A stretch of DNA of 64,000 nucleotides, from assembly GCA_013911885.1 (NCBI GenBank), contig JACESI010000011.1, positions 11,409 through 75,408 on the forward strand, read 5' to 3'. The translations under genes and the position numbers were made by a program. How positions within the stretch are numbered: position 1 is the first letter of the stretch; each line of letters begins with the position of its first letter. A model generated the notes under the pieces. It was given only the letters and a program-made list of their open reading frames with translations. It was not told the origin of the DNA and ran no database searches. This document shows, in pieces, positions 1 through 64,000 of the stretch. This stretch comes from Hyphomicrobiales bacterium (lineage in GTDB: Bacteria > Pseudomonadota > Alphaproteobacteria > Rhizobiales > JACESI01).

Positions 1-1422
1 CCAACGAGTGCCTATGCCGAGGCCGTTCGGGTGGATGGACCACAGGCTGTAGGCTTTGCAGATGTTGTTGAGAAAGTGACGCCGGCTGTTGTCAGTGTCC
101 GCGTCAAATCCAACATCGAAACAACCGGTTTTGCGAGCGGGCAGGGCAATCCGCTCGATGCGATTCCCGGTTTTCGCGATCTGCCGAAGGACCATCCGTT
201 CAATCGTTTCTTCCGGGAATTCGGTCAGCCAAATGGTGGCGAACCTGGCCAACCGAACGCCAAGCCAAAACCGAGATTCGCACTTGGCCAGGGCTCTGGT
301 TTCTTCATCTCCGAAGACGGCTATATCGTAACCAACAGCCATGTGGTTGATGGCGGCTCGGAATTCACAGTCGTTGCCAATGACGGCAAGGAACTGGAAG
401 CTGAGCTGATAGGGCAAGACCCGCGCACTGACCTTGCAGTCCTAAAGGTCAAGGACGGCAAAGGCCATACCTATGTGAAATTTTTTGATGGCAACACGCG
501 TGTTGGCGAATGGGTCGTTGCTATCGGCAATCCCTTTGGTCTTGGCGGCACTGTAACGGCGGGCATCGTCTCGGCACGTGGTCGTGATATCGGCGCCGGA
601 CCCTATGACGACTTCATCCAGATCGACGCGGCTGTGAACAAAGGCAATTCCGGCGGCCCTGCCTTCAATCTCAATGGTGAGGTGATCGGCATCAATACTG
701 CGATCTTCTCCCCATCGGGCGGCAATGTGGGTATCGCCTTTGCGATCCCGGCAGCGACCGCGAAGCAGGTCATCGCGGATCTTCGCGACAATGGCAAAGT
801 CATTCGCGGTTATCTTGGTGTTCAGATTCAAGACATCAACCGCGATATCGCGGACAGTATCGGCCTCGCGACGACCGAAGGCGCGCTCGTTTCCTCGACA
901 CAGGGCGATACACCGGCAGCCAAGGCTGGCGTGAAATCGGGTGATGCGATTGTTGCTGTGAACGGCGAGAAAATTGACGGACCGAAAGACCTGTCCCGCC
1001 GGATTGCGGGCCTGCGTCCCGGAACCGATGTCGAACTGACCATTTTTCGTCTCGGTAAAACCGAAAAAGTAATCGTGAAACTCGGCACCTTGCCGGAACA
1101 GCAGGCCGCCGCGATCGAGGTGCCAAAGGTTGACCCTGCCGAGCCCACCACCTTGGCAGATCTCGGTATTCAGGTGAAACCGGCGGATGACGGCAATGGC
1201 GTGGTCGTGACCGACATTTTGCCGGACAGCCCGCTTGCCGATAAGGGCCTGCGCAATGGCGACACCATTGCGGAAGTCGACAGCAAGGCCGTGGCTGGGG
1301 CTGATGCGATCAAGCAAGCCGTCGATGGTGCGCGCAAGGAGGGCAAGAAAGCCGTTCTTCTGCGTATAGAAGGTGACAATGGCACCCGATTCCTTGCCAT
1401 GCCTCTTGCCCAGAAAGGCTGA
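1..1422 (+). CDS. degP: HtrA/DegP-family periplasmic serine endoprotease (5' end outside window)
   Basis: Reading frame is open from nt 1 (track ORF 31..1422). Has the trypsin-like active-site motif GNSGGP and two C-terminal PDZ-like segments. Stop at 1420-1422 is followed by a hairpin terminator. Confidence 0.9.
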   Translation, partial: PTSAYAEAVRVDGPQAVGFADVVEKVTPAVVSVRVKSNIETTGFASGQGNPLDAIPGFRDLPKDHPFNRFFREFGQPNGGEPGQPNAKPKPRFALGQGSGFFISEDGYIVTNSHVVDGGSEFTVVANDGKELEAELIGQDPRTDLAVLKVKDGKGHTYVKFFDGNTRVGEWVVAIGNPFGLGGTVTAGIVSARGRDIGAGPYDDFIQIDAAVNKGNSGGPAFNLNGEVIGINTAIFSPSGGNVGIAFAIPAATAKQVIADLRDNGKVIRGYLGVQIQDINRDIADSIGLATTEGALVSSTQGDTPAAKAGVKSGDAIVAVNGEKIDGPKDLSRRIAGLRPGTDVELTIFRLGKTEKVIVKLGTLPEQQAAAIEVPKVDPAEPTTLADLGIQVKPADDGNGVVVTDILPDSPLADKGLRNGDTIAEVDSKAVAGADAIKQAVDGARKEGKKAVLLRIEGDNGTRFLAMPLAQKG

Positions 1423-1431
1423 TTTCCCGCC

Positions 1432-1481
1432 CCACCCGTCGCCGGCACGGATTGCCGGCGGCGGGTGGGTATAACTTTTTC
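1432..1481 (+). terminator. Rho-independent terminator after degP
   Basis: CCACCCGTCGCCGGCA (1432-1447) pairs with TGCCGGCGGCGGGTGG (1453-1468) with one mismatch and a 5-nt loop. It is followed by gtataacTTTTTc. Confidence 0.6.
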
Positions 1482-1581
1482 ATCCGACCTGTTTTCTTTG
1501 ACTGTCCGCTTTGTGCGGTTGATGATCGGACAAAGTTTAGTCCCTTCGCCCTCGCGATTTGAGAAGGGCATAGAGAGTGGT

Positions 1582-2280
1582 ATGCGCGTTCTTCTAATCG
1601 AGGATGACACAGAGGCGGCCGAATATCTGACCAAAGCCCTGAAAGAGGCGGGCCACGTTGTGGATCACGCCAAGGATGGCGAAGAGGGCTACTTTCTTGC
1701 AAGCGATGCCCGCCACGATATCCTGATTGTCGACCGGATGTTGCCGAAGCGGGACGGTCTTTCGGTCATCTCGAGCCTGCGTGCTGAAAAAATCACGACA
1801 CCTGCCCTCATCCTTTCCGCCCTGGGCGAAGTTGATGACCGTGTTCAGGGGCTGCGTTCCGGCGGCGACGACTATCTTACCAAACCCTATGCTTTTTCAG
1901 AACTTCTCGCGCGCATTGAGGTGCTCGCGAAGCGCCGTGGCGGCTTTGCCGATGACAATGCGACTTTGCGTGTCGGCGACCTTGAACTCAACCGCCTGTC
2001 GCATGTCGTAACACGGGCCGGATCCGTGATCGCGCTTCAGCCGCGGGAATTTCGTCTTCTCGAATATTTGATGAAGAATGCCGGTCAGGTCGTGACGCGC
2101 ACCATGCTTCTTGAAAATGTCTGGGATTATCATTTCGATCCGCAAACAAATGTCATCGATGTTCATATCTCGCGGTTGCGCTCGAAGATCGACAAGGGTT
2201 TCGATCCGCCACTCCTTCACACAATGCGCGGCGCGGGATACAAGATAATGGTGCAGAAAGACCCCGGAGCGATGGCGTGA
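1582..2280 (+). CDS. OmpR/PhoB-family two-component response regulator
   Basis: Start trimmed to ATG 1582 (MRVLLIEDD...), where the receiver domain begins. Receiver Asp context ILIVDRMLP and a C-terminal winged-helix segment (VHISRLRSKID...GAGY). The stop overlaps the kinase start (GTGA). Confidence 0.9.
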   Translation: MRVLLIEDDTEAAEYLTKALKEAGHVVDHAKDGEEGYFLASDARHDILIVDRMLPKRDGLSVISSLRAEKITTPALILSALGEVDDRVQGLRSGGDDYLTKPYAFSELLARIEVLAKRRGGFADDNATLRVGDLELNRLSHVVTRAGSVIALQPREFRLLEYLMKNAGQVVTRTMLLENVWDYHFDPQTNVIDVHISRLRSKIDKGFDPPLLHTMRGAGYKIMVQKDPGAMA

Positions 2281-3686
2281 AGCTCAACATTCCGGTTTTT
2301 TTCAAGACGACGGCCTTTAAGCTGACCGCCATCTATATGGCGGTCTTTGTGTTGTTCTCGATTGTAGCCGTCAGCTATGTTTTCTATACCGTAAACGAGC
2401 GGCTGCGCGTACAACTCGACACCGCCATCGAGAGCGAGATCGCGGGACTGCGCGGGCATTACGAGCGGCTTGGCATTCGCGGGCTTCTCGATCATGTTCA
2501 AAGCCGCAGCCGTCAGCCGGGCGCACCCGCCCTTGTCGTCACAAATTATCAGGGGCGCGGCCTCACCGGAAACATTCCCAATCTGCCTCCAGGATTTCTC
2601 GATCTCGACCGCAAAATGCTTCACCCTCTCCCCTATGATCGTACCCGCCCGGATGGTGAGGTGGAGCGCACCTTGGCAATGGTGCGGATTTTCGATCTTC
2701 CCGGTGGCTTCAATCTGGTGATCGGGCGTGATATCGCCGAGCGGGAGGAATTCAAACGTACGATTTCGGGCTTTGTCGTCATCTCCCTTGCGGCGTTGGC
2801 GCTGCTTGGATTTCTGAGCTGGTATCTGATCGGCCGCCGGGTGCTGCGCCGGATCGACAACATGTCTGCTACGAGCCAGAAAATCGTCGCAGGCAACCTT
2901 TCCGAGCGCCTTTCCATCGAAGGATCGGGCGATGAGTTCGACCGCCTCGCAGGCAATGTCAACAATATGCTGAACCGTATCGAAGGCCTGATGGTCGGGC
3001 TCAAGGATGTGTCCGACAATATTGCGCATGACCTCAAGACCCCGCTGACCCGAATGCGCAACCGTATCGAAGCCGCTCTCGCAGGCGACAGCAGCAAGGC
3101 GGATCTGCGTGCTGCGCTTGAAGCGACGATCACGGAATCCGATCATCTCATCCGCACATTCGACGCCCTTCTGCGCATTGCGCGTGTGGAGGCAGGTTCT
3201 TCGCCGGGCGTCGACGAAAGCGTGAACCTCAACACGATCGTTGCCGATGTGGTCGATCTTTATGAACCGCTCGCGGAGGACGCAGGGGTTTCCATCACGG
3301 TCGATTTGCCGCAAGAGCCGATTCTGACCCATGCCAACCGTGAATTGGTCAGCCAGGCAATCGCCAATCTCCTCGACAATGCGATCAAATATGCAAGTTC
3401 CGAGACGGGTCATCCGGCTGCTGTCCGGGTCGGTCTTTCAGAAAAAGCCGGGCAGGCCGTCGTTGTGGTTGCTGATAGCGGTCCGGGCATACCGGCGTTC
3501 GAGTATGGCAAGGTCGTACAGCGTTTTACCCGGCTCGAGCGAAGCCGTTCGAAACCGGGCAGCGGCCTCGGCCTCAGTCTTGTCTCGGCGGTCGCGAAAC
3601 TCCACGGCGGCACCCTGTCTTTTGGGGATAACAACCCGGGTCTTGTGGCGAGCCTGTCTTTGCCGTTGGATAAGAAGCATCGATAA
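2277..3686 (+). CDS. HAMP-domain sensor histidine kinase (partner of preceding RR)
   Basis: Two hydrophobic TM stretches flank a roughly 120-aa periplasmic loop. H-box NIAHDLKTPLT and ATPase N/G boxes (LLDNAIKY, DSGPGIP, GSGLGLS). 4-nt overlap with the RR gene. Confidence 0.9.
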   Translation: MKLNIPVFFKTTAFKLTAIYMAVFVLFSIVAVSYVFYTVNERLRVQLDTAIESEIAGLRGHYERLGIRGLLDHVQSRSRQPGAPALVVTNYQGRGLTGNIPNLPPGFLDLDRKMLHPLPYDRTRPDGEVERTLAMVRIFDLPGGFNLVIGRDIAEREEFKRTISGFVVISLAALALLGFLSWYLIGRRVLRRIDNMSATSQKIVAGNLSERLSIEGSGDEFDRLAGNVNNMLNRIEGLMVGLKDVSDNIAHDLKTPLTRMRNRIEAALAGDSSKADLRAALEATITESDHLIRTFDALLRIARVEAGSSPGVDESVNLNTIVADVVDLYEPLAEDAGVSITVDLPQEPILTHANRELVSQAIANLLDNAIKYASSETGHPAAVRVGLSEKAGQAVVVVADSGPGIPAFEYGKVVQRFTRLERSRSKPGSGLGLSLVSAVAKLHGGTLSFGDNNPGLVASLSLPLDKKHR

Positions 3687-3708
3687 CCGACTTCAACCAG
3701 GGTGGCCT

Positions 3709-6638
<2,930 letters not shown>

Positions 6639-6642
<4 letters not shown>

Positions 6643-8963
6643 GCGGCGTTGACCGAGCACAGGGAGTTCGGCAGTGTGAAAGTAATGTCTGTGCCTTTGC
6701 CGAACGTTGACTGAATGGTAAGCGAGCCGCCGTGCATCTCGATCAGGGACTTGGAGATCGCGAGGCCAAGTCCGGAGCCGGTATGGTTCTTGGTGTGCTG
6801 GTTCTGAACCTGTTTGAAAGGTGTACCGATCTGGCCGATAATTTCCTCCGGGATTCCTATCCCGGTATCGCTGATCTTGACTGAAATAATGTCCCGCATC
6901 GCCATGCAGGTTACTTCGACACGACCACCATGGCGGTTGAATTTCAGGGCATTTGATAGAATATTGAACAGAATCTGTTTGAGCGCGCGCCGGTCGGCAA
7001 ACATCGGAATCGATTCCGGCATGACACAAGTAAGAGCGATGCCCATGGATTTCGCCTCATTTGCCGATGCCTCGACCACACCCGCTAGAATATCCGATGC
7101 GTCGATCTGCTCGGGTTCAAGTTCGAACTGGCCGGCTTCGATCTCCGACATGTCAAGAACATCGTTGATGAAAGACAGCATATAAGTGCCGCTCTTGCTG
7201 ATGTCGTCACAATATTCGCGGTAGCGATCACAACCAAGTGGCCCGAACGCGCCATGCCGCATGACATCTGAAAAACCGATAATGGCATTGAGCGGTGTAC
7301 GCCATTCGTGGGAAATATTGTTAAGGAATTGCGCCTTGGCGCGGTTTGCTTCCTGAGCGATTTCGCGCTGCTTGTCGAACATGGTCGCAAGATTGCGAAG
7401 CTCCATCTCTGAGCGCTCCAGATGGGCGACGATTGCCTGCAATTCCTGCTCGCGGTTGCGCAGGCTCTCTTCATTCCGTTTGATCCGGGTAATATCGGTA
7501 CCGATGGTTACATTGCCGCCATTCTTGGTGCGGCGCTCGTCGATTTGTAGCCAGCGCCCGTCGACAAGTGCAGTCTCAAAGGTACGCCCGCTGAAGCTGT
7601 TCTGAATGGTATCGTTCGGCTGGAGGTTGATGAAGGGTGATTTGGCTGCCTTCATGATATCGTCGTAATGCGCGCCGGGCACCATGATTTCTTCCGGCAG
7701 GTTGTTGAGTGTACGATATTTGCAGTTGCTCACGACCAGCCGGTTGTCAGCGTCCCAGAGCACGAAGGCTTCGGAAAGCGACTCGATTGATTCGCGAAGC
7801 TGGGTGTTGGCGGTTTTATTTTCACGTTCGAGTTTGATTTGATCGGTGATGTCGATGCAGATGCCAACAAGATGCGGGGTCTCACCATTCGAACCGGGCA
7901 CCGTCTCGCCACGTGCGCGAACCCAGACCCAGTGCCCGTCTGCATGGAGCATCCGGTATATCTGATCGACCTGGGTCAGGCCTTGGGACAGAATGTTTTC
8001 CGCTGTTTTCATGAGGTCGATGTCATCGGGGTGGACGAGTTCGCGAACCTCGCCGAAGCCCATCAGGGATTGTCGGGGCGGCATGCCGAGGATTTCGAAC
8101 ATCGACGGCGACCAGAACGCCCGGCCGCGACCAACGTCCCAGTCCCACAGGCCGCATTTGCCACGTTTCAAGGCGGTGTCGAAGCGGGAATAGATCTCCT
8201 GATAGATCGTATCCGCTTCGTCGGCGCGGCTGGTCTGACTAAAGAATGCATAAAGAAAAACGATGAGAAGAATACTGGTACCGATGAAGATCGAGGCATT
8301 CAGGCTGACATCGGTGCGCCATTTCGCAAGCAACGCTTCTTCCGGCTGATAAAGCGTAATGCTTCCAAGCCCGTTGTCGAGATAACGCAGTGTGACAAGG
8401 GCGGGTTCACCTGTTGCGACCAGAGGAAGTTGCATGACACCGGCGCGTGCGCCGAATGTGAGCAGCGCCTGGGTCGGCTCCAAAATATCCGAGAGATAGG
8501 TACCCTTGTGGCCGTTGCTCGCCGGTTCCTCAGCCAGGATACGACCTTTCGGCCCGGCAACGAGAAGCACGCGTCCATCCCGCGTCGCGCCCGCGGGCGT
8601 TGCATTTGCAAGCGCTCCCGCCAGTTGTTCGTCAACATTGGCGCCCTGGATATTGCGCGCCTCTTGCTCGATCTGGTGTTCCACAAGTGTTGCAATCAGC
8701 ACCAACTGCTCGGTTGCCTGACGCAGGGTCTCGTCGCGGTTTTCCATCAGTTGGACGGTGCGCGCAACGCCGATGACAAGAAGAAATGTGATAATGAAGA
8801 CGGGGATGAGGCGGCGAAAGACAGGTTCAGCTTCAAGCAGATTCGAATAGGCAGGTTGCGCAATAATCGTTGCATGCCCATTCACAGGGTTGTGCTTTCG
8901 CGTGCGTTCGAAAAATGAGTAAAAACTCTTCTCCGACGCTGAGGCATCGTGCGCCTGCGCCAT
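6639..8963 (-). CDS. Membrane-bound PAS-domain sensor histidine kinase (PleC/DivJ-like)
   Basis: N-terminal TM, periplasmic region and second TM, then two PAS-like segments. H-box ISHEWRTPLNAIIGFSDV and a C-terminal HATPase (GSGLGLAISKSL). Its 3' end overlaps the glnE stop by 4 nt (convergent). Confidence 0.85.
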
Positions 8964-9130
8964 TTATTCCCCCGATTTGTACTGAACTTTTGATTTTCTG
9001 GATCGCAGCCCACGGATCCGAATCACTTCTATTTGAATCCAAGAGAATCAGCTTGTCCAGTAGATATTCGGGAAATTCTTCCTAAGCTTTCCGTCTCTGA
9101 AGGGACGCGGCCCGTTCGGAGGCCCTGTTC

Positions 9131-11785
9131 CTACAACAAGGTGCGTGCAACGATGTCGCGCACATCGGCCGACAAACCGGCGGAGTTCGAAATCCGCTTC
9201 AAGGCCCGCTCTGCGCGCTCCCTGCGGCGTGGCTCAAGCTGTTTCCATGAACTGAAACTCGTCAACAAGCGGGCTGCTACTTGCGGGTTTACGGAATCAA
9301 GATCGACCACAAGGGTGGAGATAAACTGATATCCCGCGCCATCCGGGCGATGGAACTGTGATGGATTTCCTGCGGCGAAACTGCCGATCAGCGAGCGAAT
9401 ACGGTTTGGATTGGTGATCGAAAAGATCGGATGTTTCATCAGTTCCTTGACTTTCTTCAAGGTCGTCTCTTCCGGCGTCATCGCCTGAACGGCGAACCAT
9501 TTGTCCATGACGAGTGGCTGCGAGCGGTAGCGCCTGTCGAAATCGGCAAGAGCCTGTTCCGCCGAGGGCAGGCTGTGGAGAACAAGAACTGAAAGAGCGG
9601 CAAGGCGATCGGTGAGATTGGTGGCCTCGCCATATTGCTGGCGCGCCAGACGCTCACCCTCGCCGCCGATGCTTGCGAGAATCGAAAGGCAGGCGTTTTT
9701 CAGGCTGCGACGGCCGACCTGGTTGCCATCGGGGCTATAGGCCTCGCGGAGCTGGTTCTCCTCGAATTTCATGATGAGCGTTGCATGCGCACGCTGGGCA
9801 AGTTCCTGCTTCAGCCAGATACTCGCCTGGTGGATCAGATCCGGGTTGACATCCTTGCCGACATGCTGGGCAAGGTCGGTCTCGCTTGGAAACGCAAGAA
9901 ACTGAGCCCTGAAGTCGGGGTCGAGCGTATCGTTGCTGAGCGTTGCTTCAACGCCCTCGAAAAAACAGTCGAAAGCATCGTCAGGTTCGCGACCTTTAAT
10001 GAGACAGTCGATTTTGTCGAGAAGAACGCGAACCGCAATCGTTTGCATTGCCTGCCAGCGGTTGAAGCTGTCGCTGTCATGGCCGATGAGAAAGATCAGA
10101 TCATCTTCGTCAAGGGGATGGTCGAGGCGCACAGGTGCCGAAAAACCGCGCAACAAAGACGGGACTGGGCGTTCCTTCAGGCCATTGAAGGTGACGACAT
10201 GGTGCGCATCCTTGAGATGCAGAATGTCGCCGGTGACCTCAGCGCCCCTGACGCTTTCATAGGCAAGGTCTGCTCCATCCAGCCCGACAAGGCCGAAGCG
10301 GACTGGAATATGCAGCGGCTTTTTCTTGACTTGCCCGGGTGTTGGAAGGGTGGTCTGGTTAATATCGAGGGTGAGGGTGCCCTTCGCCTGATTGTAGGTG
10401 GTCTTGACGAGAACCTGTGGTGTTCCCGACTGCTCATACCAGAGCTTGAACTGCGCAAGATCGATATCGCCGCCATCTTCCAGCGCCTTGAGAAAATCCT
10501 CGATCGTCGCCGCCTCGCCGTCATGGCGTTCGAAATAGGTATCGAGACCTCGCGCAAATTTTTCGTCACCCGCAATGGTCTTGATCATTCGCACGAGTTC
10601 CGCGCCTTTTTCATAAACGGTGGCGGTATAGAAGTTGTTGATCTCGTGATAGGCCTGTGGTCTGACCGGATGGGCGAGGGGGCCTGCATCCTCCGGAAAC
10701 TGGCGCGCGCGCAACATCCGCACATCGTTGATGCGCTTCACCGGTCGCGAGCGCATATCCGAAGTGAATTCCTGATCGCGGAAGACCGTGAGGCCTTCTT
10801 TCAGGCAAAGCTGGAACCAGTCGCGGCAGGTGATGCGGTTGCCGGTCCAGTTGTGAAAATATTCATGCGCGATGATCGCCTCGATATTGGCGAAATCCTG
10901 ATCCGTCGCCGATGCTGTGTCAGCAAGCACATATTTGTCATTGAAGATATTCAGCCCTTTGTTTTCCATCGCGCCCATGTTGAAATCGCTGACAGCGACA
11001 ATCATGAAAATGTCGAGATCATATGCGCGGCCGAACACATCCTCGTCCCATCGCATACATTTCTTGAGCGCCGCCATGGCCCAGTCGCACAGATTCTGCT
11101 TGCCGGGTTCCACATAGATCTTGAGATCGACCACCCGACCGCTTCTGGTTGTGAACGTATCAGTGATATGGGCAAGCTTGCCCGCGACCAGTGCGAACAG
11201 ATAGCTGGGTTTCGGGTGCGGGTCTTCCCAGATTGCGTAATGCCGGTCAGTGCCCTCGATCCGCTTGGTTTCGATCAGGTTGCCATTGGCGAGAAGAACG
11301 TCGGTCTCGCGGCGGGTTGCCTCGATCCGGGTTGTGTAGCGGGTGAGGACATCGGGACGATCCAGAAAATAAGTGATCCGTCGAAAACCCTCGGCCTCGC
11401 ACTGGGTGCAATAGATGCCGGATGTGAGATAAAGTCCCATCAGCTTCGTATTGGTCATCGGGTTGACGCGCGTCGTAATCTGCAATTCGAAGCGCTCGTC
11501 CGGCACCGTCTGGATGATGAGGGCCTCCGGTGTCGCCTCGAATGCCCTGGCCGGAAGATCGCGACCATTTATGCTGACGAAATCGAGCTTCAATTCGTCA
11601 CCGGCGAGAACGAGCGGCGGCTTTTCGCCGTCCGCGCTTCGGGCGGCGCGCTCAATGGTCATGGTGGAAATGATGACGGTCTGTTCCGGATCGAGCCGGA
11701 TATCAAGGTTTAGATCAAGAATGTTGAACGCTGGCGGCTGATATTCAGCGAGGTAGACGGGTTGTCCGCTATAGGTTCTCATCAC
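9131..11785 (-). CDS. pepN: Aminopeptidase N (M1 family)
   Basis: 884 aa with the GAMEN exopeptidase motif and HEYFHNWTGNR...E zinc motif. Confidence 0.95.
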   Translation of the reverse strand: MMRTYSGQPVYLAEYQPPAFNILDLNLDIRLDPEQTVIISTMTIERAARSADGEKPPLVLAGDELKLDFVSINGRDLPARAFEATPEALIIQTVPDERFELQITTRVNPMTNTKLMGLYLTSGIYCTQCEAEGFRRITYFLDRPDVLTRYTTRIEATRRETDVLLANGNLIETKRIEGTDRHYAIWEDPHPKPSYLFALVAGKLAHITDTFTTRSGRVVDLKIYVEPGKQNLCDWAMAALKKCMRWDEDVFGRAYDLDIFMIVAVSDFNMGAMENKGLNIFNDKYVLADTASATDQDFANIEAIIAHEYFHNWTGNRITCRDWFQLCLKEGLTVFRDQEFTSDMRSRPVKRINDVRMLRARQFPEDAGPLAHPVRPQAYHEINNFYTATVYEKGAELVRMIKTIAGDEKFARGLDTYFERHDGEAATIEDFLKALEDGGDIDLAQFKLWYEQSGTPQVLVKTTYNQAKGTLTLDINQTTLPTPGQVKKKPLHIPVRFGLVGLDGADLAYESVRGAEVTGDILHLKDAHHVVTFNGLKERPVPSLLRGFSAPVRLDHPLDEDDLIFLIGHDSDSFNRWQAMQTIAVRVLLDKIDCLIKGREPDDAFDCFFEGVEATLSNDTLDPDFRAQFLAFPSETDLAQHVGKDVNPDLIHQASIWLKQELAQRAHATLIMKFEENQLREAYSPDGNQVGRRSLKNACLSILASIGGEGERLARQQYGEATNLTDRLAALSVLVLHSLPSAEQALADFDRRYRSQPLVMDKWFAVQAMTPEETTLKKVKELMKHPIFSITNPNRIRSLIGSFAAGNPSQFHRPDGAGYQFISTLVVDLDSVNPQVAARLLTSFSSWKQLEPRRRERAERALKRISNSAGLSADVRDIVARTLL

Positions 11786-12092
11786 ATCCGCCCCCGAATT
11801 TGCCTGTTTGTTCTTCGGGCAAGATTTCCCGACGATTATCAGAAATGGTATATAGAACCTGATCGCGCAGGTCGGTACCGTATTATTTTTTAAATTGTGT
11901 TCCGAGTTCGCGCCCGATCAAAAGCAATTAACAAGTCTAGCACCGATACTACAATAAGATGTTGGTAGGTTTACATTATCTGGTCAATTCATTTCACGAT
12001 TTCATGAGGATGCCGCAATTCCCTCTGCCGGGCAGAGCATCACGGGCGCGAACGATCAGGAAACGCCGCAGGCGGGCGATGTCTGTTGCCGG

Positions 12093-12737
12093 TCAATCAT
12101 GGATGCGCAGTTCATCATAACAGACCATGACATGGGCTGCAAAGGCGGGCCTTTTCTTGAGCGTTTCATAATAGCGTTTCAGGTTTGGGCGTTCTGGCCG
12201 TTTGATGTCGATGTCGAAATAGCGAAACAGGCAATGCCCGAACTGGATGTCGGCAAGGGTGAAATCCTGGCCTGCGAGATAGGGCCGCTCCGTGAGCTGG
12301 CGCTCGCCGATATCAAGAACCTTATCGAGGTCGCCGATTGCGCTTTCAATGGCCCTGGCATCGCGTTTCGATGGGGCGGTGCGCACGACCGGACGAAATA
12401 TCGTGGCGGTGAATTTCGAGGCAACATTGAGCTTCGCCCATTCCGCCCACATATCGACATGAGCCCGTGCGACCAGATCGTGCGGCCAGAAGGCGGGCGG
12501 CGCGTAGCGGTTTGCGAGATAACGCAGGATCGCACCGGATTCCCAAAGCGGCGCATTGTCACCGTCGATCAAGGTCGGGATCGTGCCATTGGGGTTGATC
12601 GTAAGATAGTCCGGCGTGTTGTTGACGCCGTAGATATAACCGGCATCCACCCGCTCGACCGCGAGTTCCAGCTCCGCAAGACACCACAGCACGGACTGAA
12701 CATTCGAAGAAGAGCGCCGCCCCCAGACCTTGATCAT
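12093..12737 (-). CDS. Glutathione S-transferase family protein
   Basis: 214 aa. N-terminal thioredoxin-like GST fold (GTIPTLIDGDNAPLWESGAILRYL) and a C-terminal helical domain. Confidence 0.8.
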   Translation of the reverse strand: MIKVWGRRSSSNVQSVLWCLAELELAVERVDAGYIYGVNNTPDYLTINPNGTIPTLIDGDNAPLWESGAILRYLANRYAPPAFWPHDLVARAHVDMWAEWAKLNVASKFTATIFRPVVRTAPSKRDARAIESAIGDLDKVLDIGERQLTERPYLAGQDFTLADIQFGHCLFRYFDIDIKRPERPNLKRYYETLKKRPAFAAHVMVCYDELRIHD

Positions 12738-12924
12738 GTGATATCTCCGAGTTTCTGAAAATCACCTTCGCAAGGACGGGGATAGGCAGAATGGATTATT
12801 TTTCGTATGGCGTCATTTAGCGGTGGGATTTTGAATGGTCAAAGCCATCTTTTCGTAAAATGAGCGAGCGGTCGGACATGTGTCCCGGCTGATCGGAGCA
12901 TTTTCGGCACTATTGGAGAAAATC

Positions 12925-13836
12925 ATGACGGGAAATGCCCCATTGATCCTTGATGGCAAGGTGATGAGCGCAAAGGTAATCACCAATGTGAAGGCTGCGA
13001 CCGAACGTCTGATCGCGAATACCGGCGTCACGCCGGGTATTGCCGTTATCATTGTCGGCAATGTCCCGGCAAGCGAAGTTTACGTCCGCAATAAGGGCCG
13101 GACAGCCGAGGATTGCGGGTTCAAATCCGTGACCCATCGCCTCCCGGAAGAGACGAGCGAGGCCGCGCTTCTGGCTTTGGTGGAGAAACTCAATCAGGAC
13201 CGAACCATCCACGCAGTCCTCGTTCAGCTTCCGGTGCCGGACCATATCGACGATGCAAAGGTGATACAGACCATCGCGCCGGCAAAGGATGTTGACGGAT
13301 TCCATTTCATCAATGTCGGCAAACTTGGAACCGGCGCGACGGAGACCGCGCTCATTGCCTGCACGCCGGTCGGCTCGATGGTTCTCCTGCGTGAAGCGCG
13401 CGGGCGCGATCTCTCGGGTCTTCATGCCGTGGTCGTCGGGCGGTCGAATATTGTCGGAAAGCCGATGGCGAACCTTCTGCTTCAGGCCAATGCGACCGTG
13501 ACCATCGCCCACAGCCGCACAAGCGATCTGCCCGCCATGTGCCGGACCGCCGATATTCTTATCGCCGCTGTCGGACGCCCTGAGATGATCAGGGGCGACT
13601 GGGTGAAGCCGGGTGCGACCGTGATTGACGTTGGCATAAACCGGATTGCAGCACCGGAAAAAGGCGAAGGAAAATCGCGCCTGGTTGGTGATGTTGCCTA
13701 TGATGAGGCGGCAAGGGTTGCCGGTGCGATCACGCCGGTGCCGGGTGGCGTCGGCCCGATGACCATCGCCATGCTGATGGCAAACACGCTGAAGGCCGCT
13801 TCCGTTGCAGCCGGGGTGGAGCCGGAGGCAATCTGA
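12925..13836 (+). CDS. folD: Bifunctional 5,10-methylene-THF dehydrogenase / methenyl-THF cyclohydrolase
   Basis: Start trimmed to ATG 12925, preceded by GGAGAA. Typical FolD sequence (ILDGKV..., [30 protein letters not shown]). Confidence 0.95.
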
Positions 13837-13873
13837 TGCGACCCGATGCGACCTGATGCGACCTGATGCGACC
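13834..13873. repeat. Tandem 10-bp repeat x4 (TGATGCGACC; copy 2 is CGATGCGACC)
   Basis: Read directly: tgatgcgacc cgatgcgacc tgatgcgacc tgatgcgacc. The first copy contains the folD stop codon. Confidence 0.9.
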
Positions 13874-13906
13874 GGGCGCCCTTTCGCCGAGGTCACTTGC
13901 CTGCTG

Positions 13907-14401
13907 TCAGGCCACGGGCATGACCATGCAGGTCGAAGAGCCGCTCGCGAGAAGGCGGCCTTCGCTGTCATAGAGTTTTGCCTCGGAGGCGGCAGAGCGC
14001 CGTCCGCGCGCGATAACGACGCCTTCACAGCGCAAATCCCCGAGTTCGGGCTGAATGGCGCGGTGGTAGACGATCTTGATTTCCATCGTCGTGTAGCCAT
14101 CTCCGGCCTGAAGCGTGGAATGAACGGCACAGCCAAGCGCAGTATCGAGCACGGTTGCCGCATAGCCGCCATGGATCGAGCCAATCGGGTTGAAAAAGCG
14201 CGGTTCCGGCCGGGCGATGAGGGTGATGCGGCCTTCTTCAACGGCGACAAAATCCATCGGCGCGGTGCCTGCAATCGGCGGCGGCGGATATTTTCCTGAA
14301 ATCATTCCTTCAAAAAATGCCAGTCCGGATACAGCGAAAACCTCGGCAGTGGGAACCACGCCTGTCTGCAGGCCAGAGAGTGTTTTCGGAAAATCATTCA
14401 T
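13907..14401 (-). CDS. PaaI/hotdog-fold thioesterase family protein
   Basis: 164 aa. Has the GSIHGGYAATVLDTALGCAV segment typical of PaaI-type thioesterases. Confidence 0.75.
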   Translation of the reverse strand: MNDFPKTLSGLQTGVVPTAEVFAVSGLAFFEGMISGKYPPPPIAGTAPMDFVAVEEGRITLIARPEPRFFNPIGSIHGGYAATVLDTALGCAVHSTLQAGDGYTTMEIKIVYHRAIQPELGDLRCEGVVIARGRRSAASEAKLYDSEGRLLASGSSTCMVMPVA

Positions 14402-14574
14402 GCTTATGCCCTTTCATTCGTGACCATGCCGCCCGCTCATCACCTGTGCCCTAGCATGAAATAGGGCGGGCCTTGACGAATTATCCGACAGGTCTTGTCG
14501 TATTTAGGCAGGACCTCACGATTTCTGATAAATATGGTCCAGACATGTTAGTGCGCAAAGGCGGGATTGGAGAT

Positions 14575-17088
14575 ATGGCAACAGAAGTTCGGGCGGTGGT
14601 GGTTGGTGGCGGAGTGGTGGGTGTCTCGACGCTCTATCATCTCGCGAAAAAGGGTTGGGCCGACTGCATCCTTTTCGAGCGCAAGGAACTTACCTCCGGC
14701 TCGACATGGCACGCGGCTGGTTTGCTGCCGCTTTTCAACATGAGTTATTCCGTTGGCCAGATTCACAAATATTCGGTCAATTTATACAAGGATCTTGAGG
14801 CATTAACAGGCAAGAATACCGGATATGCCGGTGTTTCAAACATTCGCCTTGCCCGTACGAAAGACCGGATGGATGAATATCAGTATTATGCGGGTATAGC
14901 GGAGACGATCGGCGTCAAGGTGGATTTCCTGACACCCGCAGAACTGAAGGAAATCTGGCCTCTGTGCGAGACCGACGGCCTTCTGGGCGCGATCCGGCAC
15001 AAGGAGGATGGCTATATCCAGCCCGCTGATCTCACTCAGGCCCTTGCCAAGGGCGCGCGCGATCTCGGCGCTGCCATCCACCGCAACACCGCTGTCAGCA
15101 CAATCACACAGGCGGCCGACGGGCGCTGGCTCGTTGCGACCGGCAAGGGCGATTTTCTTGCAGAACATGTCGTCTCCTGCACAGGTAGTTTTGTCCGCCA
15201 GACCGGTCGAATGGTCGGACTCAACGTGCCGGTCATCCCGGTAGAACATCAATATATCGTGACCGAGCCCCACCCCGCCCTCAAGGCGCGCCATGCGGCC
15301 GGCTTGCCGGAAATGGGGGTTCTGCGTGAAAGCGATTCGGCCTGGTATATGCGTGAAGAGGCAGGCGGCTTCATTCTCGGGCCTTATGAGAAGGGCGCGC
15401 CTTGCTGCTATTTGGACAGTCCGGATGCAGATTCCGAATATGAGTTGTTTCAGGAAGACCTCGAACGCCTTGAGCCGCATATCGAGGCGGCAATCGCGCG
15501 GGTGCCGGCCTTTGGCGAAGTCGGGATCAAGAAGGTCTATAACGGCGCGATCTGCTACACGCCGGACAGTTCGCCGATGATCGGACCGGCATGGAATCTC
15601 AAGAATTTCTGGCTCAATGAAGGCCATGCCTTCGGTATCACCGCAGCAGGTGGCGCGGGCTGGCAACTGGCGGAATGGATTGTGGATGGAGAGCCGACCA
15701 TCGACATGATGGACGTCGATCCGCGCCGCTTCGGCCCCGATCTTACCGAGGCTTATGTGCGTGAGAAAAACGAAGAGGCATATGCGAATCAATTCACCAT
15801 CCATTATCCCGATGAGGTGCGCCCCGCTGGACGCCCGCTGAAAACCGCCCCCTGCTATAGCCGGATGAAGGCGCTCGGTGCGGTCTTCGGTGCTGTCAAT
15901 CAGTGGGAACGGCCAAACTGGTTTATGCCGAGCGCCGACTATGCGCTCACGGAGGAAGACCTTTCAAAGGACGATACGCTGACCAGCGAGAACCACGCCC
16001 CCGCTCTCGAGGATGGCCGCATTGTTGAGAAATGGTCGTTCCGGCGCTCGAATTATTTCGAGCATGTCGGCCATGAGGTGAAGAATGTCACCAGCAATGT
16101 CGGCCTTCTCGATATGTCCTCTTTTGCGAAAATGCTGGTCACTGGTCCCGGCGCGCGCGACTGGCTTGAGAGCATCCTCGCCAACAGCCTGCCGAAGAAG
16201 CAGGGCAGCATTGCGCTCTGCCATCTTCTTACAGCGCGCGGCGGCGTCCGCTCGGAATTCACGGTCTATGAGCGCGAAGCGGGTGTCTTTTACCTCGTCT
16301 CCGCCGGCGCCTTCGAACTGCATGATCACGACACGCTGCGCAAACTCCTGCCCTCCGACGGGTCGGTCACGCTTCAACCGGTTACCGAACAATTCGGCGT
16401 TCTGGTGCTCGCCGGACCGAAAGCGCGCACGCTGCTTGCGAAAGTTACTCATGCCGATGTCTCGAACACGGCCTTTCCATGGCTTTCCGGCAAGAGGATC
16501 AATATCGGCCGTGCCGGGTGTCATGCGATCCGGGTCAATTTCGTGGGCGAACTCGGCTATGAACTCCACCATCCGATCAACCAGCAGAACCTGATTTTCG
16601 ACACGCTGATGGAAGAAGGCGTGGAATTCGGCATCAAGCCCTTCGGTATCCGCGCGATGGATTCGATGCGGCTTGAAAAATCCTACCGCCTGATCCCGCG
16701 CGAACTGTCGATCGAATATTCGGCTTATGAAAGCGGGCTTGATCGTTTCATCAAACCGCAAAAACACTTCATCGGTCGTGATGCGCTGATGGCATCGGAA
16801 GAGCGTGGCCGCAACTGGCGTTTCGTCACCCTCGAAGTGCACGGCGTTCACGATGCGGATGCCCGCGGATCGGAGACAATTTACAAGGACGGTGAGTGCG
16901 TTGGTCGCGCGACCTCCGGCGGTTATGGCTGGCGCCTCGGCAAATCCCTGGCTCTTGCCATGGTGAAGCCGGAACTGGGAGAGATCGGGACCGAAGTCGA
17001 GATCCGGATCCTTGGCAAACGCTTCCGGGCAACCGTGATCGAAGAAAGCCCGTTCGACCCGCAAAACGAACGTTTACGCGCCAGCTAG
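14575..17088 (+). CDS. FAD-dependent dimethylglycine/sarcosine-dehydrogenase-type enzyme (DAO domain fused to GcvT aminomethyltransferase domain)
   Basis: Start trimmed to ATG 14575, preceded by GGATTGGAG. The dinucleotide fold VVVGGGVVGVST lies at the N-terminus. About 837 aa, with a C-terminal folate-binding GcvT-like half (GELGYELH..., GYGWRLGKSLALAMV). Confidence 0.85.
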   Translation: MATEVRAVVVGGGVVGVSTLYHLAKKGWADCILFERKELTSGSTWHAAGLLPLFNMSYSVGQIHKYSVNLYKDLEALTGKNTGYAGVSNIRLARTKDRMDEYQYYAGIAETIGVKVDFLTPAELKEIWPLCETDGLLGAIRHKEDGYIQPADLTQALAKGARDLGAAIHRNTAVSTITQAADGRWLVATGKGDFLAEHVVSCTGSFVRQTGRMVGLNVPVIPVEHQYIVTEPHPALKARHAAGLPEMGVLRESDSAWYMREEAGGFILGPYEKGAPCCYLDSPDADSEYELFQEDLERLEPHIEAAIARVPAFGEVGIKKVYNGAICYTPDSSPMIGPAWNLKNFWLNEGHAFGITAAGGAGWQLAEWIVDGEPTIDMMDVDPRRFGPDLTEAYVREKNEEAYANQFTIHYPDEVRPAGRPLKTAPCYSRMKALGAVFGAVNQWERPNWFMPSADYALTEEDLSKDDTLTSENHAPALEDGRIVEKWSFRRSNYFEHVGHEVKNVTSNVGLLDMSSFAKMLVTGPGARDWLESILANSLPKKQGSIALCHLLTARGGVRSEFTVYEREAGVFYLVSAGAFELHDHDTLRKLLPSDGSVTLQPVTEQFGVLVLAGPKARTLLAKVTHADVSNTAFPWLSGKRINIGRAGCHAIRVNFVGELGYELHHPINQQNLIFDTLMEEGVEFGIKPFGIRAMDSMRLEKSYRLIPRELSIEYSAYESGLDRFIKPQKHFIGRDALMASEERGRNWRFVTLEVHGVHDADARGSETIYKDGECVGRATSGGYGWRLGKSLALAMVKPELGEIGTEVEIRILGKRFRATVIEESPFDPQNERLRAS

Positions 17089-17121
17089 CCGTTTTTTCGC
17101 CTATCAGATCAAGACCAAGCC

Positions 17122-17150
17122 ATGCCGGGAAACAGTTGTCGTCCCGGCAT
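17122..17150 (+). terminator. Hairpin downstream of the dehydrogenase gene (possible terminator)
   Basis: ATGCCGGGA (17122-17130) pairs with TCCCGGCAT (17142-17150). The following tract (tgcagtttgc) is only weakly T-rich. Confidence 0.4.
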
Positions 17151-17370
17151 TGCAGTTTGCTGATGCAAATCTTGCCCGGTGAAAAGGGGCCTTTGAAAAA
17201 TATTCCTTGGTTAAAATCAAGTTAGAGTTGAGAAATAAAGACTTATTTTCAGCGCATACCGGCGTGCTGGAATAACGGAAATCAAGTTTATGAGGTTCAG
17301 GTGCCCGCGGCTATTGCCTCTCGACCACGCGTGTGGCAAAGGTCGGAACAAAGCTAAGTTGGGGAGCAGC

Positions 17371-18222
17371 ATGAAAGTTACCGGGCTTCATACCTATCCG
17401 GTGAAAAGTTTGGGTGGATTGGATCACGCAAGCGTCGAACTGGAAATGCGCGGCCTCGGTTGTGACCGGCGCTATATGCTGGTCGATGAGGATAACGCCT
17501 TTCTGACACAGCGGGAATTGCCGCTCCTTGCGACCTTTCGTGTCGAACATCGCGACGAGCGTTTTGTCATTCATCTGCCGGATGGCGGGGAAGTGAAGTT
17601 GCGGGCATCGGATGACAGCGATACGCGCAGCCATGTTGTGGTCTGGAATGATATCGTCTCCGCCGCGACCGTGGAGGCGGATATCAGCGCGAAATTAAGC
17701 GCCAGCCTCGGTCGTGCGGTTCGCCTTGTCTACATGGATGATAACGCCCGGCGCATTGCAGACCAGGTTTTCACGGTCGATCCGACACCGGTGAGCTTTG
17801 CCGACGGTTTCCCTGTTCTGCTGACGAGTGAGGCATCCCTTGCAGCCCTCAACCATCAAATCCAGAAAAATGGTTCCAATCCGGTGCCGATGGACCGTTT
17901 TCGCGCGAACATTGTCATCGACGGTATCCATGCTTTTGACGAGGACACGTTTCTGACCATGAAAATCGGCGCTTTGACGTTTGATGTCGTGAAACCGTGC
18001 CCGCGCTGTGTCGTGCCGACACGGGATCAGAAAACGGGGCTCGGCGCGGACGATAACGAGCCGATCCGCGCCCTGACGCAGATCCGGCGGTCGCTTGAAA
18101 AAGATCTGCCGGGCGTCTTTTTCGGGGTCAATCTTGTTCCGAAGGCGGTCGGGCGGCTGTCGCTTGGGGACCCGGTTGAAATTGTCGCGCGGCGCGCCGT
18201 TCCCTGGGCCGTCCGCAGCTAG
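17371..18222 (+). CDS. MOSC domain-containing protein (with N-terminal beta-barrel domain)
   Basis: Start trimmed to ATG 17371 (MKVTGLHTYPVKSLGG...), the characteristic MOSC_N opening. Conserved C-terminal Cys context VVKPCPRCVVPTRDQ. Confidence 0.85.
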   Translation: MKVTGLHTYPVKSLGGLDHASVELEMRGLGCDRRYMLVDEDNAFLTQRELPLLATFRVEHRDERFVIHLPDGGEVKLRASDDSDTRSHVVVWNDIVSAATVEADISAKLSASLGRAVRLVYMDDNARRIADQVFTVDPTPVSFADGFPVLLTSEASLAALNHQIQKNGSNPVPMDRFRANIVIDGIHAFDEDTFLTMKIGALTFDVVKPCPRCVVPTRDQKTGLGADDNEPIRALTQIRRSLEKDLPGVFFGVNLVPKAVGRLSLGDPVEIVARRAVPWAVRS

Positions 18223-18224
18223 AT

Positions 18225-18965
18225 TCAGGTCTGTCTGACGCTGATCTGATGAATGAAATAGGACACATTGCCCGCGAGGATCGACGCCGGATCCTCGCCT
18301 CTCATGCAGGTTCCGATGAGGGGGACGAGGATTTCGCGTTTGCGCAATTCGCGGGCAACGCGGTGGTCGATTTCCGGAAAGACATAGTGGCGTGCATTGT
18401 GAAAAATGGGAAAGCGTTCCCAGTGATATTGGTCTTCGCCGCGTGAGCCGTTGAATGTATAGTAGTTGCAGTTCGGATTGAACTGGTTCTCGAGAGACGG
18501 GATTTTGAAGTTCTTGATATTCGAAACGAAGGCTTCATAGCGATGCTCACGCGGCATCACCACCGGATCGACACTGAATTGCGGGCAGAACGCCATGCAT
18601 AGCGAAGCATTGAGATAATTGCTTGCGACAATCGCATTGAAACCGCCCATGCTGACGCCAAGAAGCGTGATGTTCAGGCCTTCCGTTACCGGCCGAACGA
18701 TGTCGGCAATATGGTCGAAATCAATGTGATTGCCCCAGCTCACGGTCTTGTCGGAGACGTAGATGGCACTGCACGCGAGAAGACGCGCCGTCTTGACAAA
18801 TTGCGTCTTTCGCCGCCGTTCCTGATCGAGTGCCTCGCCGACATGGCCCATTTCAAGCCCGGCATCTGTGAAGCAGACAAGGACATGCTCCGTCGAGCCG
18901 CGATCGACAAACGAGACTCGTAATTGCGGGTCTTCGAAAAGAACCCTCGTTTTTTCGTTCGTCAA
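18225..18965 (-). CDS. Hypothetical protein, possible alpha/beta-hydrolase fold
   Basis: 246-aa ORF whose ATG overlaps the upstream regulator's stop (ATGA). Nucleophile-elbow-like motif GVSMGG. I recognise no other family signature. Confidence 0.5.
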   Translation of the reverse strand: MTNEKTRVLFEDPQLRVSFVDRGSTEHVLVCFTDAGLEMGHVGEALDQERRRKTQFVKTARLLACSAIYVSDKTVSWGNHIDFDHIADIVRPVTEGLNITLLGVSMGGFNAIVASNYLNASLCMAFCPQFSVDPVVMPREHRYEAFVSNIKNFKIPSLENQFNPNCNYYTFNGSRGEDQYHWERFPIFHNARHYVFPEIDHRVARELRKREILVPLIGTCMRGEDPASILAGNVSYFIHQISVRQT

Positions 18966-20077
18966 ATGACCAATATCTCTCTTTGTTGCCGTTCCTGCTG
19001 TGGCGAACGACTATATAGTTCACGGTAGCATTTTGAGAAATGCGACGCGGAAACAAATCCGCAGGCAACGCCGACTTCGACAATCTGGATTTCCGATTGA
19101 AGCAGCAGATGCCGGGCCCGGTCGAGCCGCAGCTCCAGGTAATAGCGCGCCGGCGAGCGACCGAGATTGCGCAGAAAAAGACGCTCGATCTGACGCCGCG
19201 AAAGCCCGACATATCCGGCAATTTCAAGAAGCGAGAGCGGTTCGGAGAGGTTCGCCTCCATCAGCTCGATGATTGTCAGGAGTTTTGAATTTTGAACCCC
19301 GAGCCGGGCGCGCAGCGGAAGACGCTGCCGGTCGCCGGGGTTGCGCACCCGATCGGTGAGGCAGAGTTCACACACCCGATTGACGACATTGGCATCATGC
19401 TCCTGATCGATCAGATGAAGCACGAGATCGAGCGCAGCAGTGCCGCCCGCGCATGTGTAGATATTGCCGTCAAATTCAAAAAGATCAGCATAAACATTAA
19501 CTTGCGGAAAACGCTCGGCAAAGCCAGGCAGCGATTCCCAATGGATCGCGCAGCGCTTGTCATCAAGCAGCCCTGCGTCGGCCAGGATCCACGCACCGGT
19601 GCAAAGCCCGGCAAGGGCGACATCGCGCCCCAGCGACGCCTTGAGCCAGCCATAAAGATGGCGGTTGCGATAGGTCTCGACGCCAAGACCCGAACAGACG
19701 AAAATCATATCCGGGCGCTCGCCAATGTGAATCCGGCCGCGCTCTTCTGCAAGCGACCCATCGACCGAGCAGGCGATATTGTTGCTTGCACTCACCGGTT
19801 CGCCATTCTCCGAGATCAGCCGCCAGCTATAGACCTCGCGGCCATAGTGCCGGTTGGTCAGCCGCAACGGCTCGAGTGCTGTCGCAAAGGCGATCATCGA
19901 AAAATTGGGAACAAGAAAAAAGACAAAATGCTTTTTGCGGCGTGCGCCGCTCGCCTTCAGGGGCCGTGACAGGGCATCCAATTGCAATAATCCCGGATCG
20001 TGAACAATGGACAGGAAGAAAACAAAGCCTATCCGTGGGGCCGGCGCAAGCCCTATCGCATCTGGGCCTTCTTGCAA
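18962..20077 (-). CDS. GlxA-family (DJ-1/PfpI domain + AraC HTH) transcriptional regulator, GbdR-like
   Basis: N-terminal amidotransferase-like domain (FVFFLVPNFSMIAFATALEPLR). C-terminal AraC HTH (LSRRQIERLF..., CGFVSASHFSKCYRELY). Divergent from soxB. Exact start is uncertain. Confidence 0.85.
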   Translation of the reverse strand: MQEGPDAIGLAPAPRIGFVFFLSIVHDPGLLQLDALSRPLKASGARRKKHFVFFLVPNFSMIAFATALEPLRLTNRHYGREVYSWRLISENGEPVSASNNIACSVDGSLAEERGRIHIGERPDMIFVCSGLGVETYRNRHLYGWLKASLGRDVALAGLCTGAWILADAGLLDDKRCAIHWESLPGFAERFPQVNVYADLFEFDGNIYTCAGGTAALDLVLHLIDQEHDANVVNRVCELCLTDRVRNPGDRQRLPLRARLGVQNSKLLTIIELMEANLSEPLSLLEIAGYVGLSRRQIERLFLRNLGRSPARYYLELRLDRARHLLLQSEIQIVEVGVACGFVSASHFSKCYRELYSRSPQQERQQREILVI

Positions 20078-20192
20078 GTGCTGTTTCAGCTACGACGCCC
20101 GCGAACCGGAAGATGTCGCATGACCGCTTGCGGGAAACCGCTTAGTGTTTAGAGTCTGGAAGTCGATTTTCACAAAGCCGGGATTTTTGCCG

Positions 20193-21446
20193 ATGCGCCG
20201 CTATTCGCTCGCCGCACTGTTGGGTCAGGGCCTGAAGGGTCATGAGGACTGGGAGCCTGCATGGCGTGAAACCTCCATGCCGAAACCTGCCTATGACGCG
20301 GTTATCATCGGCGGCGGTGGCCATGGGCTGGCGACCGCTTATTACATGGCCAAGGAACACGGCATGACGAATATTGCCGTCATCGAAAAAGGCTGGATCG
20401 GCGGCGGCAATTCGGGTCGCAATACCACGATCATCCGCTCCAATTATCTCTATGACGAGAGTGCCGCAATCTATAATCACGCGCTTGATCTCTGGAAAAC
20501 ACTGGGCCGTGAGCTGAATTTCAACATCATGATGAGCCATCGCGGTGTCCTCAACCTTGCCCATGACGAGGGCGAGGCGCGTTCGATCAGGCGCCGCGTG
20601 GAGGCCAACCGCCTGAACGGCGTCGAGGGCGAATGGCTCGATGCCAGACAGGTTAAGGAATTCTGCCCGATTGCCAATATCGACCGCAATGTGCGCTATC
20701 CGATCCTTGGCGCTTCCCTGCAACGCACCGGCGGCGTCAACCGCCATGATGCCGTCTGCTGGGCCTTCGCCCGTGCCGCATCCGGCATGGGGGTCGATAT
20801 CATCCAGCAATGCGAGGTGACTGGCCTCAAGATCGAGGCGGGTGTCATCACCGGACTTTCAACAACGAGGGGCGATATCCGCACGCCGAAGGTGGGCAGC
20901 GTGGCGGCCGGGCACACCAGCGTCATCGCGGCCATGGCGAACTTGCGCCTGCCGATCGAATCGCACCCGCTTCAGGCGCTGGTCTCCGAGCCGATCAAAC
21001 CGATCATGCCCTGCGTTTTGATGTCGAACGCGGTCCATGTCTATGTCTCGCAGTCGGATAAGGGCGAACTCGTGATCGGGGCAGGCATCGACCATCACTT
21101 GTCCTACACACAGCGCGGTTCCTTCAATATCATCGAAGAGCAGATGGCGGCGATGATGGAAATATTCCCGATTTTCTCGCGCCTGAAGATGCTTCGCCAA
21201 TGGGGCGGGATTGTCGATGTCTGCCCGGATGCGAGCCCGATCATTACGAAGACGCCGGTCAAGGGCTTTTTCATCAATGCAGGATGGGGCACCGGGGGCT
21301 GGAAGGCGACACCCGGCTCCGGTCATGTCTTCGCCGATCTCGTCGCAAAGGGCGAACCCGGCCCGATTGCTTCTCCCTTTTCCATGGATCGTTTCATTAC
21401 CGGCAAGCTTGTCGCCGAGCACGGCGCCGCCGCCGTGGCGCATTAG
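20193..21446 (+). CDS. soxB: Heterotetrameric sarcosine oxidase, beta subunit
   Basis: Start trimmed to ATG 20193 ([10 protein letters not shown]...). FAD fold [15 protein letters not shown]. About 417 aa and first gene of the soxBDAG order. Confidence 0.95.
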
Positions 21447-21455
21447 AGGTCAACC

Positions 21456-21833
21456 ATGTTCATCATCACCTGTCCCTATTGCGGTGCGCGCGATCAATCG
21501 GAATTCAGCAATGGCGGCGAGGCGCATATTGCCCGCCCCGAATGGCGCGATGCGATGACCGATGCCGAATGGGCGGATTTCGTTTTCATGCGCACGAACC
21601 GCAAGGGCGTCATCGCGGAGCGCTGGAACCATGCTGCCGGCTGCGGCAAATGGTTCAATGGTCTCAGGAACACGGCTACCGACCGGATCCTGGGCTTTTA
21701 CGAAATCGGCGCGAAGCCGCCGGAAATTGTCGATCAAACCCTGCCAACCCCGTCGGGCGAAATCACCGGGTCGGGCAATGATGCCGTGAAACTGATCGCG
21801 CACGATCGTGCCGCGCAGGGGGACAGACAATGA
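21456..21833 (+). CDS. soxD: Sarcosine oxidase, delta subunit
   Basis: MFIITCPYCGARDQSEFSNGGEAH... is the typical SoxD Zn-ribbon opening. Lies between soxB and soxA, with an ATGA overlap to soxA. Confidence 0.9.
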   Translation: MFIITCPYCGARDQSEFSNGGEAHIARPEWRDAMTDAEWADFVFMRTNRKGVIAERWNHAAGCGKWFNGLRNTATDRILGFYEIGAKPPEIVDQTLPTPSGEITGSGNDAVKLIAHDRAAQGDRQ

Positions 21834-24800
21834 GCACCTATCGACTTGACAAGGGCGGCCTGATCGACCGCACACAGCCTGTTCGCTTCTCGTTCGATGG
21901 GCGCAGCCAGCTCGGCTTCAAGGGCGATACCCTTGCCTCCGCGCTGATTGCAAACGGTCAGCACATGGTCGCGCGCTCGTTCAAATATCATCGCCCGCGC
22001 GGCATTCTGAGCGCCGGGCCCGAAGAACCGGCGGCCATCGTCCAGATTGGCGACGATCCTGCCCGCACCGACCCGAATATCCGGGTCACCGAGCAGGAGA
22101 TCTATGCCGGGCTTTCCGCCCGCTCGCAAAATGCCTGGCCCTCGCTCGAATTCGATATCGGTCGGGTGAATGATCTCGCCTGGCGCTTTCTGCCCGCCGG
22201 CTTCTATTACAAGACCTTCATGGGACCGCCCTTCGGCTGGATGAATTTCGAACCCTTCATCCGCGCAGCAGCAGGGCTCGGCAAGGCCCCGAGCGCGCCC
22301 GATCCGGACCGTTATGAGGTCACCAACCGCCATTGCGATGTGCTGATCATCGGTGCCGGTCCCGCGGGCCTGCGTGCCGCCGATGCGGCAAGTGCAGCCG
22401 GTGCCCGCGTTATCCTTTGCGATGAGGGCGCGATGCTGGGTGGGCAACTCCTGAGCGAAAGCGCCCTGACCACACTGAATGACGGCACGGCGCTCGATTT
22501 TGTCACGGAAACGGCAGCGACAATCGGCGCGCGAGACACTGTCACCGTTCTGACGCGGACCACCGCCTTTGGCTATTACGGCGAGAATTTCATCGGCCTC
22601 TGGGAGCGCGTGAGTGATCACCTCGCCCCATCCGAACGAGCGGCACGCGCGCCGCGCGAACGGGTCTGGCGGGTCAGGGCGCGTGAAGTGGTTCTTGCGA
22701 CCGGGGCGATCGAGCGCCCGATTGTTTTCCATGAAAACGACCGTCCCGGCATCATGCTCGCAAGCGCGGCACAGACCTATGCCATACGTTACGGTGTTCT
22801 GCCGGGGCGCACCATCTTGACCTTTGCAAACAACGATGCCGCCTGGATGAATGCCTTTGTGCTTCAGGATTCGGGTGCCCGCATCGCCGGGATCGCCGAT
22901 GCGCGCCCTTCGGTTGACGATGCGCTTCTTTCGCAAGCGGCGGCACGCGCAATCCCGGTGATGCAGCGTTCGGCTATTGTCGGCACCAGCGGCCAGGCAC
23001 GGGTGAAACAGGCGCTTGTGCGCAGCCTCGACAGCGCGTTGCAGCCGACCGGCGCGGTCCGGCCCGTTGATTGCGATCTCATCCTGGTTTCCGGGGGCTA
23101 CAACCCGAATGTGGCGCTGTTTTCACAATCCCGCGGACGGCTTGCCTATGATGCGGGTCTTGCCGCTTTCCGCCCGGCGGAATCCTTTCAGCGGGAGCGC
23201 TCCGCGGGCAGCTGCAACGGTGCTTTTTCCCTCGCCGATTGCCTTGCCGAGGGCGAGGCGGCAGGACGTGCGGCGGCTGAGGCCTGTGGTTTCAGCACAA
23301 AGGCGCTTGCCCCGCTTGCGCTTCCCATCCGCGAGCGCACCGCATCGAAAACCTATCCGCTCTGGGAGGTCCCGTCCGGCGGCAAGATCAGTCGCGCCTG
23401 GGTGGACCTTCAAAACGACGTCACCGCCAAGGATCTGAAACTCGCGGTGCAGGAAGGCTACACCTCGGTCGAACACGCCAAGCGCTATACCACGACGGGA
23501 ATGGGCACGGATCAGGGCAAGGTTGTCGGCATCAATGCTTTCGGAATTCTGGCCCAGACCATGGGCAAATCCATCCCGGAAGTGGGCGTCACGACCTATC
23601 GCCAGCCCTATAAGCCGGTGACCTTCGGCGCACTCGCGGGCCAGCATGTCGGGCCGCTGTTCCATCCCCGCCGCGGCACGCCGATGCATGAATGGCACCG
23701 GGAAAAGGGCGCGCATTTCGAGACCGTCGGCGAATGGCTGCGCGCCTGGGTCTATCCGAAGCCGGGTGAATCCTGGCAGCGTGCCGTCCAGCGCGAGGCG
23801 AAGGCCGCGCGAACCGGCATTGGTATTCTCGATGCGTCAACGCTTGGAAAGATCGACATTCGGGGGTCAGATGCGCGCGAATTCCTCAACCGGGTCTATA
23901 CCAATTCCTGGACAGGCCTCGCGCCCGGTCGCAGCCGGTACGGTCTGATGCTGAACGAAGACGGGATGGTGATCGATGATGGCGTGACAACCTGCCTTGC
24001 CGATGATCATTTCCATATGACGACGACGACCGGCGGTGCTGCGGCGGTGCTTTCTCATCTTGAGGATTATCTTCAGACAGAATGGACGGCGCTCGATGTT
24101 ACCTGCGTTTCCGTGACCGAGGAATGGGCGGTTGCCTCGATCTGCGGGCCGCACAGCCCGAAGCTGATTGCGGATCTGTTCGGCGAAGGCTTCGACCCGG
24201 AAACCATGCCCTTCATGTCGATGAAGGAGACCACGCTTGCCGGTATCCCGGTGCGTCTGTTCCGCATCTCGTTCACCGGTGAAATCTCCTACGAGATCAA
24301 CATTCCCGCCGATTATGGCCGCTGGCTCTGGGAGGTGCTGATGGAGGCGGGGGCGCCCTATGCGATTGCGCCCTATGGAACAGAGACCATGCATCTTCTG
24401 CGCGCGGAAAAAGGCTTCATCATCGTTGGTCAGGAAACCGACCGTACGGTAACGCCATATGATCTGCGCATGGACTGGATCGTGAGCCGGAAAAAGGGCG
24501 ATTTCATCGGCAAGCGCTCGCTTTTCCGCTCGGACACGATGCGTGAAGACAGGCGCCAGCTTGTCGGACTTCTGACAGAGGACGGGTCGGTTGTCGCCGA
24601 AGAGGGGGCACAGATCATCGCGACCGAGGCGGAACCCGCGCCGCCGGTGCCGATGATCGGCCATATCACCTCAAGCTATTACAGCCCGAACCTCAACCGG
24701 TCCATTGCCCTTGCCCTCGTGAAGGGCGGCGGCAAGCGTATGGGCGAGACGGTCTACATCACCCGCCGCGGTGCGGGTGCTCCGATCAAGGCAATTGTCG

Positions 24801-24838
24801 CGGAAGTCGATTTCATGGCGAAGAAAGAGGCAGAATGA
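21830..24838 (+). CDS. soxA: Sarcosine oxidase, alpha subunit
   Basis: 1002 aa. Dinucleotide fold DVLIIGAGPAGL and a C-terminal GcvT-like folate domain. Confidence 0.95.
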   Translation: MSTYRLDKGGLIDRTQPVRFSFDGRSQLGFKGDTLASALIANGQHMVARSFKYHRPRGILSAGPEEPAAIVQIGDDPARTDPNIRVTEQEIYAGLSARSQNAWPSLEFDIGRVNDLAWRFLPAGFYYKTFMGPPFGWMNFEPFIRAAAGLGKAPSAPDPDRYEVTNRHCDVLIIGAGPAGLRAADAASAAGARVILCDEGAMLGGQLLSESALTTLNDGTALDFVTETAATIGARDTVTVLTRTTAFGYYGENFIGLWERVSDHLAPSERAARAPRERVWRVRAREVVLATGAIERPIVFHENDRPGIMLASAAQTYAIRYGVLPGRTILTFANNDAAWMNAFVLQDSGARIAGIADARPSVDDALLSQAAARAIPVMQRSAIVGTSGQARVKQALVRSLDSALQPTGAVRPVDCDLILVSGGYNPNVALFSQSRGRLAYDAGLAAFRPAESFQRERSAGSCNGAFSLADCLAEGEAAGRAAAEACGFSTKALAPLALPIRERTASKTYPLWEVPSGGKISRAWVDLQNDVTAKDLKLAVQEGYTSVEHAKRYTTTGMGTDQGKVVGINAFGILAQTMGKSIPEVGVTTYRQPYKPVTFGALAGQHVGPLFHPRRGTPMHEWHREKGAHFETVGEWLRAWVYPKPGESWQRAVQREAKAARTGIGILDASTLGKIDIRGSDAREFLNRVYTNSWTGLAPGRSRYGLMLNEDGMVIDDGVTTCLADDHFHMTTTTGGAAAVLSHLEDYLQTEWTALDVTCVSVTEEWAVASICGPHSPKLIADLFGEGFDPETMPFMSMKETTLAGIPVRLFRISFTGEISYEINIPADYGRWLWEVLMEAGAPYAIAPYGTETMHLLRAEKGFIIVGQETDRTVTPYDLRMDWIVSRKKGDFIGKRSLFRSDTMREDRRQLVGLLTEDGSVVAEEGAQIIATEAEPAPPVPMIGHITSSYYSPNLNRSIALALVKGGGKRMGETVYITRRGAGAPIKAIVAEVDFMAKKEAE

Positions 24839-25443
24839 GTATCGTGAAAACACCCGTCGCCCGCTCCGTTCTCTCCCATCGCACAGCACTCGCCGGACAG
24901 GGGATTGCGCTTCGCGAGAAGCCGCATCTGCCGAAATGCATCTTGCGCGGAACAATGAAAAAGCTCGACAAACTGACCAAAACCGTGTGCGAACTCGCCG
25001 CGCCGAAGGCCGGCAAGACGAATGCGAACCGGGCAGGCGCGCTGCATTGGATCGGCCCCGACAGTCTGCTTTTTGTTGGTGACGATGTGGCGGCGATGAC
25101 AAAAGTCGAAGCACTTACTGCTCATGCCGCCCACGATTTTGCCCATGCGCGCGCTGTGAGCAACAATTATACCGTGATCGAATGTTCAGGCCCGAAGGCG
25201 CGAGACGCGCTCCAGAAGCTCGCATCGCTTGATCTTCATCCCTCGGTTTTCCGGACCGCAGATGTGGCCGGAACTGTTTTCGGCCACGCGAATGTCGTTC
25301 TCGCGGCACGAGGCGAGGCGGTGTTCGACATCATCATCCGGCGGTCCCATGCCGATTATATGTGGTGCCTGATTGCTAATGCCGGCTATGAATTCGGCCT
25401 GCCGAAGGAACTCCCCGTGAGCGGAGAGATCCTGCGGGCGTGA
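24835..25443 (+). CDS. soxG: Sarcosine oxidase, gamma subunit
   Basis: 202 aa, ATGA-coupled to soxA. Size and position fit SoxG. Confidence 0.8.
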   Translation: MSIVKTPVARSVLSHRTALAGQGIALREKPHLPKCILRGTMKKLDKLTKTVCELAAPKAGKTNANRAGALHWIGPDSLLFVGDDVAAMTKVEALTAHAAHDFAHARAVSNNYTVIECSGPKARDALQKLASLDLHPSVFRTADVAGTVFGHANVVLAARGEAVFDIIIRRSHADYMWCLIANAGYEFGLPKELPVSGEILRA

Positions 25444-25508
25444 GGGATTGCTGCATCAAGCCCGTCTCTGGGGAGACGATTGCCGCCGGTCTTGCTTGGG
25501 TTCTTCCC

Positions 25509-27284
25509 TCAGGCGCTTTTCAGACGTTTCGCAAATTGTGCGCTCTCTTCAAGGAGGTTTTTTGCGTTTGTGCCGAGCCCTTGTGAAAGGTCGAGCATTT
25601 CCGCGATGGTAGTCTCCGCTTGCTGAACTGTGGCGGTGATTTCCGAAATCTGGCTGATCATCGTCTCTGCCGAGCGTGCCGACTGATTGAGCGACGTGTT
25701 CAGTTCGTCGGCGTTGCTGCGTTGCGCGGTTGTTTGGTCCGCCACCTTGTCTGATTGCGCCGCGAGTACAGAAATCGTTTCGGTAATCTTGGAAATTGCC
25801 GCAATCGCTTCGTTTGTAACCGATTGAATCTCTTCGGTCTGGGCTGAAATATCGACGGTCGCCCTTGATGTGCGGTCGGCGAGCTGCTTCACCTCCGAGG
25901 CAACGACCGAGAAGCCCTTACCTGCCTCGCCAGCACGCGCGGCTTCGATTGTCGCGTTAAGCGCGAGCAGGTTGGTCTGCTCCGCAACATCGCGAATAAG
26001 CTGAACCACTTCTCCGATCGACCGCGCACTGGTCGAAAGTTTGGCAAGGACCATGCCGGTCTGGCGCGCTTCTTCCGTTGCCGCATTGGCGGATTTGAGG
26101 GATTGCTGTGCGCTGTCGCCGATTTCCGCCACGACATTGTTCATTTTGCGCCCGAGGTCCGAGATCCGTTCGGCATGGGCTTTGACACTGACGCTTTCGC
26201 GCTCGGTCTGCATTGCCTTTTCGCTCGACAGGCGCGCGAGATTGGAGGTTTGAGCGCAGGAGGCACGCATGCGTTCGGCCTCACTCGAAAGCTGCTTTGC
26301 AAGACTGCCGACATTGGCATCAAACATGTCGGACATATCTTGAAGATTCTTGAGCGAGCGATCGAGTTTTTCTTTCTGCGCGCTGTTGTCCGCCTCGAGA
26401 TGCGAGCGCTCCCGCAAGACGGCCTGCATTTTTGCGATGGCACGGGCCACCACACCCACCTCGTCCTTGCGGTCCTGGTGCTCGATCGTGCCGCTGACAT
26501 TTCCCTCCAGAACATCGCCAATCCGGTTCGAGAGCGATTGAAGCGGAGCTGCAACGCCTTTGCTGATCACGAACAGAATACCGATCGCTATCGAGGATAA
26601 AGCGGCGATCGCTGCGATGATGCCAGTGGCGCGGCTTTGTCCCGCCGCAATGATGTCGGTGACATCGTTTTCAACTGTCACGACACCGCGCACGTCGCCA
26701 ACTTTCCAATCTTTCTTGGGCGAATCCGGATGGGCATTATGGCAAGCGACACAGCCCTCTTCCATGCGGTCGACGGTCGCAACGCGGATAAATTGCCTGC
26801 CATTGCGCTCGCTATACGCACTGATTGTCTTGTCCGGGTTTTGGACGAGTTCAGACCAGGCCTTCTGCTCGAAATCATCCATGGCCCGTCCATTGCGGCT
26901 CGGCCACGGATAGGGGCTCGCAATGCTGATCCGGTTTCCTGTGTCGAGCTGGCCTACGAAATCAAGGAGAAATGAAGTCGGAACCGGGATCGCGTTCAGT
27001 TTCTCTGCGGCGTCTGGTCCAAGGTTTGTGCCCTGCGCGGCCCTTACATGGCTGCTGACATTTGAGGAGTAGAATTTCCTGAGCGTTTTCAACTCATTAA
27101 CCGTCTTGATCGACTCAGCTGTGCTGATCGCGAAAGACGCGTTCTTGTAAGACGCCAAGAGATAGAAAAACAGGAACCCGATTAATAAGAAAAACAGGAT
27201 TGGAATCGGCAGGATTATTTTCCAGAAGAAGGAAAATTTTACCTTCGATTTCTCATCTTTGGCGACCGCATTGAATGTGTTCAT
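25509..27284 (-). CDS. Methyl-accepting chemotaxis protein with periplasmic c-type-haem (CxxCH) sensor domain
   Basis: TM1 at about aa 20-45 and TM2 at about aa 215-240. The periplasmic region contains CVACH (nt 26739-26753) in a DUF3365-like context (...[18 protein letters not shown]). HAMP plus the conserved MCP signalling hairpin ([32 protein letters not shown]). Confidence 0.9.
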
Positions 27285-27418
27285 GGAAGAAGCTTGCTCA
27301 GGTTTGGCTTATTCGGAAACATTCTGCTGTTTTGGTTAACAATCCTTTAGTGCGGGCTTAACCGCCTCGCCGAAAGTTAAGATTTATGACACCTGGTGAG
27401 GGCCATTCACTGAGCGCT

Positions 27419-29461
27419 TCAGGAGGAAGCGCGCTGGCGGCGGCGCGCCCGTGCCCCGCGCGTCGGATCGTCGTTGACCGCGCTGCGCTCCGGCAGGTTC
27501 ACGACACGTGCAAGATTCGGAAAGCTCTCCGTCTTGTTGGGCAGCGCCATCGCACTCACGAAATGGCGTTGGAAGTCTGGTTCGAGCGCGGTTTCGATCT
27601 TTTCGATCCGCCCGACCATGGTCTCGATTTCGCGCCGGTAGCTTTGGTTCAAAAGCGCCATGCGCGCCCCGGTCCCCGCCGCGTTGCCGACAGCGCTCAC
27701 CTGATCGAGCGGACAATCCGGGATCAGACCCAGAACCATCGCATATTTCGGGTCGATGAAATTGCCGAACGCGCCTGCAAGCTTGATCCGGCTCACATGA
27801 TCGACGCCGAGTTTGTCCATCAGCAGTTTGACGCCTGCATAAAGGGCGGCCTTGGCAAGTTGGATCGCGCGAACATCGGTCTGCCTGATCAGCAGGTCCG
27901 GATTACCGTTTTCACCGCGCCAGGCGACATAAGCGAACGTCCGGCCTTCCGCGATCACGCGGTCGGAGCGCGCAGCCATTGCGCCATCGATGATGCCGTC
28001 TTCGGTGATGATACCGGCAAGAAACATTTCAGCGATCGTCTCGATGATGCCGGAACCGCAAATTCCGGTGACGCCGGTCTGCTTGATCTCATCGGCAAAG
28101 CCGTCCTCATCCGACCATTTTTCCGATCCGATCACGCGAATGCGGGGTTCCAGCGTTTCCGTGTCGATGCGGATGCGCTCGATTGCGCCGGGTGCGGCGC
28201 GCTGGCCGCACGAGATCTCCGCCCCTTCGAAAGCCGGACCCGTGGGCGAGGAGGCGGCGACGGTGCGCGCCTTCGAGCCGAGGATGATTTCGGCATTCGT
28301 TCCGATGTCAACGAGGAGCGTGACCGCATCCTCTTCATAAGGCCGCTCGGCGAGTGTCGCTGCTGCGGCATCGGCCCCGACATGGCCGGCGATACAGGGC
28401 AGCATATAGACCCGCGCCCCAGGGTTAAGGTCGAGGCCGAGGGTGGCTGCCGGAAGATCGAGCGCCCCGGATAGCGCAAGCGCAAAAGGCGCCTGTCCGA
28501 GTTCGGTCGGGTCAAGTCCGAGAAAAAGATGATGCATGATCGGATTGCCGACAAAGACGGCTTCCAGAATATCGTTGCGCGCCACGCCGGACTGGCTGCA
28601 TATATCCTCGATCAGCCCGCTGATCGCCTCGCGCACGACACGGGTCAGCGCCGCATCGCCGCCGGGATTCATCATCACATAGGAGACCCGCGACATCAGG
28701 TCTTCGCCAAAGCGGATCTGCGGATTGGCAACACCGGCGGAAGCAAGGGTCTCGCCGGTCATCATGTCTGAGAGATGCATTGCGATGGTGGTGGAGCCGA
28801 TATCACAGGCAAGACCGTAAAGCGTCTCGCGATAGCCGGGCCAAAGTGCGGTCACTGTCGCGGTGTTCTTGCCTGCGTGGACAGCGGCGGTTACCGCCCA
28901 TTTGCCCTTGCGCAGGATTGTCTGCAGATCGCGGTAAAGGTGAAAATCAAGCGTGAGGTGCTCATAGCCCCATTCGTCCTCAAGGGTGCGCAAAAGCCGG
29001 TCGCTGTCGCCAAGCGGCTTGTGCATATCCGGCTCTTCGATCTCGACATAGTGCAGACGGGTCGCGGGGTCGCGGGCGATGATGCGGGTATCGACGGCCT
29101 TGCGCACCATCTGATTGTTGGCACTTGCTGCCTGCGGAATGTCGATGACGATGTCGCTGAGAATTCTCGACGAGCAGGAAAGCCGCCGGTCATCACCAAG
29201 ATCGCGCTTCGACTTGTAGCGCGCCTCGGTATCGGAAAAGGCTGAAAGGTGGTCAGCGCTCGAAATGATGCCGTGTTTAGCGAAATGACCTTCTGCAACG
29301 CTGACCTGGCATTTGCCGCAAATTCCGCGCCCACCGCAAACACTCTCGACATAAACCCCGAGCGTGCGGGCGGCCTCGAGTACGGGGGTGCCGATGGCGA
29401 CGCGACCGCGCTTGCCGGACGGCATGAAGAGGACAAGGGCGTTTTTCTGGCTCGTGGTCAT
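27419..29461 (-). CDS. Reductive activator of corrinoid proteins (RACo/RamA-like: plant-type 2Fe-2S ferredoxin + ASKHA ATPase, DUF4445)
   Basis: Start trimmed to ATG 29461 (MTTSQKNALVLFMPSGK...). N-terminal ferredoxin Cys pattern CGGRGICGKCQV. Large ASKHA-like body (DIGSTTIAMHL..., VDIGTNAEI...). Last enzyme gene of the corrinoid operon. Confidence 0.85.
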   Translation of the reverse strand: MTTSQKNALVLFMPSGKRGRVAIGTPVLEAARTLGVYVESVCGGRGICGKCQVSVAEGHFAKHGIISSADHLSAFSDTEARYKSKRDLGDDRRLSCSSRILSDIVIDIPQAASANNQMVRKAVDTRIIARDPATRLHYVEIEEPDMHKPLGDSDRLLRTLEDEWGYEHLTLDFHLYRDLQTILRKGKWAVTAAVHAGKNTATVTALWPGYRETLYGLACDIGSTTIAMHLSDMMTGETLASAGVANPQIRFGEDLMSRVSYVMMNPGGDAALTRVVREAISGLIEDICSQSGVARNDILEAVFVGNPIMHHLFLGLDPTELGQAPFALALSGALDLPAATLGLDLNPGARVYMLPCIAGHVGADAAAATLAERPYEEDAVTLLVDIGTNAEIILGSKARTVAASSPTGPAFEGAEISCGQRAAPGAIERIRIDTETLEPRIRVIGSEKWSDEDGFADEIKQTGVTGICGSGIIETIAEMFLAGIITEDGIIDGAMAARSDRVIAEGRTFAYVAWRGENGNPDLLIRQTDVRAIQLAKAALYAGVKLLMDKLGVDHVSRIKLAGAFGNFIDPKYAMVLGLIPDCPLDQVSAVGNAAGTGARMALLNQSYRREIETMVGRIEKIETALEPDFQRHFVSAMALPNKTESFPNLARVVNLPERSAVNDDPTRGARARRRQRASS

Positions 29462-29509
29462 GATCTCGATATGCCGATTTTCAGACGATCCGCAAGGCAA
29501 TCCTCTCGC

Positions 29510-30445
29510 CTAGGCACCGCCGACACGTCCCGCGCGCCCGCCACGGCGTCTGCCGCCCGTTGAGGCGGCATTCGGATCTGCGCCCGGTGTCGGCTCGCGG
29601 TAGGTTTTGATCCATGTGGCGCAATGTTCATCGGTCGACATCAGCACATTCGCCGCGCGCACCATTTCCATTTCCTGCGGGCGGCACGGGTTCATGATCG
29701 CCGATGTCATCCCCGAGGCAATCGCCATCGGCAGGAAAGCCGCGTTGATCGCATGGCGATGCGGCAGGCCGAAAGAAACATTCGAGGCACCGCAGGTGGT
29801 ATTGACGCCAAGTTCTTCGCGCAGGCGCCGCACAAGGCGGAAAACCTGAAGCCCGGCCGTGCCCATCGCGCCAATCGGCATGACCAGCGGATCGACAATG
29901 ATGTCATGCGGCTTGATGCCATAATCGGCGGCGTGCTCGACAATGCGCTTTGCGACTGCGAAACGCACGTCCGGGTCCTCGGAAATGCCGGTCTCGTCGT
30001 TCGAGATCGCAACAACCGGCACGTTGTATTTCTTGATCAAGGGAAGGATTGCCTCGAGCTTTTCGACCTCGCCGGTAACGGAGTTGACGAGGGGACGGCC
30101 TTCAGTGACCGCAAGTCCGGCAGCAAGGGCGGAAGTCACGGACGAATCGATGGAAATCGGAAGATTGGTGAGGCTCTGGACAAGTTTCAATGTCTGCACC
30201 AGAAGCGGCGGCTCGGTCTCGTTCGGGTTCACCGCCGTCACCCCGGCATTAACATCGAGCATTGTCGCGCCCGCGGCAACCTGTTCGAGCACATCCCTGG
30301 TCACCGTGTCGAAATTGCCGGCTTTCATTTCCTCGGCGAGCTTCTTGCGCCCGGTCGGGTTGATCCGCTCGCCGATGACGCAAAAAGGCTGGTCGAAACC
30401 GATATGGATTTCCCTGGATTTGGAGGCAACAAGCGTGCGCGTCAT
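29510..30445 (-). CDS. Methyltetrahydrofolate:corrinoid methyltransferase (pterin-binding/MtrH-like domain)
   Basis: Start trimmed to ATG 30445, preceded by AAGGA. Pterin-binding TIM-barrel signatures (VIGERINPTGRKKL, MLDVNAG, SIDS, NSV, GASNVSFGLP). Confidence 0.85.
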   Translation of the reverse strand: MTRTLVASKSREIHIGFDQPFCVIGERINPTGRKKLAEEMKAGNFDTVTRDVLEQVAAGATMLDVNAGVTAVNPNETEPPLLVQTLKLVQSLTNLPISIDSSVTSALAAGLAVTEGRPLVNSVTGEVEKLEAILPLIKKYNVPVVAISNDETGISEDPDVRFAVAKRIVEHAADYGIKPHDIIVDPLVMPIGAMGTAGLQVFRLVRRLREELGVNTTCGASNVSFGLPHRHAINAAFLPMAIASGMTSAIMNPCRPQEMEMVRAANVLMSTDEHCATWIKTYREPTPGADPNAASTGGRRRGGRAGRVGGA

Positions 30446-30514
30446 CGAAACATCCTTGCGATGGGGCGGTGGCCCGAAAGACACCGACACAGTGAAATTG
30501 GAAAGGGCGATGAA

Positions 30515-31444
30515 TCAGGCGTGGCCAGAGCTAGTTTCATTACCGTATAAAGATATCTTTATATTCCAACTTCCTCGTTGTGCAAGCCATTCCGCTGATT
30601 TATTTACACCGCCGAAGGGAAACACATGCATCTGTGCCACAGGCCCATCGGGATTTTCCTGCCAGAATTTTTCGATCGGCTTCACCACGGGTTCGGGGGA
30701 GGGTGTGGTCGCGAGAGCCGTCAGCGCGCCAGCGCGCTTTTTCAGGAATTTCATCGAGTTGCCGATACCGGCAATCGCAGCGAAGCGCAGCAGCGTCGTC
30801 ATCTTGGCCGGACCGGCGACACCGAGGTGGATCGGCAGGTTGATACCGATGGCCTTCACATGCCAGGCCCAGTTGGCAAAGGCCTCGCCGTCGAAACCAA
30901 ACTGCGTCACGATCCGCATTTGTGCATTGGTTTCGCTCTGGAAATCGGCCTTTTCCCTCAGGATTGGATAATCCTGGCCCTTTGGGGCCGAAGGGTTGCC
31001 TTCCGGGTGGCCGCCGACTGCGATGAATTTGATGCCGTTGCGCTCCATCACGCCAGAGCGCAGGATATCCATGGTCGAAGCATAGGGCCCCATCTGCCGG
31101 TTCGGTTCGCCCGCAACGATGAGTACGTCGTCAAGACCCGCCTCCTGTGTCAGTCGCTTGATGTGGCTTTCCAGTTCCGCGGCACTGTTGAGGCGGCGGG
31201 CGGCAATGTGCTGAACCGGGCGGTAACCGGCATCGGTCAACCGGCGGGCAACAGTCGCAAGCTCAAGATGGCTGTGATTGCCGATATCGGTGATGTAGGT
31301 TCGGGTGCCCGGCGGAAAAAGCCCGGCCGGGGCGCCTTCCGCCAGGATGGCCTTGGGTGAAATCTCGATCGAAGCCGGGATAAAGGCGTTTGCCGCGCTC
31401 ATTGGAATACTGCCGGGTGTAAGATCAAGCGCCTTGATCCCCAT
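30515..31444 (-). CDS. metF: Methylenetetrahydrofolate reductase (MetF family)
   Basis: ATG 31444 lies 8 nt downstream of a perfect GAGGAGG. About 309 aa with MetF-like segments (EISPKA..., GGHPEGNP..., QFGFD). Confidence 0.8.
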   Translation of the reverse strand: MGIKALDLTPGSIPMSAANAFIPASIEISPKAILAEGAPAGLFPPGTRTYITDIGNHSHLELATVARRLTDAGYRPVQHIAARRLNSAAELESHIKRLTQEAGLDDVLIVAGEPNRQMGPYASTMDILRSGVMERNGIKFIAVGGHPEGNPSAPKGQDYPILREKADFQSETNAQMRIVTQFGFDGEAFANWAWHVKAIGINLPIHLGVAGPAKMTTLLRFAAIAGIGNSMKFLKKRAGALTALATTPSPEPVVKPIEKFWQENPDGPVAQMHVFPFGGVNKSAEWLAQRGSWNIKISLYGNETSSGHA

Positions 31445-31766
31445 TTTCAAAACCTCCTCGTTCGATCAGCATTTTGACGCGCTCCTTCGGATACGCCGCC
31501 TCAATTGCTGCCGCCGCGCTCGCCGCCTCGGCTTCCAGATCGTCGCCGCAGGCTTCCGGATCGCTTTTGCGCCATTGTTCGAGATAGTCATCCGTCTGAT
31601 CGAGACCGGCGCGCATGGCGCAGGCATCAATCGCCGTGATGAACCGCTTGTCGAGTTCCCGCTTTGCACTGACCCGTCCGGCCTTGCAGATCACCTGCGC
31701 CGGAATGTCCCGCCAATAGACGATCACCTTCTGGGCGGCATTTCGGCTATTGCTGGAACGGGGCAT
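31425..31766 (-). CDS. Small conserved hypothetical protein, resembling the family annotated 'virulence factor' that co-occurs with metF/corrinoid MT genes
   Basis: 113-aa ORF with AGGAGG 7 nt upstream of ATG 31766. Its 3' end overlaps the metF start. The family assignment is from memory only. Confidence 0.6.
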   Translation of the reverse strand: MPRSSNSRNAAQKVIVYWRDIPAQVICKAGRVSAKRELDKRFITAIDACAMRAGLDQTDDYLEQWRKSDPEACGDDLEAEAASAAAAIEAAYPKERVKMLIERGGFENGDQGA

Positions 31767-31863
31767 TTCAAGACCTCCTGATATCGATGATAGCGCTTAC
31801 ATGCGCCGTTTTCTGATGCTGGCGCGACATGTCTGCGTCGGTTATAGAGCTTAGTCGGAATCC

Positions 31864-32598
31864 TTAAGGGCGCAAATCGGCAATTGCGGCTGAAAGGTCG
31901 CCATAGCCCGTCGGGCGGTGCTCGAACTCGAGCCCGAGTTTTGCAGCAATTGCCCGGGCCCGGTCAAGCAGGTCAGGGTCCTCGGCCTGCGACAAAAACA
32001 CAACTTTTTCATATGCGCCGAAATAGGCGTCGCGCAATTCCGGGTGGCGATCAAGGCCGAGCGGACGGAAGGTGAGGGCGTCGAAATGGCGGGCAAGAAA
32101 ATCAGTCAGAAAAAACGAACGCATATCCAGATCACCGCGTGCGGTGAACGCTTCGGCGCCGCTGAAAAACGCATAGCAATGCGCGCCGGGAAGGCGGGCA
32201 ACCCCCTCCTTTTCCAGAAGCGCATCAAGAAGGCCGCCCGTCCCGCAATCGGCGTAACCGCAGAACACGCTTGTGAACCCCGCAGCACGCGCCTCGGCAA
32301 TCGCGCGCGCCATCTCCGGCACGATTTTTTGCGGCGTGTTGTGGAGTTTGGCCGGAAGGCAGGTGAGCGCGACATGCTCAAGCCGGTTGATTGCCAATAT
32401 GTCGAGGATTTCGCGGGCCAGAGCCCCGCAGGCAATCACGCAGACCCGATCGGGCGTCGGCGCAAGCGTATAGGCGGGTGCGCCTTTTTCGATGAGAAAG
32501 TCGAAATCATTCGGCCGCAGTTCACCAATCCTGCCCGCCCGCCCGCCTTTGCGGGATGGGCGCGCGCGCCTCTCTCCCCCGCGCAGGTCGGGAGGCAT
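31864..32598 (-). CDS. DUF1638 domain-containing protein
   Basis: Core VCVIACGALAREI...CGYADCGTGG resembles DUF1638 proteins found in corrinoid methyltransferase clusters. I chose ATG 32598, 2 nt after the corrinoid-protein stop. The track ORF extends to a TTG at 32676, so the start is uncertain. Confidence 0.7.
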   Translation of the reverse strand: MPPDLRGGERRARPSRKGGRAGRIGELRPNDFDFLIEKGAPAYTLAPTPDRVCVIACGALAREILDILAINRLEHVALTCLPAKLHNTPQKIVPEMARAIAEARAAGFTSVFCGYADCGTGGLLDALLEKEGVARLPGAHCYAFFSGAEAFTARGDLDMRSFFLTDFLARHFDALTFRPLGLDRHPELRDAYFGAYEKVVFLSQAEDPDLLDRARAIAAKLGLEFEHRPTGYGDLSAAIADLRP

Positions 32599-32600
32599 CG

Positions 32601-33299
32601 TCAGGAAGCGCGGCTGTTGTGGCGTCGCGCGATCAGATTTTTCGCGGTTTCGACAGCCACGGCCGCGTCCCGGCAATAAGCATCAGCGCCAACGGCCGCA
32701 CCGAATTCCTCGTTGAGTGGTGCGCCACCGACAAGCACGATATAATCATCGCGAATGCCGATTGCCTTCATCTGGTCGATCACGACCTTCATATAGGGCA
32801 TGGTCGTCGTCAGCAGCGCCGACATGCCAAGAATATCCGGTTTGTGCTCATTGAGGGCTGCGATGAATTCGTCGGCGTCGGTGTTGATGCCGAGATCATA
32901 AACATCAAAGCCCGCACCTTCCATCATCATGCCGACCAGGTTCTTGCCGATATCGTGAATATCGCCCTTGACCGTGCCCGTCACCATCGAGCCGAGCTTC
33001 GGCGCGCCGGTTTCAACGAGAAGCGGACGCAGGATGAACATGCCCGCTTTCATAGCATTGGCGGCGAGAAGCACTTCCGGCACGAACAGAATACCGTCGC
33101 GAAAATCATTGCCGACAATCCGCATACCCTCGACCAATGATTTGGTGAGAACGTCATAAGGCGTCCATCCGCGCTCCAGAAGGATGTTGGTCCCCTCTTC
33201 GATTTCCTCTTTGAGGCCATCGTAAAGATCATCCATCATTTGTGCGACAAGGTCATCGTCGGAGAGTTCGGAAAGAATAATTTCATCTTCATCGGACAT
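32601..33299 (-). CDS. Corrinoid (cobalamin-binding) methyl-carrier protein (B12-cap + Rossmann B12-binding domain)
   Basis: 232 aa. Contains the base-off/His-on DxHxxG motif (GDIHDIGKNLV) followed by SALLTTT and GGAP(L), as in MtgC/MtbC/MetH cobalamin domains. Confidence 0.9.
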   Translation of the reverse strand: MSDEDEIILSELSDDDLVAQMMDDLYDGLKEEIEEGTNILLERGWTPYDVLTKSLVEGMRIVGNDFRDGILFVPEVLLAANAMKAGMFILRPLLVETGAPKLGSMVTGTVKGDIHDIGKNLVGMMMEGAGFDVYDLGINTDADEFIAALNEHKPDILGMSALLTTTMPYMKVVIDQMKAIGIRDDYIVLVGGAPLNEEFGAAVGADAYCRDAAVAVETAKNLIARRHNSRAS

Positions 33300-33321
33300 A
33301 GCGGCGGTCTTTCGGGATCTG

Positions 33322-33346
33322 GCACGATCAGACTGAATAATCGTGC
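33322..33346. promoter_or_regulatory. Inverted repeat GCACGAT-N11-ATCGTGC in the divergent corrinoid-protein/mttB control region (candidate operator)
   Basis: Read directly. Lies 23 nt upstream of the corrinoid-protein ATG. Its function is not established. Confidence 0.3.
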
Positions 33347-33561
33347 GTAATCATTTCTCTTTGAAGCTGCAAGCAAAACCATTCCAAAGCCAGAGAAATA
33401 GCGTAGCGCTGATTTTGCCCGGAAAGTGTGTGTGGCGCGGCACGACAGGGCGCAAATAAGCTATTGCGGAAAACTGGCATCTCTAGTCTGAATAGGCGAA
33501 GCACGGCGACCGACCGCCACAGGCAAGCGCATGCAAAACTTTATCAGACGGGCAAGAATCG

Positions 33562-35118
33562 ATGGCTGACCCTTCAGAATCGGAGACACCGCAGGCAGGC
33601 CGACGCAGCGGCGGCAGAAACGCGCGCCATGCAGCCCGTATCAGCGGCGCAATGGTCAAGAACTCCTACATAAGGCGCAAGATCCCAGCCTATGAGGTGT
33701 TCGATGAAGAAGGCGTTGCGATCATCGAAAACAACGCCGATATCATTCTGGAAGAGATCGGAATCGAGTTCCGCGATGACCCTGAATCGGTTTCGATGTG
33801 GCGCGCTGCGGGCGCGCATATCGACGGTGAACGCGTTCGCTTTCCGAAAGGCATGTTGCGCGAACTGATCCGCACCGCGCCGCGGGAATTCACCCAGTTT
33901 GCGCGCAATCCGGCCCGATCGGTCCAGATCGGCGGCAACAACACCGTGTTCGCGCCGGTCTATGGCCCGCCTTTCGTGCGCACGCTCGAAGGCGAAAGAC
34001 GCTATGCGACCATTGAGGATTTCCGCTCATTCGTGAAACTCGCCTATCTCGCTCCCGCCATGCACCATTCCGGTGGCACGGTGTGCGAGCCTGTCGATAT
34101 CCCGGTCAACAAGCGTCATCTCGATATGGTCTACAGCCATATCCGCTATTCCGATATGCCGTTCATGGGTTCGGTGACTGCCCCTGAACGGGCGCAGGAT
34201 TCGGTTGATATGGCGAAACTCGTTTTCGGCGCGGATTTTGTCGATCAGAACTGCGTTCTGCTCAATCTCATCAACGTCAACTCGCCGATGACTTATGACG
34301 CGACCATGCTCGGCTCCGCCAAGGTCTACGCCCGCAACAACCAGGCCTGCGTGATTTCGCCGTTCATTCTGGCGGGCGCCATGTCGCCGGTGACGGCGGC
34401 GGCGACCCTGACCCAGATCCTTGCCGAGGCGATGGCGGGTATGGCCTTCACCCAGCTCTGCCGGCCCGGCGCGCCTGTCGTCTTCGGCACATTCGCAAGC
34501 TCGATCTCGATGCAATCCGGCGCACCGACCTTCGGCACGCCCGAACCGGCAATGGTGCTTTATGGCGCAGCCCAGCTTGCCCGACGGCTTGGCGTTCCGT
34601 TCCGTTCAGGTGGCTCGCTCTGCGGGTCCAAAGTCGTGGACGCGCAGGCCGCCTATGAAAGCGCACAGACGATCACCCCGACGCTTCTTGCCGGAACCAA
34701 TTTCGTGCTCCACGCCGCGGGCTGGCTCGAGGGGGGGCTTGTCTCCTCATTCGAGAAATTCGTGATGGATTGCGATCAGCTCGGCATGATGCAGGCAATG
34801 GCGGGCGGCATTGACCTGACGGAAAACGGCCAGGGCCTTTCTGCCTTGCGCGAAGTCGGGCCGGGCGCTCATTTTCTCGGCTGTGCGCACACGCAGGCGA
34901 ATTTCCAGACCGCGTTTTATCGGTCGAGCCTTGCCGACAACAATTCCTATGAGCAATGGCTCGCGGATGGCGAGAACCGGATCGAGGATCGTGCCCGCAA
35001 ATCCTGCCGCAAGATGCTCGACGAATATCAGGCCCCCGCGCTCGATATCGCCGTCGATTCAGCGCTTATCGACTTCATCGACCAGAAAAAGCGCTCGATG
35101 CCCGATGCCTTCACGTGA
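33562..35118 (+). CDS. MttB-superfamily methyltransferase, non-pyrrolysine member (quaternary-amine:corrinoid methyltransferase candidate)
   Basis: Uninterrupted 518-aa ORF with no in-frame TAG. TIM-barrel MttB-like sequence throughout (YEVFDEEG...IENNADIILEEIGIEF..., NSPMTYD, FILAGAMSPVT, GAPTFGTPE). Divergent from the corrinoid-protein operon. Confidence 0.9.
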   Translation: MADPSESETPQAGRRSGGRNARHAARISGAMVKNSYIRRKIPAYEVFDEEGVAIIENNADIILEEIGIEFRDDPESVSMWRAAGAHIDGERVRFPKGMLRELIRTAPREFTQFARNPARSVQIGGNNTVFAPVYGPPFVRTLEGERRYATIEDFRSFVKLAYLAPAMHHSGGTVCEPVDIPVNKRHLDMVYSHIRYSDMPFMGSVTAPERAQDSVDMAKLVFGADFVDQNCVLLNLINVNSPMTYDATMLGSAKVYARNNQACVISPFILAGAMSPVTAAATLTQILAEAMAGMAFTQLCRPGAPVVFGTFASSISMQSGAPTFGTPEPAMVLYGAAQLARRLGVPFRSGGSLCGSKVVDAQAAYESAQTITPTLLAGTNFVLHAAGWLEGGLVSSFEKFVMDCDQLGMMQAMAGGIDLTENGQGLSALREVGPGAHFLGCAHTQANFQTAFYRSSLADNNSYEQWLADGENRIEDRARKSCRKMLDEYQAPALDIAVDSALIDFIDQKKRSMPDAFT

Positions 35119-35235
35119 AAGGCAGGCGATGCCGTTCCGAGGATCGCGCAATCGGAAGGGTTCAAGCTGCACTATGAGGTGGTGCGAAGAGCGTTCAAGC
35201 CCTACGAATAAGAGCTTTGCCTGGATTGAAAAACC

Positions 35236-36273
35236 TCAGGCTTCTGCCCGTCGGCGCCCGCGACGTTCGCGGCGCGGTGCGGTACCATCATCTCTTGCCG
35301 GCGGCGCGACGAGTTTGCCGATTTTCTCGACAATTGCCTCAATCGTCGGACGCTCCGCGCGCTGATAGCGGTCGAGCGCATCACGCATGGCTTTCACATG
35401 CTCGGGCTTTGTCCCGCAACAGCCGCCAATGATCCGCACACCTGCATCCGCCGCCATGGCGATATAATCAGCCATGAGATCGGGGGTGCCGGTATAGACC
35501 GTGGTCGCGCCTTTGACGACGGGAATGCCGCAATTTGCTTTGGCGACAATGATCGCTTCCGGCGCAGCATCGGTCATTGACAGGACCGAGACCAGAAGAT
35601 CGGAAGCCCCGACGCCGCAATTCGCGCCAAAGGCAAGCGGCTTGCCGGGAAGGGCATGTGCGAGTTCCGCAAGGGCTGCCGGAGCGAGACCCATCATGGT
35701 CTTTCCTGCCGTGTCGAAACTCGCGGTGAAGACATAGGCAATGCCGACCTCGACCGCTGCTTCCGCAGCCGCCTGAATTTCGTCGGCGGCAGACATTGTT
35801 TCGATCCACGCGACATCGGCGCCGCCATCCTTGAGGCCACGCATCTGTTCTTTGAAGGCATTGCGTGCGTCGGTCAGTGTCATCGCGCCGAGCGGCACGA
35901 AAAGTTCGCCGGTCGGGCCGACTGAACCGGCGACAATCACCGGCCGCTCCGCCTTTTCCGCCACACGGGAGGCAATTTCCGCGCCGGCCCGGTTGATTTC
36001 ATAGGTTTGATTTTCCGCCTTGTGCAATTTCAGGCGCGGCGCGTTGGCACCGAATGTGTTGGTCAGAATGATATCCGAACCTGCATCGACAAACATCTGA
36101 TGCAGGGCTTCCGGCTTGTGCGGCTCGCTGACATTCCAAAGATCCGGTGGAAACCCCGGCTCCAGCCCCATTTCCATGAAATTGGTCCCGGTCGCTCCAT
36201 CGGCGAGAAGGATCTGCTTTTCATTCAAAAGCGCTTGAAGCGAGCTGCGCATGGCGATTGTCCGTTTCGTCAA
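35236..36273 (-). CDS. Homocysteine S-methyltransferase-domain protein (MetH N-terminal module / BHMT-like)
   Basis: 345 aa. Hcy-binding barrel (LLADGATGTN..., IILTNTFGAN) with zinc-ligand cysteines (NCG... and GGCCGT). Confidence 0.85.
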   Translation of the reverse strand: MTKRTIAMRSSLQALLNEKQILLADGATGTNFMEMGLEPGFPPDLWNVSEPHKPEALHQMFVDAGSDIILTNTFGANAPRLKLHKAENQTYEINRAGAEIASRVAEKAERPVIVAGSVGPTGELFVPLGAMTLTDARNAFKEQMRGLKDGGADVAWIETMSAADEIQAAAEAAVEVGIAYVFTASFDTAGKTMMGLAPAALAELAHALPGKPLAFGANCGVGASDLLVSVLSMTDAAPEAIIVAKANCGIPVVKGATTVYTGTPDLMADYIAMAADAGVRIIGGCCGTKPEHVKAMRDALDRYQRAERPTIEAIVEKIGKLVAPPARDDGTAPRRERRGRRRAEA

Positions 36274-36410
36274 GAGATGACATAAGGATATAAGAAAATC
36301 TTTATGTGAAGTTCTGGCTTTATCATAACTCTGCCCTTACTTGCAAAAAGAATCCTTTGCAGTGAATAAGAAATTGTGTGAGCTGAACCCTTGGCAAGAC
36401 AGGCGCGACC

Positions 36411-37898
36411 ATGGCCGAAAACGAGAATACCGCAATTCAGCATACCGAAAACCCGCTCCCGCAGGAGCCGAACCGGATGGAGCGGCTTGCGGTTCTGCCG
36501 GTGTTCTGGAAGCTTGCCGGGCGGCGGGTGCTGCTTGCGGGTGGTTCGCAGGGCGCGGCATGGAAAGCGGAACTTCTCGCAGCGAGCGGTGCGCATGTTC
36601 TGCTGGTTTCGCCCACGATTTCTGATGAAATGGCGGCCCTGATCACGCGCGGTGCGGCGGAGGGCATGATCACCCATGCAGCGCGCCCCTGGTCGATCCA
36701 TGATTTCACAAATATCGCGCTCGCGCTCGCCGATCCTGAAACCGATGCTGAGGCGCAAGCTTTTTACTGCGCGGCAAAGGCTGCGAAAGTGCCGGTCAAT
36801 GTGATCGACAATCCGAAATATTGCGAATTTCAGTTCGGCACGATCGTGAACCGGTCGCCGGTCGTTGTCGGTATATCGACGGATGGTGCAGCGCCGATCC
36901 TCGGTCAGGCGATCCGTCGCAAGATCGAGACGCTTCTGCCCGCGGCACTCGCCGAGGCCGGCGCGCTCGCCAAGGCATTCCGCACCACGCTTCAGGAGCT
37001 TGTACCGGACAAACCCGCACGCCGGATTTTCTGGGAAGGCTTCGTCGAGCGCGCTTTCAGGGCTGAAAAGGTGGATGAGACTGTTCTGCTCGCCATGGCA
37101 AAGCAAACCGCAAGGGGTGCCGAGCATGAACGCGCGGGCTTTGTCTCTCTCGTCGGCGCCGGGCCGGGAGATGCCGATCTTCTGACCGTCAAGGCGATCC
37201 GGGTGCTTCAGGGTGCGGATGTCATTCTTTTCGACGATCTTTCCTCGCCCGCGATTCTCGAGCTTGCCCGCCGTGAAGCGGACCGTCTTTATGTCGGCAA
37301 GCGTGGCGGGCGGAAATCCTGCAGCCAGGTCGAAATCAACCGTATGATGGTTGATCTTGCCCGCGCCGGTAAACGCGTCGTTCGGTTGAAAGGTGGCGAT
37401 CCGATGATTTTCGGCCGCGCCGGCGAGGAAATCAGCGATCTCATCGCGGCAGAAATTCCGTTTGAAGTCGTCCCCGGTGTGACAGCTGCCTCGGGCGCGG
37501 CGGCGAGCATCGGTGTCTCGCTCACCCATCGCGACCACGCCCAGTCGGTGCGCTTCGTCACCGGCCATTCGAAAAGCGGCAAAGTGCCGGAAAACCTTCA
37601 CTGGCAGGGCATGGCATCCGGCGATACGACGCTTGTGTTTTACATGGCAAGCCGCACCGGCCATGAAGTATCGGCCAATCTCATGAAACACGGCATGGAC
37701 GGGCAGACACCGGTCGTCATCGTTGCGAATGTTAGCCGTGACAATGAGCGCGTCTGGAAGGGCACGCTTGCGACGCTCACCGATGGCATCAATGCTGTTT
37801 CACGGGGTGATCCGGTCGTGATCGGAGTCGGGACCGTGTTCTCGCTATATGAGCCGGGGCGGATGCTGCCGTTTCAACTGCCGCTCGCAGCCGAGTGA
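36411..37898 (+). CDS. cysG: Siroheme synthase (precorrin-2 dehydrogenase/ferrochelatase + uroporphyrinogen-III C-methyltransferase)
   Basis: N-terminal Rossmann fold (VLLAGGSQGA) and C-terminal SUMT domain (VSLVGAGPGDADLLTVKA..., VRLKGGDPMIFGR). The start could instead be the internal ATG at 36477. Confidence 0.9.
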   Translation: MAENENTAIQHTENPLPQEPNRMERLAVLPVFWKLAGRRVLLAGGSQGAAWKAELLAASGAHVLLVSPTISDEMAALITRGAAEGMITHAARPWSIHDFTNIALALADPETDAEAQAFYCAAKAAKVPVNVIDNPKYCEFQFGTIVNRSPVVVGISTDGAAPILGQAIRRKIETLLPAALAEAGALAKAFRTTLQELVPDKPARRIFWEGFVERAFRAEKVDETVLLAMAKQTARGAEHERAGFVSLVGAGPGDADLLTVKAIRVLQGADVILFDDLSSPAILELARREADRLYVGKRGGRKSCSQVEINRMMVDLARAGKRVVRLKGGDPMIFGRAGEEISDLIAAEIPFEVVPGVTAASGAAASIGVSLTHRDHAQSVRFVTGHSKSGKVPENLHWQGMASGDTTLVFYMASRTGHEVSANLMKHGMDGQTPVVIVANVSRDNERVWKGTLATLTDGINAVSRGDPVVIGVGTVFSLYEPGRMLPFQLPLAAE

Positions 37899-38011
37899 GC
37901 CTTCTGGCGGTTCCTGACAAATCGATCTTTGACCGCGGGCGGTGAAGCTCTTAATGTTCTCGCACTCAGCCTGCCTTCTTGCCTCACCCCTCTTCAAAAC
38001 CGGTTCCGTTC

Positions 38012-39277
38012 ATGCCGCAATTCTCTCCCCGCCAGTTTCTTGCCGATCTTTTTCATGCTGCCGTTGCGGCGGCGGACCCGTCCGTCATGCTCAGGAATTA
38101 TCTGCCGGAACCGCCCAAGGGCCGACTTGTCGTCGTCGGAGCGGGCAAGGCATCGGCGCATATGGCAGCAGCCCTCGAGGCAGCCTATCCCGGACCGCTT
38201 ACGGGGCTTGTCGTCACGCGCCATGGCTCGGCGGTGCCCTGCGCGCGGATCGAGATCGTGGAAGCCGCGCATCCCGTGCCGGATCAAGGAAGTTTTGACG
38301 CGGCGCGCCGGATGCTCGCCATGGTCGAGGGCCTCGGCGCGGATGACACGGTGCTTGCATTGATCACAGGAGGTGGCTCGTCGCTTCTCTGCCTTCCGCC
38401 TGAGGGTGTCCCCGCAGGGGACAAGCAGGCGGTCAATGGCGAACTTCTGCGCTCGGGTGCGACCATCCATGAAATGAACTGTGTGCGCAAGCACGTCTCG
38501 CGCATCAAGGGCGGAAGGCTCGCGGCTCAGGCGCATCCGGCGCGGGTGGTGACCCTCGTGATTTCAGATATTCCAGGCGATGATCCGTCGCTGGTTGCGA
38601 GTGGTCCGACCGTGCCAAGTGCTGCAACCCGAAATGACGCCCATGACATTATCCGGCGTTACGCAATGGCTCTCCCGGAAAGCGTGACCGCCTGGATGGC
38701 GTGTGCTGACGCCGACGCGCCCCGCCCTGATGACCCGGCCTTTGATCGCGACACGGTGCATGTCATCGCCGCTGCCCAGATGTCGCTTGAAGCCGCAGCC
38801 GAAAAAGCCCGCGAGGCGGGGATCACGCCTTATATTCTGAGTGATGCAATCGAGGGCGAGGCATCGGATGTCGGTGAAGTTCTGGCGGCGATCACCCGCC
38901 AGTGCGCGCTGCGCGGCCAGCCTTTCACGCGGCCCTGTGTCATCCTCTCAGGTGGCGAGACGACGGTGACTGTGCGCCACAAGGGCAAAGGCGGGCGAAA
39001 CAGCGAACTTCTTCTTGCTGCCGCCTTCGGCCTGCAAGGGCTTTCCCATGTGCATGCGCTCGCCGCCGACACCGACGGGATCGATGGTTCCGAGAACAAT
39101 GCAGGCGCGTTCGCTGACGGCGACACCATCCGCCGTTTGCAGGAAAAAGGCCTGAAGCCGAAAGATTATCTCGCCGGAAATGATGCCTATAGCGCGTTTG
39201 AAGCGGACGGCGCGCTCTTCGTCCCCGGCGCGACAAGCACCAATGTGAACGATTTCCGCGCCTTTCTCGTTCTATAG
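38012..39277 (+). CDS. Glycerate 2-kinase / hydroxypyruvate-reductase-type protein (DUF4147 + MOFRL domains)
   Basis: Start trimmed to ATG 38012. Has VVGAGKAS, ITGGGSSLL, ISDIPGDDP, LSGGETTVTV...GKGGRN and TDGIDG signatures. Confidence 0.85.
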   Translation: MPQFSPRQFLADLFHAAVAAADPSVMLRNYLPEPPKGRLVVVGAGKASAHMAAALEAAYPGPLTGLVVTRHGSAVPCARIEIVEAAHPVPDQGSFDAARRMLAMVEGLGADDTVLALITGGGSSLLCLPPEGVPAGDKQAVNGELLRSGATIHEMNCVRKHVSRIKGGRLAAQAHPARVVTLVISDIPGDDPSLVASGPTVPSAATRNDAHDIIRRYAMALPESVTAWMACADADAPRPDDPAFDRDTVHVIAAAQMSLEAAAEKAREAGITPYILSDAIEGEASDVGEVLAAITRQCALRGQPFTRPCVILSGGETTVTVRHKGKGGRNSELLLAAAFGLQGLSHVHALAADTDGIDGSENNAGAFADGDTIRRLQEKGLKPKDYLAGNDAYSAFEADGALFVPGATSTNVNDFRAFLVL

Positions 39278-39332
39278 TCGAAAAGTCACGCCGGTTTGCG
39301 CGGCGCGGCTTTTGAGGTCAGGATTTTGATGC

Positions 39333-39740
39333 CTATTTCTTGTCGATCGCAAGCTGACCCGCGCCATGGGCAACGACCATCAGAAGGCCGCCGGCAATCG
39401 CCAGATTTTTCATGAACATGATGGATTGGATCTGATCGGCAAAATTGGCGTGGAAGACGATGGCGCTCGAGATCGAGAACCCGGCAAGAAGCAAGGCCGC
39501 GATGCGTGTCTGAAAGCCAACAGCAAGCGCAAGTCCGCCGCCGATTTCAACGGCGATCACGAGCGGAAGCAGAATGCCCGGAATGCCAAAGGCTTCCATA
39601 TAGGCTTGTGTACCGGCATAGCCCGTAATTTTCGACATGCCGGCTGATATAAAAATTGCAGCCATCAGCACGCGCCCGAGCGGGGCCGCGAATTTGGCAA
39701 GTCCGTCAATCTTGTTTGTCATCGTATCAATCTGTTCCAT
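39333..39740 (-). CDS. DoxX family membrane protein
   Basis: Start placed at ATG 39740, 5 nt downstream of GGAGA. About 135 aa with four hydrophobic helices (RVLMAAIFISAGMSKI...). Confidence 0.75.
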   Translation of the reverse strand: MEQIDTMTNKIDGLAKFAAPLGRVLMAAIFISAGMSKITGYAGTQAYMEAFGIPGILLPLVIAVEIGGGLALAVGFQTRIAALLLAGFSISSAIVFHANFADQIQSIMFMKNLAIAGGLLMVVAHGAGQLAIDKK

Positions 39741-39947
39741 TTCACTCTCCGTTCCATCTTGGTTAAAAGCATCGGTTTTCATGGAACCAGTGCCGCCTTT
39801 CGGCTATTTGACCGTTGAAAGGCATGACCGGTTCCCACCGCCTGCCGAAACCCTATATGAATGCGTCTGACCAATGTTCCTGTGAACAGTCTTTCAAATG
39901 AAGTGAACGATCAGCCCGCGCCGGGTCGAATGAAAGGAAATGATCAA

Positions 39948-40394
39948 ATGGGCACACAATATCTGCACACCATGGTCCGCGTGAAGGACATTGAACAGTC
40001 AAAGCGGTTTTACTGCGATCTTCTCGGCATGAAGGAAGTCCGCCGGGTGGAAAACGAGAAAGGCCGGTTCACGCTGGTTTTCCTCGCCGCTGACGATGAT
40101 GTCGAGAGCTTCCGCAAGTCCTCCGCGCCTGCCGTGGAACTGACCTATAACTGGGACCCGGAAGACTATTCAGGCGGTCGAAATTTCGGCCATCTCGCCT
40201 ACAGCGTCGACAATATCTACGCGACCTGCCAGCATATTCTCGACAAGGGCTGGACCCTGAACCGCCCGCCGCGGGATGGCCGCATGGCCTTCATCGTGTC
40301 GCCGGACGGCATTTCCGTCGAACTGTTGCAGCGCGGCGATGCGCTTCCACTGGCCGAACCATGGACAAGCATGGAAAATATCGGTTCCTGGTAA
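39948..40394 (+). CDS. gloA: Lactoylglutathione lyase (glyoxalase I)
   Basis: Start trimmed to ATG 39948 (MGTQYLHTMVRVKDIEQSKRFY...). About 148 aa VOC fold with ELTYNW...GHLAY. Confidence 0.9.
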   Translation: MGTQYLHTMVRVKDIEQSKRFYCDLLGMKEVRRVENEKGRFTLVFLAADDDVESFRKSSAPAVELTYNWDPEDYSGGRNFGHLAYSVDNIYATCQHILDKGWTLNRPPRDGRMAFIVSPDGISVELLQRGDALPLAEPWTSMENIGSW

Positions 40395-40421
40395 ACATCG
40401 CCCGTCTAGGGCGCGGGTTAA

Positions 40422-40453
40422 AAGCGTGGGTGGCGAAGTCCTCACCCACGCTT
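40422..40453. terminator. Bidirectional hairpin between convergent gloA and bacA
   Basis: AAGCGTGGGTG (40422-40432) pairs with CACCCACGCTT (40443-40453), giving an 11-bp stem. Confidence 0.5.
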
Positions 40454-40462
40454 GATGCAGCC

Positions 40463-41710
40463 TCAGCCCGTAACCAGAGACATGCTCTGATTGAGCGGCT
40501 CGCGCTTGATGTTCAACTCGAACGCCCTGAGGCGTTTGAACACCGAAATGAGCTCGACGATCCGGGTCCATGAATTGGCGAGGAACTGGAAAGCACCCTC
40601 CACCTGATTGAAGGCGTTCATGACCTGCTGGAACAGGCCGAACGTGATGACGCCGGTGACGATTGTCGGCCCGAGCGCAAAAAATGGAATGAAAACAGAG
40701 CCTTGCAGATAAGCATAGCGCGCGACATTGAAATAGAGATAGTGGAAATAATAGCGGAAATAGAACTTCCGCAGGTTATGAAACAATTGCGCCGCGGTCA
40801 GAGGTTCTGCCCGGTCAGCATGATCCTCGCCATAGACGAGTTCCTTGCGATAGGCAGCTTCGACTTTCTGGTTTTCAAACTCGAGGCCTGGCAGCCTGTA
40901 GCCGACAGCCGCGAGGACAACCGTCCCGAGAAGCGCTGAGAGAATGGCGAGATAAACAAGGCCGCCATTCACCGGTCCGATGAGTGGATATGTGGTGATC
41001 TTCTCAGACAGGGTCAGAAGAAGTGGCAGGAACGCGATCAGCGTCATGATTGAGCGGACAAAGGAAATCCCGAGGGATTCCATGATCGACGAGAAAATCC
41101 GCGTGTCTTCCTGAACACGCTGCGAAGCGCCCTCGATGTGGCGCACATCCTGCCAGTTCTCCATGTAGAAATTGTTCATGGCCATGCGCCAGCGGAACAG
41201 ATAATGCGATGTGAAGAAATCGAGCATGATGATGAAAGTGATATACGGAACCAGCACGAAGGCGGCGGAGGAGAGCTGTAGATAATAATCGCTGATCTGA
41301 ACCGTGTTGGGCGTGGTCAGGGCGTTCTGGATCAGATCATAAAAGCCGCCATACCAGTCGTTCAGCCATACGCTGATCTGGACGTTGAAATAGGTCGAGA
41401 CCATGAGAAAAGCCGAGCCGACGACAGACCACCAGTACCAGATGTTCCGATTGAAAAAGGCCCAGAAAATACAAAAGGCAATCGTCGCCATCAGGATGAA
41501 TTGATAGGTCCAGAGCTTGTCTGCCGAGAAGAAGGGCGGCCGTGTGCCCTCAGGAAGTTCAGCCGGTGCGGGACCAACGAGCAAAGCACCGATATTGATA
41601 TAATTCTTGAGTGTATCGCCGAGTGTGAACCAGAGCACGAAGCAGATTGTCGTCCAGATGACGGCCGACAGGAAAAACAGGCTGGGCACCGGGAAAAAAG
41701 AGCGAAACAA
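40463..41710 (-). CDS. bacA: SbmA/BacA-family inner-membrane peptide transporter
   Basis: 415 aa. Opens MFRSFFPVPSLFF... and has a multi-TM body like rhizobial BacA/E. coli SbmA, with no ATPase domain. Confidence 0.85.
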   Translation of the reverse strand: MFRSFFPVPSLFFLSAVIWTTICFVLWFTLGDTLKNYINIGALLVGPAPAELPEGTRPPFFSADKLWTYQFILMATIAFCIFWAFFNRNIWYWWSVVGSAFLMVSTYFNVQISVWLNDWYGGFYDLIQNALTTPNTVQISDYYLQLSSAAFVLVPYITFIIMLDFFTSHYLFRWRMAMNNFYMENWQDVRHIEGASQRVQEDTRIFSSIMESLGISFVRSIMTLIAFLPLLLTLSEKITTYPLIGPVNGGLVYLAILSALLGTVVLAAVGYRLPGLEFENQKVEAAYRKELVYGEDHADRAEPLTAAQLFHNLRKFYFRYYFHYLYFNVARYAYLQGSVFIPFFALGPTIVTGVITFGLFQQVMNAFNQVEGAFQFLANSWTRIVELISVFKRLRAFELNIKREPLNQSMSLVTG

Positions 41711-41785
41711 GCCATGATCCTTTCAGGGATAATGCGTCAGGAAGCCATCATGCCGACGCACGGTAAGGCGGCCGCGACTTTCGCG

Positions 41786-41821
41786 CCGGAGCTTAGCCCG
41801 GAGCTTAGCCCGGAGCTTAGC
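41786..41821. repeat. Perfect tandem 12-bp repeat x3 (CCGGAGCTTAGC)
   Basis: Read directly. Lies 76-111 nt upstream of the bacA ATG (minus strand) and downstream of the cytochrome b561 gene. Confidence 0.9.
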
Positions 41822-41959
41822 AAGGAAGCGGGCAAGGTAAAGGCTTTTCGCAGCGCGGCTAGTATACCCCACAGCAATCTTGGGTAAGGAAGGAACGCAC
41901 CGGTCACGCGCGCTGCCGTCGATAAACAAGCCTTTACAGGTGGCTGAAACAATGCGCGA

Positions 41960-42502
41960 TCAGGTGCGGGTCATCCGCTGGAACACGCCGTCTTTCTTGA
42001 TCAGAAGATGGTGCAGGGCAGCGAGGATGTGAAGCACCACGAGAACGCCGATCGCCAAGCCGACCCAGCCGTGGATCTCCAGAAGAAACTCCCCCATTTC
42101 TCGGTTCTTTTCGACCAGCATCGGCAGGTTGAAGAGGCCGAAAACCGGAATATTGGCCACCCCCCACATATTCGTCGCATACCAGCCGAGGAGCGGATGG
42201 ACAATGAGCGCGGCGTAGAGAAGAACATGGGTCAGTTTCGCGATCTTCTGTTGCATCGGCGGGATCGACGCGGGCAGGGGTGAAGCCGCCGGGGTTGTAA
42301 GCTTCAGAACGATGCGGATCAGCACGAGGATGAGAAGAACAAAACCCATGCCGCGATGGAAATCATAGAGCTGGCCGCGGAACGGCGGAAAATTGTCGCC
42401 CCATCCCGCATCCACCATGATGATGCCGGCACTGATCATCGCGATGAAAATCACCGCCGTAAGCCAGTGAATAATTCTTATCGGAAGGGAATGCCCGCGC
42501 AT
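41960..42502 (-). CDS. Cytochrome b561 family protein (CybB-like)
   Basis: Start placed at ATG 42502, 6 nt downstream of GAGGTG. About 180 aa with four TM helices and conserved His residues (RIIHW..., DFHRGMG, LEIHGW). Confidence 0.8.
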   Translation of the reverse strand: MRGHSLPIRIIHWLTAVIFIAMISAGIIMVDAGWGDNFPPFRGQLYDFHRGMGFVLLILVLIRIVLKLTTPAASPLPASIPPMQQKIAKLTHVLLYAALIVHPLLGWYATNMWGVANIPVFGLFNLPMLVEKNREMGEFLLEIHGWVGLAIGVLVVLHILAALHHLLIKKDGVFQRMTRT

Positions 42503-42594
42503 GTCAATCACCTCTCGCATTTTCCAGTCGGTCGTCTTGATTGTTAAATCAGCCACCGGATCAGAAAATCAATATAAGGCACGGCGCGATTTGC

Positions 42595-43722
42595 CTATTT
42601 ATATTTCAGCATATGCCCGGACCGTTTTGCCTTTGTCCTGAGGTAATGGCTGTTGTTCTCGTTCATCGGCGCCTGATGCGAAATCCGCTCGACAACATCA
42701 AGACCGTGCGCGCGCAAGGCGTCCACTTTCTTTGGATTGTTTGTCAGGATTGCGACAGACTGCCAGCCGAGGGCGCGCACCATTGTCGCGGCAGCCTGAT
42801 AGTCGCGCATGTCATCGGGAAAGCCGAGTGTGCGGTTCGCGTCGACCGTATCCAGCGACTGGTCCTGAAGGTCATAGGCGCGGATCTTGTTGACGAGGCC
42901 GATGCCACGCCCTTCCTGATCGAGATAAAGAACGGCACCGCCGCCCAGTTCGTCGAGACGCTCGATTGCAAGGCGTAACTGATCGCCGCAATCGCAACGC
43001 TCCGAGCCGAAAAGATCGCCGGTCGCACAGGCCGAGTGAATGCGGATCGGAAGCGGTTTGCTGATATCGGGTTTTCCGACGATGAGCGCGATTTCCGTTT
43101 CTCCGGTCGCATATTGAAACACGACCATGCGGGTGTTGATGCCGCCGCGCACGGGGATCGGCGCTTCGCTCTTGCGGCGCAGGCTGCGGGTCTTCGCGGC
43201 TTGATAAGCCTCAACGGATGCTTTCTCGATCACGGTGATGCCTTCGCTTGCAAGCGCGCCTGCATTCGGCACATCGGCATAGAAAAGGCAGGCCGGGATA
43301 AGCCGCGCCTTGATCAGAAGATCGAGAGCGGGCCGGGCGTCCGGCTGTTCGAAAACAGGCCGGCGGCTCACCTTGGCCGGATGTTTGGCGGCGATGGCAT
43401 AAAGCTTCTCCGGCGTGTCGCCCGGCGCAATCGACATCGAAATCGGGGCCAGCTTATCAAAGCCGAGCGCGTCACCGCGCTCCGAACTCACGATCAAAAG
43501 CGGGCTGCGACCGGGGTAGCGGCGCATGAAGGCTGCGAAGGTCTGCTCCGACATCCCGTCCACGCCCAGGCAAAGATGAAAATCATCCTCATCCTTGATC
43601 AGGAAAGGCTCACCAAGCCGAATCGCGGCAATTGCGATCGCTACCGAAAAAAGCGCTTCGTGATCGGTTTTCGCATCATTCTGCGCAACAGAAACGAGAG
43701 AACTTTCAAGTTTGAAGGTCAT
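42595..43722 (-). CDS. GTP cyclohydrolase II homolog with degenerate N-terminal RibB-like domain
   Basis: C-terminal half carries the GCH II zinc/catalytic region IRIHSACATGDLFGSERCDCGDQL...YLDQEGRGIGLVNKIRAY. The N-terminal 170 aa or so lack obvious DHBP-synthase motifs. It is not in a canonical rib operon. Confidence 0.8.
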   Translation of the reverse strand: MTFKLESSLVSVAQNDAKTDHEALFSVAIAIAAIRLGEPFLIKDEDDFHLCLGVDGMSEQTFAAFMRRYPGRSPLLIVSSERGDALGFDKLAPISMSIAPGDTPEKLYAIAAKHPAKVSRRPVFEQPDARPALDLLIKARLIPACLFYADVPNAGALASEGITVIEKASVEAYQAAKTRSLRRKSEAPIPVRGGINTRMVVFQYATGETEIALIVGKPDISKPLPIRIHSACATGDLFGSERCDCGDQLRLAIERLDELGGGAVLYLDQEGRGIGLVNKIRAYDLQDQSLDTVDANRTLGFPDDMRDYQAAATMVRALGWQSVAILTNNPKKVDALRAHGLDVVERISHQAPMNENNSHYLRTKAKRSGHMLKYK

Positions 43723-43982
43723 GAATTGGGTACGTCCATTTTCGTAGTTTTAATTGAAACCGTGCGCGGTGTCGACAAGGGGGAGACTTGAATAATGGGC
43801 TTGGTTCAACGTTTGGTGTTCGGTTTGGTTGCATCTCTGGTTCTGGGAGTTGTAGACAAGGAAACGAGACCATGAATGGGCGTCTGGACAGGCCGGAAAC
43901 TATATCCAAATGTCTGAATGCAACATGAATGCCATGTCATGGTGAATTCATAAACCGATCAAAGCTGAACGGCTGAAATATA

Positions 43983-44732
43983 ATGGAAATTAGACACAAA
44001 GAGACCGGCAGCGAAACAGCCCGTCTGGCGCAGAACGGCAGTCCCGCAAGCGGTTTCAGGCTTGGCAGTGGTGATCCGCTCGCGGACTTGCGTTCGCGGT
44101 CACACTTTGTGATCGGCCAGCTCGGTCAGTCTTTGGACGGCCATATCGCGACCCGAACCGGCCATTCGAAATATATCAACGATTCGCGCGGTCTTACCCA
44201 TCTTCACGCCCTGCGCGGGACGGTTGATGCGGTTCTGGTCGGTGTGGGCACCGTCAATGACGATGACCCGCTTCTAACCGTGCGCCTGTGTGCGGGCAAA
44301 AGCCCGGCGCGGGTGATTGTCGATCCGAAGGGGCGCGTCTTTGCCGATGCGCGCCTTTTTTTCGATGGGGGCCCCGAGACGTTCATTCTGACGGATGAGG
44401 CGCTCTCCCATCCGCTCAGCGAATCAGTGCGGATCATCGGTCTGCCCTGCGAGAATGGCCGCCTTGATCCGGCATTGATGATTGCGGCGCTTCATGATGC
44501 CGGCTTCAAACGGATTCTGGTGGAAGGCGGCAGCCGTACCTTGTCAGCCTTCATTGATCGCGGTTGCCTCGACCGGCTTCACCTCATCATCGCGCCGATG
44601 CTGATCGGTGGGGGCTATCAGGGCCTCAATCTCTCGGCGGTCAGCACTGTTGATGCGGCCCTCCGCCCGGCGGTGACGCTTTATCACCTCGGCCACGATA
44701 TTCTTTGTGATTGCGTCTTTAATACCGGCTGA
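43983..44732 (+). CDS. RibD C-terminal (pyrimidine reductase/DHFR-like) domain protein, no deaminase domain
   Basis: 249 aa. QSLDGHIATRTGHSKYI...LRGTVDAVLVGVGTVNDDDPLLTVR...ILVEGG match the reductase-domain pattern. Confidence 0.75.
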   Translation: MEIRHKETGSETARLAQNGSPASGFRLGSGDPLADLRSRSHFVIGQLGQSLDGHIATRTGHSKYINDSRGLTHLHALRGTVDAVLVGVGTVNDDDPLLTVRLCAGKSPARVIVDPKGRVFADARLFFDGGPETFILTDEALSHPLSESVRIIGLPCENGRLDPALMIAALHDAGFKRILVEGGSRTLSAFIDRGCLDRLHLIIAPMLIGGGYQGLNLSAVSTVDAALRPAVTLYHLGHDILCDCVFNTG

Positions 44733-45536
44733 TCATCGCCCGCCCGGTAAGGCGAGAAAATCGCGATGACCGACAAAGACGCTGGCCCCGTTTGCTGCAT
44801 CGCGGAGAAACGCTTTGCGATGATTGAACCATGCACCGAAGTCATCGGCGAGATCGGGCCTGATTTCGCTTGCGGCTGCGCGCCAGCCATCAAGCAGCAT
44901 GGCCTGAAAGGCCGCATGGTCGGGTCCGGCCTGCCAGTCCGAGAGGCCGCTGACAATCCTGTATCCGGCGTCTTCAAAACACGCGACCGCCGTCTCCGCC
45001 GCGCGGGGGCCAAGGGCGGGGCCGAAGCCCTTGTCGCCTCGCTGGTGCGCATTGAAGGCGTCGAGCACGATCGCATCGGCTGGCAGCGGCGGCACACAAC
45101 CCGCCCGCCCGTCATAGCTGAGGGCTGCGTAAAATGGCACTTGCCGATCGGCAAGCGCTGCGACGAGTTTGCCGATCCATGCCTCTGACACGAGGTCGAG
45201 AAACGCGGAGGTGGTGACGAGGTCAGCCGGTTTTTCAAAAATTGCATCGAGTGAAACCGAAAGATCGGCCTGTGCCATCGTTACCGGCAGGCCGCCTGCC
45301 TCGCGGCTTGCGACGGCAAGAAGTTCGGCATCGTAGTCGACGAGGTGCCAGGTTGCCGCCCTGGGCAGCACCGGCGCCAGAGCCCGAAGGGTTGAGCCCG
45401 TGCCGCTGCCGATGTCGGTCGGGCGTGCGGGTGCGCTGTTTACCAGAAGATCGCGCACCATCTCCAGAACATCCGTGTTGCGCGCCGCATGGTCTATCGG
45501 CTCGCGCAGGGAGAGCCATTCAGCCGAAAAACCCAT
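44733..45536 (-). CDS. Class I SAM-dependent methyltransferase
   Basis: 267 aa with motif I DIGSGTGS. Its ATG shares one nt with the upstream GT stop (TGATG). Confidence 0.75.
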   Translation of the reverse strand: MGFSAEWLSLREPIDHAARNTDVLEMVRDLLVNSAPARPTDIGSGTGSTLRALAPVLPRAATWHLVDYDAELLAVASREAGGLPVTMAQADLSVSLDAIFEKPADLVTTSAFLDLVSEAWIGKLVAALADRQVPFYAALSYDGRAGCVPPLPADAIVLDAFNAHQRGDKGFGPALGPRAAETAVACFEDAGYRIVSGLSDWQAGPDHAAFQAMLLDGWRAAASEIRPDLADDFGAWFNHRKAFLRDAANGASVFVGHRDFLALPGGR

Positions 45537-46609
45537 CAGATTGCCTCCAGTATCGAGAGAAAATCACGCGCCGAGCTGCCCCAGCCAGGGAAATCCGGCG
45601 CCGAGGCGATGGCGCCAGCCTGTTTCCCTTGCCGCAGCGCATCGTCAGAAAGCATGGCAAAAAGCGCCTCCGCAAGCGCTGGAACATCGTCGGGTGGCAC
45701 GAGAAGACCCGCCACCTCTGGCACTGTATCCGGGATTGCACCGGCGCGGGTCGCAATCACCGGCAGGCCGCGCACAATCGCCTCGGCATAGACCATGCCA
45801 TAGCCCTCAAACCGCGAGGCAAGGGCGAAGACATCGGCATCATCATAAAACCGCTCCAGGGTTTTTTCATCGACGGCGCCATGGAACGTGATCTGCCCGG
45901 CAATCCCGTGCTCTTTTGCCATGGCCTTGAGTCTTTCGAACAGAGGCGGATTGAATTCCGGCGCGCCGAGAAGATCAAGATGCCAGGAGAGCAACGGATC
46001 ACGGGCGTGAACCGCGCCAAGGGCAGCGATCATCAAATCATGGCCTTTGCGCTCCGAAATCGAGCCGACCGAGAGAATGCGCAAGGGGCGGCGCGTGCGA
46101 AAACGGCGTGTCTCTTCACGCGCCGACCCTGCACGGCGTTCGACACCGGGAAGAATTGCATGAATCTCGCTGAGCGGCCGCTGAAAGATCTGGTGCACCG
46201 CAGCGCGCGTCGCCGGACTTGTGGTAATGATCAGGCGTGCCGCCGCTAGACCCTCTGCTTCAAGCGCAAGAAGACGCTTTCCAGCTTCCTCGTCGAGACC
46301 GCTTTCAAGGCCAAGCGGATGATGCACGAGCGCCACGACCGGCAATTCCTGCGCGAGGCGGTGCATCAGGGCCGGTGAACAGCCGCCCGCAAGCCCGTCG
46401 ATCACGGCAATATCGGCAGGCGCGCAGCCCGCAATGATCGCAAGCGCCGTCTCTCGCGCCTTGTCTGTCGGATCGGGATAGGAACCGGGAAGACTGACGA
46501 GATCGACGTCGACACCCTCCCGCCGCCATTCGGCGATGATTGCCCGGTCATAACGATAACCGCCGGTTGGCGTGTCGATATCGCCCGGAATGATGAAGCG
46601 TATCCGCAT
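45536..46609 (-). CDS. Glycosyltransferase, GT-B fold group 1 (GT4-like)
   Basis: 357 aa. C-terminal EX7E-type motif (SRFEGYGMVYAEAIVRGLPVIAT). Confidence 0.85.
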   Translation of the reverse strand: MRIRFIIPGDIDTPTGGYRYDRAIIAEWRREGVDVDLVSLPGSYPDPTDKARETALAIIAGCAPADIAVIDGLAGGCSPALMHRLAQELPVVALVHHPLGLESGLDEEAGKRLLALEAEGLAAARLIITTSPATRAAVHQIFQRPLSEIHAILPGVERRAGSAREETRRFRTRRPLRILSVGSISERKGHDLMIAALGAVHARDPLLSWHLDLLGAPEFNPPLFERLKAMAKEHGIAGQITFHGAVDEKTLERFYDDADVFALASRFEGYGMVYAEAIVRGLPVIATRAGAIPDTVPEVAGLLVPPDDVPALAEALFAMLSDDALRQGKQAGAIASAPDFPGWGSSARDFLSILEAI

Positions 46610-46644
46610 GGCGCCCTTTTCGCGGCTCGTTCTGGCTTTATGTC

Positions 46645-47046
46645 CTAGATTGCCGCTTCATACCAGGCGCGGGCGACATGGCTTTCCGAAATTGTCACCC
46701 TGATCGCGGCGAGTTCGTCCGCCGGGCGGCCCAGCCGGTTTTCGCGCGCCGCCTTGGCAAGGTGTGTCCAGATATATTTCGTAAGGAATTCGGTCGTGGT
46801 GTTTTCGCCTTTAAATTCCTCGACCTCATCAAGATTTTTGTAATTGATGGGCTGCAAAACCGCCTTCAGCGCCTCATGCGCCGCGCCGATATCGATCACC
46901 ACATTGGTGCCTTTATCGAGGGTCTGCGAAAGGAAACACGCATCGACGACGAAAGTTGCGCCATGCATGGCCTGAGCGGGCCCGAAAAATTCGCCCTTGA
47001 AGGAATGAGCGATCATGATGTGGTCGCGAACTTCTACTGCATGCAC
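46645..47046 (-). CDS. 6-pyruvoyl-tetrahydropterin synthase (COG0720/QueD) family protein
   Basis: I prefer GTG 47046, 7 nt downstream of GGAGA and after the upstream stop. This gives 133 aa, against the track ATG 47103 which overlaps the upstream gene by 38 nt. PTPS-like His pattern (IAHSF...MHGATF). I did not see the catalytic Cys of classical PTPS. Confidence 0.7.
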   Translation of the reverse strand: MHAVEVRDHIMIAHSFKGEFFGPAQAMHGATFVVDACFLSQTLDKGTNVVIDIGAAHEALKAVLQPINYKNLDEVEEFKGENTTTEFLTKYIWTHLAKAARENRLGRPADELAAIRVTISESHVARAWYEAAI

Positions 47047-47065
47047 GATAGTATCTCCGGGTTGA

Positions 47066-48115
47066 TCAGGCGCGGTTCGTGGCGTTATTGCCGTAATCGA
47101 CAATCTGGCAGAGTGCGCGGCTTGCGGGGCCTAGGACGCGGTCTAGATGGTCTGGAAGGTCCATAAAGCCTATTTCGGGTTCGAGCAATTCATCGAGGGC
47201 GGAATCTTCAAGATAACCCATCGCCTCCCGCATCCGGCCGTCATAATCCATGGTTGCGCGCCGTGCCGGGCTGACATGGCCGACCTGACTTGCGATGATC
47301 TGGAGCCTTTGCGAATGAAACGCACCGCCAAGGGCAAGCGTGACGGGCTTGTCGCCATACCAGCTCATCTCGATGATCCGGCCTTCGAACCCGGCAAGGC
47401 CGATGGCGGTTTGCAGGCCCGACCCCGTTGCGCTGGTGTGGAACACGGTGTCGACGCCGCCAGCAGCACTTTCCGGCAGGCTGAATTCAAGCCCGAGTGC
47501 GGCTGCAACCGCCGCGCGATCCGCGTTGATATCGACAAGCGTCACCGGCTCGCCAGTCACCCTGCGGGCGAGGTAGGCGGTCAGAAGGCCGACAACGCCG
47601 CCACCCACGACGGTGGCCTTCATGCCCGGTGCGAGCGCCGCATCCCAGATTGCATTGAGCGCGGTTTCCATATTGGCTGAAAGCGTCGCGCGGGCGGGCG
47701 GAACGCCGTCCGGGATCCGTCGTGCGCTTGCCGCCTCGACCACGATCCGGGTCTGATGCGGATGCAGCACGAAAACAGTGTCGCCCACCTGAAGATCGCG
47801 CACCGCGGTGCCGACGGCACATATCCGCCCGACCAGAGCGTAGCCATAGGATACTGGAAAGGGAAATGTCCCGACCTGATGCGGACAGCGCATGCGCTGC
47901 CATTCCGATTGCGGCACTTTTCCAGCGAAAACGAGGCTTTCCGTGCCGCGGCTGATACCTGATTTGAGCGTGTCGATGACGACTTGACCAGCCCCCGGCC
48001 CAGCCCCTGGCTGAGGCAGTGGCGCATGCTCTATCCCGCCAATGCCCGGGCTTCGATATACCAGTCTCAATGCGGTCACGTGGCTCGCGCTTTCGTGAAT
48101 AAGCCGTTCAGGCAC
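47066..48115 (-). CDS. Medium-chain dehydrogenase/reductase (zinc-ADH-like; BchC-like)
   Basis: 349 aa. Rossmann VVGGGVVGLL. The usual catalytic-zinc GxCxxD/H region reads GISRGTES, so zinc ligands may be absent. Confidence 0.75.
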   Translation of the reverse strand: MPERLIHESASHVTALRLVYRSPGIGGIEHAPLPQPGAGPGAGQVVIDTLKSGISRGTESLVFAGKVPQSEWQRMRCPHQVGTFPFPVSYGYALVGRICAVGTAVRDLQVGDTVFVLHPHQTRIVVEAASARRIPDGVPPARATLSANMETALNAIWDAALAPGMKATVVGGGVVGLLTAYLARRVTGEPVTLVDINADRAAVAAALGLEFSLPESAAGGVDTVFHTSATGSGLQTAIGLAGFEGRIIEMSWYGDKPVTLALGGAFHSQRLQIIASQVGHVSPARRATMDYDGRMREAMGYLEDSALDELLEPEIGFMDLPDHLDRVLGPASRALCQIVDYGNNATNRA

Positions 48116-48260
48116 AATTCATTTTCACTTCGCTATTACACAGCGGAACCTGAAGGGGTGGCTGCCGTTATCCTGCGAGTGAGCAGGTTGATCCCGGCGC
48201 TGTCAACATCTTTTGAAGGTCAGTTTTGCGCTCTTTCTGATTGCGATGAGGTTTTTCAAT

Positions 48261-50093
48261 ATGACGCCCACAACCAGACGAATGACTTTCGCGAGTCTCG
48301 TGATCGCGACCATTGTGGGGCTTTTGTCCCTTATGGCCTGGTCCTTCTCGGAAGCGGGATATGCGCCATTCGAGTGGGTATTGCTCGTCTGTTTCGCGCT
48401 CACCCTGCCATGGACCGCGATTGGTTTCTGGAATGCCGTGATCGGCTTTGTTTTGTTGCGTTTCACCAAAGACCCGGCGACAGCGGTGTTTCCCGCCGCA
48501 GCGTCCATCACGGGCAATGAACCGATCAGAAAATCGACCGCGATCGCCATGTGCATCCGCAACGAGGACGTGAGCCAGGTATCGCGCAACCTGACCGCCA
48601 TGATGGCGCGCCTTGTTGCATCCGGCACTGCGAAAAACTTCCACATCTACATTCTGAGCGACAGCTCGCAAGTGCCGGTGATTGCCGAAGAGCGCACGGT
48701 TTTCGAACAGCTGCGCCGCGATTGGGCGGGCAAAATCGACGTCACGTATCGCCTGCGCACCGACAACTGGGGCTTCAAGGCAGGCAATATCCGCGAGTTC
48801 TGCGATCGCTGGGGCGTGAACCACGACTTCATGCTGACCCTCGATGCAGACAGCGTGATGTCGGCTTCCGCCATACTACGCCTTGTTCGCATCATGCAAG
48901 CGAACAACAATATCGGCATTCTCCAGAGCCTCGTTGTTGGTCTTCCGTCAGACAGTGCCTTTGCCCGCGTCTTCCAGTTTGGCATGCGCATGGGCATGAA
49001 ATCCTACACGTTGGGCAGCGCCTGGTGGCAGGCAGATTGTGGTCCGTACTGGGGTCACAACGCCCTGATCCGCCTTGAGCCGTTCATGGAGCATTGCCAC
49101 CTTCCGGTTCTGCCCGGCAAAGGCCCGCTCTCCGGCTATATTCTGAGTCATGATCAGGTCGAGGCCACCTATATGCGCCGTGCGGGTTATGAAGTGCGCG
49201 TTCTTGCGGAAGAGGGGGGTTCCTACGAGGAAAACCCGCCGCATATTCTCGAGTTCATCCGCCGCGACCTGCGCTGGTGCCATGGCAACATGCAGTATCT
49301 GAAACTGCTTGGCGAACCTGGCCTGAAGCCGACAAGCCGTGTGCAACTCTTCCTCGCGATCCTGATGTTTGTCGGATCGCCGGCATGGATGGTCTTTGTC
49401 TCGGTTGCGACCGCTTCGGTGATTTTCTCCGAGCGCACATTCGACGGTTTCAAAATGGGGCCAGGCTATGCGCTCTTCCTGATCATCATGTTTATGATTT
49501 TCGCACCGAAACTTGCCTCGATTGTCGACATGGTGTCGCGTTCGTCGCTTCGCCGCGACTATGGCGGTTTCATTCCGGTCGTCACGGGCGCGGCAATTGA
49601 ATTGGTCTTTTCGATGCTGCTCGCGCCAATCATGGCGGTCGCGGAAACCATCTTTCTTGCCGGCCTTCCGTTTGGCCGGGCGCGCGGATGGGCCGCACAG
49701 AACCGTCAGGCTCAGTCGCTTCCGGCGCTTGTCGTGGCGCGCCACCTCTGGCCTCAGATGCTGTTCGGTATGGTTGGCGTCGGCGCACTTCTGGGAACTG
49801 GAACCGTCGGTCTGACCGGCTTTCTGGTCAGCCTGCCGGTTTTCATCGGTCCGCTCCTTGCAATCCCGTTCGGCTATTCGAGCGCACAGGTCTCTATCGG
49901 ACAGTTGTTTACCCGGATCGGCCTGTGGCAGGTACCGGAAGAAGAAAAGCCGCCGGTCATCATCCGTGCGATCCATCTTCCAGCGCTGGCGCTGCGCGCT
50001 GGTGCGATTGGTGACAGCGAAAGCCGCGCCCCTCTATCGACGCAACAATTGCTTGATATCGACGGAGAAATGGATGATCGTCTCGCCGCATAG
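48261..50093 (+). CDS. opgH: Glucans biosynthesis glucosyltransferase H (OpgH/MdoH, GT2)
   Basis: Start trimmed to ATG 48261. Multi-TM GT2 with DADS, QSLV and RWCHGNMQ signatures typical of OpgH. Confidence 0.85.
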   Translation: MTPTTRRMTFASLVIATIVGLLSLMAWSFSEAGYAPFEWVLLVCFALTLPWTAIGFWNAVIGFVLLRFTKDPATAVFPAAASITGNEPIRKSTAIAMCIRNEDVSQVSRNLTAMMARLVASGTAKNFHIYILSDSSQVPVIAEERTVFEQLRRDWAGKIDVTYRLRTDNWGFKAGNIREFCDRWGVNHDFMLTLDADSVMSASAILRLVRIMQANNNIGILQSLVVGLPSDSAFARVFQFGMRMGMKSYTLGSAWWQADCGPYWGHNALIRLEPFMEHCHLPVLPGKGPLSGYILSHDQVEATYMRRAGYEVRVLAEEGGSYEENPPHILEFIRRDLRWCHGNMQYLKLLGEPGLKPTSRVQLFLAILMFVGSPAWMVFVSVATASVIFSERTFDGFKMGPGYALFLIIMFMIFAPKLASIVDMVSRSSLRRDYGGFIPVVTGAAIELVFSMLLAPIMAVAETIFLAGLPFGRARGWAAQNRQAQSLPALVVARHLWPQMLFGMVGVGALLGTGTVGLTGFLVSLPVFIGPLLAIPFGYSSAQVSIGQLFTRIGLWQVPEEEKPPVIIRAIHLPALALRAGAIGDSESRAPLSTQQLLDIDGEMDDRLAA

Positions 50094-50125
50094 GCGTGAT
50101 CATTCTGGGGTTGGGTGTCTGAATC

Positions 50126-51019
50126 GTGTGCACACTCTTTGAGCGTGTTTCCAAGCTAATTTTGACTTTTTCTCTGTTATCTGCATCCATGCTCCTTCCG
50201 GTCAATCCGGTGGGGGCGTGCGGTGCCGATAGCGATTGCAAGGTCGTATCGGGCGACTACCGGATTTACCTCCCGGCAAGACCACCCATTCTGAAAGCGA
50301 CTGGCCAAGCCGCGCAATCCCAGGCGGATAGCGCCGGACTACCCGTGATCATCTTCATTCACGGCCTCGGCGGTTCCTCTGCCGATATGCTGGCTCGACA
50401 CGATTATCGCCGCCTTGCCGATGATCTGAACGTGGCTTTCGTCGCCGTCAATGGCCTCGACCATTCATGGACATTCCCGGGAGGTGTTCAGCGGACAACG
50501 CCGCCGCGCGATGAATTCGCTTATATCGGAGAGGTTGTGAGCGATATCAAAAACCGCTTTCCCGTCGATCCGAAAAAGATCATCCTTTCGGGCTTCTCGA
50601 TTGGGGCTTCCATGACCTGGAACATCGCCTGCCGCGATCCATCGCCTTATGCCGGTTTCATCACGGTTGCCGGCACGTTCTGGCGGCCGCTGCCTGAAAA
50701 ATGCGCTCAGCCGATTGCAAATCTCTATCATTTCCATGGCACTGGCGATCGCACTTTTCCGCTGTCGGGGCGTATCGTCAAGGGAAAGCATCAAGGTGAT
50801 ACGTTCGAGACCTTCAAGATTCTTTATAATCAGGACATATGCACGCGCGCGGTCCAGAAGTCGTTCGAATTTATCGGCCTCAGATGCATGCGGCATCAGA
50901 CCTGTGAAGGCAAAACGGTACAATTGTGTCTTCACGACCGCACCCACATCATGCGACCATTCTTCCTTGAAGCCGGCTTCTACCAGATCGCGAAGGCGCT
51001 TGGCTGGCCAAACATCTGA
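50126..51019 (+). CDS. Secreted/lipoprotein alpha/beta-hydrolase (esterase, PHB-depolymerase-like family)
   Basis: Signal peptide with lipobox-like VGAC. Oxyanion region IFIHGLGGS, nucleophile elbow GFSIGAS, and HFHGTGDRTFP. Confidence 0.7.
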   Translation: MCTLFERVSKLILTFSLLSASMLLPVNPVGACGADSDCKVVSGDYRIYLPARPPILKATGQAAQSQADSAGLPVIIFIHGLGGSSADMLARHDYRRLADDLNVAFVAVNGLDHSWTFPGGVQRTTPPRDEFAYIGEVVSDIKNRFPVDPKKIILSGFSIGASMTWNIACRDPSPYAGFITVAGTFWRPLPEKCAQPIANLYHFHGTGDRTFPLSGRIVKGKHQGDTFETFKILYNQDICTRAVQKSFEFIGLRCMRHQTCEGKTVQLCLHDRTHIMRPFFLEAGFYQIAKALGWPNI

Positions 51020-51092
51020 CAAAACATCAAGTGAGGCATCTGGTAATGGCGAGAAATCAAGCCGCTGCCCATAGCGACGAGGGGAGGTAATC

Positions 51093-52370
51093 ATGACAGT
51101 GAGCGAAAATCAGGCAGCGGAGCCGGCTGCGCGATCCGGCCCGCTGTCCGGTATTCGCGTTCTCGATCTTTCGCGCATTCTGGCCGGACCGACAGCCACC
51201 CAGCTCCTCGGTGATCTCGGTGCGGATGTGATCAAGATCGAGCGTCCGGACCTTGGCGACGACACCCGCCGCTGGGGCCCGCCCTTCGTTCAGGTGAATG
51301 GCGCCGACAGTCAGGAAAGTGCCTATTATCTCTGCGCCAACCGCAACAAGCGCTCGCTCGCCATCGACATGGCAAGTGATGCGGGCCAGAAGATCATCCG
51401 CGAGATTGCGAAAGTCTCCGATATTGTGGTCGAAAATTTCAAGGTCGGCGATCTTGCCCGGCGCGGGCTTGATTACGAGAGCCTCAAAGCGATCAATCCG
51501 CGTCTGATCTATTGCTCGATTTCCGGCTTTGGCCAGAGCGGTCCCTATGCGCCGCGCGCGGGGTATGACTTTCTGATTCAGGGGATGGGCGGGATCATGA
51601 GTCTGACCGGCCAGCGTGATGAAGATGGCGGCGTCCCGACCAAGGCCGGCGTTGGCATCGCCGATGTGGTGTGCGGCATGTATGCCTCAAACGCGATCCT
51701 TGCTGCCCTTTATGTGCGGACCCGCACAGGCGCTGGCCAATATATCGATATCGCCCTTCTCGATACGCAGGTCGCCTGGCTCATCAATCAGGGCGCGGCC
51801 TATCTCACCGACCGCAAGGTGCCCGGTCGCCTGGGCAATGGTCATCCGACAATCGTGCCTTATGAGACCTTTCCCGCAAGCGACAGGCAATTCATTCTGG
51901 CGGTTGGCAATGACAGCCAGTTCAGGAAATTTCTCGAGGCGGGTGGGCGCAGCGAACTCATGGACGATCCGCGTTTTGCGACCAATGTCGCGCGGGTGCG
52001 GAACCGCGACCATGTCGTTCCCGTGATCGCTGAAATCACGCGCACCCGCAGCGCGGATGAGTGGCTCGACATCCTGTCAAAGAACGGCGTACCCTGCGGC
52101 CCGGTCAACAATCTCGAAGATGTGTTCAGCGATCCGCAGATTCGCCATCGGGAAATGGAAATCGTGATGGCGCATGAAACGGCGGATGCGGGTCACGTCA
52201 CTCTTATTGGCAATCCGATCAAATTGAGCGATACACCCGTAACCTATCGTCTTGCGCCGCCGCGTGTCGGCGAGCATTCCGCTGAGATTCTGCGCGATCT
52301 TCTCAATCTTTCCGAAGCCGAGATCAAGGCCCTCACGGCGAGTGGCGCGATCTCCGACGGACGCCTCTGA
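51093..52370 (+). CDS. Family III CoA-transferase (CaiB/BaiF/Frc family)
   Basis: 425 aa. LSGIRVLDLSRILAGPTATQLLGDLGADVIKIE and the catalytic Asp context (GYDFLIQGMGG). Confidence 0.9.
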   Translation: MTVSENQAAEPAARSGPLSGIRVLDLSRILAGPTATQLLGDLGADVIKIERPDLGDDTRRWGPPFVQVNGADSQESAYYLCANRNKRSLAIDMASDAGQKIIREIAKVSDIVVENFKVGDLARRGLDYESLKAINPRLIYCSISGFGQSGPYAPRAGYDFLIQGMGGIMSLTGQRDEDGGVPTKAGVGIADVVCGMYASNAILAALYVRTRTGAGQYIDIALLDTQVAWLINQGAAYLTDRKVPGRLGNGHPTIVPYETFPASDRQFILAVGNDSQFRKFLEAGGRSELMDDPRFATNVARVRNRDHVVPVIAEITRTRSADEWLDILSKNGVPCGPVNNLEDVFSDPQIRHREMEIVMAHETADAGHVTLIGNPIKLSDTPVTYRLAPPRVGEHSAEILRDLLNLSEAEIKALTASGAISDGRL

Positions 52371-52388
52371 ACCTGAAGGAAAATCCCC

Positions 52389-53981
52389 ATGCGTGGTGCC
52401 GACATTATTGCAAAGAAACTGGCCGCCGCCGGATCGAAAACGGCTTTCGGTATTCCGGGCGGCGAAGTTCTCACCTTCCTTGATGCGCTGCGGGCGGCGG
52501 AAATCGACTTTGTGCTGGTCAAGCACGAAAACGCCGGCGGTTTCATGGCGGAGGGAACCTGGCACGCGACCGGTGCGCCCGCGATCCTTGTTGCAACCAT
52601 CGGCCCCGGTGTTGCAAACGCAGTCAATGTCGTCGCAAACGCGATGCAGGACCGGGTGCCGCTGATCTTTGTCACCGGTTGCATCGACGGCGCGGAGGCG
52701 GAGACCTATACCCATCAGGTCTTCGACCATCAGCAGATGTTGCGCCCGATCGTGAAGGCAAGCTTCCGCGCCCACGAAGGCGCGATCGGTGCGATGATGG
52801 ATAAGGCAATTGCGGTCGCGATGGGTGGCCAGCCCGGACCGGTTCATATCGACCTGCCGATCAGGGTCGCCGAGAGCGAGAGCGAGCGGCATTATGCGCC
52901 GGCCCCGGCATTGCCGAAACCGGGCCTGCCCGATGCCGCCCTTCTGGAAAGTGTCAAAAAGCGGATCACGGCTGCGAGAAAGCCGGTCGTGCTTGCCGGT
53001 GTCGACGCGCTCAACGAGGGTGCGGATATCGCGGCCTTTGCAAAGACGCTGGGCATTCCGGTTATCGCGACCTACAAGGCGAAGGGCATGCTTGATGAGC
53101 GCGATCCGCTGTCGCTCGGCGGCGCGGGACTTTCGCCGAAATCCGACAAGATTTTTCTGCCGCTTCTGGCTGACTCCGATCTCGTTCTCCTGCTTGGTTA
53201 TGACCCGATTGAAATGCGCGTCGGCTGGCGCAATGTCTGGAAACCGGAAAACGCCGTTGAGGTCACCTCGGTCGCGCGTCTGCATGGCATGCATGGTGCC
53301 GATGTCACATTGATGGGTGATGTGGCGGCGACGGTCAAAGCGCTGTCAGCCGCTCAAAAGGGGCAATACTGGGCAGATGGCGGCGCGGTGAAGGCGCGGG
53401 CTGACCTCAAGGATATGTTTGCCGTCAAATCCGAGAGCTTCGGGCCTGAACATGTTTTCCGCACCCTGCGCGAGGAGGCGCCTGATGCGACGGTGATCAC
53501 CGCCGACAGTGGCGCGCACCGCATTCTGGTAAGCCAGATGTGGGACTGCGTTGCGCCGCGCACCATGCTGCAATCCTCCGCGCTCTGCACCATGGGCTGT
53601 GCCGTGCCGCTTGCCGCCGGCTACAAGATGAGCCGACCCGAGACGCCGGTCATCGCCTTTGTTGGCGATGCGGGTTTCGAGATGATGATGGGTGATCTGT
53701 CGACACTGCGCGATCAGAAAACGCCGGTCATCATCTGCGTGCTCGTCGATGAAAGCCTTGGCCTCATCGAGTTGAAACAGCGCGCGATGCAATTGCCGAA
53801 TACCGGCGTTGATTTCTCCGGCACCGACTTTCCGACCGTTACCAGAGGTTTCGGCGGGCATGGTGTATGGATCGATGATGTCGAAACCCTGCGCAAAGAA
53901 TTTCAGGCAGCCCTGACACGCGATACCTTTACGGTGCTCTGTCCGCGGATCGGGCGCCGGGCTTATGAAGGCAAGTTCTAG
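52389..53981 (+). CDS. Thiamine-diphosphate-dependent enzyme (acetolactate synthase/oxalyl-CoA decarboxylase superfamily)
   Basis: 530 aa. N-terminal PYR domain (GIPGGEVLTFLDAL) and C-terminal ThDP motif GDAGFEMMMGDLST...(N). Begins 18 nt after the CoA-transferase gene. Confidence 0.9.
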   Translation: MRGADIIAKKLAAAGSKTAFGIPGGEVLTFLDALRAAEIDFVLVKHENAGGFMAEGTWHATGAPAILVATIGPGVANAVNVVANAMQDRVPLIFVTGCIDGAEAETYTHQVFDHQQMLRPIVKASFRAHEGAIGAMMDKAIAVAMGGQPGPVHIDLPIRVAESESERHYAPAPALPKPGLPDAALLESVKKRITAARKPVVLAGVDALNEGADIAAFAKTLGIPVIATYKAKGMLDERDPLSLGGAGLSPKSDKIFLPLLADSDLVLLLGYDPIEMRVGWRNVWKPENAVEVTSVARLHGMHGADVTLMGDVAATVKALSAAQKGQYWADGGAVKARADLKDMFAVKSESFGPEHVFRTLREEAPDATVITADSGAHRILVSQMWDCVAPRTMLQSSALCTMGCAVPLAAGYKMSRPETPVIAFVGDAGFEMMMGDLSTLRDQKTPVIICVLVDESLGLIELKQRAMQLPNTGVDFSGTDFPTVTRGFGGHGVWIDDVETLRKEFQAALTRDTFTVLCPRIGRRAYEGKF

Positions 53982-53986
53982 GATCT

Positions 53987-54014
53987 GTGGATCTATGAGA
54001 TCCACGGTTTTTAC
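53987..54014 (+). terminator. Rho-independent terminator after the ThDP enzyme gene
   Basis: GTGGATCT-atg-AGATCCAC followed by GGTTTTTAC. Confidence 0.6.
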
Positions 54015-54124
54015 TTGTGAGATTCAGGAATTCGGCAGATAAAGCAGTAATAAAATTCCTTTCGATATAAGGATTGCCAATTCTATAATTAAATGCTGAA
54101 AAATATTTTTAATAAAGGTGGCCT

Positions 54125-55288
54125 GTGAAGCTCTTTAATAAAATAAAATCTAAATATCAATTGGTCTCCTCCCTGAAATATATACGATTTTCAACGCTTA
54201 CACGCCCTATGATTGCTGTAAAGCCTCTTGAAACTAGAATTGCATCGCATAAAATAAATATTGGTGACGATTTTTTATTGCGTGTGCAGGAATGTTACAA
54301 GCGTGCCACGAAAGATTATCAGAGCAACACAAAAAGCATGTGGCATGATTTAGAGGATAAAAATGCTGATTTTATAGCAGCGCTTTTATCAGATAGCCCA
54401 GAGAAACTGAGAAATTATGCTGAAAACCTATATTCAGGTAATTTATTGATGGGAATGGGCCATGTTCAAGGCTTCATACATGGTAAAAAAACAATATATC
54501 CCAAGAAATATTTTTCCTTACGTATAATTGATGCAACACTTTTGCTGGCAGAGGCTTTGGGTGTGAATTCACTGCCATCCAATCAGCAAACATCATGGGA
54601 TAATTATATCAGATATATGAACCAGGATCTTTCTGAAATCATATCTGAAGTCGAAAATATTCTTGGATATCAAATATCAACGAAAGAAATTGGATGTCCG
54701 CCAGTGGCTGAAATTGGAGATAGGCTCTTTAATCCAGATTTTATTCGCCATGCATATATCATGCACAGAATAGAACAAATTGGAATCGATAAGGATGCGA
54801 ATATTCTTGAAATAGGTGGAGGATATGGCTGCGTCGCTTACTTTGCAAATCTTAAAGGCTATAAAAATTATCATATAATCGACTTGCCTTATGTAAATGC
54901 GATTCAAATGTTGTTCCTTGGAGCGGCGCTCGGGCCAAATAATGTAAGTGGATATGGCGAGGAGAAATCAAGTATACAATTAATACCTAGTAACGAAAAA
55001 ATGAATATTTTAAAAAAGAGTTTTGATTTAGCACTTAACATGGATTCCTTGCCCGAAATTGCCGAGGAAGAAGCAATTCAATATATGCAATTAATTGAGC
55101 GGACGTCAAAATGCTTGATTTCTATCAATCAGGAGGCGCAAAAAATCTATAAAAACATGGGAGAACAAAACCTGGTTCGCAACCTGGTCCGAGTAAACGC
55201 GCCCAGTTTAAAATTATCATCTCGGCAAAAATACTGGATGGAACAAGGTTATGCGGAAGAAATATACCAAAATACGTCAAGAAAGTAA
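54125..55288 (+). CDS. SAM-dependent methyltransferase (resembles 'putative sugar O-methyltransferase' family) in an AT-rich insertion
   Basis: 387-aa ORF with motif I ILEIGGGYG. AT-rich Lys/Asn/Ile-biased codon usage unlike all neighbouring genes. The start (GTG 54125) is uncertain; ATG 54209 is an alternative. Confidence 0.6.
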   Translation: MKLFNKIKSKYQLVSSLKYIRFSTLTRPMIAVKPLETRIASHKINIGDDFLLRVQECYKRATKDYQSNTKSMWHDLEDKNADFIAALLSDSPEKLRNYAENLYSGNLLMGMGHVQGFIHGKKTIYPKKYFSLRIIDATLLLAEALGVNSLPSNQQTSWDNYIRYMNQDLSEIISEVENILGYQISTKEIGCPPVAEIGDRLFNPDFIRHAYIMHRIEQIGIDKDANILEIGGGYGCVAYFANLKGYKNYHIIDLPYVNAIQMLFLGAALGPNNVSGYGEEKSSIQLIPSNEKMNILKKSFDLALNMDSLPEIAEEEAIQYMQLIERTSKCLISINQEAQKIYKNMGEQNLVRNLVRVNAPSLKLSSRQKYWMEQGYAEEIYQNTSRK

Positions 55289-55376
55289 TCTAATATTATT
55301 GTAGAGAAGCAAATGTGAAGCCGTGGGGCGTCGGATCGCCCGGTGTCATTTCAATCCGCATCACCCGCGTTTTCGC

Positions 55377-55847
55377 TCACTCTACTACCTGATCGTGGAT
55401 TGCCTTGAACACGGTGTCGAGCTCACCGGCCATTGCCTTCAGATCGGGTTTGGCATCAGCGAAATAGGGGGAAAAGACGGTGGTCGGGGTCTTGTAGGAG
55501 AGTGTCGATGTGCCGTCGGCGTTTTCGGTGAGATAGAACCGGATTGGCGCCTCGATGCCGGCGGGAATGCTTGCTTCCAGCATTCTCACCGCCCAGACAT
55601 TGTTGTAGACGCCGACGACCCGGTTGCCCGGAATGACGATGTTGCGGCCCTTCGCGCCGAGGGTGGCGCTTGCGGTCGTGATTTCACCCATTTTATGGGC
55701 GGCGATGGCCTGCTGTAGCCGCGGATAAAGCGCCTCGTAGGGATATTTTGTCTTGGTGATGATCCAGCCTTCGCGCGGCGTGATCTCGCCTGCGAGGGCT
55801 GAAACCGGCAGGAGAATTAAGGCGAAGACGACCGATAAAATGCGCAT
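55377..55847 (-). CDS. DUF302 domain-containing periplasmic protein
   Basis: Start trimmed to ATG 55847 (MRILSVVFALILLPVSALA signal peptide). DUF302-like body (GNRVVGVYNNVWAVRMLE...). Begins 25 nt downstream of yeeE. Confidence 0.8.
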   Translation of the reverse strand: MRILSVVFALILLPVSALAGEITPREGWIITKTKYPYEALYPRLQQAIAAHKMGEITTASATLGAKGRNIVIPGNRVVGVYNNVWAVRMLEASIPAGIEAPIRFYLTENADGTSTLSYKTPTTVFSPYFADAKPDLKAMAGELDTVFKAIHDQVVE

Positions 55848-55872
55848 GGGATGATCCTCCAGCAAGAGTGGT

Positions 55873-57105
55873 TCACAGATTGAAACGCGCCTTGGTGCGA
55901 ATGCCAAGCACGCTTCCGACAAAACCGAAGATCAGCCACCACCAGCCATGCATGGAGCCGGACACGAGGCCGCCGAGATAAGCGCCGATATTGCAGCCAT
56001 AAGAAAGCCGCGCGCCATAGCCCATCAAAAGCCCGCCGAGGATTGCGGTGAAGAGGTCGCGCGCGCTGATCCTGAGCGCCGGCTTCCATTTTCCGGCAAG
56101 GCCGGCGGCAATCATCGCGCCCAGAATGATGCCGAAATTCATCAAAGATGTGGCGTCGGCGAAAACGGAACGGCTGAGGGCTTCAGCACTCCAGGCAGGC
56201 CAGCTTGCAACTGGTATGCCGACGGAATCGAACATTTTAGCGCCCCAGAACGCAAATCCCGATGTGATGCCCCAGGGCCGGTGCAGCACGATGAGTGTTC
56301 CAATCGAGACGACGACGAGGGCAAGTGCGCCGAGACGCTTCGACCATATGCCGGTGAGGAGACTTTCGGTTCGGCCAAGGCCCTCGATTGCGCCCCATTG
56401 CCTTTTCTCGATCAGGATCGAGCCGAAATAGATCGCAGCGAGAACCGGCAGAAAGATCGCGAGCGCCCCGGGCGCGCCAAAGATCTCAACGAACGAGAAT
56501 GGCGCGAAATGCGGCAGGCCCTGCCAGAAATCGATATCGTGGGTGCCGAGCACGGAGCCGATGATGAAGAAGAAAAGCGTGATCATCATGCGGCTTGAGC
56601 CGCCGCCGGAGGTGAAAAGGGTGCCGGAAGCGCAGCCGCCGCCGAACATCATGCCGAAACCGAACATGAACGCGCCGATCGCGGAGCCCATGCCCCAGGG
56701 ATTGACGAAACCATGGGTCTCAAGGCTCCATGTCTGCCCGCCAAACCAGGGCAGTGAGACGAACCGGCCGTAATCGAGAAGCAGGAAAGACATCGAACAT
56801 GTGAGGGCGACGAGCATCATCTGTGCACGCAGACCATTGCCACGCCGCTCCACCACCATGCGCCGCCATGCCGCCGTGAAGCCGAACGAGGCATGGTATA
56901 GCGCGAAACCGGCAAAGCCGCCGACCATGACCGCGCCGACATGATTGACCGGCCCGTTCTGGAACGCGAGAAAGGCGAGATAGGCAAGGCACAAAAGGCC
57001 GATCGCAATCACCAATCCCTGTTTTCTCGGAAGCAGCGGCAAAGCCCCTGGGGGATGCGGTGCGCCCTTTACATTGTAATCTTGAATATGCGCGAAGTTT
57101 GCCAT
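55873..57105 (-). CDS. YeeE/YedE family inner-membrane protein (thiosulfate/sulfur-compound transporter family)
   Basis: 410 aa, highly hydrophobic. Repeated GGCASG / YGCNIG-type motifs characteristic of YeeE/YedE. Confidence 0.85.
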   Translation of the reverse strand: MANFAHIQDYNVKGAPHPPGALPLLPRKQGLVIAIGLLCLAYLAFLAFQNGPVNHVGAVMVGGFAGFALYHASFGFTAAWRRMVVERRGNGLRAQMMLVALTCSMSFLLLDYGRFVSLPWFGGQTWSLETHGFVNPWGMGSAIGAFMFGFGMMFGGGCASGTLFTSGGGSSRMMITLFFFIIGSVLGTHDIDFWQGLPHFAPFSFVEIFGAPGALAIFLPVLAAIYFGSILIEKRQWGAIEGLGRTESLLTGIWSKRLGALALVVVSIGTLIVLHRPWGITSGFAFWGAKMFDSVGIPVASWPAWSAEALSRSVFADATSLMNFGIILGAMIAAGLAGKWKPALRISARDLFTAILGGLLMGYGARLSYGCNIGAYLGGLVSGSMHGWWWLIFGFVGSVLGIRTKARFNL

Positions 57106-57407
57106 GATGCACCCTTGAGGCTGCGGAATGTGGGCTCGTGAAACAGTCGCCTGACGCGCTTTACTTGCACCGAGGCGACCTTGTTTTTGACGAAGTTCGA
57201 ATTCTAGCTATGCATTTTAATTTGGCAAATATTACTCACTTACTTGTGATTCAGAACTTTTTTTTGTGTTGAACGCGGTATCCGGCGTTCAGGTAGTGTT
57301 CAGGCAATCTGACCGATAACGAACTATGGGAAGTGTTGCCGATTTCCATCAAGACGTGCCCTTTTCGAGTGCGCTGACGGTTACAAGGCCAACCATTGGT
57401 GAGCAAA

Positions 57408-57462
57408 CGGCATTTTGAACGGCCAGACCGCATTTTGAACGGCCAGACGGCATTTTGAACGG
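57408..57462. repeat. Tandem 20-bp repeat x2.75 (CGGCATTTTGAACGGCCAGA)
   Basis: Read directly: cggcattttgaacggccaga ccgcattttgaacggccaga cggcattttgaacgg. Ends 10 nt before the ATG at 57473. Confidence 0.9.
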
Positions 57463-57472
57463 ATTGAGAGCG

Positions 57473-58894
57473 ATGCAGGACAGATTTGGATGCGAGATCA
57501 AGGTTTCCGGTGCAAACGCTGAGGCGGCGCTTGCTGCCTGGGATGGGCTTTGCCATGCCTTTCTTGCCCATTCCGCGGCCACGCCGACTTTCCTCGGCGC
57601 GCTTTTCGAGGCTGATCCGGAGAATGTTCTGGGTCTTGCGAGCAAGGGCTTTTTCATGATTCTTGCCGGTCGCAAGGAAGTGCTTGCCGGTGCGAACAAT
57701 GCTTATCTGAAGGCGGCGTCGATCCTTGAAGAACATGGTTCCTTGCCCCGCCGCGAGATGGATTATCTGACGGCGCTCAAACTCGCGCTCTCCGGCCAGT
57801 GGGCGCGTGCGGCGATCATTCTTGATGCGATCGGCGAATATGAGCCGCATGATGCGATGGCCTTCAAACTCGCCCACGCGCTGCGCTTCATGCTGGGCGA
57901 CCGGTTCGGCCTGCGCGCCTCGAGCCTCAAGGCAATCGAGCGTTTCGGCGCTGACCATGTTGCAACCGGCTATATCTATGGCTGCCATGCCTTCGCCCTC
58001 GAAGAGACCGGCGACTACAAGGCGGCGGAAAAATTCGGCAAGCAAGGCGTTCTCATGGCGCCCGACGATGCCTGGGGTCTGCATGCGGTCGCCCATGTTT
58101 TTGACATGACGGCGCAGGCGGATGCGGGCATCGAATGGCTTGAAAAACGCGAGAAGCAATGGGCCCATTGCAACAACTTCTCGTTCCACTTTTTCTGGCA
58201 TCTGGCGCTGCATTATCTTGAAATCGGTGACTATCAGAAGGTGCTGGCGCTTTACGACAATGACATCCGCAAGGAACATACGGACGATTACCGCGACATT
58301 TCGAATGCCACGTCCCTGCTCGCCCGCCTTGAAGGTTTGGGCGTTGATGTCGGCCAGCGCTGGGAAGAACTGAACGCGCTCTGCGAACGCCGCACCGAGG
58401 ATAATTGCGTTGTCTTCGCCGACCTGCACTATATGCAGGCGCTCGGCCGCGTGAACAATGTAAAGGCGATGGACAAGCTGATCGCCACGCTCCAGTCCAA
58501 CGCCGAACTCGGCCTGCGCGATATGGATGACGTGAACCGGGTTGCAGGTGTCATCGCCGCCAAGGGAATCCGTGCCTATTATGAAGGGGATTTCAACGCA
58601 GCCTTCGATCGCCTCGCCGCCGCTCGCCCCGCCATGCAGCAGATCGGCGGCAGCCACGCCCAGCGCGATAATTTCGAGCGCACGCTGATCGATGCGGGCC
58701 TTAAGGCCGGTCGTTACCGCGAGGCGAAGGCCCTGATCGAGGACAGAACCTGGCGGCGCAGCGTCGAAGACAATTTCGCCCGTGACCGGATGAGAGCCGC
58801 CCTTTCCGAATCTTTCGCACCGCAGAACACGAATGCTGCACCCAGCGTGATCAGCAGAACGCCGAAGATTGCCCTCGTATCCGTCCGCAATTGA
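57473..58894 (+). CDS. Tetratricopeptide-repeat protein (TTC38-like)
   Basis: Start placed at ATG 57473, preceded by GAGAG. All-helical, TPR-like repeats. Resembles the bacterial TTC38 family opening (...AALAAWDGLCHAFLAH...). Confidence 0.65.
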   Translation: MQDRFGCEIKVSGANAEAALAAWDGLCHAFLAHSAATPTFLGALFEADPENVLGLASKGFFMILAGRKEVLAGANNAYLKAASILEEHGSLPRREMDYLTALKLALSGQWARAAIILDAIGEYEPHDAMAFKLAHALRFMLGDRFGLRASSLKAIERFGADHVATGYIYGCHAFALEETGDYKAAEKFGKQGVLMAPDDAWGLHAVAHVFDMTAQADAGIEWLEKREKQWAHCNNFSFHFFWHLALHYLEIGDYQKVLALYDNDIRKEHTDDYRDISNATSLLARLEGLGVDVGQRWEELNALCERRTEDNCVVFADLHYMQALGRVNNVKAMDKLIATLQSNAELGLRDMDDVNRVAGVIAAKGIRAYYEGDFNAAFDRLAAARPAMQQIGGSHAQRDNFERTLIDAGLKAGRYREAKALIEDRTWRRSVEDNFARDRMRAALSESFAPQNTNAAPSVISRTPKIALVSVRN

Positions 58895-59068
58895 GGCGGC
58901 ACAGATCCCCGGCTTCGACCGGGTAGTTGCCGGGTTGACACAGCGTTGCCCCGGCGGCCATAAGACGACAAACCGGCGGTCATGGGTCGTGCCCTGTGGT
59001 CACAGGACCGGCAGGAAGATGAAGGCTGCCTCGCACGCGGCAAACGTTGCCTTTCAGGATGATCAGGT

Positions 59069-60484
59069 ATGAATGAACTTTCGACGCGCCGTTCGATGAG
59101 TGGCCTTGCTGTTTCCTCGGATGCCAGGGGCGATTTGATTGGCCGTGATCAGAAACCGTTCGCAGCGCCGCCGGCGAAACGTCCGCGTGATCTTCGCCTC
59201 GATTTCTTCCGCGGTATCGCGATGTTCATCATCCTGATTGCGCATATTCCGTGGAATGACTTGAACCTCTGGATTCCGGCGCGTTTCGGCTTTTCCGATG
59301 CGACAGAAATTTTCGTTTTCTGCTCGGGTATGGCCTCGGCCATCGCTTTTGCCTCAATATTCGACAAGCATGGCTGGTTCATGGGCGTCGCCCGTGTCCT
59401 CCACCGGGTATGGCAGGTCTATTGGGCTCATATCGGCATGTTCCTCGCGGTCTGCGTCTGGGTCTCGTTCATGGACGTACTCGCCAACCAGGGCGATTAC
59501 CTCAAGCACGATCTCAACCTCATGCCTTTTTTCCAGGCGAATACGGCACAACAGTTGCTGGGGCTTTTCACGCTCACTTATGTGCCGAACTATTTCGACA
59601 TCCTGCCAATGTATCTGGTGATCCTGCTGATGATCCCCCTTGTCATGGGCATTGCAAGAATCTCGCCGAAAGCGGCGCTCGCCTTCTGCGCCATGCTGTG
59701 GCTTGCGACGAATATAGAGACCTATATCAACGTGGCAAACGGGTCGCATTTGGCGTGGCTGCGTTTTTATGCGGAGCCATGGAACAATCCGGGCTGGCTC
59801 ACCTGGTATAATCAGGGCAATATATCGCCGGAAGCGCTTGCCGCTTTGCAGCCGCGTTTCTGGTTCTTCAATCCGTTTGGCTGGCAGCTGATTTTCTTTA
59901 CCGGCTTTGCGTTCATGCGCGGCTGGATTCCGAAACCTCCCGTCAACAAGGCGCTCATCTGGACCGCTGCCGCTTTTCTCATTCTATCGCTGCCGTTTGC
60001 CTATTATCGCGTTTTCGAGGGCGCTTTCTGGAACAAGGAAATCAATGATTGGGTGCTTTCTTTCGGGATTGCGGAACTGCGCGCCAAATATGACTGGCTG
60101 ATCTGGAAGAGCGACCTCGGCATCATCCGCTATGTGCATTTTCTCTGTGTTGGTTATCTCGCCTGGGTTGCCTGCGGCGAAAACGGCAAGCACCTTGCCG
60201 GCGACAATATCTGGGGCCGGACCGTCACCGTGATCCGCACCGTGGGTCAGCAGTCGCTTGCGATCTTCCTGTTCTCGATGGTCTCGGCGCGCATTCTCGG
60301 CTACACATTCGTCCCGCAAGCCGGCCATCCGTTCCACATCACCGATGTGCAAAGCGATTGGCGCTGGCTGCACACATTGATCATCAATGTTGCTGGCATC
60401 ATCCTGCTCATTCTGGTCGCCTATATGGTCGCCTGGTTCAAGAAGCAGCCGTGGCGAAACCCGCCCGCGCCGAAAGCGGCGTGA
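59069..60484 (+). CDS. opgC: OpgC family membrane acyltransferase-like protein
   Basis: 471 aa, about 10 TM helices. RDLRLDFFRGIAMFIILIAHIPWN...FSDATEIFVFCSG is the typical OpgC N-terminal signature. Confidence 0.75.
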   Translation: MNELSTRRSMSGLAVSSDARGDLIGRDQKPFAAPPAKRPRDLRLDFFRGIAMFIILIAHIPWNDLNLWIPARFGFSDATEIFVFCSGMASAIAFASIFDKHGWFMGVARVLHRVWQVYWAHIGMFLAVCVWVSFMDVLANQGDYLKHDLNLMPFFQANTAQQLLGLFTLTYVPNYFDILPMYLVILLMIPLVMGIARISPKAALAFCAMLWLATNIETYINVANGSHLAWLRFYAEPWNNPGWLTWYNQGNISPEALAALQPRFWFFNPFGWQLIFFTGFAFMRGWIPKPPVNKALIWTAAAFLILSLPFAYYRVFEGAFWNKEINDWVLSFGIAELRAKYDWLIWKSDLGIIRYVHFLCVGYLAWVACGENGKHLAGDNIWGRTVTVIRTVGQQSLAIFLFSMVSARILGYTFVPQAGHPFHITDVQSDWRWLHTLIINVAGIILLILVAYMVAWFKKQPWRNPPAPKAA

Positions 60485-60586
60485 CGACATGATCGCCGGA
60501 GCGCATGGTTGTGGATTGCCGATTTTTCTTGACCTTGGATAAGACGCCGCTAGCTTGCCGGACTTGAAGACAACCGGGGTGTTAAA

Positions 60587-61741
60587 ATGAGCGATGCAAT
60601 CAAGGAAGCGGTGAAACAGCAATTGAGCCGGGTCAAGGGCCCCGATCTCAAGGGCGACCTCATATCGCTCGGGCTCGTCTCCGATATATTCGTGACCGGC
60701 GACAAGGTCATGTTCTCCGTCTCGGTTCCCGCTGATCGGGCGCAAGAACTGGAGCCGCTGCGCCAGGCCGCCGAACAGGCTGTCCGCGATGTTCCGGGCG
60801 TCGCGAAGGTGATGGTGGTTCTGACCGCGGAGAAATCCGGCGCAAACCCCGGCGCCCCGAAGCCAATTCGGGCCGCCGTGCCAGCTGCCGCGCCAAAGGC
60901 CACGGCTGGTGGCGCCCCGGATCCGCAGAAAGCCGGTGTGCCGGGTGTGAAACACATCATTGCGGTTGCCTCGGGCAAGGGCGGGGTCGGAAAATCCACG
61001 ACCTCGATCAATATCGCGCTCGGTCTTTCCGCCATCGGCCTAAAGGTCGGTGTGCTTGATGCCGATATCTATGGCCCCTCGATGCCGCGTCTCCTCGGGC
61101 TCAGCGGCCGTCCGCAGGCCGAGGGGCGGCTGCTTCATCCGATGGAGAATTTCGGCCTCAAAGTGATGTCCATGGGCTTTCTGGTCGAAGAGGAAACCCC
61201 GATGATATGGCGCGGTCCGATGGTGATCTCTGCCCTCACGCAGATGTTACGGGAGGTCGCCTGGGGCGCGCTTGACGTGCTCGTCGTCGATATGCCGCCC
61301 GGTACCGGCGACGCCCAGCTGACGATGGCACAGCAGGTGCCTCTGTCCGGCGCGGTTATCGTCTCCACACCCCAGGACCTCGCGCTCATCGATGCGCGCA
61401 AGGGGCTCAACATGTTCCGCAAGGTCGATGTGCCGCTTCTCGGCATTGTCGAAAACATGAGCTATTTCCTTTGCCCGTCCTGCGGCGAGCGCTCCGATAT
61501 TTTCGGCCATGGCGGTGCACGCCGCGAAGCCGAGCGGATCGGCGTGCCCTTCCTTGGCGAAGTGCCGCTTCATATGAAAATCCGCGAGACATCGGATTCA
61601 GGCGCGCCGATTGTCGTCTCCGATCCGACCTCGGCCCATGCCGGGATTTACCGCGACATCGCCTCGAGAATCTGGGCGACACTTGAATCCGGTTCCGAAC
61701 ATGGTCCGCGAACGGCTCCGAAAATTATCTTCGAATCATAG
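60587..61741 (+). CDS. apbC: Mrp/NBP35/ApbC-family Fe-S cluster carrier ATPase
   Basis: N-terminal DUF59-like domain. Deviant Walker A ASGKGGVGKST and CPxC motif (FLCPSCG). Confidence 0.9.
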   Translation: MSDAIKEAVKQQLSRVKGPDLKGDLISLGLVSDIFVTGDKVMFSVSVPADRAQELEPLRQAAEQAVRDVPGVAKVMVVLTAEKSGANPGAPKPIRAAVPAAAPKATAGGAPDPQKAGVPGVKHIIAVASGKGGVGKSTTSINIALGLSAIGLKVGVLDADIYGPSMPRLLGLSGRPQAEGRLLHPMENFGLKVMSMGFLVEEETPMIWRGPMVISALTQMLREVAWGALDVLVVDMPPGTGDAQLTMAQQVPLSGAVIVSTPQDLALIDARKGLNMFRKVDVPLLGIVENMSYFLCPSCGERSDIFGHGGARREAERIGVPFLGEVPLHMKIRETSDSGAPIVVSDPTSAHAGIYRDIASRIWATLESGSEHGPRTAPKIIFES

Positions 61742-61829
61742 ATCCCTGTTTTTCCTGATAAAAATACTCAACTTAGAGAAATTCCAAATTGAATCTCTAT
61801 AAGATGCTGTTTCTGTTGAAATTTTAACT

Positions 61830-61844
61830 TGACTAATTTTATCA
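61830..61844. promoter_or_regulatory. Candidate RirA iron-responsive operator (IRO-type TGA-N9-TCA) upstream of fbpA
   Basis: TGActaattttaTCA sits in the AT-rich fbpA upstream region, 83 nt before the ATG. rirA is the next gene downstream of fbpA. Confidence 0.4.
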
Positions 61845-61926
61845 ACTATTCTTTATTTCGGGCAAATTTGGCCGCGAGAGCGAGCGCTTCATCAACGCAG
61901 CGAAAAAATAGTCGAGGAAATCAGAG

Positions 61927-62979
61927 ATGGCATTTAGACGTTTGAACCGAACAGCATTCTTAAGATCGGGTGCGCTCGCGCTTTTGCTGGCAACAGCGAC
62001 AGGGATGGCGAAGGCCGCAGAGATCAACATCTATTCCTACCGCCAGCCGCAGCTGATTGAGCCATTGCTCGCTGAATTCACCAGGCAAACCGGGATTGTT
62101 GCGAATGTTGTGTTCGCGAAGGAAGGCCTTGCCGAGCGGATAAGCGCCGAAGGCGCCAATTCACCGGCGGACCTGCTTTTGACAACGGATGTGAGTCGCC
62201 TTGAAGGTGCGAAGAAAGCGGACATCACGCAGCAGGTTTCCTCGCCGGTTCTTGATCAGAATATTCCGGCACAATACCGCGATCCCGCTGGCAACTGGTT
62301 TGGCCTCACCACGCGCGCCCGCGTCATCTATGTCTCGAAAGAGAGGGTCAATCAGGACGCAATTACCTATGAAGAGCTTGCCGATCCGAAATGGAAAGGC
62401 CGCATTTGCACCCGCTCCGGTCAGCATGATTATACGCTCGGCCTGATTGGCTCGATCATCGCCCATTCCGGCGAAGCCGCCACCAGGACCTGGCTCGAGG
62501 GGGTGAAACAGAATCTCGCCCGCCGTCCGACCGGCAATGACCGTTCGCAGGTGGAATCGATTTTCTCCGGCGAGTGCGACATAGCCCTCGGCAACACCTA
62601 TTATATGGGGCTGATGCAGACCAATGATAAAGAGCCGGTTCAGAAAGAATGGGCGGCATCCGTCAAGGTATTGTTCCCGAATACCGACGACCGCGGGACC
62701 CATGTCAACCTTTCCGGCATGGTGCTCGCGAAACATGCCCCGAACCGCGATGCTGCGGTAAAGCTCATGGAATTTCTCGCAAGCGATACCGCGCAGAAAC
62801 TTTATGCCGAGGTCAATTACGAATATCCGGTCAAGGCTGATGTCGATCCGTCCGATCGGGTGAAAAGCTGGGGTATGTTCAAGGCAGACAACCTGCCGCT
62901 CAGCGACGTTGCGCGGTTGCGCGACAAGGCGAGCGAGCTTGTGGATATTGTCGGCTTCGACAAGGGCCCCAATTCCTGA
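61927..62979 (+). CDS. fbpA: Fe(3+) ABC transporter periplasmic substrate-binding protein
   Basis: 350 aa. Signal peptide followed by AEINIYSYRQPQLIEPLL, the typical FbpA/AfuA opening, with conserved Tyr-Tyr region. Confidence 0.85.
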   Translation: MAFRRLNRTAFLRSGALALLLATATGMAKAAEINIYSYRQPQLIEPLLAEFTRQTGIVANVVFAKEGLAERISAEGANSPADLLLTTDVSRLEGAKKADITQQVSSPVLDQNIPAQYRDPAGNWFGLTTRARVIYVSKERVNQDAITYEELADPKWKGRICTRSGQHDYTLGLIGSIIAHSGEAATRTWLEGVKQNLARRPTGNDRSQVESIFSGECDIALGNTYYMGLMQTNDKEPVQKEWAASVKVLFPNTDDRGTHVNLSGMVLAKHAPNRDAAVKLMEFLASDTAQKLYAEVNYEYPVKADVDPSDRVKSWGMFKADNLPLSDVARLRDKASELVDIVGFDKGPNS

Positions 62980-63009
62980 CCTCAATTCCTGGCCTCAATT
63001 TCTGGCCCG
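62971..63009. repeat. Degenerate tandem 13-bp repeat x3 (AATTCCTGRCCTC)
   Basis: aattcctgacctc aattcctggcctc aatttctggcccg. The first copy contains the fbpA stop codon. Confidence 0.8.
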
Positions 63010-63051
63010 AATATTTGTGAAGTCACTGACGACGCCTTTAAAGCCAGCAAA

Positions 63052-63090
63052 CACCGCTTGCGACGGGTTTCCAATCCGGCGCAAGCGGTG
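63052..63090. other. Strong stem-loop (11-bp stem, 17-nt loop) between fbpA and rirA
   Basis: CACCGCTTGCG (63052-63062) pairs with CGCAAGCGGTG (63080-63090). There is no T-tract, so it is an atypical terminator or RNA-stability element. Confidence 0.5.
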
Positions 63091-63131
63091 ATAGGTTGAT
63101 ACAACGATCCACCTTGCAAGTCGGGAACCAC

Positions 63132-63596
63132 ATGCGCCTTACCAGACAAGCCAATTATGCGGTGCGTATCTTGATGTATTGCGCGGCGAATCCGAATGAG
63201 CTGAGCAAGGTCGCAACCATTGCCAGGGTCTATGACGTTTCGGAATTCTTTCTGTTCAAGATTCTTCAGCCCCTGGTCGAGAAAGGCTATGTTGAAACCG
63301 TGCGCGGCCGCTCCGGCGGCATCAGAATGGCGCGCCCTGCCTCGAGCATCACGCTTGGCGAGGTGATCCGTACCGCCGAGGAAAAGTTCATCATGGCGGA
63401 ATGTTTCGAAGACGACGCGACGACCTGTCCGCTGATGTCGTCCTGCGCCTTCAACTCCGCCCTGTCAGAGGCGCTTGCGGCGTTCTTCAAAGTCCTCGAC
63501 AGTTATACGATCGAAGATCTCACCATAAACAAGTCCCGCGTGCGCGAACTGCTCGGACTATTCGGCGTAACGGAACAAGATATCGCGACCGCGTGA
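63132..63596 (+). CDS. rirA: Rrf2-family iron-responsive regulator RirA
   Basis: Start trimmed to ATG 63132. MRLTRQANYAVRILMYCAAN...VSEFFLFKILQPL...ETVRGRSGGIRMA...MAECFED...CPL..SC.FNSAL closely follows the rhizobial RirA sequence as I remember it, including the three Cys Fe-S ligands. Confidence 0.85.
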   Translation: MRLTRQANYAVRILMYCAANPNELSKVATIARVYDVSEFFLFKILQPLVEKGYVETVRGRSGGIRMARPASSITLGEVIRTAEEKFIMAECFEDDATTCPLMSSCAFNSALSEALAAFFKVLDSYTIEDLTINKSRVRELLGLFGVTEQDIATA

Positions 63597-63699
63597 ATTA
63601 GCGCGAAAATTTTTTAAATCCTGATTGCCTTTGAGCGGATATTGCTTCAGGAAATGGTGCTAGGAGGGCGGGATTTGCCGCCTCAGGGAGCATCAGTCT

Positions 63700-64000
63700 A
63701 TGGCATTTCAGTTCGCATTCGGCCCGCGTATCCGCAAGTCCCCGTTCTTCGAGGCAACCCTCAAAGCAGGGGTCACCCACTTCTCGTCTTATAACCGCGT
63801 CTGTTTCCCGGTCGGCTATGGCAATCCGATGGAAGAATACCGCCGCCTCACCGAAGGCGTAGCGATCTGGGACGTTTCCGTCGAGCGCCAGATTCGCTTT
63901 CGCGGTCCGGATGCCCTGACACTCCTCAGAACCCTGACCCCGCGCAATTTGTCGAAGGTGGTCGTTGGTCAGGGCCGCTATATCCCGATCTGCGACAACC
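63700..64000 (+). CDS. GcvT/DmdA-family aminomethyltransferase (3' end outside window)
   Basis: Hand translation from ATG 63700 gives MAFQFAFGPRIRKSPFFEATLKAGVTHFSSYNRVCFPVGYGNPMEEYRRLTEGVAIWDVSVERQIRFRGPDALTLL... This is the GcvT-family N-terminal pattern. The frame is open to the window end. Confidence 0.7.
   Translation, partial: MAFQFAFGPRIRKSPFFEATLKAGVTHFSSYNRVCFPVGYGNPMEEYRRLTEGVAIWDVSVERQIRFRGPDALTLLRTLTPRNLSKVVVGQGRYIPICDN

Follow-up and report, generated by a model that had tools for sequence, protein, structure and literature searches.

The region presented here forms, with a probability that we put at about 0.8, a complete gene cluster for the catabolism of glycine betaine, of the aerobic cobalamin-dependent MtgBCD(E) type. 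It lies in a 64-kb stretch of DNA (the window) on a metagenome scaffold from an uncultured, soil/marine-type alphaproteobacterium. Our analysis supports a route in which an MttB-family/corrinoid system would convert betaine to dimethylglycine, after which a DMGDH-type enzyme and then SoxBDAG would act, with the methyl groups passed to THF, and all of the genes predicted to remove the three methyl groups adjoin one another in the window. Its components match the aerobic MtgBCD(E) pathway genetically established in Ruegeria pomeroyi (PMC12478193) and the corresponding Phaeobacter inhibens route (bioRxiv 10.64898/2025.12.19.695462), as MtgB, MtgC, MtgD, MtgE, MetF2, a RamA-like activase and DUF1638 are all present. 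Because this B12-dependent route was demonstrated in related bacteria in 2025, the cluster is a new example of a known system and not a new system, the betaine-to-THF idea being already in the literature.

Gene content of the cluster

Gene content, domain make-up, motifs and synteny were analysed directly, and the chemistry and physiology were inferred from the literature on orthologous systems. Every gene named in a first-pass annotation of this DNA was recovered in place with Pfam and NCBIfam, and gene calls on the identical public scaffold concur with the coordinates below. Six parts had not been named there: the RACo/RamA-type activase, DUF1638, PF13769, MOSC, the thioesterase and the 246-aa ORF.

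12880..13836, plus strand: folD, bifunctional methylene-THF dehydrogenase/methenyl-THF cyclohydrolase (Pfam THF_DHG_CYH, THF_DHG_CYH_C)
13907..14401, minus strand: small thioesterase of the 4HBT (hotdog) type, flanked by folD and DMGDH (PF03061, E 3e-10)
14473..17088, plus strand: DMGDH-type FAD/GcvT fusion, 871 aa (Pfam DAO, FAO_M, GCV_T, GCV_T_C)
17290..18222, plus strand: MOSC-domain protein, downstream of DMGDH (Pfam MOSC_N, MOSC)
18225..18965, minus strand: 246-aa ORF, same strand as the regulator and downstream of it
18962..20077, minus strand: GbdR/GlxA-like AraC regulator (Pfam DJ-1/PfpI and HTH_18), divergent from soxB
20094..20119, plus strand: direct repeat GACGC-N16-GTCGC between regulator and soxB, candidate GbdR-type operator
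20145..25443, plus strand: soxBDAG operon, heterotetrameric sarcosine oxidase (Pfam, TIGR01373, TIGR01372)
20145-21446, plus strand: soxB (Pfam DAO; TIGR01373, 647 bits, cutoff 529)
21456-21833, plus strand: soxD (Pfam SoxD)
21830-24838, plus strand: soxA (Fer2_4/SO_alpha_A3/GCV_T; TIGR01372, 1372 bits, cutoff 1164)
24835-25443, plus strand: soxG (Pfam SoxG)
25509..27284, minus strand: methyl-accepting chemotaxis protein, MCP (Pfam Tll0287-like, HAMP, MCPsignal)
27419..29461, minus strand: RACo/RamA-like reductive corrinoid activase (Pfam Fer2, RACo_linker, Raco_middle, RACo_C_ter)
29510..30445, minus strand: MtgD, pterin-binding methyl-corrinoid:THF methyltransferase (Pfam Pterin_bind; NF005719)
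30515..31444, minus strand: MetF2, S6MTHFR-type methylene-THF reductase (weak Pfam MTHFR match, 27.9 bits)
31425..31766, minus strand: small protein of family PF13769 ('Virulence_fact'), encoded within the corrinoid operon (E 6e-24)
31864..32598, minus strand: DUF1638 protein (Pfam DUF1638; in 67/81 loci)
32601..33299, minus strand: MtgC, stand-alone cobalamin-binding protein (Pfam B12-binding_2 and B12-binding)
33441..33470, plus strand: conserved block upstream of mtgB, core GCGCAAAYAAGCYAYTG (intergenic comparison)
33562..35118, plus strand: MtgB, pyrrolysine-free MttB-family methyltransferase, 518 aa (PF06253, 770 bits)
35236..36252, minus strand: MtgE (annotated Bmt), zinc homocysteine S-methyltransferase (Pfam S-methyl_trans)
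36411-37898, plus strand: cysG, siroheme synthase/uroporphyrinogen-III methyltransferase (NF007922, 540 bits, cutoff 400)
38012-39277, plus strand: glycerate 2-kinase-like gene, DUF4147/MOFRL (best matches glycerate 2-kinase models, below cutoff)

The region had been described as an island. G+C is even across it (0.56-0.64) and a tRNA search of the window gave no hits; it is therefore a gene cluster, not a compositional island.

Proposed route

In the proposed mechanism, MtgB, a TIM-barrel enzyme, would move one betaine methyl to the Co(I) of stand-alone MtgC, yielding dimethylglycine and CH3-Co(III)-MtgC, and MtgD, a MetH/AcsE-like pterin-binding methyltransferase, would hand the methyl from MtgC to THF. 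MetF2 would then work oxidatively, converting CH3-THF to CH2-THF, and the RACo/RamA-like activase would return inactive Co(II) to Co(I), probably with DUF1638, which we propose to be a second corrinoid-reactivation component. The DMGDH-type enzyme is the proposed second demethylation step, dimethylglycine to sarcosine, and SoxBDAG the proposed third, sarcosine to glycine, each releasing CH2-THF via its GcvT folate domain; FolD is proposed to oxidise the CH2-THF from all three demethylations and so carry the C1 units onward. MtgE would methylate homocysteine using the same MtgC and MtgD, with MtgD running in reverse, so that the locus would also constitute a split methionine synthase. MtgC as methyl carrier and a reversible MtgD are thus proposed to be common to betaine demethylation and methionine synthesis.

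This order of conversions, with the methyls captured on THF, had been put forward in the first-pass annotation, and it is supported by gene content together with R. pomeroyi and P. inhibens genetics. In R. pomeroyi, strains with mtgC or mtgD knocked out neither grew on glycine betaine nor consumed it, and MtgB1/2, MtgC, MtgD, MetF2, RamA and DUF1638 were induced on betaine (PMC12478193). A P. inhibens double mutant without mtgB1 and gbcAB did not grow on betaine (bioRxiv 10.64898/2025.12.19.695462).

The proposed dimethylglycine and sarcosine steps

The downstream enzymes proved to be as first annotated. FolD carries its expected domains and scores 474 bits against NF010785 (cutoff 396), the four-domain architecture of the FAD/GcvT fusion is that of a DMGDH-type protein, with rat and human DMGDH as its closest solved relatives (E 1e-169), and Pfam domains identify both soxBDAG and the MCP. 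Whereas soxB and soxA exceed their NCBIfam cutoffs, soxD and soxG fall under theirs and over the Pfam gathering scores; neighbouring sox genes are separated by a 9 bp gap or share a 4-bp overlap. Among the smaller neighbours, the MOSC protein had zero matches in an NCBIfam search, and no family was found for the 246-aa ORF in Pfam or NCBIfam.

Profile searches revealed no Rieske domain among the annotated ORFs of the window, and the earlier statement that a GbcAB-type Rieske oxygenase is absent applies to the 64 kb of the window, out of a scaffold of 84 kb. A GbcAB monooxygenase encoded outside the window could nevertheless be the main betaine demethylase, with the corrinoid route secondary or conditional, an alternative that we consider unlikely but take seriously: GbcAB and MtgBCD occur together in 22/40 Rhodobacterales and in S. 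meliloti, and the choice between the routes in P. inhibens is set by cobalt and B12 supply, although cobalt-replete P. inhibens uses the B12 route (bioRxiv 10.64898/2025.12.19.695462). Here, moreover, the dimethylglycine and sarcosine genes cluster with the corrinoid system and not with gbcAB. The two explanations are compatible and non-exclusive; since GbcAB is frequently present alongside MtgBCD elsewhere among sequenced genomes, a gbcAB elsewhere would leave the corrinoid reading intact.

The corrinoid operon

What had been taken for a single MttB/corrinoid operon contains the expected genes but is organised as two divergent units, with mtgB alone on the plus strand and a tight six-gene operon (mtgC, DUF1638, PF13769, metF2, mtgD, RACo) on the minus strand. 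MtgC has a DxHxxG motif at residues 113-118, does not reach the threshold of the MtgC models for anaerobes (203 bits, cutoff 370), shares 81% identity with the S. meliloti protein and is found in 73/81 loci. MtgD scores 385 bits against NF005719 (cutoff 259), has the MetH folate domain and MeTr/AcsE as its closest solved structures, and shares 80% identity with its S. meliloti counterpart. The activase combines a 2Fe-2S ferredoxin with an ASKHA ATPase, is 680 aa long in the public gene call and occurs in 57/81 loci.

The gene first called MetF is indeed MTHFR-like, and its identity can be refined to the S6MTHFR-type, CH3-THF-oxidising kind, as it matches 7xg9 (E 1e-51), the MTHFR of Sphingobium SYK-6 that oxidises CH3-THF (PMC11868366). 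In R. pomeroyi on N-osmolytes, MetF2 is the protein with the strongest induction, and the DUF1638 ortholog SPO2162 is also induced (PMC12478193). An annotated PF13769-family gene also occurs in the S. meliloti cluster, where a 'virulence factor' CDS adjoins MTHFR genes.

Conservation across related loci

The corrinoid core was compared with 80 other related loci, in which linkage to sox or DMGDH was scored within 10 kb on each side. The core layout (RACo, MtgD, MetF2, DUF1638 and MtgC on the same strand, MtgB divergent, MtgE nearby) is syntenic with most of these loci and is kept across Hyphomicrobiales and beyond, including S. meliloti, with whose published cluster (L001) the window core is syntenic. 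The linkage to sox/DMGDH suggested by the gene order here recurs in only 2/80 other loci and is lineage-specific. In two independent relatives the MtgB ortholog adjoins sox, and in one of them DMGDH too: the sox genes abut the corrinoid cluster in L003, and in L057 the MtgB ortholog lies between soxBDAG with a GbdR-like gene and a directly adjoining DMGDH ortholog (60%), with no corrinoid genes close by. The L057 arrangement links this clade of MtgB with the catabolism of dimethylglycine and sarcosine.

MtgB and its putative betaine pocket

The mtgB gene has zero in-frame stop codons, and its product falls below the cutoff of the NCBIfam Pyl-MttB model (258 bits, cutoff 525). Against 4yyc, MtgB gives E 9e-252; its match to the biochemically characterised D. 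hafniense enzyme MtgB (2qne, 9yce) has E values of 1e-119 to 1e-120 and 404 bits, compared with 110 bits for Pyl-MttB. In the D. hafniense crystal structure Y97, R312 and H348 bind betaine, and the fourth binding residue is F356, whose change to leucine raises Km several hundred-fold (PMC13080624). The window protein keeps three of the four, as Y134, R348 and H384 respectively, and Y134 is invariant in 81/81 orthologs and replaced by G or S in 10/10 neighbouring paralogs. The F356 position is glycine in the window protein (G392) and in 81/81 orthologs, which counts against the betaine assignment.

This clade-wide replacement is one reason to consider that the corrinoid module is chiefly a split methionine synthase (MtgC, MtgD, MtgE), that the MttB-family protein acts on proline betaine, carnitine, choline or another quaternary amine, and that a different enzyme attacks betaine. 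The published betaine motif is moreover described as a minimum residue set, with other determinants of specificity, such genomes carry several MttB paralogs with unassigned substrates, and mtgB is directly adjoined by mtgE. We nonetheless regard this explanation as improbable: the MtgB ortholog adjoins DMGDH and/or sox in the window, L003 and L057, Tyr134 separates its ortholog group from the paralogs, a CH3-THF-oxidising MetF2 serves no purpose in methionine synthesis alone, and supplying methionine does not restore betaine use to the mtgC and mtgD mutants of R. pomeroyi (PMC12478193).

MtgE and its probable role in methionine synthesis

The homocysteine methyltransferase had been singled out as Bmt-like, and its sequence indicates true orthology to bacterial Bmt, including S. 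meliloti Bmt (60% identity), with a zinc triad of Cys219, Cys285 and Cys286. Its main role, which had not been considered, is likely that of the homocysteine module in a split methionine synthase whose other modules are MtgC and MtgD, and a direct betaine:homocysteine side reaction is possible. The classical S. meliloti proposal, that this enzyme performs the first demethylation directly (betaine + homocysteine to dimethylglycine + methionine) with the corrinoid system uninvolved in betaine breakdown, is very improbable in spite of an equivalog match to the betaine-homocysteine S-methyltransferase model NF005718 (487 bits, cutoff 338) and a P. inhibens ortholog that in vitro, with neither THF nor B12 present, formed methionine when given betaine or DMSP (PMC12366255), given that MtgE is far nearer the homocysteine domain of T. 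maritima MetH, with 155 bits, than human BHMT, to which its partial match scores 52 bits, that the residues with which BHMT binds betaine are reportedly missing from proteins of the S. meliloti type, that an S. meliloti bmt mutant given methionine still grows on betaine, that in published work MtgE drops on betaine whereas MtgBCD go up, and that one homocysteine per methyl would presumably be unable to sustain bulk carbon flux.

Regulation and accessory genes

The regulator divergent from soxBDAG is GbdR/GlxA-like, as first described; its best NCBIfam match is GbdR (NF052371), under the cutoff (369 bits, cutoff 480), and its translation probably begins about 30 codons downstream of the annotated start. 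Homologs with 63-66% identity flank the corrinoid cluster on its RACo side in S. meliloti and three other loci (L007, L014, L067). The candidate operator beside it follows a half-site spacing modelled on Pseudomonas GbdR/CdhR sites (PMC5806209); the pattern was picked after inspecting the sequence and has 2 matches in the window against 1.8 expected by chance. In L057, too, soxB is preceded by a repeat of similar form with the same orientation. Motif comparison of the mtgB/mtgC promoter region with the sox and DMGDH promoters found no common operator. The block upstream of mtgB is a candidate promoter or operator element, its core having a single exact match in the window and being kept in the intergenic regions of the three closest relatives (L002, L003, L005).

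The MCP, which sits 134 bp downstream of the corrinoid operon, has a CxxCH haem-c motif (CVACH at residue 178) in its Tll0287-like sensor domain and is unmatched in L003, the nearest relative with sox adjoining the cluster; it is probably not a betaine sensor. Finally, cysG (precorrin-2 for B12) and the glycerate 2-kinase-like gene (serine-cycle exit) are possible accessories, and the MtgE-CysG-GlyK order is retained in L005.

Gene content and organization of the cluster

All of the genes named in the first-pass annotation were located when the open reading frames of the window were mapped and then scanned against Pfam and NCBIfam.

Genes of the cluster (window coordinates, strand, assignment)
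12880-13836, +, folD
14473-17088, +, dimethylglycine dehydrogenase (DMGDH)-type DAO/FAO_M/GCV_T fusion protein, 871 aa
18962-20077, -, DJ-1/AraC regulator, top NCBIfam match GbdR
20145-25443, +, soxB, soxD, soxA and soxG (sarcosine oxidase), a tight operon
25509-27284, -, MCP
27419-29461, -, RACo/RamA-type reductive activase
29510-30445, -, pterin-binding methyltransferase (MtgD)
30515-31444, -, MTHFR-like gene (MetF2)
31425-31766, -, PF13769 protein
31864-32598, -, DUF1638 protein
32601-33299, -, corrinoid protein (MtgC)
33562-35118, +, MttB-family protein (MtgB), 518 aa, without internal stop
35236-36252, -, homocysteine S-methyltransferase (MtgE)

The corrinoid operon and MetF of that annotation are present, in wording that compresses the arrangement: the actual unit is a six-gene minus-strand operon between the MCP and MttB genes, transcribed in the order mtgC, DUF1638, PF13769, MTHFR-like gene, mtgD and RACo, with spacings that range from a 26-bp overlap to 97 bp. 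An identical MttB protein is carried by an 84-kb metagenome scaffold (ENA ERZ23491067, scaffold_144), whose stored gene calls match our ORF calls. The even G+C across the region and the lack of any tRNA gene in the window argue against a mobile island, and the region is a gene cluster rather than a compositional island. Smaller features accompany the named genes. A MOSC-domain protein lies downstream of DMGDH and a family-less 246-aa ORF downstream of the regulator (window 17290-18965), four tandem copies of the 10-bp unit TGCGACCYGA directly follow the folD stop codon (13837-13876), and the gene for the small PF13769 ('Virulence_fact') protein is the neighbour of the MTHFR gene in the corrinoid operon, as it is in Sinorhizobium meliloti (locus L001, 16404-16706).

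A predicted corrinoid-dependent route for betaine

Our preferred reading, to which we assign a probability of roughly 80%, is that these genes encode the stepwise demethylation of betaine coupled to methionine synthesis. Its gene content, motifs and synteny are observed directly, and its chemistry is predicted by analogy with orthologous systems. MtgB would demethylate betaine onto Co(I)-MtgC, MtgD would pass the methyl group to THF, and MetF2 would convert the resulting CH3-THF to CH2-THF. Cobalamin that becomes oxidised would be rescued by RACo, probably together with the DUF1638 protein. The remaining two methyl groups would leave as CH2-THF through DMGDH and then SoxBDAG, with C1 units passing onward via FolD, and MtgE would draw on the same methyl-MtgC pool to make methionine. 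The sequence of steps put forward in the first-pass annotation, from betaine to dimethylglycine by the corrinoid system and then through DMGDH and SoxBDAG, is thus supported by content, motifs and synteny, and it is the model of Mausz et al. (PMC12478193).

How aerobic bacteria lacking GbcAB take the first methyl group off betaine was not settled until 2025, when this mechanism was published. The present locus is in principle nothing new. In Ruegeria pomeroyi, betaine, choline and carnitine induce MtgB1/2 (PF06253), MtgC, MtgD, MetF2, RamA and the DUF1638 protein (Mausz et al. PNAS 2025, PMC12478193), and knockouts of mtgC and mtgD are methionine auxotrophs that, when fed methionine, still neither grow on nor consume betaine (PMC12478193). 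The window shares with the MtgBCDE systems of R. pomeroyi DSS-3 and of Phaeobacter inhibens a PF06253 MtgB, a stand-alone PF02310 MtgC, a PF00809 MtgD, a PF02574 MtgE, MetF2, a RamA/RACo activase and DUF1638. It also resembles them in the double role predicted for MtgC and MtgD and in the later steps, namely DMGDH, sarcosine oxidase and THF-linked C1 oxidation. R. pomeroyi and P. inhibens carry these genes at scattered sites; the window gathers the full set, plus folD and a GbdR-like regulator, into 23 kb. Genes for the later demethylations frequently neighbour mtgBCD in marine taxa, where mtgE does not (PMC12478193); the window cluster, in contrast, includes mtgE.

The locus is an unusually complete and compact example from an uncultured Hyphomicrobiales-like bacterium: its 23 kb hold three demethylation steps, a CH3-THF oxidase, FolD, cobalamin reactivation, a methionine-synthase module and a candidate regulator. 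This compactness provides independent comparative support for betaine as the substrate of 4yyc-type alphaproteobacterial MttB homologs and for the GbdR-like regulator as a candidate for their control. The cluster would, in addition, lend itself to cloning for heterologous reconstitution.

A Rieske oxygenase of the GbcAB type encoded elsewhere in the genome could act in parallel with this route, an arrangement that is compatible with the corrinoid-dependent reading and that we consider plausible, if somewhat unlikely. Both routes occur together in many Alphaproteobacteria, S. meliloti among them, which use one or the other as cobalt/B12 supply dictates, and P. inhibens does not grow on betaine when mtgB1 and gbcAB are both missing (bioRxiv 10.64898/2025.12.19.695462). 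Within the window, the earlier observation that no GbcAB-type oxygenase is recognisable holds, as every annotated ORF of the 64 kb is free of a Rieske domain and GbcB is matched solely, at 26 bits, by RACo through its ferredoxin domain.

Identity of MtgB and its substrate pocket

MtgB matches PF06253 over its full length (770 bits), and its best solved match is 4yyc (839 bits), the structure of the MttB homolog of the S. meliloti cluster. The 4yyc entry was deposited solely as a 'putative trimethylamine methyltransferase', and a literature search on it returned nothing. Trimethylamine methyltransferase activity was rejected as an assignment for the window protein, which has no in-frame pyrrolysine codon or stop and scores 258 bits against the TIGR02369 cutoff of 525. 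It aligns with the structures of the biochemically characterised glycine betaine methyltransferase MtgB from Desulfitobacterium hafniense (2qne, 9yce) at about 400 bits (E 6e-120), versus 110 bits for the pyrrolysine-containing MttB of M. barkeri.

In D. hafniense MtgB the betaine pocket consists of Y97, R312, H348 and F356, as defined in a 2026 study of structure and function (PMC13080624). When these positions were transferred through a HMMER alignment, three of the four residues of the motif were found to be kept in the window protein (Tyr134, Arg348 and His384), and the position of F356 is occupied by Gly392, with an invariant tryptophan, Trp388, four residues before it. The resulting Y-R-H-W-G pattern is invariant in all 81 orthologs compared. 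In ten nearby paralogs, present in some of the genomes and 36-39% identical, the equivalent of Tyr97 is Gly or Ser, so that the tyrosine marks the MtgB ortholog group. This variant of the betaine pocket, with Tyr, Trp and Gly invariant across the alphaproteobacterial clade, may be new.

Loss of the phenylalanine is a genuine deviation from the motif of D. hafniense and the main weakness of the betaine assignment, which for the alphaproteobacterial clade is a prediction. The substitution gives some room for a different substrate of MtgB, an alternative we regard as improbable. MtgB is 74% identical to its MttB-family counterpart in the S. meliloti cluster, and this identity and the shared synteny place the window protein, by homology, in the aerobic MtgBCD(E) type to which the S. 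meliloti cluster has been assigned (PMC12478193).

Betaine as the predicted substrate also follows the anaerobic MtgABC system of D. hafniense (Ticak et al. 2014; 2qne, 9yce, PMC13080624), with which the window shares the proposed chemistry of the first step, the MtgB fold family, the equivalents of Y97, R312 and H348, and the lack of pyrrolysine. The two systems differ in the glycine that replaces F356 and in their carriers, as the window MtgC scores under the cutoffs of both anaerobe MtgC models (203 versus 370 bits for NF047996; 170 versus 310 for NF047995). They also differ in the THF methyltransferase, which in the window is MetH/AcsE-like and does not count D. hafniense MtgA among its solved relatives, and in the host, an aerobe-type alphaproteobacterium whose system would double as a methionine synthase.

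In some of the comparison loci, a second MttB paralog (36-39% identical, pocket GRHWG) and a DAO/GcvT fusion form a pair at a distance of a few kb from mtgE, as in L035 (17012-21132) and in L039, L044, L047, L048, L054 and L075, which belong to Phyllobacterium and Mesorhizobium-type genomes. The fusion protein in these pairs is only about 35% identical to the window DMGDH-type protein, and the pair may be a module for another methylated amine.

Corrinoid carrier, folate and homocysteine modules

MtgC contains both PF02607 and PF02310, with the His-on DxHxxG motif present as DIHDIG at residues 113-118. MtgD carries PF00809 and passes NF005719 (385 bits against a cutoff of 259), and among solved structures it comes closest to the folate domain of MetH and to MeTr/AcsE. 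MetF2 and the genes for reactivation, namely the RamA/RACo-type activase and DUF1638, are all in the window. The Pfam MTHFR match of MetF2 is marginal; it is a clear homolog (E 1e-51) of 7xg9, the Sphingobium SYK-6 enzyme of a distinct MTHFR family that prefers to oxidise CH3-THF supplied by demethylases (PMC11868366). In Sphingobium lignivorans SYK-6, unlike in the corrinoid relay proposed here, that CH3-THF is made by the O-demethylases LigM and DesA acting directly on THF (PMC11868366).

MtgE belongs to PF02574 and retains a zinc triad of Cys219, Cys285 and Cys286 in GANCG and GGCCG contexts. It aligns with the homocysteine domain of T. maritima MetH at 155 bits, versus a weak and partial match to human BHMT (52 bits, residues 15-233). 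The function of the bacterial Bmt family is disputed in the literature (PMC12478193, PMC12366255). The S. meliloti 'Bmt' (Barra et al. 2006, discussed in PMC12478193) has been recast as MtgE, serving a split methionine synthase as its homocysteine module, with MtgC and MtgD in common with betaine demethylation (PMC12478193), and purified P. inhibens Bmt yields methionine directly from betaine or DMSP in vitro (PMC12366255). Because of this in vitro activity we retain a direct betaine side reaction of MtgE as possible, by analogy. Direct Bmt chemistry as the main first step is highly improbable: MtgE does pass the betaine-homocysteine S-methyltransferase equivalog NF005718 (487 bits against 338), and set against this is its closer match to MetH than to BHMT.

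Proposed dimethylglycine and sarcosine steps

The DMGDH-type protein has the architecture DAO, FAO_M, GCV_T and GCV_T_C, and its top solved matches are rat and human DMGDH (4p9s, 5l46; E 1e-169), with dimethylglycine oxidase at 1e-100. The sarcosine oxidase genes are ordered B-D-A-G, and Pfam supports all four subunits, including a folate-binding GcvT domain in the alpha subunit; soxB and soxA exceed their NCBIfam cutoffs, and soxD (108 versus 116.5 bits) and soxG (72 versus 144) fall below theirs.

This part of the cluster resembles the Pseudomonas GbdR betaine pathway (gbcAB, dgcAB, soxBDAG) in having a GbdR-like AraC/DJ-1 regulator divergent from soxBDAG and a direct repeat with GbdR spacing upstream of soxB. 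It differs from the Pseudomonas pathway in a first step other than a Rieske oxygenase, in a second step of the DMGDH type rather than DgcAB, and in a regulator that scores 369 against the GbdR cutoff of 480 bits.

Conservation of the cluster in other genomes

A scan with the MttB protein, taking one genome per species, returned 80 loci at 71-86% identity, mostly from Hyphomicrobiales and also from Minwuia, Kiloniellales, Kordiimonadales and Inquilinus. When the window proteins were compared by tblastn with these loci and that of S. meliloti (n=81), MtgC had a match in 73 of the 81, the DUF1638 protein in 67, MtgD in 60, RACo in 57, MtgE in 51 and the S6MTHFR-type MetF2 in 25.

In S. meliloti, where mtgBCDE and the reactivation genes are colocalised (PMC12478193), the order and orientation are those of the window: ASKHA/RACo, methyl-THF:cobalamin methyltransferase, MTHFR, PF13769 ('virulence factor'), DUF1638 and cobalamin-binding protein, with the MttB gene divergent and bmt further downstream. 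Identities to the window proteins are 74% for MtgB, 81% for MtgC, 80% for MtgD, 60% for MtgE and 66% for a nearby GlxA/GbdR-like regulator. The S. meliloti locus differs from the window in lacking sox and DMGDH genes within 20 kb on either side, in the roughly 5 kb of unrelated genes that part mttB from bmt, and in its MTHFR set, which consists of an MTHFR and an 'MTHFR C-terminal domain' protein and leaves the window MetF2 unmatched at coverage of at least 50%.

The first-pass annotation had asked whether the MttB operon is syntenic with sox and DMGDH genes in relatives. By tblastn such linkage does recur, yet in only two of the 80 other loci within 10-kb flanks. In L003, one of the two closest relatives (86% MttB identity), soxA and soxG adjoin RACo. 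In L057, a Kiloniellales MAG, the MtgB ortholog lies directly between a 60% DMGDH ortholog and soxBDAG with a GbdR-like gene, and corrinoid genes are absent within the 10-kb flanks. The L057 arrangement is the most telling of these linkages: even apart from the corrinoid genes, it connects this MtgB clade with the catabolism of dimethylglycine and sarcosine.

Four loci that have no sox genes nearby, those of S. meliloti, Rhizobium albus, Pararhizobium haloflavum and a Tepidamorphaceae MAG, likewise carry a GbdR-like regulator (63-66% identity), which lies beside the cluster at its RACo end. This recurrent GbdR-like neighbour of the corrinoid cluster may be a new observation.

Candidate regulation

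The regulator has the DJ-1/PfpI plus AraC HTH architecture of GbdR, which is its best hit (369 bits), and is a reasonable first candidate for control of alphaproteobacterial MttB homologs. Between the regulator and soxB lies a direct repeat, GNCGC-N16-GNCGC (20094-20119), whose half-site spacing is that of Pseudomonas GbdR/CdhR sites and which has a counterpart in the same orientation upstream of soxB in L057 (about 17817-17842). The pattern was chosen after the sequence had been seen, and its frequency across the window is at chance level. Among the cluster promoters compared it occurs upstream of soxB only, being absent from the mtgC/mtgB spacer, and no shared operator linking the mtgC/mtgB promoter with those of sox, DMGDH and folD was found.

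Upstream of mtgB, a 30-bp block (33441-33470; GGCACGACAGGGCGCAAATAAGCTATTGCG) is conserved in the mtgC-mtgB spacers of the three nearest relatives, comparison loci L002, L003 and L005, and could be a promoter or operator. It is unrecognisable in the more distant loci L001, L007, L014 and L067, does not recur at the sox, DMGDH or folD promoters or elsewhere in the cluster, and no 12-mer of the mtgC-mtgB spacer recurs in at least 12 of 67 orthologous spacers. Promoter and terminator scans gave sites no more numerous than in shuffled sequence. No riboswitch was detected by Rfam at gathering thresholds in the whole window, which argues against control of the cluster genes by a cobalamin or SAM riboswitch.

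Joining the pocket and the regulator, we tentatively propose that alphaproteobacterial MtgB binds betaine via Tyr134 and Trp388, in place of Tyr97 and Phe356 of the anaerobe, and that in this lineage the three-step pathway and the split methionine synthase form one regulon under the GbdR-like AraC regulator; taken as a whole, we lean against this combination while considering it worth stating. If it were true, the aerobic B12-dependent betaine route would gain its first assigned transcriptional regulator, one that in S. meliloti and further Hyphomicrobiales also neighbours the corrinoid cluster.

Neighbouring genes

Between soxG and the corrinoid operon, the MCP gene encodes a protein whose periplasmic domain is Tll0287-like and bears a CxxCH motif (CVACH) at residue 178, which suggests a haem-c sensor for redox state or gas. 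A role as a betaine or quaternary-amine chemoreceptor was rejected for this protein, given the Tll0287-like sensor with CxxCH and the lack of a match in the nearest relative, L003. Following mtgE are cysG (siroheme synthase/uroporphyrinogen-III methyltransferase) and a glycerate 2-kinase-like gene (window 36411-39277), found likewise in L005 (13571-16325), and the pair may link the cluster to corrin precursor supply and serine-cycle assimilation. Further along the window, a 387-aa ORF without a Pfam family (54125-55288, +) has a sharply low G+C of 0.43, versus ~0.58 elsewhere, and is probably a recently acquired gene.

Follow-up and report, generated by a model that had tools for sequence, protein, structure and literature searches.

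Within a 64,000-nucleotide stretch of DNA from an uncultured alphaproteobacterium, probably of the Hyphomicrobiales (hereafter the window), we identified a locus that very probably encodes an MtgBCDE-type cobalamin-dependent methyl-transfer system, one that would serve both as a betaine demethylase and as a split MetH. We put the probability of this reading at about 0.8. Such a system has been established genetically in Ruegeria pomeroyi (Mausz 2025, PMC12478193), and mutants of mtgB1, mtgC and gbcAB in Phaeobacter inhibens have extended the model (Hammer 2025, bioRxiv 10.64898/2025.12.19.695462). The original prediction, made from the DNA alone, had pictured a corrinoid carrier loaded by an MttB homolog and unloaded either to tetrahydrofolate (THF), for oxidation through MetF and FolD, or to homocysteine. 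This hybrid of betaine demethylase and methionine synthase corresponds to the MtgBCDE model; direct transfer from MttB-loaded corrinoid to homocysteine, bypassing THF, is a hypothetical step of it. The background given with the prediction, that characterized non-pyrrolysine MttB members come from strict anaerobes, is outdated, since such systems are now known from other hosts as well.

Gene content of the locus

Gene content, motifs and homologies were established directly. Pfam and NCBIfam scans, gene calls and a motif check recovered all six module types with their catalytic motifs, and thereby every element of the gene set originally claimed, with small corrections to coordinates and strand; several starts had been those of the longest open reading frame, and gene calling gives shorter genes. 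In the minus-strand operon the order is mtgC, DUF1638, PF13769, a methylene-THF reductase (MTHFR) gene, mtgD and an activator of the RACo/RamA type. A non-pyrrolysine mttB-superfamily gene resembling mtgB (33562-35118, plus strand) diverges from it and converges across a 117-bp gap on mtgE, also called bmt (35236-36252, minus strand), which encodes a stand-alone homocysteine S-methyltransferase.

The mtgC product (32601-33299) is a stand-alone corrinoid protein of 232 residues with B12-binding_2 and B12-binding domains (PF02607 and PF02310) and a DIHDIG motif at residues 113-118. Among NCBIfam models it comes nearest to those for MtgC-type corrinoid proteins, without reaching any of their cut-offs; it matches PDB entry 1Y80 (190 bits), MttC (137 bits) and the MetH B12 domain (about 100 bits), and it is 79-90% identical among related loci. 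MtgD (29510-30445), the pterin-binding methyl-THF:corrinoid methyltransferase, matches PF00809 (107.6 bits) and NF005719 (385.4 bits against a cut-off of 259), as well as the Thermotoga maritima MetH folate domain (131.6 bits) and MeTr/AcsE (115-123 bits) in the PDB. The activator (27419-29461) combines an N-terminal 2Fe-2S domain (Fer2, PF00111) with RACo_linker, Raco_middle (PF17650, PF17651) and a C-terminal ASKHA domain (RACo_C_ter, PF14574, 299.9 bits). It carries Cys42, Cys48, Cys51 and Cys96 and scores 407 bits against AcsV and 107 bits against RamA, both under the cut-off.

Two further proteins are encoded between mtgC and the MTHFR gene. The DUF1638 protein (31864-32598; PF07796, 81.6 bits) has seven positions, C56, C79, H85, D116, C117, H139 and C140, that are invariant among 34 homologs. 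Its AlphaFold2 model (pLDDT 83.8) has a disordered N-terminus, and about 45 N-terminal residues of the open reading frame may be untranslated; a Foldseek search of the PDB with this model returned no significant match. In P. inhibens, DUF1638 is genetically tied to B12 reactivation, and mutants in the RamA-like and DUF1638 genes are methionine auxotrophs (Price 2018, PMC5764234). The second, the small unknown of the original prediction, is a 113-residue member of PF13769 (31425-31766; "Virulence_fact", 84.7 bits). The gene is present in most mttB-anchored loci, and among 80 metagenome loci anchored on PF13769, DUF1638 lies upstream in 44/49 and mtgD downstream in 39/44. The protein carries an invariant YWRDIPAQ motif, and its AlphaFold2 model (pLDDT 85.5) found no fold match in the PDB. 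This operon-conserved PF13769 protein is possibly a new observation.

On the far side of mtgE lies cysG (siroheme synthase/uroporphyrinogen-III methylase; PF00590, PF13241, PF10414 and PF14824). The gene is next door as predicted, and it is the plus-strand frame at 36411-37898; the minus-strand frame at 36270-37691 has no match in the Pfam scan. The cysG-mtgE neighborhood is kept only in the closest relative examined. Elsewhere in the window are folD (12880-13836, plus strand; PF00763 and PF02882), encoding methylene-THF dehydrogenase/cyclohydrolase, and a gene of the dimethylglycine dehydrogenase (DMGDH)/sarcosine dehydrogenase type (14473-17088, plus strand) with the Pfam architecture DAO-FAO_M-GCV_T-GCV_T_C and no NCBIfam equivalog at cut-off. 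A GbdR-like AraC-family regulator (18962-20077, minus strand; DJ-1/PfpI and HTH_18) has GbdR as its best NCBIfam model, at 369 bits under a cut-off of 480. Domain matches also identify a heterotetrameric sarcosine oxidase, soxBDAG (20145-25443, plus strand), comprising DAO (soxB), a SoxD-like frame at 21456-21833, SoxA (Fer2_4, SO_alpha_A3, GCV_T) and SoxG. An aerobic host, as originally assumed, is suggested by these oxidase genes and by aerobic relatives, and is not established by the window itself.

The MttB homolog and the MTHFR

The mttB product (PF06253, 770 bits) has 518 residues and, as predicted, no internal stop: Leu353, encoded by CTC, aligns with the pyrrolysine of Methanosarcina barkeri MttB, to which the protein is only 23% identical (110 bits). 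It is much closer to Sinorhizobium meliloti 4YYC (74% identity, E 9e-252) and to Desulfitobacterium hafniense MtgB (2QNE/9YCE; 42% identity, E about 1e-120), a glycine betaine methyltransferase with known biochemistry. In the latter, the betaine-binding residues, including Y97, R312 and H348, have been validated by experiment (PMC13080624). Three of the four glycine-betaine-binding residues are kept in our protein: Y134, R348 and H384 correspond to Y97, R312 and H348 and are invariant across 81 orthologs. The fourth, F356, is replaced by G392; an invariant tryptophan close by, W388, may or may not stand in for it. In a small neighbor-joining tree, the orthogroup joins proteobacterial paralogs (88/100) instead of standing as the specific sister of D. 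hafniense MtgB, so its substrate cannot be transferred by phylogeny alone. The original prediction held that the substrate could not be read from the sequence. This is true only in part, because the betaine-binding residues, together with the adjoining DMGDH-type gene, soxBDAG, GbdR-like regulator and FolD, point to glycine betaine as the probable substrate.

The direction of the pathway, likewise called unreadable, can also be read in part. The metF2 product (30515-31444) matches the type-4 MTHFR of Sphingobium SYK-6, S6MTHFR (PDB 7XG9; E 1e-51, 179.5 bits), whereas the top-scoring canonical MTHFR reaches 23.5 bits and PF02219 only 27.9 bits. Its R84, F221 and F275-P276-F277-G-G loop correspond to R78, F215 and Y267-P268-F269-G-G of S6MTHFR. 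In contrast, L48, P49 and C219 of S6MTHFR, which have been discussed in connection with the exclusion of NADH or with substrate contact, are I54, G55 and A225 in MetF2. As S6MTHFR oxidizes CH3-THF (PMC11868366), MetF2 is predicted to convert CH3-THF to CH2-THF, and since the MTHFR is of this type, the pathway would run in a catabolic as well as an anabolic direction. Alternative MTHFR modules found in the metF2 slot are possibly a new observation.

Conserved synteny and an intergenic motif

Of 75 loci from related genomes whose flanks were long enough, 66 have mtgC directly beside mttB in divergent orientation. The complete set of five downstream operon genes is found in 52 of 64 loci, and mtgE is no more than 10 kb away in 42 of 62. 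Given the first two of these counts, the arrangement is not due to chance. The coupling of mttB to the operon, which would have been doubtful had relatives lacked it, is thus a conserved feature.

The mtgC-mttB intergenic region (33300-33561) holds a conserved 17-bp motif at 33437-33453, GCGGCACGACAGGGCGC. Allowing up to two mismatches, its consensus GCG(C/A)CA-N5-TGGCGC was found in 50 of the 66 orthologous regions between the two genes, compared with 1.3 expected from shuffles; most copies sit about 115-140 bp ahead of the start of mttB. A sigma-70 consensus scan of the region gave nothing above chance, and an Rfam search of it matched no family. The motif is possibly new.

Proposed pathway and its alternatives

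For the chemistry, substrate and directions we rely on experiments with the homologous proteins of R. pomeroyi, P. inhibens, D. hafniense and Sphingobium. MtgB would demethylate a carboxylated quaternary amine (most probably glycine betaine), loading the methyl group onto the Co(I) of MtgC and leaving dimethylglycine. MtgD would pass the methyl group to THF, MetF2 would oxidize CH3-THF to CH2-THF, and FolD and downstream enzymes would oxidize or assimilate the C1 unit, while the DMGDH-type enzyme would take off the second methyl group and SoxBDAG the last. In the anabolic branch, MtgD would run in reverse from CH3-THF to MtgC, and MtgE would methylate homocysteine to methionine as a split MetH. 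The RACo/RamA-like protein, with DUF1638, would spend ATP to reduce Co(II) back to Co(I).

MtgE might instead work mainly on its own and without a cofactor, as a betaine (or DMSP):homocysteine methyltransferase (Bmt/BHMT), and not as a module that docks with MtgC, an option that is compatible with the main model and that we consider unlikely. The protein, with Cys212 (ANCG) and Cys278/279 (GGCCGT), matches PF02574 (208.5 bits) and passes the NCBIfam betaine--homocysteine S-methyltransferase model NF005718 (487 bits, cut-off 338), and by the account in PMC12478193 S. meliloti bmt was first described as such an enzyme. However, MtgE is much nearer to the homocysteine domain of MetH (155 bits) than to human BHMT (52 bits). 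Proteins of the S. meliloti type lack the BHMT betaine-binding residues, and an S. meliloti strain mutated in bmt can still use betaine for growth if methionine is provided (Mausz 2025, PMC12478193). A purified P. inhibens homolog did produce methionine in vitro with betaine or DMSP as methyl donor and neither THF nor B12 present, but with 200 μM enzyme over 2 h, implying very low turnover (PMC12366255).

The same machinery could also serve another quaternary amine (proline betaine, carnitine, γ-butyrobetaine, choline or a related compound), with glycine betaine handled elsewhere. The glycine at position 392 and the placement in the tree would fit this, as would the presence of several MttB paralogs per genome (our paralog check; PMC12478193) and the various carboxylated quaternary amines used by MttB-family members with conserved R312/H348 (PMC13080624). 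We nevertheless regard it as improbable: the Y97-equivalent tyrosine is invariant in the orthogroup and replaced by glycine or serine in neighboring paralogs, identity to D. hafniense MtgB is 42-45% in the orthogroup and 37% in the paralogs, the locus has the DMGDH-type, soxBDAG and GbdR-like genes as immediate neighbors, and Mausz et al. took the clustered S. meliloti genes to be MtgBCDE (PMC12478193). It is very hard to credit that the operon has an anabolic role only, as a three-part methionine synthase accompanied by reactivation proteins, next to an MttB homolog that is inactive or has no functional connection to it. A predicted CH3-THF-oxidizing MTHFR would make no sense in a purely anabolic operon, and the mttB-mtgC adjacency and shared intergenic motif also argue against it. 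While the split-MetH genes of P. inhibens gave methionine auxotrophy only, under the conditions tested (Price 2018, PMC5764234), and mttB is apart from mtgC in R. pomeroyi (PMC12478193) and in 10 of 24 PF13769-anchored metagenome loci, mutation of mtgC or mtgD in R. pomeroyi causes methionine auxotrophy and prevents growth on glycine betaine even with methionine (PMC12478193), and a P. inhibens mtgB1 gbcAB double mutant does not grow on betaine (bioRxiv 10.64898/2025.12.19.695462).

The MtgBCDE reading also has a close counterpart in S. meliloti, source of the 74% identical 4YYC protein, where the genes for MtgBCDE, the two for reactivation and those for cobalamin sit together (PMC12478193); unlike in R. 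pomeroyi, mttB and mtgC are adjacent at the present locus. Because experiments on marine bacteria had already described the same system in 2025, we regard this locus as a tidy further example of MtgBCDE and not as a discovery.

Layout of the gene cluster

The window belongs to an 84-kb metagenome scaffold (HARO18-1_SAMN15220988 scaffold_144), and we identified its genes by ORF listing combined with Pfam and NCBIfam scans. With minor corrections, these scans confirmed all of the genes named in the original prediction. The minus strand carries, in this order, mtgC, DUF1638, PF13769, MTHFR, mtgD and RACo. The corrinoid protein MtgC (32601-33299, -) contains PF02607 (B12-binding_2) and PF02310 (B12-binding), with DIHDIG at residues 113-118. 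Pfam scans identified DUF1638 (31864-32598, -) and a 113-aa PF13769 'Virulence_fact' protein (31425-31766, -). They are followed by the MTHFR-like gene metF2 (30515-31444, -) and by mtgD (29510-30445, -), whose product is a pterin-binding methyl-THF:corrinoid methyltransferase (NF005719, 385 bits; cut-off 259) with the folate domain of MetH and MeTr as its top PDB matches. The last gene (27419-29461, -) encodes a RACo-type activator, placing this ATP-dependent reductive activator of corrinoid proteins in one operon with DUF1638. Its 2Fe-2S, linker, middle and ASKHA domains are recognized by PF00111, PF17650, PF17651 and PF14574, and it carries four cysteines, Cys42/48/51/96; its scores to the equivalog models AcsV and RamA both fall below cut-off.

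A 518-aa MttB-family gene (33562-35118, +; PF06253, 770 bits) points away from this operon, starts 262 bp from mtgC and, as predicted, runs without an internal stop. A stand-alone homocysteine S-methyltransferase gene, mtgE (35236-36252, -; PF02574, 208 bits; Cys212 and Cys278/279), converges with it across a gap of 117 bp. MtgE matches the homocysteine domain of MetH with 155 bits, compared to 52 bits for human BHMT, and passes an NCBIfam model named betaine--homocysteine S-methyltransferase. Beyond mtgE lies cysG. Its predicted presence next to the cluster holds, while its strand is corrected to plus (36411-37898, +); the minus-strand ORF at 36270-37691 has no Pfam match and was rejected as cysG, the true gene being the overlapping ORF on the plus strand.

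Further genes for methyl group metabolism lie on the other side of the operon. FolD (12880-13836) was identified in the ORF and Pfam scans, and a dimethylglycine/sarcosine-dehydrogenase-type (DMGDH-type) gene with a DAO-FAO_M-GCV_T architecture occupies 14473-17088. A GbdR-like AraC regulator (18962-20077) scores 369 bits to the GbdR model, below its cut-off of 480, and soxBDAG (20145-25443) is located between folD and the operon. Together, these genes could encode both the conversion of betaine to glycine by three successive demethylations and C1 oxidation, all within ~25 kb. The DMGDH-type gene and the regulator are separated by a MOSC-domain protein (17290-18222) and by an ORF of 246 aa without a family match (18225-18965). 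A methyl-accepting chemoreceptor (25509-27284, -) with a Tll0287-like sensor domain and HAMP lies between soxG and the RACo gene and is missing in the closest syntenic relative (locus L004).

The window ORFs that we scanned included no metH, metE or gbcAB. We rejected a canonical MetH because the modules are separate genes, the cluster contains no AdoMet-reactivation module (PF02965) and scores to metH models are far below cut-off. An Rfam scan of the whole window matched no family and therefore gave no cobalamin riboswitch there, and consensus scans of 27-38 kb for sigma-70 promoters and intrinsic terminators returned nothing above shuffled expectation. Elsewhere in the window, GC content drops to 0.43 at 54001-56000, compared to ~0.58 in the remainder, and an ORF in this stretch (54125-55288) has no Pfam match. 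This segment may be a recently acquired insert.

Identity of the MttB homolog

A homolog search with the MttB-family protein matched only near-identical 'trimethylamine methyltransferase family' proteins. Among PDB structures, the best match is 4YYC, a 'putative trimethylamine methyltransferase' from S. meliloti (E 9e-252, 74% identity), followed by D. hafniense MtgB (2QNE/9YCE; E ~1e-120, 42% identity), whereas M. barkeri MttB aligns with only 110 bits and 23% identity. Leu353 (codon CTC) aligns to the pyrrolysine of the M. barkeri enzyme (7XCL), and the in-frame UAG of pyrrolysine-containing MttB is absent. On these grounds, we rejected a pyrrolysine-containing TMA methyltransferase.

The glycine betaine-binding residues of D. 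hafniense MtgB are Y97, F356, R312 and H348, as shown by mutagenesis and a betaine-bound structure (Picking et al. 2026, PMC13080624). Once the numbering of the 9YCE chain is shifted by +2, these positions correspond to Y134, G392, R348 and H384, respectively. The carboxylate-binding pair is thus kept as R348 and H384. Of the cation-pi pair, Y97 is kept as Y134, but F356 aligns to Gly392. Trp388 sits one helical turn before this glycine and might stand in for F356. All 81 orthologs share Y134, R348, H384, G392 and W388 without exception.

Eleven related loci (L036, L040, L045, L048, L049, L055, L057, L060, L062, L068 and L076) carry a second MttB paralog (36-42% identity) ~8-10 kb from the mttB ortholog. 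These paralogs keep the Arg, His, Trp and Gly, while the tyrosine equivalent to Y97 is replaced by Gly or Ser, and their substrate is probably different from that of the window orthogroup. A small neighbor-joining tree that covered the window orthogroup, the proteobacterial paralogs and D. hafniense MtgB groups the first two together (88/100). Because D. hafniense MtgB falls outside this group, phylogeny alone does not fix the substrate.

Conservation of the operon and its accessory proteins

Scanning a genome collection with the MttB protein yielded 80 loci at 71-86% identity. The closest belong to Hyphomicrobiales MAGs, and the next closest to Ahrensia, Hoeflea, Pararhizobium, Ensifer (L038, L050 and L077, with MttB 74-75% identical to the window protein), Mesorhizobium, Phyllobacterium, Aminobacter, Minwuia and others. 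We located the window proteins in these loci by tblastn and counted synteny only where there was enough flank. Uncoupling of mttB from the operon in relatives had been named as evidence against the original prediction; instead, 66 of 75 loci have mtgC next to mttB in divergent orientation. The set of mtgC, DUF1638, PF13769, mtgD and RACo lies upstream of mttB in 52 of 64, and 42 of 62 have mtgE no more than 10 kb downstream. The mtgC-mttB intergenic regions also share a 17-bp motif, GCG(C/A)CA-N5-TGGCGC, present in 50 of 66 compared to 1.3 expected from shuffles. Most copies precede the mttB start by ~115-140 bp; the window copy is at 33437-33453, and other copies occur among related loci L008-L082. 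The motif probably acts as a common operator, with the product of the GbdR-like gene as a candidate regulator.

A further 80 metagenome loci (L083-L162), independent of the first set, were anchored on PF13769. Along the operon, DUF1638 precedes PF13769 in 44 of 49 loci, and mtgD follows it in 39 of 44. In this set, mttB adjoins mtgC in only 10 of 24 loci, with four more within 3 kb, and the core operon is thus broader than its pairing with mttB. PF13769 remains tied to mtgC, DUF1638, mtgD and RACo whatever the type of MTHFR, and also when MTHFR is missing.

The MTHFR slot itself is variable. MetF2 barely matches PF02219 (27.9 bits), yet it matches S6MTHFR, the type-4 enzyme of Sphingobium lignivorans SYK-6 (7XG9), with 179.5 bits (E 1e-51), compared to at most 23.5 bits for other MTHFR structures. 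By sequence, it groups with S6MTHFR, apart from the type 1-3 enzymes. The type-4 signature comprises L48-P49 in loop b2-a3, F215/C219 in helix a8 and P268-F269-G-G in loop b8-a11, plus R78. MetF2 keeps R78, F215 and the P268-F269-G-G loop (as R84, F221 and FPFGG), while L48, P49 and C219 are changed to I, G and A. The Sphingobium SYK-6 enzyme oxidizes CH3-THF without using NADH, and type-4 MTHFRs partner with THF-methylating demethylases (Yu et al. 2025, PMC11868366). A type-4 gene occupies the slot in 25 related loci, the window included, and MetF paired with MetV (PF12225) fills it in 34 of 59; the two arrangements never occur there together. One example of the pair is found at 4203-6052 (-) of the related locus L014. 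Among the PF13769-anchored loci, some have yet another, divergent MTHFR (32-35% identity) and some lack the gene altogether.

PF13769 has a confident AF2 model (pLDDT 85.5) and an invariant YWRDIPAQ motif, and a Foldseek search against the PDB gave no usable match (best E ~1). It is unmentioned in Mausz et al. 2025 (PMC12478193), where the word 'virulence' is absent, and it may be a conserved, so far undescribed component of the aerobic corrinoid methyl-transfer operon. The DUF1638 model likewise had no usable Foldseek match in the PDB (best E ~0.01, to generic alpha/beta folds), and PDB sequence searches with both proteins were empty. The invariance of Cys56/79/117/140 and His85/139 suggests that DUF1638 holds a metal or Fe-S cluster site. 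Its true start may be further downstream, since the first ~45 called residues are basic, have low pLDDT and are missing in most homologs.

Predicted methyl transfer and its relation to known systems

Judged from sequence, the gene set and logic of the window are those of MtgBCDE. The original prediction of a betaine demethylase/methionine synthase hybrid was correct, and the same system has been independently published under that name (Mausz et al. 2025, PMC12478193; Hammer et al. 2025). R. pomeroyi that has lost mtgC or mtgD requires methionine and, even when given it, neither grows on nor consumes glycine betaine; in this species, on betaine, the MtgB paralogs, MtgC, MtgD, MetF2, RamA and DUF1638 are up while MtgE is down (Mausz et al. 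2025, PMC12478193). For P. inhibens, mutants in mtgB1, mtgC and gbcAB are described by Hammer et al. 2025 (bioRxiv). Gene content, motifs and synteny are observed here, and the chemistry is carried over from homologs. In the likeliest mechanism, MtgB would, in the catabolic direction, transfer a methyl group from betaine to Co(I)-MtgC, and MtgD would pass it on to form CH3-THF. The type-4 MetF2 would then oxidize CH3-THF to CH2-THF ahead of FolD, with DMGDH and SoxBDAG completing demethylation. In the anabolic direction, the methyl group of CH3-THF would travel through MtgD, MtgC and MtgE to methionine. RACo with DUF1638 would restore Co(I).

Other readings of the locus differ in how they treat MtgB and MtgE. 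The cluster could be a split MetH that serves anabolism alone and merely adjoins an unrelated MttB gene, a proposal that is contradicted by the mttB-operon synteny, by the predicted oxidizing function of the type-4 MTHFR and by the published genetics, and that we consider highly improbable. A different quaternary amine as the substrate of the MttB homolog would agree with the glycine at the F356 position and with the existence of MttB paralogs, and we regard it as unlikely. MtgE might instead act mainly as a stand-alone betaine/DMSP:homocysteine methyltransferase, making this a physiologically important route. Such betaine/DMSP activity has been demonstrated in vitro with very large amounts of enzyme in the assay (PMC12366255), and the S. 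meliloti-type homocysteine methyltransferase is without the betaine-binding residues of BHMT (Mausz et al., PMC12478193). This role for MtgE seems rather doubtful, and it is compatible with the MtgBCDE reading.

[quoted passage not shown] Orthology is established for the S. meliloti/Ensifer cluster (4YYC, 74%), while the SPO and PGA1 genes are likened by module set. All MtgBCDE-system genes are co-located in S. meliloti (Mausz et al. 2025, PMC12478193). The genes are scattered in R. pomeroyi, and mtgE is usually apart in marine clusters, whereas the window holds all parts in one 9-kb cluster beside the DMGDH-type, sox, GbdR-like and folD genes. Its host, unlike these strains, is an uncultured Hyphomicrobiales-like MAG.

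More distant systems share parts of this logic. D. hafniense MtgABC (MtgB = DSY3156; glycine betaine:THF) also combines a corrinoid protein, a methyl-corrinoid:THF methyltransferase and a RamA-type activator. However, D. hafniense is a strict anaerobe with no homocysteine module sharing the carrier, and its corrinoid protein belongs to a different clade (Mausz et al., PMC12478193). The split MetH, RamA-like protein and DUF1638 were defined by Price et al. 2018 (PMC5764234); the P. inhibens enzyme has separate Hcy, pterin and B12 proteins, with the RamA-like (Fer2 + DUF4445/RACo) protein and DUF1638 for reactivation, but as described it is purely anabolic, with no MttB partner or MTHFR. S6MTHFR also acts downstream of a THF-methylating demethylase (PMC11868366), although its partners are LigM, DesA or Dmt, whereas that of MetF2 is an MttB-type corrinoid system. 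In the aerobic alphaproteobacterium Methylorubrum extorquens CM4, the CmuAB chloromethane dehalogenase pathway likewise directs CH3-THF to a type-4 MTHFR and FolD, and aerobic MtgC is close to the CmuA corrinoid domain (Mausz et al., PMC12478193); its methyl donor and first methyltransferase are different, and it has no homocysteine branch.

The system is real, complete and strongly conserved, of a kind already described in 2025, and the locus is an unusually compact new example from an uncultured alphaproteobacterium. The basic idea being published, the finding itself opens no new question. What novelty remains concerns the uncharacterized accessory proteins, to which the locus helps assign roles, and a possible direct passage of methyl groups from betaine to homocysteine on the corrinoid. 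On one reading, possible if somewhat doubtful, PF13769 and the Cys/His-rich DUF1638 could belong to a machinery for loading, protecting or re-reducing the corrinoid under oxic conditions. On a second possible reading, methyl-MtgC loaded by MttB may hand its methyl group directly to MtgE. Such a hand-over, if true, would be a B12-mediated betaine:homocysteine transmethylation bypassing THF. Because it is compact, the locus is handy for reconstitution together with cultured relatives (Hoeflea, Ahrensia, Mesorhizobium and Ensifer). We conclude that the recently described B12-dependent demethylation of glycine betaine, whose carrier also serves methionine synthesis, is represented in uncultured Hyphomicrobiales-like bacteria as well. 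This locus is its most compact version, with the predicted betaine-to-glycine pathway, C1 oxidation, a GbdR-like regulator and reactivation proteins within ~25 kb.

Follow-up and report, generated by a model that had tools for sequence, protein, structure and literature searches.

Within the window, a 64,000-nucleotide stretch of contig JACESI010000011.1 from a Hyphomicrobiales bacterium, the gene cluster at 27.4–36.3 kb is a known split methionine synthase/aerobic glycine-betaine methyltransferase system, encoding MtgB (MttB family), MtgC, MtgD, MtgE, a RamA/RACo activase, DUF1638 and MetF2. Its gene content equals that of the system formed by MtgBCDE, a RamA-like activase, DUF1638 and MetF2 (Price et al. 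2018, PMC5764234; Mausz et al. 2025, PMC12478193), and it has the domain set of the MtgBCDE system (PF06253, PF02607+PF02310, PF00809, PF02574, Fer2+RACo, PF07796 and MTHFR). The window also encodes the remaining route from glycine betaine to glycine, with a DMG dehydrogenase-like gene, soxBDAG and FolD. The cluster genes are as follows.

27419–29500, reverse strand: RamA/RACo-like reductive activase of the corrinoid protein (Pfam Fer2, RACo_linker, Raco_middle and RACo_C_ter)
29510–30445, reverse strand: MtgD, methyl-THF:corrinoid (pterin-binding) methyltransferase, 311 aa from the ATG at 30445 (Pfam Pterin_bind)
30515–31450, reverse strand: MetF2-like methylene-THF reductase, without a tail (Pfam MTHFR)
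31425–31766, reverse strand: PF13769 "Virulence_fact" small protein, without a tail (Pfam)
31864–32598, reverse strand: DUF1638 protein, from the ATG at 32598 (Pfam DUF1638)
32601–33299, reverse strand: MtgC, the corrinoid (B12) carrier and hub of the system (Pfam B12-binding_2 and B12-binding)
33562–35118, forward strand: MtgB-like MttB-superfamily methyltransferase, methyl donor to the corrinoid (Pfam MTTB, 770 bits)
35236–36273, reverse strand: MtgE, homocysteine S-methyltransferase module (Pfam S-methyl_trans, residues 22–300)

For RACo, the ATG at 29461 is the likely true start, and homology to the RACo structures PDB 3ZYY/4C1N extends to query residue 656. MtgD is identical to a 311-aa database protein (P0001), and the structure nearest to MtgB is 4YYC. 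The DUF1638 start codon at 32598 sits 2 nt past the MtgC stop codon; a longer reading frame from 32676, which runs into the end of MtgC and lacks conservation, was rejected as an artefact. DUF1638, a protein of unknown function, is required genetically (Price et al. 2018, PMC5764234).

Arginine-rich termini in the cluster

A first-pass annotation had drawn attention to five arginine-rich peptides at protein ends in this cluster, and all five are present in the sequence at the positions it gave, with the quoted pterin and homocysteine methyltransferase peptides running 1–2 residues longer than their spans. Together with an acidic counterpart on MtgC, the terminal features are these.

27422–27466, reverse strand: C-terminal Arg-rich tail of RACo, PTRGARARRRQRASS, before the stop codon (read from sequence)
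29513–29557, reverse strand: C-terminal Arg peptide of MtgD, GGRRRGGRAGRVGGA, before the stop codon (read from sequence)
29513–29593, reverse strand: predicted disordered C-terminal linker and Arg tail of MtgD, EPTPGADPNAASTGGRRRGGRAGRVGGA (AlphaFold2, homolog motif)
32530–32583, reverse strand: N-terminal Arg motif of DUF1638, RGGERRARPSRKGGRAGR (frame from ATG 32598)
33237–33299, reverse strand: acidic N-terminal extension and start of cap helix 1 of MtgC, MSDEDEIILSELSDDDLVAQM (ortholog conservation)
33598–33639, forward strand: N-terminal Arg motif of MttB (MtgB), GRRSGGRNARHAAR (read from sequence)
35239–35277, reverse strand: C-terminal Arg tail of MtgE, PRRERRGRRRAEA, before the stop codon (read from sequence)

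The best-defined anatomy is that of MtgD, in which a variable Ala/Gly/Pro linker is followed by RR(R)GGRxxR, a motif found in 109/114 MtgD homologs after a linker of 10–26 residues (66% Ala/Gly/Pro). Over residues 281–311 the AlphaFold2 pLDDT falls from >90 to 73, 49, 43 and 37, so that the linker and tail are predicted to be disordered. RACo orthologs typically end in GGRRRRRRRG. The tails had been thought to lie outside the recognisable catalytic folds, and this needs amending for MttB, whose motif is covered by the Pfam MTTB model, the profile aligning from its position 1 at residue 15. The proteins that carry the tails differ in net charge (RACo −14, MttB −9, MtgE −5, MtgD neutral, DUF1638 +3).

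Conservation and background frequency

With a tail defined as at least 5 Arg in a 15-residue terminal window, the only qualifying termini out of the window's 49 crude gene calls are the MtgB N-terminus and the C-termini of MtgD, MtgE and RACo, all remaining termini having at most 4 Arg per 15 residues; Arg-rich termini thus number 4/16 in the cluster versus 0/82 elsewhere (hypergeometric p ~5e-4, by our own arithmetic). Across 80 genome loci the tails recur in 79–98% of orthologs, with at least 5 Arg in the last 15 residues in 50/51 RACo, 32/34 MtgD and 26/33 MtgE sequences, the MtgE orthologs below the cut-off having 3–4. The same C-terminal measure gave 0/58 for MtgC, 0/28 for MetF2 (the negative control within the cluster) and 0/8 for the PF13769 protein, which is near neutral (median net charge −2); further products of this pathway encoded in the window, namely sarcosine oxidase, the DMG dehydrogenase-like protein and FolD, have no Arg tails either. 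Flanking genes provide a background of 18/726 (2.5%), and the RR-G-R..R motif turns up in unrelated genes at 2 of 726 C-termini and at none of 726 N-termini. Both computational checks that the first-pass annotation had named as able to refute its idea, conservation in orthologs and the frequency of Arg-rich ends elsewhere, thus left that idea standing.

Orthologs in Alpha- and Gammaproteobacteria and in Actinobacteria keep the tails, and the MttB motif persists in orthologs and in paralogs at 40% and 28% identity. They are spelled with all six Arg codons, orthologous poly-Arg runs differ in their codons, and in one locus (L039) Lys partly takes the place of Arg, all of which reflects selection at the protein level. 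The distribution is patchier for two proteins. The DUF1638 motif is real when read from ATG 32598, as had been proposed, but its conservation stops at the five nearest loci (L002 MSKRRGGRSARL, L003/L004 MSEGQRRRGGRQARI, L011 MSKRQGGRSARL, L001 RKGGRKARL), the motif being absent from Roseibium/Stappia and most other loci. In one subclade (L116, L119, L120 and L140) MtgE has no tail, although RACo and MtgD keep theirs. The idea that the tails are conserved only where the genes are clustered does not hold, since the MtgE tail is retained in Roseobacter-type loci where, of the cluster, MtgE-MtgC-DUF1638 alone lie within 10 kb. Four to five non-homologous proteins have gained the same kind of tail independently, at different termini, in the same cluster lineage. 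Tails are confined to four enzymes for which an interaction with MtgC is expected and, in the closest clade, to DUF1638.

MtgC and the tail-less relatives

No product of the cluster other than MtgC is strongly acidic (net charge −21 overall, −10 over the first 30 residues). The MtgC extension of ~14 residues reads MSDEDDIDLASLSDDELVEQM in orthologs, and in the AlphaFold2 model residues 1–8 are coil, residues 1–4 have pLDDT <50 and cap helix 1 begins at residue 14, so that the N-terminal residues are predicted to be flexible. At ≥70% identity, the MtgC proteins of 95 loci, this one included, group into one clade. The extension is absent from 1Y80, 7XCN_M and the corrinoid proteins of tail-less clusters, and no tails were found on D. 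hafniense MtgB (2QNE/9YCE), C. hydrogenoformans RACo (3ZYY, whose chain ends ~9 residues beyond the homology) or the MeTr structures, which end, like MtgD relatives at ≤51% identity, at about residue 285–299. The MttB motif is present in 4YYC and absent from the MttBs of tail-less clusters. Three homologous clusters (L082, L085 and L087) lack any tail and also the MtgC extension, and MetH-like fusions among the homologs have no Arg tails.

When the extension was scored against the tail over 167 loci, the counts were 59/1 versus 3/9 for RACo and 49/2 versus 2/11 for MtgD, the exceptions being threshold or paralog artefacts. Extension and tails thus co-occur almost perfectly, but inside a single MtgC clade: because all extension-bearing corrinoid proteins form one clade, the co-occurrence is effectively a single evolutionary event, and Fisher p-values overstate the independence of the association. 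Among the first 80 loci, tail charge is weakly linked to MtgC charge (RACo rho −0.38, p = 0.01, uncorrected), the correlation not being significant for MtgD and MtgE.

Proposed function and alternatives

On balance, we lean towards reading the tails as short, disordered cationic docking peptides that would tether client enzymes electrostatically to the acidic MtgC. The clients would be MtgB on the methyl-donor side, MtgD, which swaps the methyl group with THF, MtgE, which hands it to homocysteine, and the RamA/RACo activase, which repairs Co(II); only in the nearest clade would DUF1638 join them. On MtgC, they would probably touch the flexible acidic N-terminal extension together with the first helix of the B12 cap, which is also acidic. 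Weak, fast-exchanging charge–charge tethers could supply a high local concentration in a split system, might help to pull the cap off the corrin, and would let one carrier serve four or more partners. Docking to MtgC is favored because the tails are restricted to client proteins and are under protein-level selection, because a complementary partner exists in MtgC (its charge and flexible N-terminus), because tail-less clusters and solved homologs lack the acidic extension as well, because extension and tails co-occur over the 167 loci, because unrelated proteins of one cluster lineage gained such tails independently, and because MtgD shows the anatomy of a tethered motif, namely a variable linker, a fixed motif and predicted disorder. 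Counted against it are the MtgE subclade without a tail, the narrow distribution of the DUF1638 motif, the weak charge correlation and the cap helix of tail-less systems (e.g., MttC), which is also fairly acidic. The first-pass annotation had offered a docking or co-localisation signal with several candidate partners, of which our sequence comparisons favor the acidic corrinoid protein, through an association that is essentially that of one clade.

The alternatives differ in what the arginines would act on. We give next to no weight to the tails being artefacts of composition or annotation, whether through GC-rich codon bias, read-through into terminators rich in GC, or miscalled starts or stops: the window is 58% GC and the longest-ORF start of DUF1638 is indeed artefactual, but the pattern is more than chance and not a GC artefact, because orthologs keep the tails, the background is low, Arg codons are used synonymously and L082 is tail-less at the higher GC of 64.5%. 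Databases also contain identical gene models, and we regard this explanation as refuted. Binding to another polyanion (RNA, nucleoid, polyphosphate or anionic membrane lipids) could co-localise the pathway enzymes, possibly in a condensate or in a membrane-proximal metabolon near the betaine transporter, with the acidic MtgC extension a separate trait or MtgC one more polyanion. The make-up of the tails is RGG-like (RRRGGRxxRR, with poly-Arg runs of 6–7) and, with predicted disorder, of a composition typical of nucleic-acid-binding or phase-separating tails, and it is common to several enzymes of one pathway; still, we consider this unlikely, as the tails occur only on MtgC clients, leaving out MetF2, PF13769 and the sarcosine oxidase, DMG dehydrogenase-like and FolD proteins, and only in the clade whose MtgC bears the extension, and the window has no shell or scaffold gene.

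Somewhat less likely again is an action of the tails on their own proteins. Terminal disordered segments often serve in autoinhibition, solubility, folding or stability, and the tails might cover the corrinoid-docking face, balance charge on the net acidic RACo, MttB and MtgE, aid folding or signal degradation. Yet MtgD, with the best-defined motif, is net neutral, the L082 homologs are more acidic (MttB −26 and −24, RACo −18, MT −10) and have no tails, and the restriction to clients and the acidic MtgC tail of the same clade would go unexplained. Docking to a different component of the system (DUF1638, a second client enzyme or folate's polyglutamate tail) seems improbable: the genetic requirement for DUF1638 (Price et al. 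2018, PMC5764234) and the use of folate by MtgD speak for it, but DUF1638 is found in tailed and tail-less clusters alike, is not acidic and itself bears the motif in the nearest clade, and folate is a substrate of just one tailed enzyme.

Relation to other corrinoid and hub systems

Classical MetH joins its B12 domain covalently to the homocysteine, folate and activation modules. MetH of E. coli and T. maritima has the same four functional modules as the split system, with homologous homocysteine, pterin and B12 cap and Rossmann modules and with a RamA-like activase standing here in place of the activation module, and in both the B12 module must visit each partner in turn; the MetH modules are covalently linked, whereas the proteins here are separate and would be joined by a non-covalent pairing of charged tails. 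The anaerobic systems (D. hafniense MtgB/MtgC/MtgA, CoFeSP/MeTr/RACo and MttB-MttC; structures 2QNE/9YCE, 3ZYY/4C1N, 1F6Y/2YCI, 1Y80 and 7XCN) have homologous enzymes and corrinoid proteins but neither partner Arg tail nor acidic N-terminal extension, and dock via folded interfaces. Acyl carrier protein, ferredoxin/flavodoxin and SSB are likewise small, highly charged hubs that serve many enzymes through weak electrostatic recognition. Partners of the carrier protein and of ferredoxin/flavodoxin present their basic element as a folded surface patch, and in SSB it is the hub that has the tail, acidic and C-terminal, whereas here hub and clients both appear to have disordered, oppositely charged tails; the likeness is one of analogy, with no homology. 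Cargo peptides of encapsulins and bacterial microcompartments are also short terminal peptides on functionally linked enzymes, but they are hydrophobic or amphipathic and need a shell gene, whereas the tails here are pure Arg/Gly.

Neither the arginine-rich termini nor the acidic MtgC extension is mentioned in Price et al. 2018 (PMC5764234) or Mausz et al. 2025 (PMC12478193), and the new element of this system lies in the tails and in how they co-occur with the extension, of which we found no description in the searchable literature. Taken together, the Arg tails and the acidic MtgC tail suggest an electrostatic docking device that takes the place of the covalent linkers of MetH.

Genes of a known glycine betaine and methionine synthase system

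Functionally, the corrinoid cluster in the window belongs to a system that has already been described. The same gene set makes up the split methionine synthase of Phaeobacter inhibens (Price 2018, PMC5764234) and the MtgBCDE glycine-betaine methyltransferase/methionine synthase of Ruegeria pomeroyi (Mausz 2025, PMC12478193), and it is only in these two organisms that the dual function (methionine auxotrophy, lost growth on glycine betaine) has been demonstrated (PMC5764234, PMC12478193).

Genes of the cluster, with Pfam assignments, and other genes of the glycine betaine to glycine route in the window
27419-29500, minus strand, Fer2 and RACo domains, RamA-like activase (RACo)
29510-30490, minus strand, Pterin_bind (PF00809), pterin methyltransferase MtgD
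30515-31450, minus strand, MTHFR (PF02219), MetF2
31425-31766, minus strand, PF13769 protein
31864-32676 (longest ORF), minus strand, DUF1638 protein
32601-33299, minus strand, B12-binding_2 and B12-binding (PF02607 and PF02310), corrinoid carrier protein MtgC
33562-35118, plus strand, MTTB (PF06253, 770 bits), MttB-family methyltransferase MtgB
35236-36273, minus strand, S-methyl_trans (PF02574), homocysteine methyltransferase MtgE
12880-13836, FolD
14473-17088, dimethylglycine-dehydrogenase-like protein
20145-25443, soxBDAG

The MttB-superfamily ORF is uninterrupted, with no pyrrolysine, is close to PDB 4YYC, and is spanned by Pfam MTTB over residues 15-514. As in the MtgBCDE system, MtgC stands alone and combines a B12 cap with a B12-binding domain; its assignment is by clade, as it clusters at 70% identity or more with corrinoid proteins from roseobacter and Stappia loci. 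The pterin-binding, homocysteine-binding and MetF2 modules are likewise separate adjacent genes, with MetF2 beside MtgD, and the cluster holds both the activase (Fer2 plus RACo/DUF4445) and the DUF1638 protein. The probable true starts of RACo and MtgD are the ATGs at 29461 and 30445, and the window also encodes the remaining steps from glycine betaine to glycine. The function of the cluster is already known; the present analysis concerns its arginine-rich tails.

Several other genes of the window deserve mention. Between soxG and the RACo gene lies a methyl-accepting chemotaxis protein with a Tll0287-like sensor domain (25509-27284, minus strand), which may be a chemoreceptor tied to the betaine/one-carbon island. 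Downstream of the cluster, at 42595-48115, pterin/riboflavin-type genes (GTP cyclohydrolase II, RibD_C and a PTPS-like gene) sit among glycosyltransferases. A low-GC island (54001-56000; GC 0.43 vs about 0.58 elsewhere) carries an ORF of 387 aa (54125-55288, plus strand) with no Pfam match, which may be a recently acquired gene.

Arginine-rich tails are specific and conserved

The first-pass annotation had described arginine-rich tails on at least four of these enzymes, and all of its ORFs and translations were recovered in place. When a crude gene call of the whole window (49 genes) was scored for 15-residue stretches close to either end that hold at least five Arg, only four termini reached this value, all remaining ones having four or fewer. 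Arginine-rich ends thus accounted for 4/16 cluster termini vs 0/82 others (hypergeometric p ~5e-4, by our own arithmetic). Examples of tail peptides are GGRRRGGRAGRVGGA and GGRRRRRRRG. The Pfam MTTB model begins inside the MttB motif, so this motif has implicitly been catalogued, though not interpreted.

Beyond the window, searching the GTDB species genomes with the DUF1638 protein yielded 80 loci, which belong to Stappiaceae, Paracoccaceae, Hyphomicrobiaceae, Rhodospirillales, Thiolinea, Competibacteraceae and Acidimicrobiia. Conservation was scored in them as at least five Arg within the last 15 residues.

Arginine content of termini in the window (Arg per 15 residues) and in orthologs (proteins with at least five Arg in the last 15 residues)
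RACo, C-terminus: 6 in the window; 50/51 orthologs; a pure Arg run, usually ...GGRRRRRRRG
MtgD, C-terminus: 5 in the window; 32/34 orthologs; RRRGGRxxRR, usually ...GGRRRGGRAARRxAG
MtgE, C-terminus: 7 in the window; 26/33 orthologs, the others with 3-4 Arg; RRERRGRRR, usually ...RRERRGRRRG
MttB, N-terminus: 5 in the window; RRxGGRxARRxAR; C-termini of orthologs 0/20
MtgC: 0/58
MetF2: 0/28
PF13769 protein: 0/8
All other called genes: 18/726, several of them spurious ORFs or structured domains

In unrelated genes a regular expression for RR-G-R..R matched 2/726 C-termini but no N-terminus (0/726), and the N-terminal motif was kept in MttB orthologs as well as in paralogs at 40% and 28% identity (e.g., RRGGRAGRAGR, SRRKGGGREARRAAR). 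Of the MtgD homologs in the database that share at least 79% identity, 114/120 had at least five Arg in the last 15 residues. Tail arginines (n = 841) are encoded by CGC (42%), CGG (28%), CGT (11.5%), CGA (7%), AGG (7%) and AGA (5%); since all six codons are used, and the poly-Arg runs of orthologs are spelled with different codons, the constraint lies on the peptide and not on the DNA or mRNA. A GC or codon artefact is ruled out by these synonymous codons, by the 18/726 background and by a tail-less homologous cluster (L082) at 64.5% GC. That the tails are an artefact of any kind is refuted, and we give it practically no credence. A nucleotide-level element (ribosome-binding site or terminator) was likewise rejected, as the amino acids are conserved with synonymous codons and the tails are independent of the downstream gene and its orientation. 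In one Paracoccaceae MAG (L039), Lys replaces some Arg in the RACo, MtgD and MttB tails (VHKARRRKKR; KSETRSEKRKSRVGG...), a substitution suggesting that the conserved property may be charge rather than arginine itself.

Whether tails are kept only when the genes are clustered, as the first-pass annotation had asked, is answered in part, solely through roseobacter-type loci, where tails are present with neither RACo nor MtgD within 10 kb; an Ensifer protein (P0074), considered as a possible dispersed-gene case, proved to be clustered as well.

The fifth tail, on the N-terminus of DUF1638, hinges on an ATG at 32598, 2 nt past the stop codon of the corrinoid protein. This start is supported because the N-terminal motif, MSKRRGGRSARL or MSEGQRRRGGRQARI, recurs in the five closest loci; the motif is absent from more distant DUF1638 proteins among the homologous loci. 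The alternative start at 32676 is an artefact, its ORF overlapping the end of the corrinoid gene (32599-32676, minus strand) without conservation. Also an artefact is an antisense ORF over DUF1638 (31918-32679, plus strand) that received a gene-like score with a GC3-based caller.

Tail anatomy

Structurally, the tail is best defined in MtgD, whose folded domain finishes at a conserved W-I-x-x-Y-R helix. Next comes a linker 10-26 residues long (median 21), 66% Ala/Gly/Pro and not conserved in sequence, and then, in 109/114 homologs, the motif RR(R)GGRxxR, whose last residue lies about 3 residues short of the C-terminus. AlphaFold2, run with an 80-sequence alignment, returned a confident core (mean pLDDT 90.4) and pLDDT values of 73, 49, 43 and 37 over residues 281-311. 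The tail is thus terminal, predicted to be disordered, and made of a conserved motif behind a variable linker, the layout of a short linear motif on a tether.

The tails are absent from the solved homologs from anaerobes, namely MtgB, RACo and MeTr: MtgB from D. hafniense (2QNE/9YCE) starts at a position corresponding to query residue 33-41, C. hydrogenoformans RACo (3ZYY) terminates 9 residues past homology, and MeTr proteins end at about query residue 299. In contrast, the rhizobial-type structure 4YYC has the MttB motif in its sequence. Among 50%-identity representatives, those stand-alone pterin methyltransferases that share no more than 51% identity stop directly after the last helix, and MetH-like fusions carry no tail.

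An acidic extension of the corrinoid protein co-occurs with the tails

Of the cluster products in the window, MtgC alone is strongly acidic, with a net charge of -21 for the whole protein and of -10 over residues 1-30. Orthologs conserve its N-terminus, MSDEDEIILSELSDDDLVAQM, which reaches about 10-14 residues past those of 1Y80 and MttC; AlphaFold2 predicts residues 1-8 as coil, with pLDDT <50 over residues 1-4, and lets the first cap helix begin at residue 14.

Scanning metagenomes with a DUF1638 alignment as seed added 80 further, more diverse loci. Across all 167 loci, tabulating extension against tail yielded 59/1 versus 3/9 for RACo and 49/2 versus 2/11 for MtgD, counts whose very strong Fisher p-values are inflated: at a threshold of 70% identity all extension-bearing corrinoid proteins belong to a single clade (95 loci), tail-less ones fall into 5-8 other clades, and the co-occurrence therefore amounts to about one origin. 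The exceptions are threshold or paralog artefacts. Charge co-variation in the first 80 loci was weak (RACo rho -0.38; MtgD and MtgE not significant) and is not strong evidence. Evolutionarily, in this one lineage four to five non-homologous enzymes gained cationic terminal tails and their hub an anionic one, while the non-client enzymes of the operon gained none, which is non-trivial despite the single origin. Tails are confined to the partners of the hub, all of which carry them, and go together with the hub feature, with the limits that this co-occurrence is that of one clade, that MtgE has lost or lacks its tail in one subclade, and that the DUF1638 motif is restricted to the nearest clade.

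In a subclade of four loci (L116, L119, L120, L140) the corrinoid extension is present (MSEELDVTKLETPEL...), the Arg tails of RACo and MtgD are weaker, and the homocysteine methyltransferase ends in ...AMAAALKGRLAS, with no tail. Conservation of MtgC-type proteins is unusually high, with at least 70% identity among Alphaproteobacteria, Gammaproteobacteria and Actinobacteria-labelled MAGs (L001-L167), consistent with many-partner constraint, horizontal spread of the cluster, or both.

Three homologous clusters (L082, L085, L087) lack tails on every member in their gene context, and their corrinoid proteins (208-217 aa) lack the N-terminal extension; L082 is ordered MttB-CoP-MT-RACo-DUF1638-MttB. 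A second, tail-less MttB-CoP-MT-RACo-DUF1638 type was seen at these loci and at L091, L094, L095, L099, L103, L104, L118 and L164. Homocysteine methyltransferase and MetF genes lie within 10 kb in 0/14 of the tail-less type vs 41/92 (MtgE) and 30/92 (MetF2) in the tail-bearing clade. These counts suggest that the tail-less type is a demethylase-only system and differs from the dual-function MtgBCDE type, to which the tail-bearing clade belongs and in which the carrier has the most partners.

Tails as putative tethers to MtgC

In the published model, MtgB methylates MtgC, MtgD exchanges the methyl group with THF, MtgE hands it to homocysteine, RamA re-reduces Co(II), and DUF1638 is genetically tied to reactivation (PMC5764234, PMC12478193). 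Because the tailed proteins are exactly those that engage MtgC in this model, we propose that the tails would be electrostatic tethers to its acidic N-tail and cap helix, a reading that we hold to be moderately likely. Such tethers would raise encounter rates while still permitting fast partner exchange, acting as a non-covalent stand-in for the covalent linkers of MetH, and might assist in pulling the cap off the corrin. We infer binding to MtgC, and any kinetic effect, from conservation, specificity, predicted disorder and co-occurrence. The docking or co-localisation role first proposed for the tails has withstood the computational tests, all of them comparative, with the candidate partner narrowed to the corrinoid protein.

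Binding to some other polyanion or a membrane, or condensate formation, agrees with the RGG-like chemistry of the tails, but it leaves their restriction to MtgC clients and to the MtgC-extension clade unexplained, and we regard it as unlikely. An intramolecular, solubility or regulatory role appears slightly less probable still, given that the tail-less L082 homologs are even more acidic and that a neutral protein, MtgD, carries the best-defined motif. A tail partner other than MtgC is highly improbable: DUF1638 is found in both cluster types and is not acidic. Two localization signals were also rejected. Three of the five tails are C-terminal on cytoplasmic enzymes, and MttB after its motif reads ISGAMVKNSYIRRK, with no hydrophobic stretch, unlike a Tat signal peptide; encapsulin or microcompartment cargo peptides are amphipathic or hydrophobic, whereas the tails are Arg/Gly only, and no Linocin_M18 or BMC shell domain was found among 48 Pfam-scanned products of the window.

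On comparative evidence, the tails are real, conserved and specific, and they belong to a known system rather than making up a new one. A full-text literature search for corrinoid protein, arginine-rich and methyltransferase returned no paper within a coverage that omits most subscription journals, and Price 2018, Mausz 2025, a 2025 MtgBCD preprint and a 2026 MtgB structure paper mention neither Arg-rich termini nor an acidic MtgC extension, an absence that is not proof of novelty. More speculatively, the tails and the polyacidic, disordered MtgC N-tail could be multivalent opposite charges that build a dynamic, coacervate-like B12 methyl-transfer metabolon with RR(R)GGRxxR as a portable recruitment tag, an idea that we consider unlikely; if true, the tag could predict or engineer new MtgC clients.

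For abundant bacteria of marine and soil habitats, the split MetH/MtgBCDE system is a major route by which glycine betaine is demethylated and methionine made. It poses a sharing problem, with one small B12 carrier serving a donor methyltransferase (often in several paralogous copies), a folate methyltransferase that works in both directions, a homocysteine methyltransferase and an activase for repair. A conserved pair of oppositely charged tails offers a concrete, mutation-testable answer and would replace the linkers between MetH domains by non-covalent contacts. As a signature, the Arg tail on the enzymes together with the acidic N-extension on the corrinoid protein separates dual-function MtgBCDE-type from demethylase-only clusters, and may flag MttB paralogs that use MtgC. 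For B12 enzymologists such a complementary-tail arrangement is unexpected, and it makes how a split MetH holds together directly testable.

Follow-up and report, generated by a model that had tools for sequence, protein, structure and literature searches.

A widely conserved gene set that probably turns GTP into a glycosylated, methylated ring compound

The 64-kb stretch of Hyphomicrobiales DNA analyzed here (the window) carries a conserved gene set that probably turns GTP into a glycosylated, methylated ring compound, and the product is apparently destined for the cell envelope. We propose, with a probability of roughly 45%, that the locus represents the OpgH-type form of a broadly distributed, conserved system in which a GTP-derived heterocycle is tailored and handed to membrane enzymes. 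As a sequence-only reading of this DNA had anticipated, no described pathway to which the cluster could be assigned was found in the literature searched. The locus comprises the following genes:

41960..42556, minus strand, cytochrome b561 (PF01292)
42595..43722, minus strand, GTP cyclohydrolase II (GCH II) paralogue, 375 aa (PF00925, E 1.2e-53)
43983..44732, plus strand, stand-alone RibD_C reductase, 249 aa (PF01872, E 1.5e-37)
44733..45536, minus strand, class I SAM methyltransferase, MT (Methyltransf_25, E 6e-7)
45536..46609, minus strand, GT4 (retaining, group 1) glycosyltransferase (PF13692, E 1.9e-30)
46645..47046, minus strand, SCO6650-family T-fold protein, PTPS-like, 133 aa, its length set by that of its homologues (PF01242, E 1.2e-19)
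47066..48115, minus strand, BchC-like/polyol-dehydrogenase-like MDR oxidoreductase (BchC, 62.8 bits)
48213..50093, plus strand, OpgH/MdoH-type membrane glucosyltransferase, divergent from the MDR gene (NF003958, NF003962)

Domain searches recovered all six ORFs of the sequence-only reading, GCH II through MDR, at these coordinates and with the families it had given, including GT4 and, through a weak match, the SAM methyltransferase. The operon spacing it reported was measured again with the same values: 19 nt from MDR to the PTPS-like gene, 35 nt from there to GT4, and a 1-nt overlap of GT4 and MT. The MT and RibD_C genes are convergent with abutting stop codons (44733/44732), and GCH II and RibD_C are divergent with 260 bp between them. 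A six-gene extent was too small, however, as OpgH and cytochrome b561 also belong to the conserved set. The cytochrome b561 gene follows GCH II on the minus strand after 38 nt, and the true start of OpgH is possibly the ATG at ~48262. An OpgC homologue is encoded in the window at 59069-60484.

Conservation and membrane partners

The SCO6650-family T-fold protein is encoded by at least 596 species-representative genomes. We surveyed 80 species-level loci, for which denominators differ by gene, and found the MDR, PTPS-like, GT4 and MT genes nearly always together (MDR in 67/73, GT4 in 72/74 and MT in 65/71). RibD_C lies alongside this core operon in 52/67 loci and GCH II in 29/64, and GCH II never occurs without RibD_C among the surveyed species-level loci. 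The conservation that had been proposed as a check for Alphaproteobacteria holds, and extends to Beta- and Gammaproteobacteria, Acidobacteriota, Longimicrobiales and Streptomyces. Gene order is rearranged in some loci with the genes still close together, and plasmid-borne copies occur in Methylosinus trichosporium OB3b, Agrobacterium tumefaciens and Thiodictyon. In 13 of 55 loci (e.g., Roseibium, Bosea and Methylobacterium) the core operon has neither GCH II nor RibD_C alongside, so the link to GTP is not obligatory in cis. In dinoflagellates (marine algae), PTPS-like, HAD, MT-family and MDR-family parts are fused in one chain (Polarella glacialis CAE8707138 and one JGI protein).

The cluster had been described as an orphan, which proved wrong: it corresponds to the region around SCO6650 and SCO6655 in Streptomyces coelicolor, from which a crystal structure is available. 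The S. coelicolor/lividans locus has the same MDR - PTPS-like - GT4 - MT order as the window, and the GCH II paralogue SCO6655 is a few genes away, as GCH II is near the operon here. It additionally encodes a creatininase-family protein, a CDP-alcohol phosphatidyltransferase and a membrane protein resembling flippases, none of which was found in the window, whereas the window has RibD_C, OpgH and cytochrome b561. RibD_C was not seen in either of the two Streptomyces loci, and the assembly of one of them has a gap. Beyond Streptomyces, a creatininase-family gene is present in 10/60 proteobacterial loci; this family includes the AFRPP deformylases ArfB and BrbF (PMC9478397).

The OpgH protein scores above both curated MdoH cut-offs (NF003958, 539 bits against 419; NF003962, 487 bits against 328), and OpgH occupies the position divergent from MDR in 49/66 loci. 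Among 55 fully covered loci, 38 have OpgH and 11 a CDP-alcohol phosphatidyltransferase of polyol-phosphate type with best matches to PgsA and PIP synthase, none has both and six have neither. A membrane transferase is therefore at the divergent position in 49/55 fully covered loci from several phyla, in two mutually exclusive forms. The phosphatidyltransferase architecture, which also has GT4, a flippase-like protein and a sulfatase-type transferase, resembles the phosphatidylinositol mannoside system (PgsA/PIP synthase plus the GT4 enzyme PimA). The OpgH architecture resembles the periplasmic glucan system (OpgH/OpgB/OpgC), with an NdvA/ChvA-type glucan exporter (scoring 832 bits, over the cut-off) in 15/61 loci, FkbM in 31/63 and OpgC in 4/60. 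Unlike the system studied here, the known envelope head-group systems of both kinds are without GCH II, RibD_C or a T-fold protein. Cytochrome b561 is inside the cluster in 24/64 loci, frequently with MT on one side and RibD_C on the other, and in Thiodictyon the cytochrome b, RibD-family and phosphatidyltransferase genes are co-directional, directly after the MT gene. No OpgG/MdoG-like gene was found among the conserved neighbours or within 36-54 kb, and the adjacency of OpgH could reflect co-regulation rather than a common product.

Candidate enzymes for ring opening and tailoring

In the GCH II paralogue, PF00925 covers residues 183-347, and NF006456 aligns over residues 19-373 with a score under its cut-off. 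The catalytic sites are kept (zinc cysteines C54/C65/C67, R128 and Y105 of the E. coli enzyme), and E53 (E. coli numbering) is replaced by Ala, with the HSEC motif reading HSAC. The N-terminal 180 aa, in which a domain search did not detect PF00926 (RibB), match RibB crystal structures when used as a profile (E 7.5e-7), and the alignment has a gap opposite the acidic RENEGD stretch of RibB. Given this homology and this gap, the N-domain (~residues 1-180) is a degenerate RibB domain, so that the description of an intact zinc/catalytic region behind a decayed RibB-like half holds. The Tyr/Met check of specificity that had been suggested gave Tyr (E. coli position 105), as is canonical for type II enzymes, in the window copy and in all 31 proteobacterial GCH II copies. 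Met occurs in Streptomyces only, where the protein is short, in contrast to the Tyr-type window protein with its dead RibB domain. Spoonamore and colleagues reportedly found in 2006 that a Met-type GCH II variant yields the formamido product.

The RibD_C protein aligns to full-length RibD from about RibD residue 137 onward, and domain searches detected no deaminase domain in it, in agreement with its earlier description as reductase-only. It is closest to archaeal 2,5-diamino-6-ribosylamino-pyrimidinone-5'-P reductases (2AZN, E 4e-25; 6P8C, E 9e-24), which act before deamination. For RibD_C proteins, a DHFR-like role in pterin reduction is also possible. The claimed absence of riboflavin synthase and lumazine synthase was borne out within 36-54 kb, where no other rib genes were found near the cluster either. 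No FMN riboswitch or other Rfam riboswitch was matched anywhere in the 64-kb window, and a search for a shared regulatory motif of the cluster found none. The cluster shares an intact GCH II domain and the RibD_C fold with the canonical rib operon (ribD-ribE-ribBA-ribH plus FMN riboswitch), but differs in its degenerate RibB half and in having no deaminase, RibE, RibH or FMN riboswitch.

The T-fold protein is 54% identical to S. coelicolor SCO6650 (PDB 3D7J, “uncharacterized protein”; profile E 4e-59), and its profile also matches PTPS and QueD structures (E 1e-4 to 1e-8). It has the Pfam family, fold and Thr-Glu anchor of the PTPS/QueD/PTPS-III proteins (COG0720), but not their active site. 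In the alignment with C. elegans PTPS (2G64) Ala takes the place of the catalytic Cys, as expected from the earlier remark that no such Cys was evident, HGA that of HGH, and Asn-Tyr that of the Asp-His pair. The Cys position of the CxxxHGH/CxxxxxHGH motif is an invariant Ala24 in the family and two of three zinc-binding His remain; every family member aligned has other residues in place of the catalytic Cys, one zinc His and the Asp-His pair. The pterin-anchoring TTTE motif is kept, with T85 and E86 invariant across 26 diverse members. PGAP labels the protein “6-carboxytetrahydropterin synthase” with a queuosine GO term, despite the replaced catalytic residues. SCO6650 is not known to have PTPS activity or a bound ligand, so binding of a pterin or pyrimidine by the T-fold protein is only putative. 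The family may be “PTPS-V,” for which a 2016 account gave the function as “still unclear” (PMC5041015).

For the MDR protein, Pfam ADH-domain scores are under cut-offs, the top NCBIfam match is BchC, and the Rossmann domain is nearest polyol and alcohol dehydrogenases. The suggestion that the usual zinc-ligand motif is missing agrees with a by-eye reading of alignment A3, in which invariant SRGTE and YGY occupy the usual Cys/His/Glu ligand positions. The Rossmann motif GGGVVG is followed by an acidic residue, and the enzyme is probably NAD-dependent, judging from its sequence. The MT has weak class-I SAM matches and generic PDB matches only, and forms a distinct family with an invariant N-terminal W-L-x-L-R...D motif (alignment A4). 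It matches the corresponding domain in the algal fusions with an hhalign probability of 97.9%.

Alternative readings and a proposed route

The product might instead be a soluble pterin glycoside of the cytoplasm, like cyanopterin, tepidopterin or limipterin, with OpgH, the phosphatidyltransferase and cytochrome b561 only co-regulated or coincidental. GCH II, RibD_C, MDR and the T-fold protein would then together supply a dihydroneopterin-type pterin without FolE or, in a variant, RibD_C would be a DHFR-like dihydropterin reductase, to which the presence of Rv2671 among its PDB matches lends some weight. Group 1 glycosyltransferases of the size of GT4 make the cyanobacterial and Chlorobium pterin glycosides, and cyanopterin bears an O-methyl sugar; the pterin-anchoring Glu of the T-fold protein and the algal fusions without a membrane enzyme also fit. 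The resemblance to the PgtA/BGluT-type pathways, at the level of size and family, lies in a ~350 aa group 1 glycosyltransferase combined with pterin-type enzymes. Those pathways begin with GCH I, true PTPS and sepiapterin reductase, and GCH I and true PTPS are absent from the cluster. We consider a soluble product rather unlikely, because the divergent membrane transferase recurs across phyla in two exclusive forms and the co-directional arrangement in Thiodictyon is hard to ascribe to chance.

Two unrelated units would be a less probable explanation still. GCH II and RibD_C (with the creatininase-family protein where it occurs) would serve as another way into riboflavin synthesis, comparable to the BrbF branch in Rhizobiales, and MDR, T-fold protein, GT4, MT and OpgH would form an operon for envelope glycans whose substrates are sugars or lipids and not a product of GTP. 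This would suit the 13 loci without GCH II and RibD_C and the nearby glucan genes (OpgH, NdvA-type exporter, OpgC and FkbM), and Rhizobiales riboflavin synthesis does have a second branch with a creatininase-family formamidase, described as unresolved (PMC9478397). However, a deaminase-less RibD_C is unable to complete the bacterial riboflavin route, and neither rib genes nor an FMN riboswitch accompany the cluster over the distances searched. Linkage is kept in 42/55 loci across phyla despite rearrangements, and GCH II is also in the Streptomyces cluster. To our knowledge, every T-fold enzyme characterized so far acts on a purine or pterin ring, and in this family the anchoring Glu does not vary.

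A horizontally acquired cluster for a specialized toxin or antibiotic akin to the azapteridine toxoflavin is highly improbable. Toxoflavin clusters do likewise combine GCH II with a RibD-type enzyme and a SAM methyltransferase, and some copies here are on plasmids, but the deaminase domain that toxoflavin's uracil-type intermediate requires is missing, deaminase-bearing RibD and ToxC/ToxD-like genes are absent within 36-54 kb, the T-fold family is highly conserved in sequence and widespread, algae included, and the GC content of the cluster does not depart strongly from the remainder of the window.

The preferred reading of a GTP-derived, envelope-directed heterocycle shares its first steps with archaeal riboflavin/F420 synthesis (ArfA GCH III, ArfB formamide hydrolase and ArfC reductase) and the bacterial BrbF branch: ring opening, optional creatininase-family deformylation, and ribosyl reduction ahead of any deamination. 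The cluster has none of the enzymes that come next in those routes (deaminase, lumazine synthase, riboflavin synthase, CofG/H) and continues with the T-fold protein, MDR, GT4 and MT instead. Judging from its residues, GCH II would open GTP to 2,5-diamino-6-ribosylamino-4(3H)-pyrimidinone 5'-phosphate. The archaeal-type RibD_C, given its closest relatives and missing deaminase, would reduce ribosyl to ribityl without deamination, so that the 2-amino-4-oxo (guanine-like) face is kept. The NAD-type, BchC/polyol-dehydrogenase-like MDR may oxidize a side-chain hydroxyl, and the retooled T-fold protein may use the anchoring Glu, the only such residue it retains, to bind the 2-amino-4-oxo ring and then catalyze closure or rearrangement of a ring without a metal. 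One possibility is that a 2'-keto group condenses with N5 to give a 7,8-dihydropterin. C1' reduction followed by C2' re-oxidation is a roundabout path to a pterin, which counts against this route. The sequence-only reading is thus upheld in part: its genes are co-conserved, while its pterin- or ribityl-pyrimidine-like product stays an inference.

By family, GT4 would attach a sugar and the methyltransferase a methyl group. The gene neighbourhood suggests that the product would then pass to the divergently encoded, membrane-embedded transferase, OpgH in this organism and elsewhere the PgsA/PIP-synthase-like CDP-alcohol phosphatidyltransferase with the flippase-like protein and sulfatase-type transferase. 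The heterocycle would finish on the membrane's outer face or in the periplasm, with cytochrome b561 as its possible redox partner there.

Gene content and layout of the cluster

All six ORFs of the cluster are present at 42595-48115, and Pfam and NCBIfam searches upheld the families proposed in the sequence-only reading. Its spacings (19 nt, 35 nt, then a 1-nt overlap) were confirmed as well. The stop codons of the methyltransferase and RibD_C genes abut, and 260 bp lie between the divergent GCH II and RibD_C genes. The cluster had been described as these six genes only, which proved too narrow. De novo clustering of all ORFs in the homologous loci, combined with family searches on recurrent groups, revealed that OpgH or a phosphatidyltransferase, and often cytochrome b561, recur alongside them. 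In the window, the features concerned include:

41960-42556, cytochrome b561, 38 nt after the GCH II gene
42595-43722, GCH II
46645-47046, minus strand, PTPS-like T-fold protein
48213-50093, OpgH, above two NCBIfam MdoH cut-offs

The GCH II protein (375 residues) matches PF00925 over residues 183-347 (E 1.2e-53) and, in E. coli numbering, retains Arg128 and Tyr105 together with all three cysteines that bind zinc. The degenerate RibB-like N-domain claimed for it was recovered: a profile built from the N-terminal 180 residues matches RibB crystal structures (E 7.5e-7). BLASTP of the N-domain against E. coli RibB gave no significant match (E 0.29). Because the acidic RENEGD stretch of RibB falls in an alignment gap, the N-terminal half is predicted to be a dead RibB domain. 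In most alphaproteobacterial cluster-linked GCH II copies, including that in the window, HSAC replaces HSEC beside the first zinc Cys. The RibD_C protein (Pfam E 1.5e-37) has no other domain and most resembles 2AZN and 6P8C, archaeal reductases that work ahead of deamination.

Within the operon, the GT4 match has an E of 1.9e-30 and the PTPS family match of the T-fold protein an E of 1.2e-19. The methyltransferase gave a weak class I SAM match in Pfam/NCBIfam and, in profile searches against the PDB, generic class I matches only. The MDR protein is under the curated cut-offs for both ADH domains and has BchC as its best Pfam/NCBIfam match; the closest relatives of its Rossmann domain are polyol dehydrogenases, and an acidic residue follows the GGGVVG motif.

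Rfam searches detected no riboswitch at the gathering score in the whole window or at E <= 1 in 41800-48400, and promoter and terminator counts equalled the shuffled expectation. As the RibD_C-GCH II intergenic regions of 17 loci are short and variable in length (56-493 bp), a conserved leader RNA seems unlikely, judged by intergenic length.

Elsewhere in the window, GC falls sharply to 0.43 in 54001-56000 (about 0.58 elsewhere). This stretch may be foreign DNA, given the GC drop and a 387-aa ORF (54125-55288, plus strand) with no Pfam match. A dense methylated-amine/one-carbon gene set (14473-17088, 21830-24838, 27419-29500 and 33562-35118), outside the conserved cluster, includes a DAO-GCV_T fusion of the dimethylglycine-dehydrogenase type, a sarcosine oxidase alpha subunit, a RACo corrinoid activator and an MttB-family methyltransferase. 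Two of its genes carry GCV_T folate-binding domains.

Conservation and membrane partners

The T-fold family occurs in at least 596 genomes (pattern scan, one genome per species), and an exhaustive HMMER search recovered 602 representative clusters at E <= 1e-10. Co-location was counted by tblastn of the window proteins against the best 80 loci, with only loci whose contig spans the flank in question in each denominator. On this basis GT4 is present in 72/74 loci, MDR in 67/73, the methyltransferase in 65/71, RibD_C in 52/67 and GCH II in 29/64. Conservation had been proposed as a check on the set, which we found linked across Alpha-, Beta- and Gammaproteobacteria, Acidobacteriota and Longimicrobiales. 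This linkage is not inherited synteny, because flanking genes vary and positions are sometimes rearranged.

In the 55 fully covered loci, RibD_C and GCH II occur together in 26, RibD_C occurs alone in 16 and both are absent from 13; GCH II without RibD_C was found in 0/55. Where both genes are lacking, the operon is followed by other envelope-type genes. These are a HAD-UbiA fusion, FAD_binding_4 (DprE1-like), epimerase and aminotransferase in Labrenzia sp. THAF82 (L001/L002, 12573-18408), and a carrier protein, acyl-CoA dehydrogenase and tRNA-synthetase-like set in a Rhodobacterales genome (L005, 12658-18486).

Divergent from MDR is one of two membrane enzymes: an OpgH/MdoH glucosyltransferase in some loci, a PgsA/PIP-synthase-like CDP-alcohol phosphatidyltransferase in others. 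The same 55 loci comprise 38 with OpgH, 11 with the phosphatidyltransferase, none with both and six with neither. In the phosphatidyltransferase type a flippase-like protein and a membrane transferase of the sulfatase type are encoded as well; Thiodictyon, Streptomyces and the pAt plasmid of Agrobacterium tumefaciens are examples. The OpgH type often has, in addition, an NdvA/ChvA-type glucan exporter (832 bits, over cut-off; 15/61 of the loci counted), an FkbM methyltransferase (31/63 of the loci counted) and, at times, OpgC. Cytochrome b561 lies inside the cluster in 24/64 loci.

A 471-aa ORF of the window (59069-60484, plus strand) shares 47% identity with an OpgC-family protein (PF10129 in the homologue from locus L054) and has no NCBIfam match. 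Homologues of this family sit inside the cluster in some species; the window copy is about 9 kb from OpgH. Just past cytochrome b561 is an SbmA/BacA-family transporter (40463-41710, minus strand), which is probably outside the system, as only L004, the closest relative, has it in synteny.

A creatininase-family gene is present in 10/60 loci. The AFRPP deformylases ArfB and BrbF are members of this family (PMC9478397). The ten loci have this formamidase-type gene despite the canonical Tyr in their GCH II.

The T-fold protein in Streptomyces and algae

Each of the 26 diverse T-fold family members aligned has other residues in place of the catalytic Cys, the Asp-His pair and one of the zinc His, and all of them keep the Thr-Glu pair by which a 2-amino-4-oxo ring is anchored. 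The family profile matches PDB 3D7J (E 4e-59), the "uncharacterized protein SCO6650" of Streptomyces coelicolor, which shares 54% identity with the window protein. With this relative in Streptomyces and a family of such breadth, the cluster is not the orphan it had been taken for. SCO6650 is reportedly a hexameric T-fold protein without zinc and without PTPS activity, and its neighbour SCO6655 is said to be a GCH II variant whose reaction ends at the formamido-pyrimidine, owing to Met in place of Tyr. At this specificity position, which the sequence-only reading had singled out, Tyr occurs in every proteobacterial GCH II copy compared and Met in the Streptomyces copies. The Streptomyces loci share the MDR, PTPS-like, GT4 and methyltransferase order of the window, and also encode a flippase-like membrane protein and a creatininase-family gene; their divergent gene is a CDP-alcohol phosphatidyltransferase, whereas OpgH takes that place in the window.

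Proteins of the dinoflagellate Polarella glacialis (P0244/P0396; CAE8707138) and of a metagenomic eukaryote (P0224, JGI) join PTPS-like, HAD-type hydrolase, methyltransferase and MDR parts in one chain. The methyltransferase domain of the fusion matches the cluster methyltransferase (hhalign probability 97.9%, E 4e-13), and its MDR domain is 31% identical to the cluster MDR family. A haptophyte protein (P0124, Emiliania/Gephyrocapsa) has three tandem PTPS-like domains, then about 420 aa without a Pfam match. Because they are fused in one algal chain, the T-fold, MDR and methyltransferase proteins probably act together irrespective of their bacterial neighbourhood. The algae share only these core enzymes and not the membrane enzymes.

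In the public records of L089 (Methylosinus trichosporium OB3b pOB3b1), L090 (A. tumefaciens pAt) and L091 (Thiodictyon pTs417), PGAP labels the T-fold gene "6-carboxytetrahydropterin synthase", to which two of these records add a queuosine GO term; it labels the cluster GCH II "RibA". The former label is almost certainly wrong, since the protein lacks two QueD features, the catalytic Cys and one zinc His, and the misannotation looks systematic. The family may be PTPS-V, a COG0720 subfamily listed as "still unclear" in a 2016 review (PMC5041015).

Proposed pathway, product and significance

We rate the cluster as a GTP-derived heterocycle pathway that uses familiar families in an undescribed combination; literature searches found no published description of it. 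The gene families, the residues kept or lost, the coupling across species and the algal fusions are observed, and a pathway can be proposed from them. GCH II would convert GTP to the diaminopyrimidinone ribotide, RibD_C would turn the ribosyl into a ribityl with the 2-amino group retained, and the MDR protein would oxidise a side-chain hydroxyl. The T-fold protein may then bind the 2-amino-4-oxo ring and promote its closure or rearrangement without a metal. If C2' is oxidised and then condenses with N5, the outcome would be a 7,8-dihydropterin with a phosphorylated trihydroxypropyl chain, chemistry that GCH I attains by Amadori rearrangement; a phosphorylated polyol intermediate is in keeping with the HAD domain found in the algal fusions. 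GT4 and the methyltransferase would tailor the product, which would finally be placed at the outer face of the membrane or in the periplasm, the weakest part of the model. Queuosine/7-deazaguanine synthesis was rejected (QueC/QueE absent, QueD catalytic residues missing), as were F420/FO synthesis (CofG/H absent) and methanopterin synthesis (RFAP synthase absent).

The either/or membrane transferase, flippase-like protein, glucan exporter and cytochrome b561 suggest an outer-face or periplasmic product. We give a probability of roughly 20% to an envelope-anchored cofactor of a new class, a GTP-derived, glycosylated and methylated 2-amino-pyrimidine or pteridine. The heterocycle might be a primer or substituent of the OpgH-made periplasmic glucan. 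Alternatively, it might be the head group of a new phospholipid made by the PgsA-like transferase, in which case the flippase-like protein would flip the lipid and the sulfatase-type enzyme would then transfer the head group. The heterocycle would have cytochrome b561 as its redox partner in the membrane.

A soluble pterin glycoside, with merely regulatory adjacency of the membrane genes, is possible if doubtful; it is consistent with the algal fusions but at odds with the strict either/or pairing. It is unlikely that the cluster is two unrelated units, an alternative riboflavin branch and an envelope-glycan operon: the 13 loci without GCH II or RibD_C and the BrbF branch of riboflavin synthesis speak for such a division, but the missing deaminase, the linkage across phyla and the T-fold chemistry argue against it. 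A toxoflavin-like toxin is very improbable and was rejected, as the deaminase and ToxC/D are absent.

The QueD label on the T-fold gene and the RibA label on GCH II distort queuosine and riboflavin metabolic reconstructions. The cluster could settle the purpose of SCO6650 and SCO6655, a question that dates from 2006-2008. M. trichosporium OB3b, Roseibium aggregatum, A. tumefaciens and S. coelicolor are tractable hosts. The either/or OpgH/phosphatidyltransferase pairing and cytochrome b561 point to lipid extracts and periplasmic glucans as the place to look. If the envelope-anchored cofactor is real, it would be an extracytoplasmic pterin- or flavin-like cofactor common to many bacteria. Since at least 596 bacterial species have the gene set and dinoflagellates have it as fused proteins, pathway maps probably still lack a GTP-derived metabolite or cofactor of wide occurrence.
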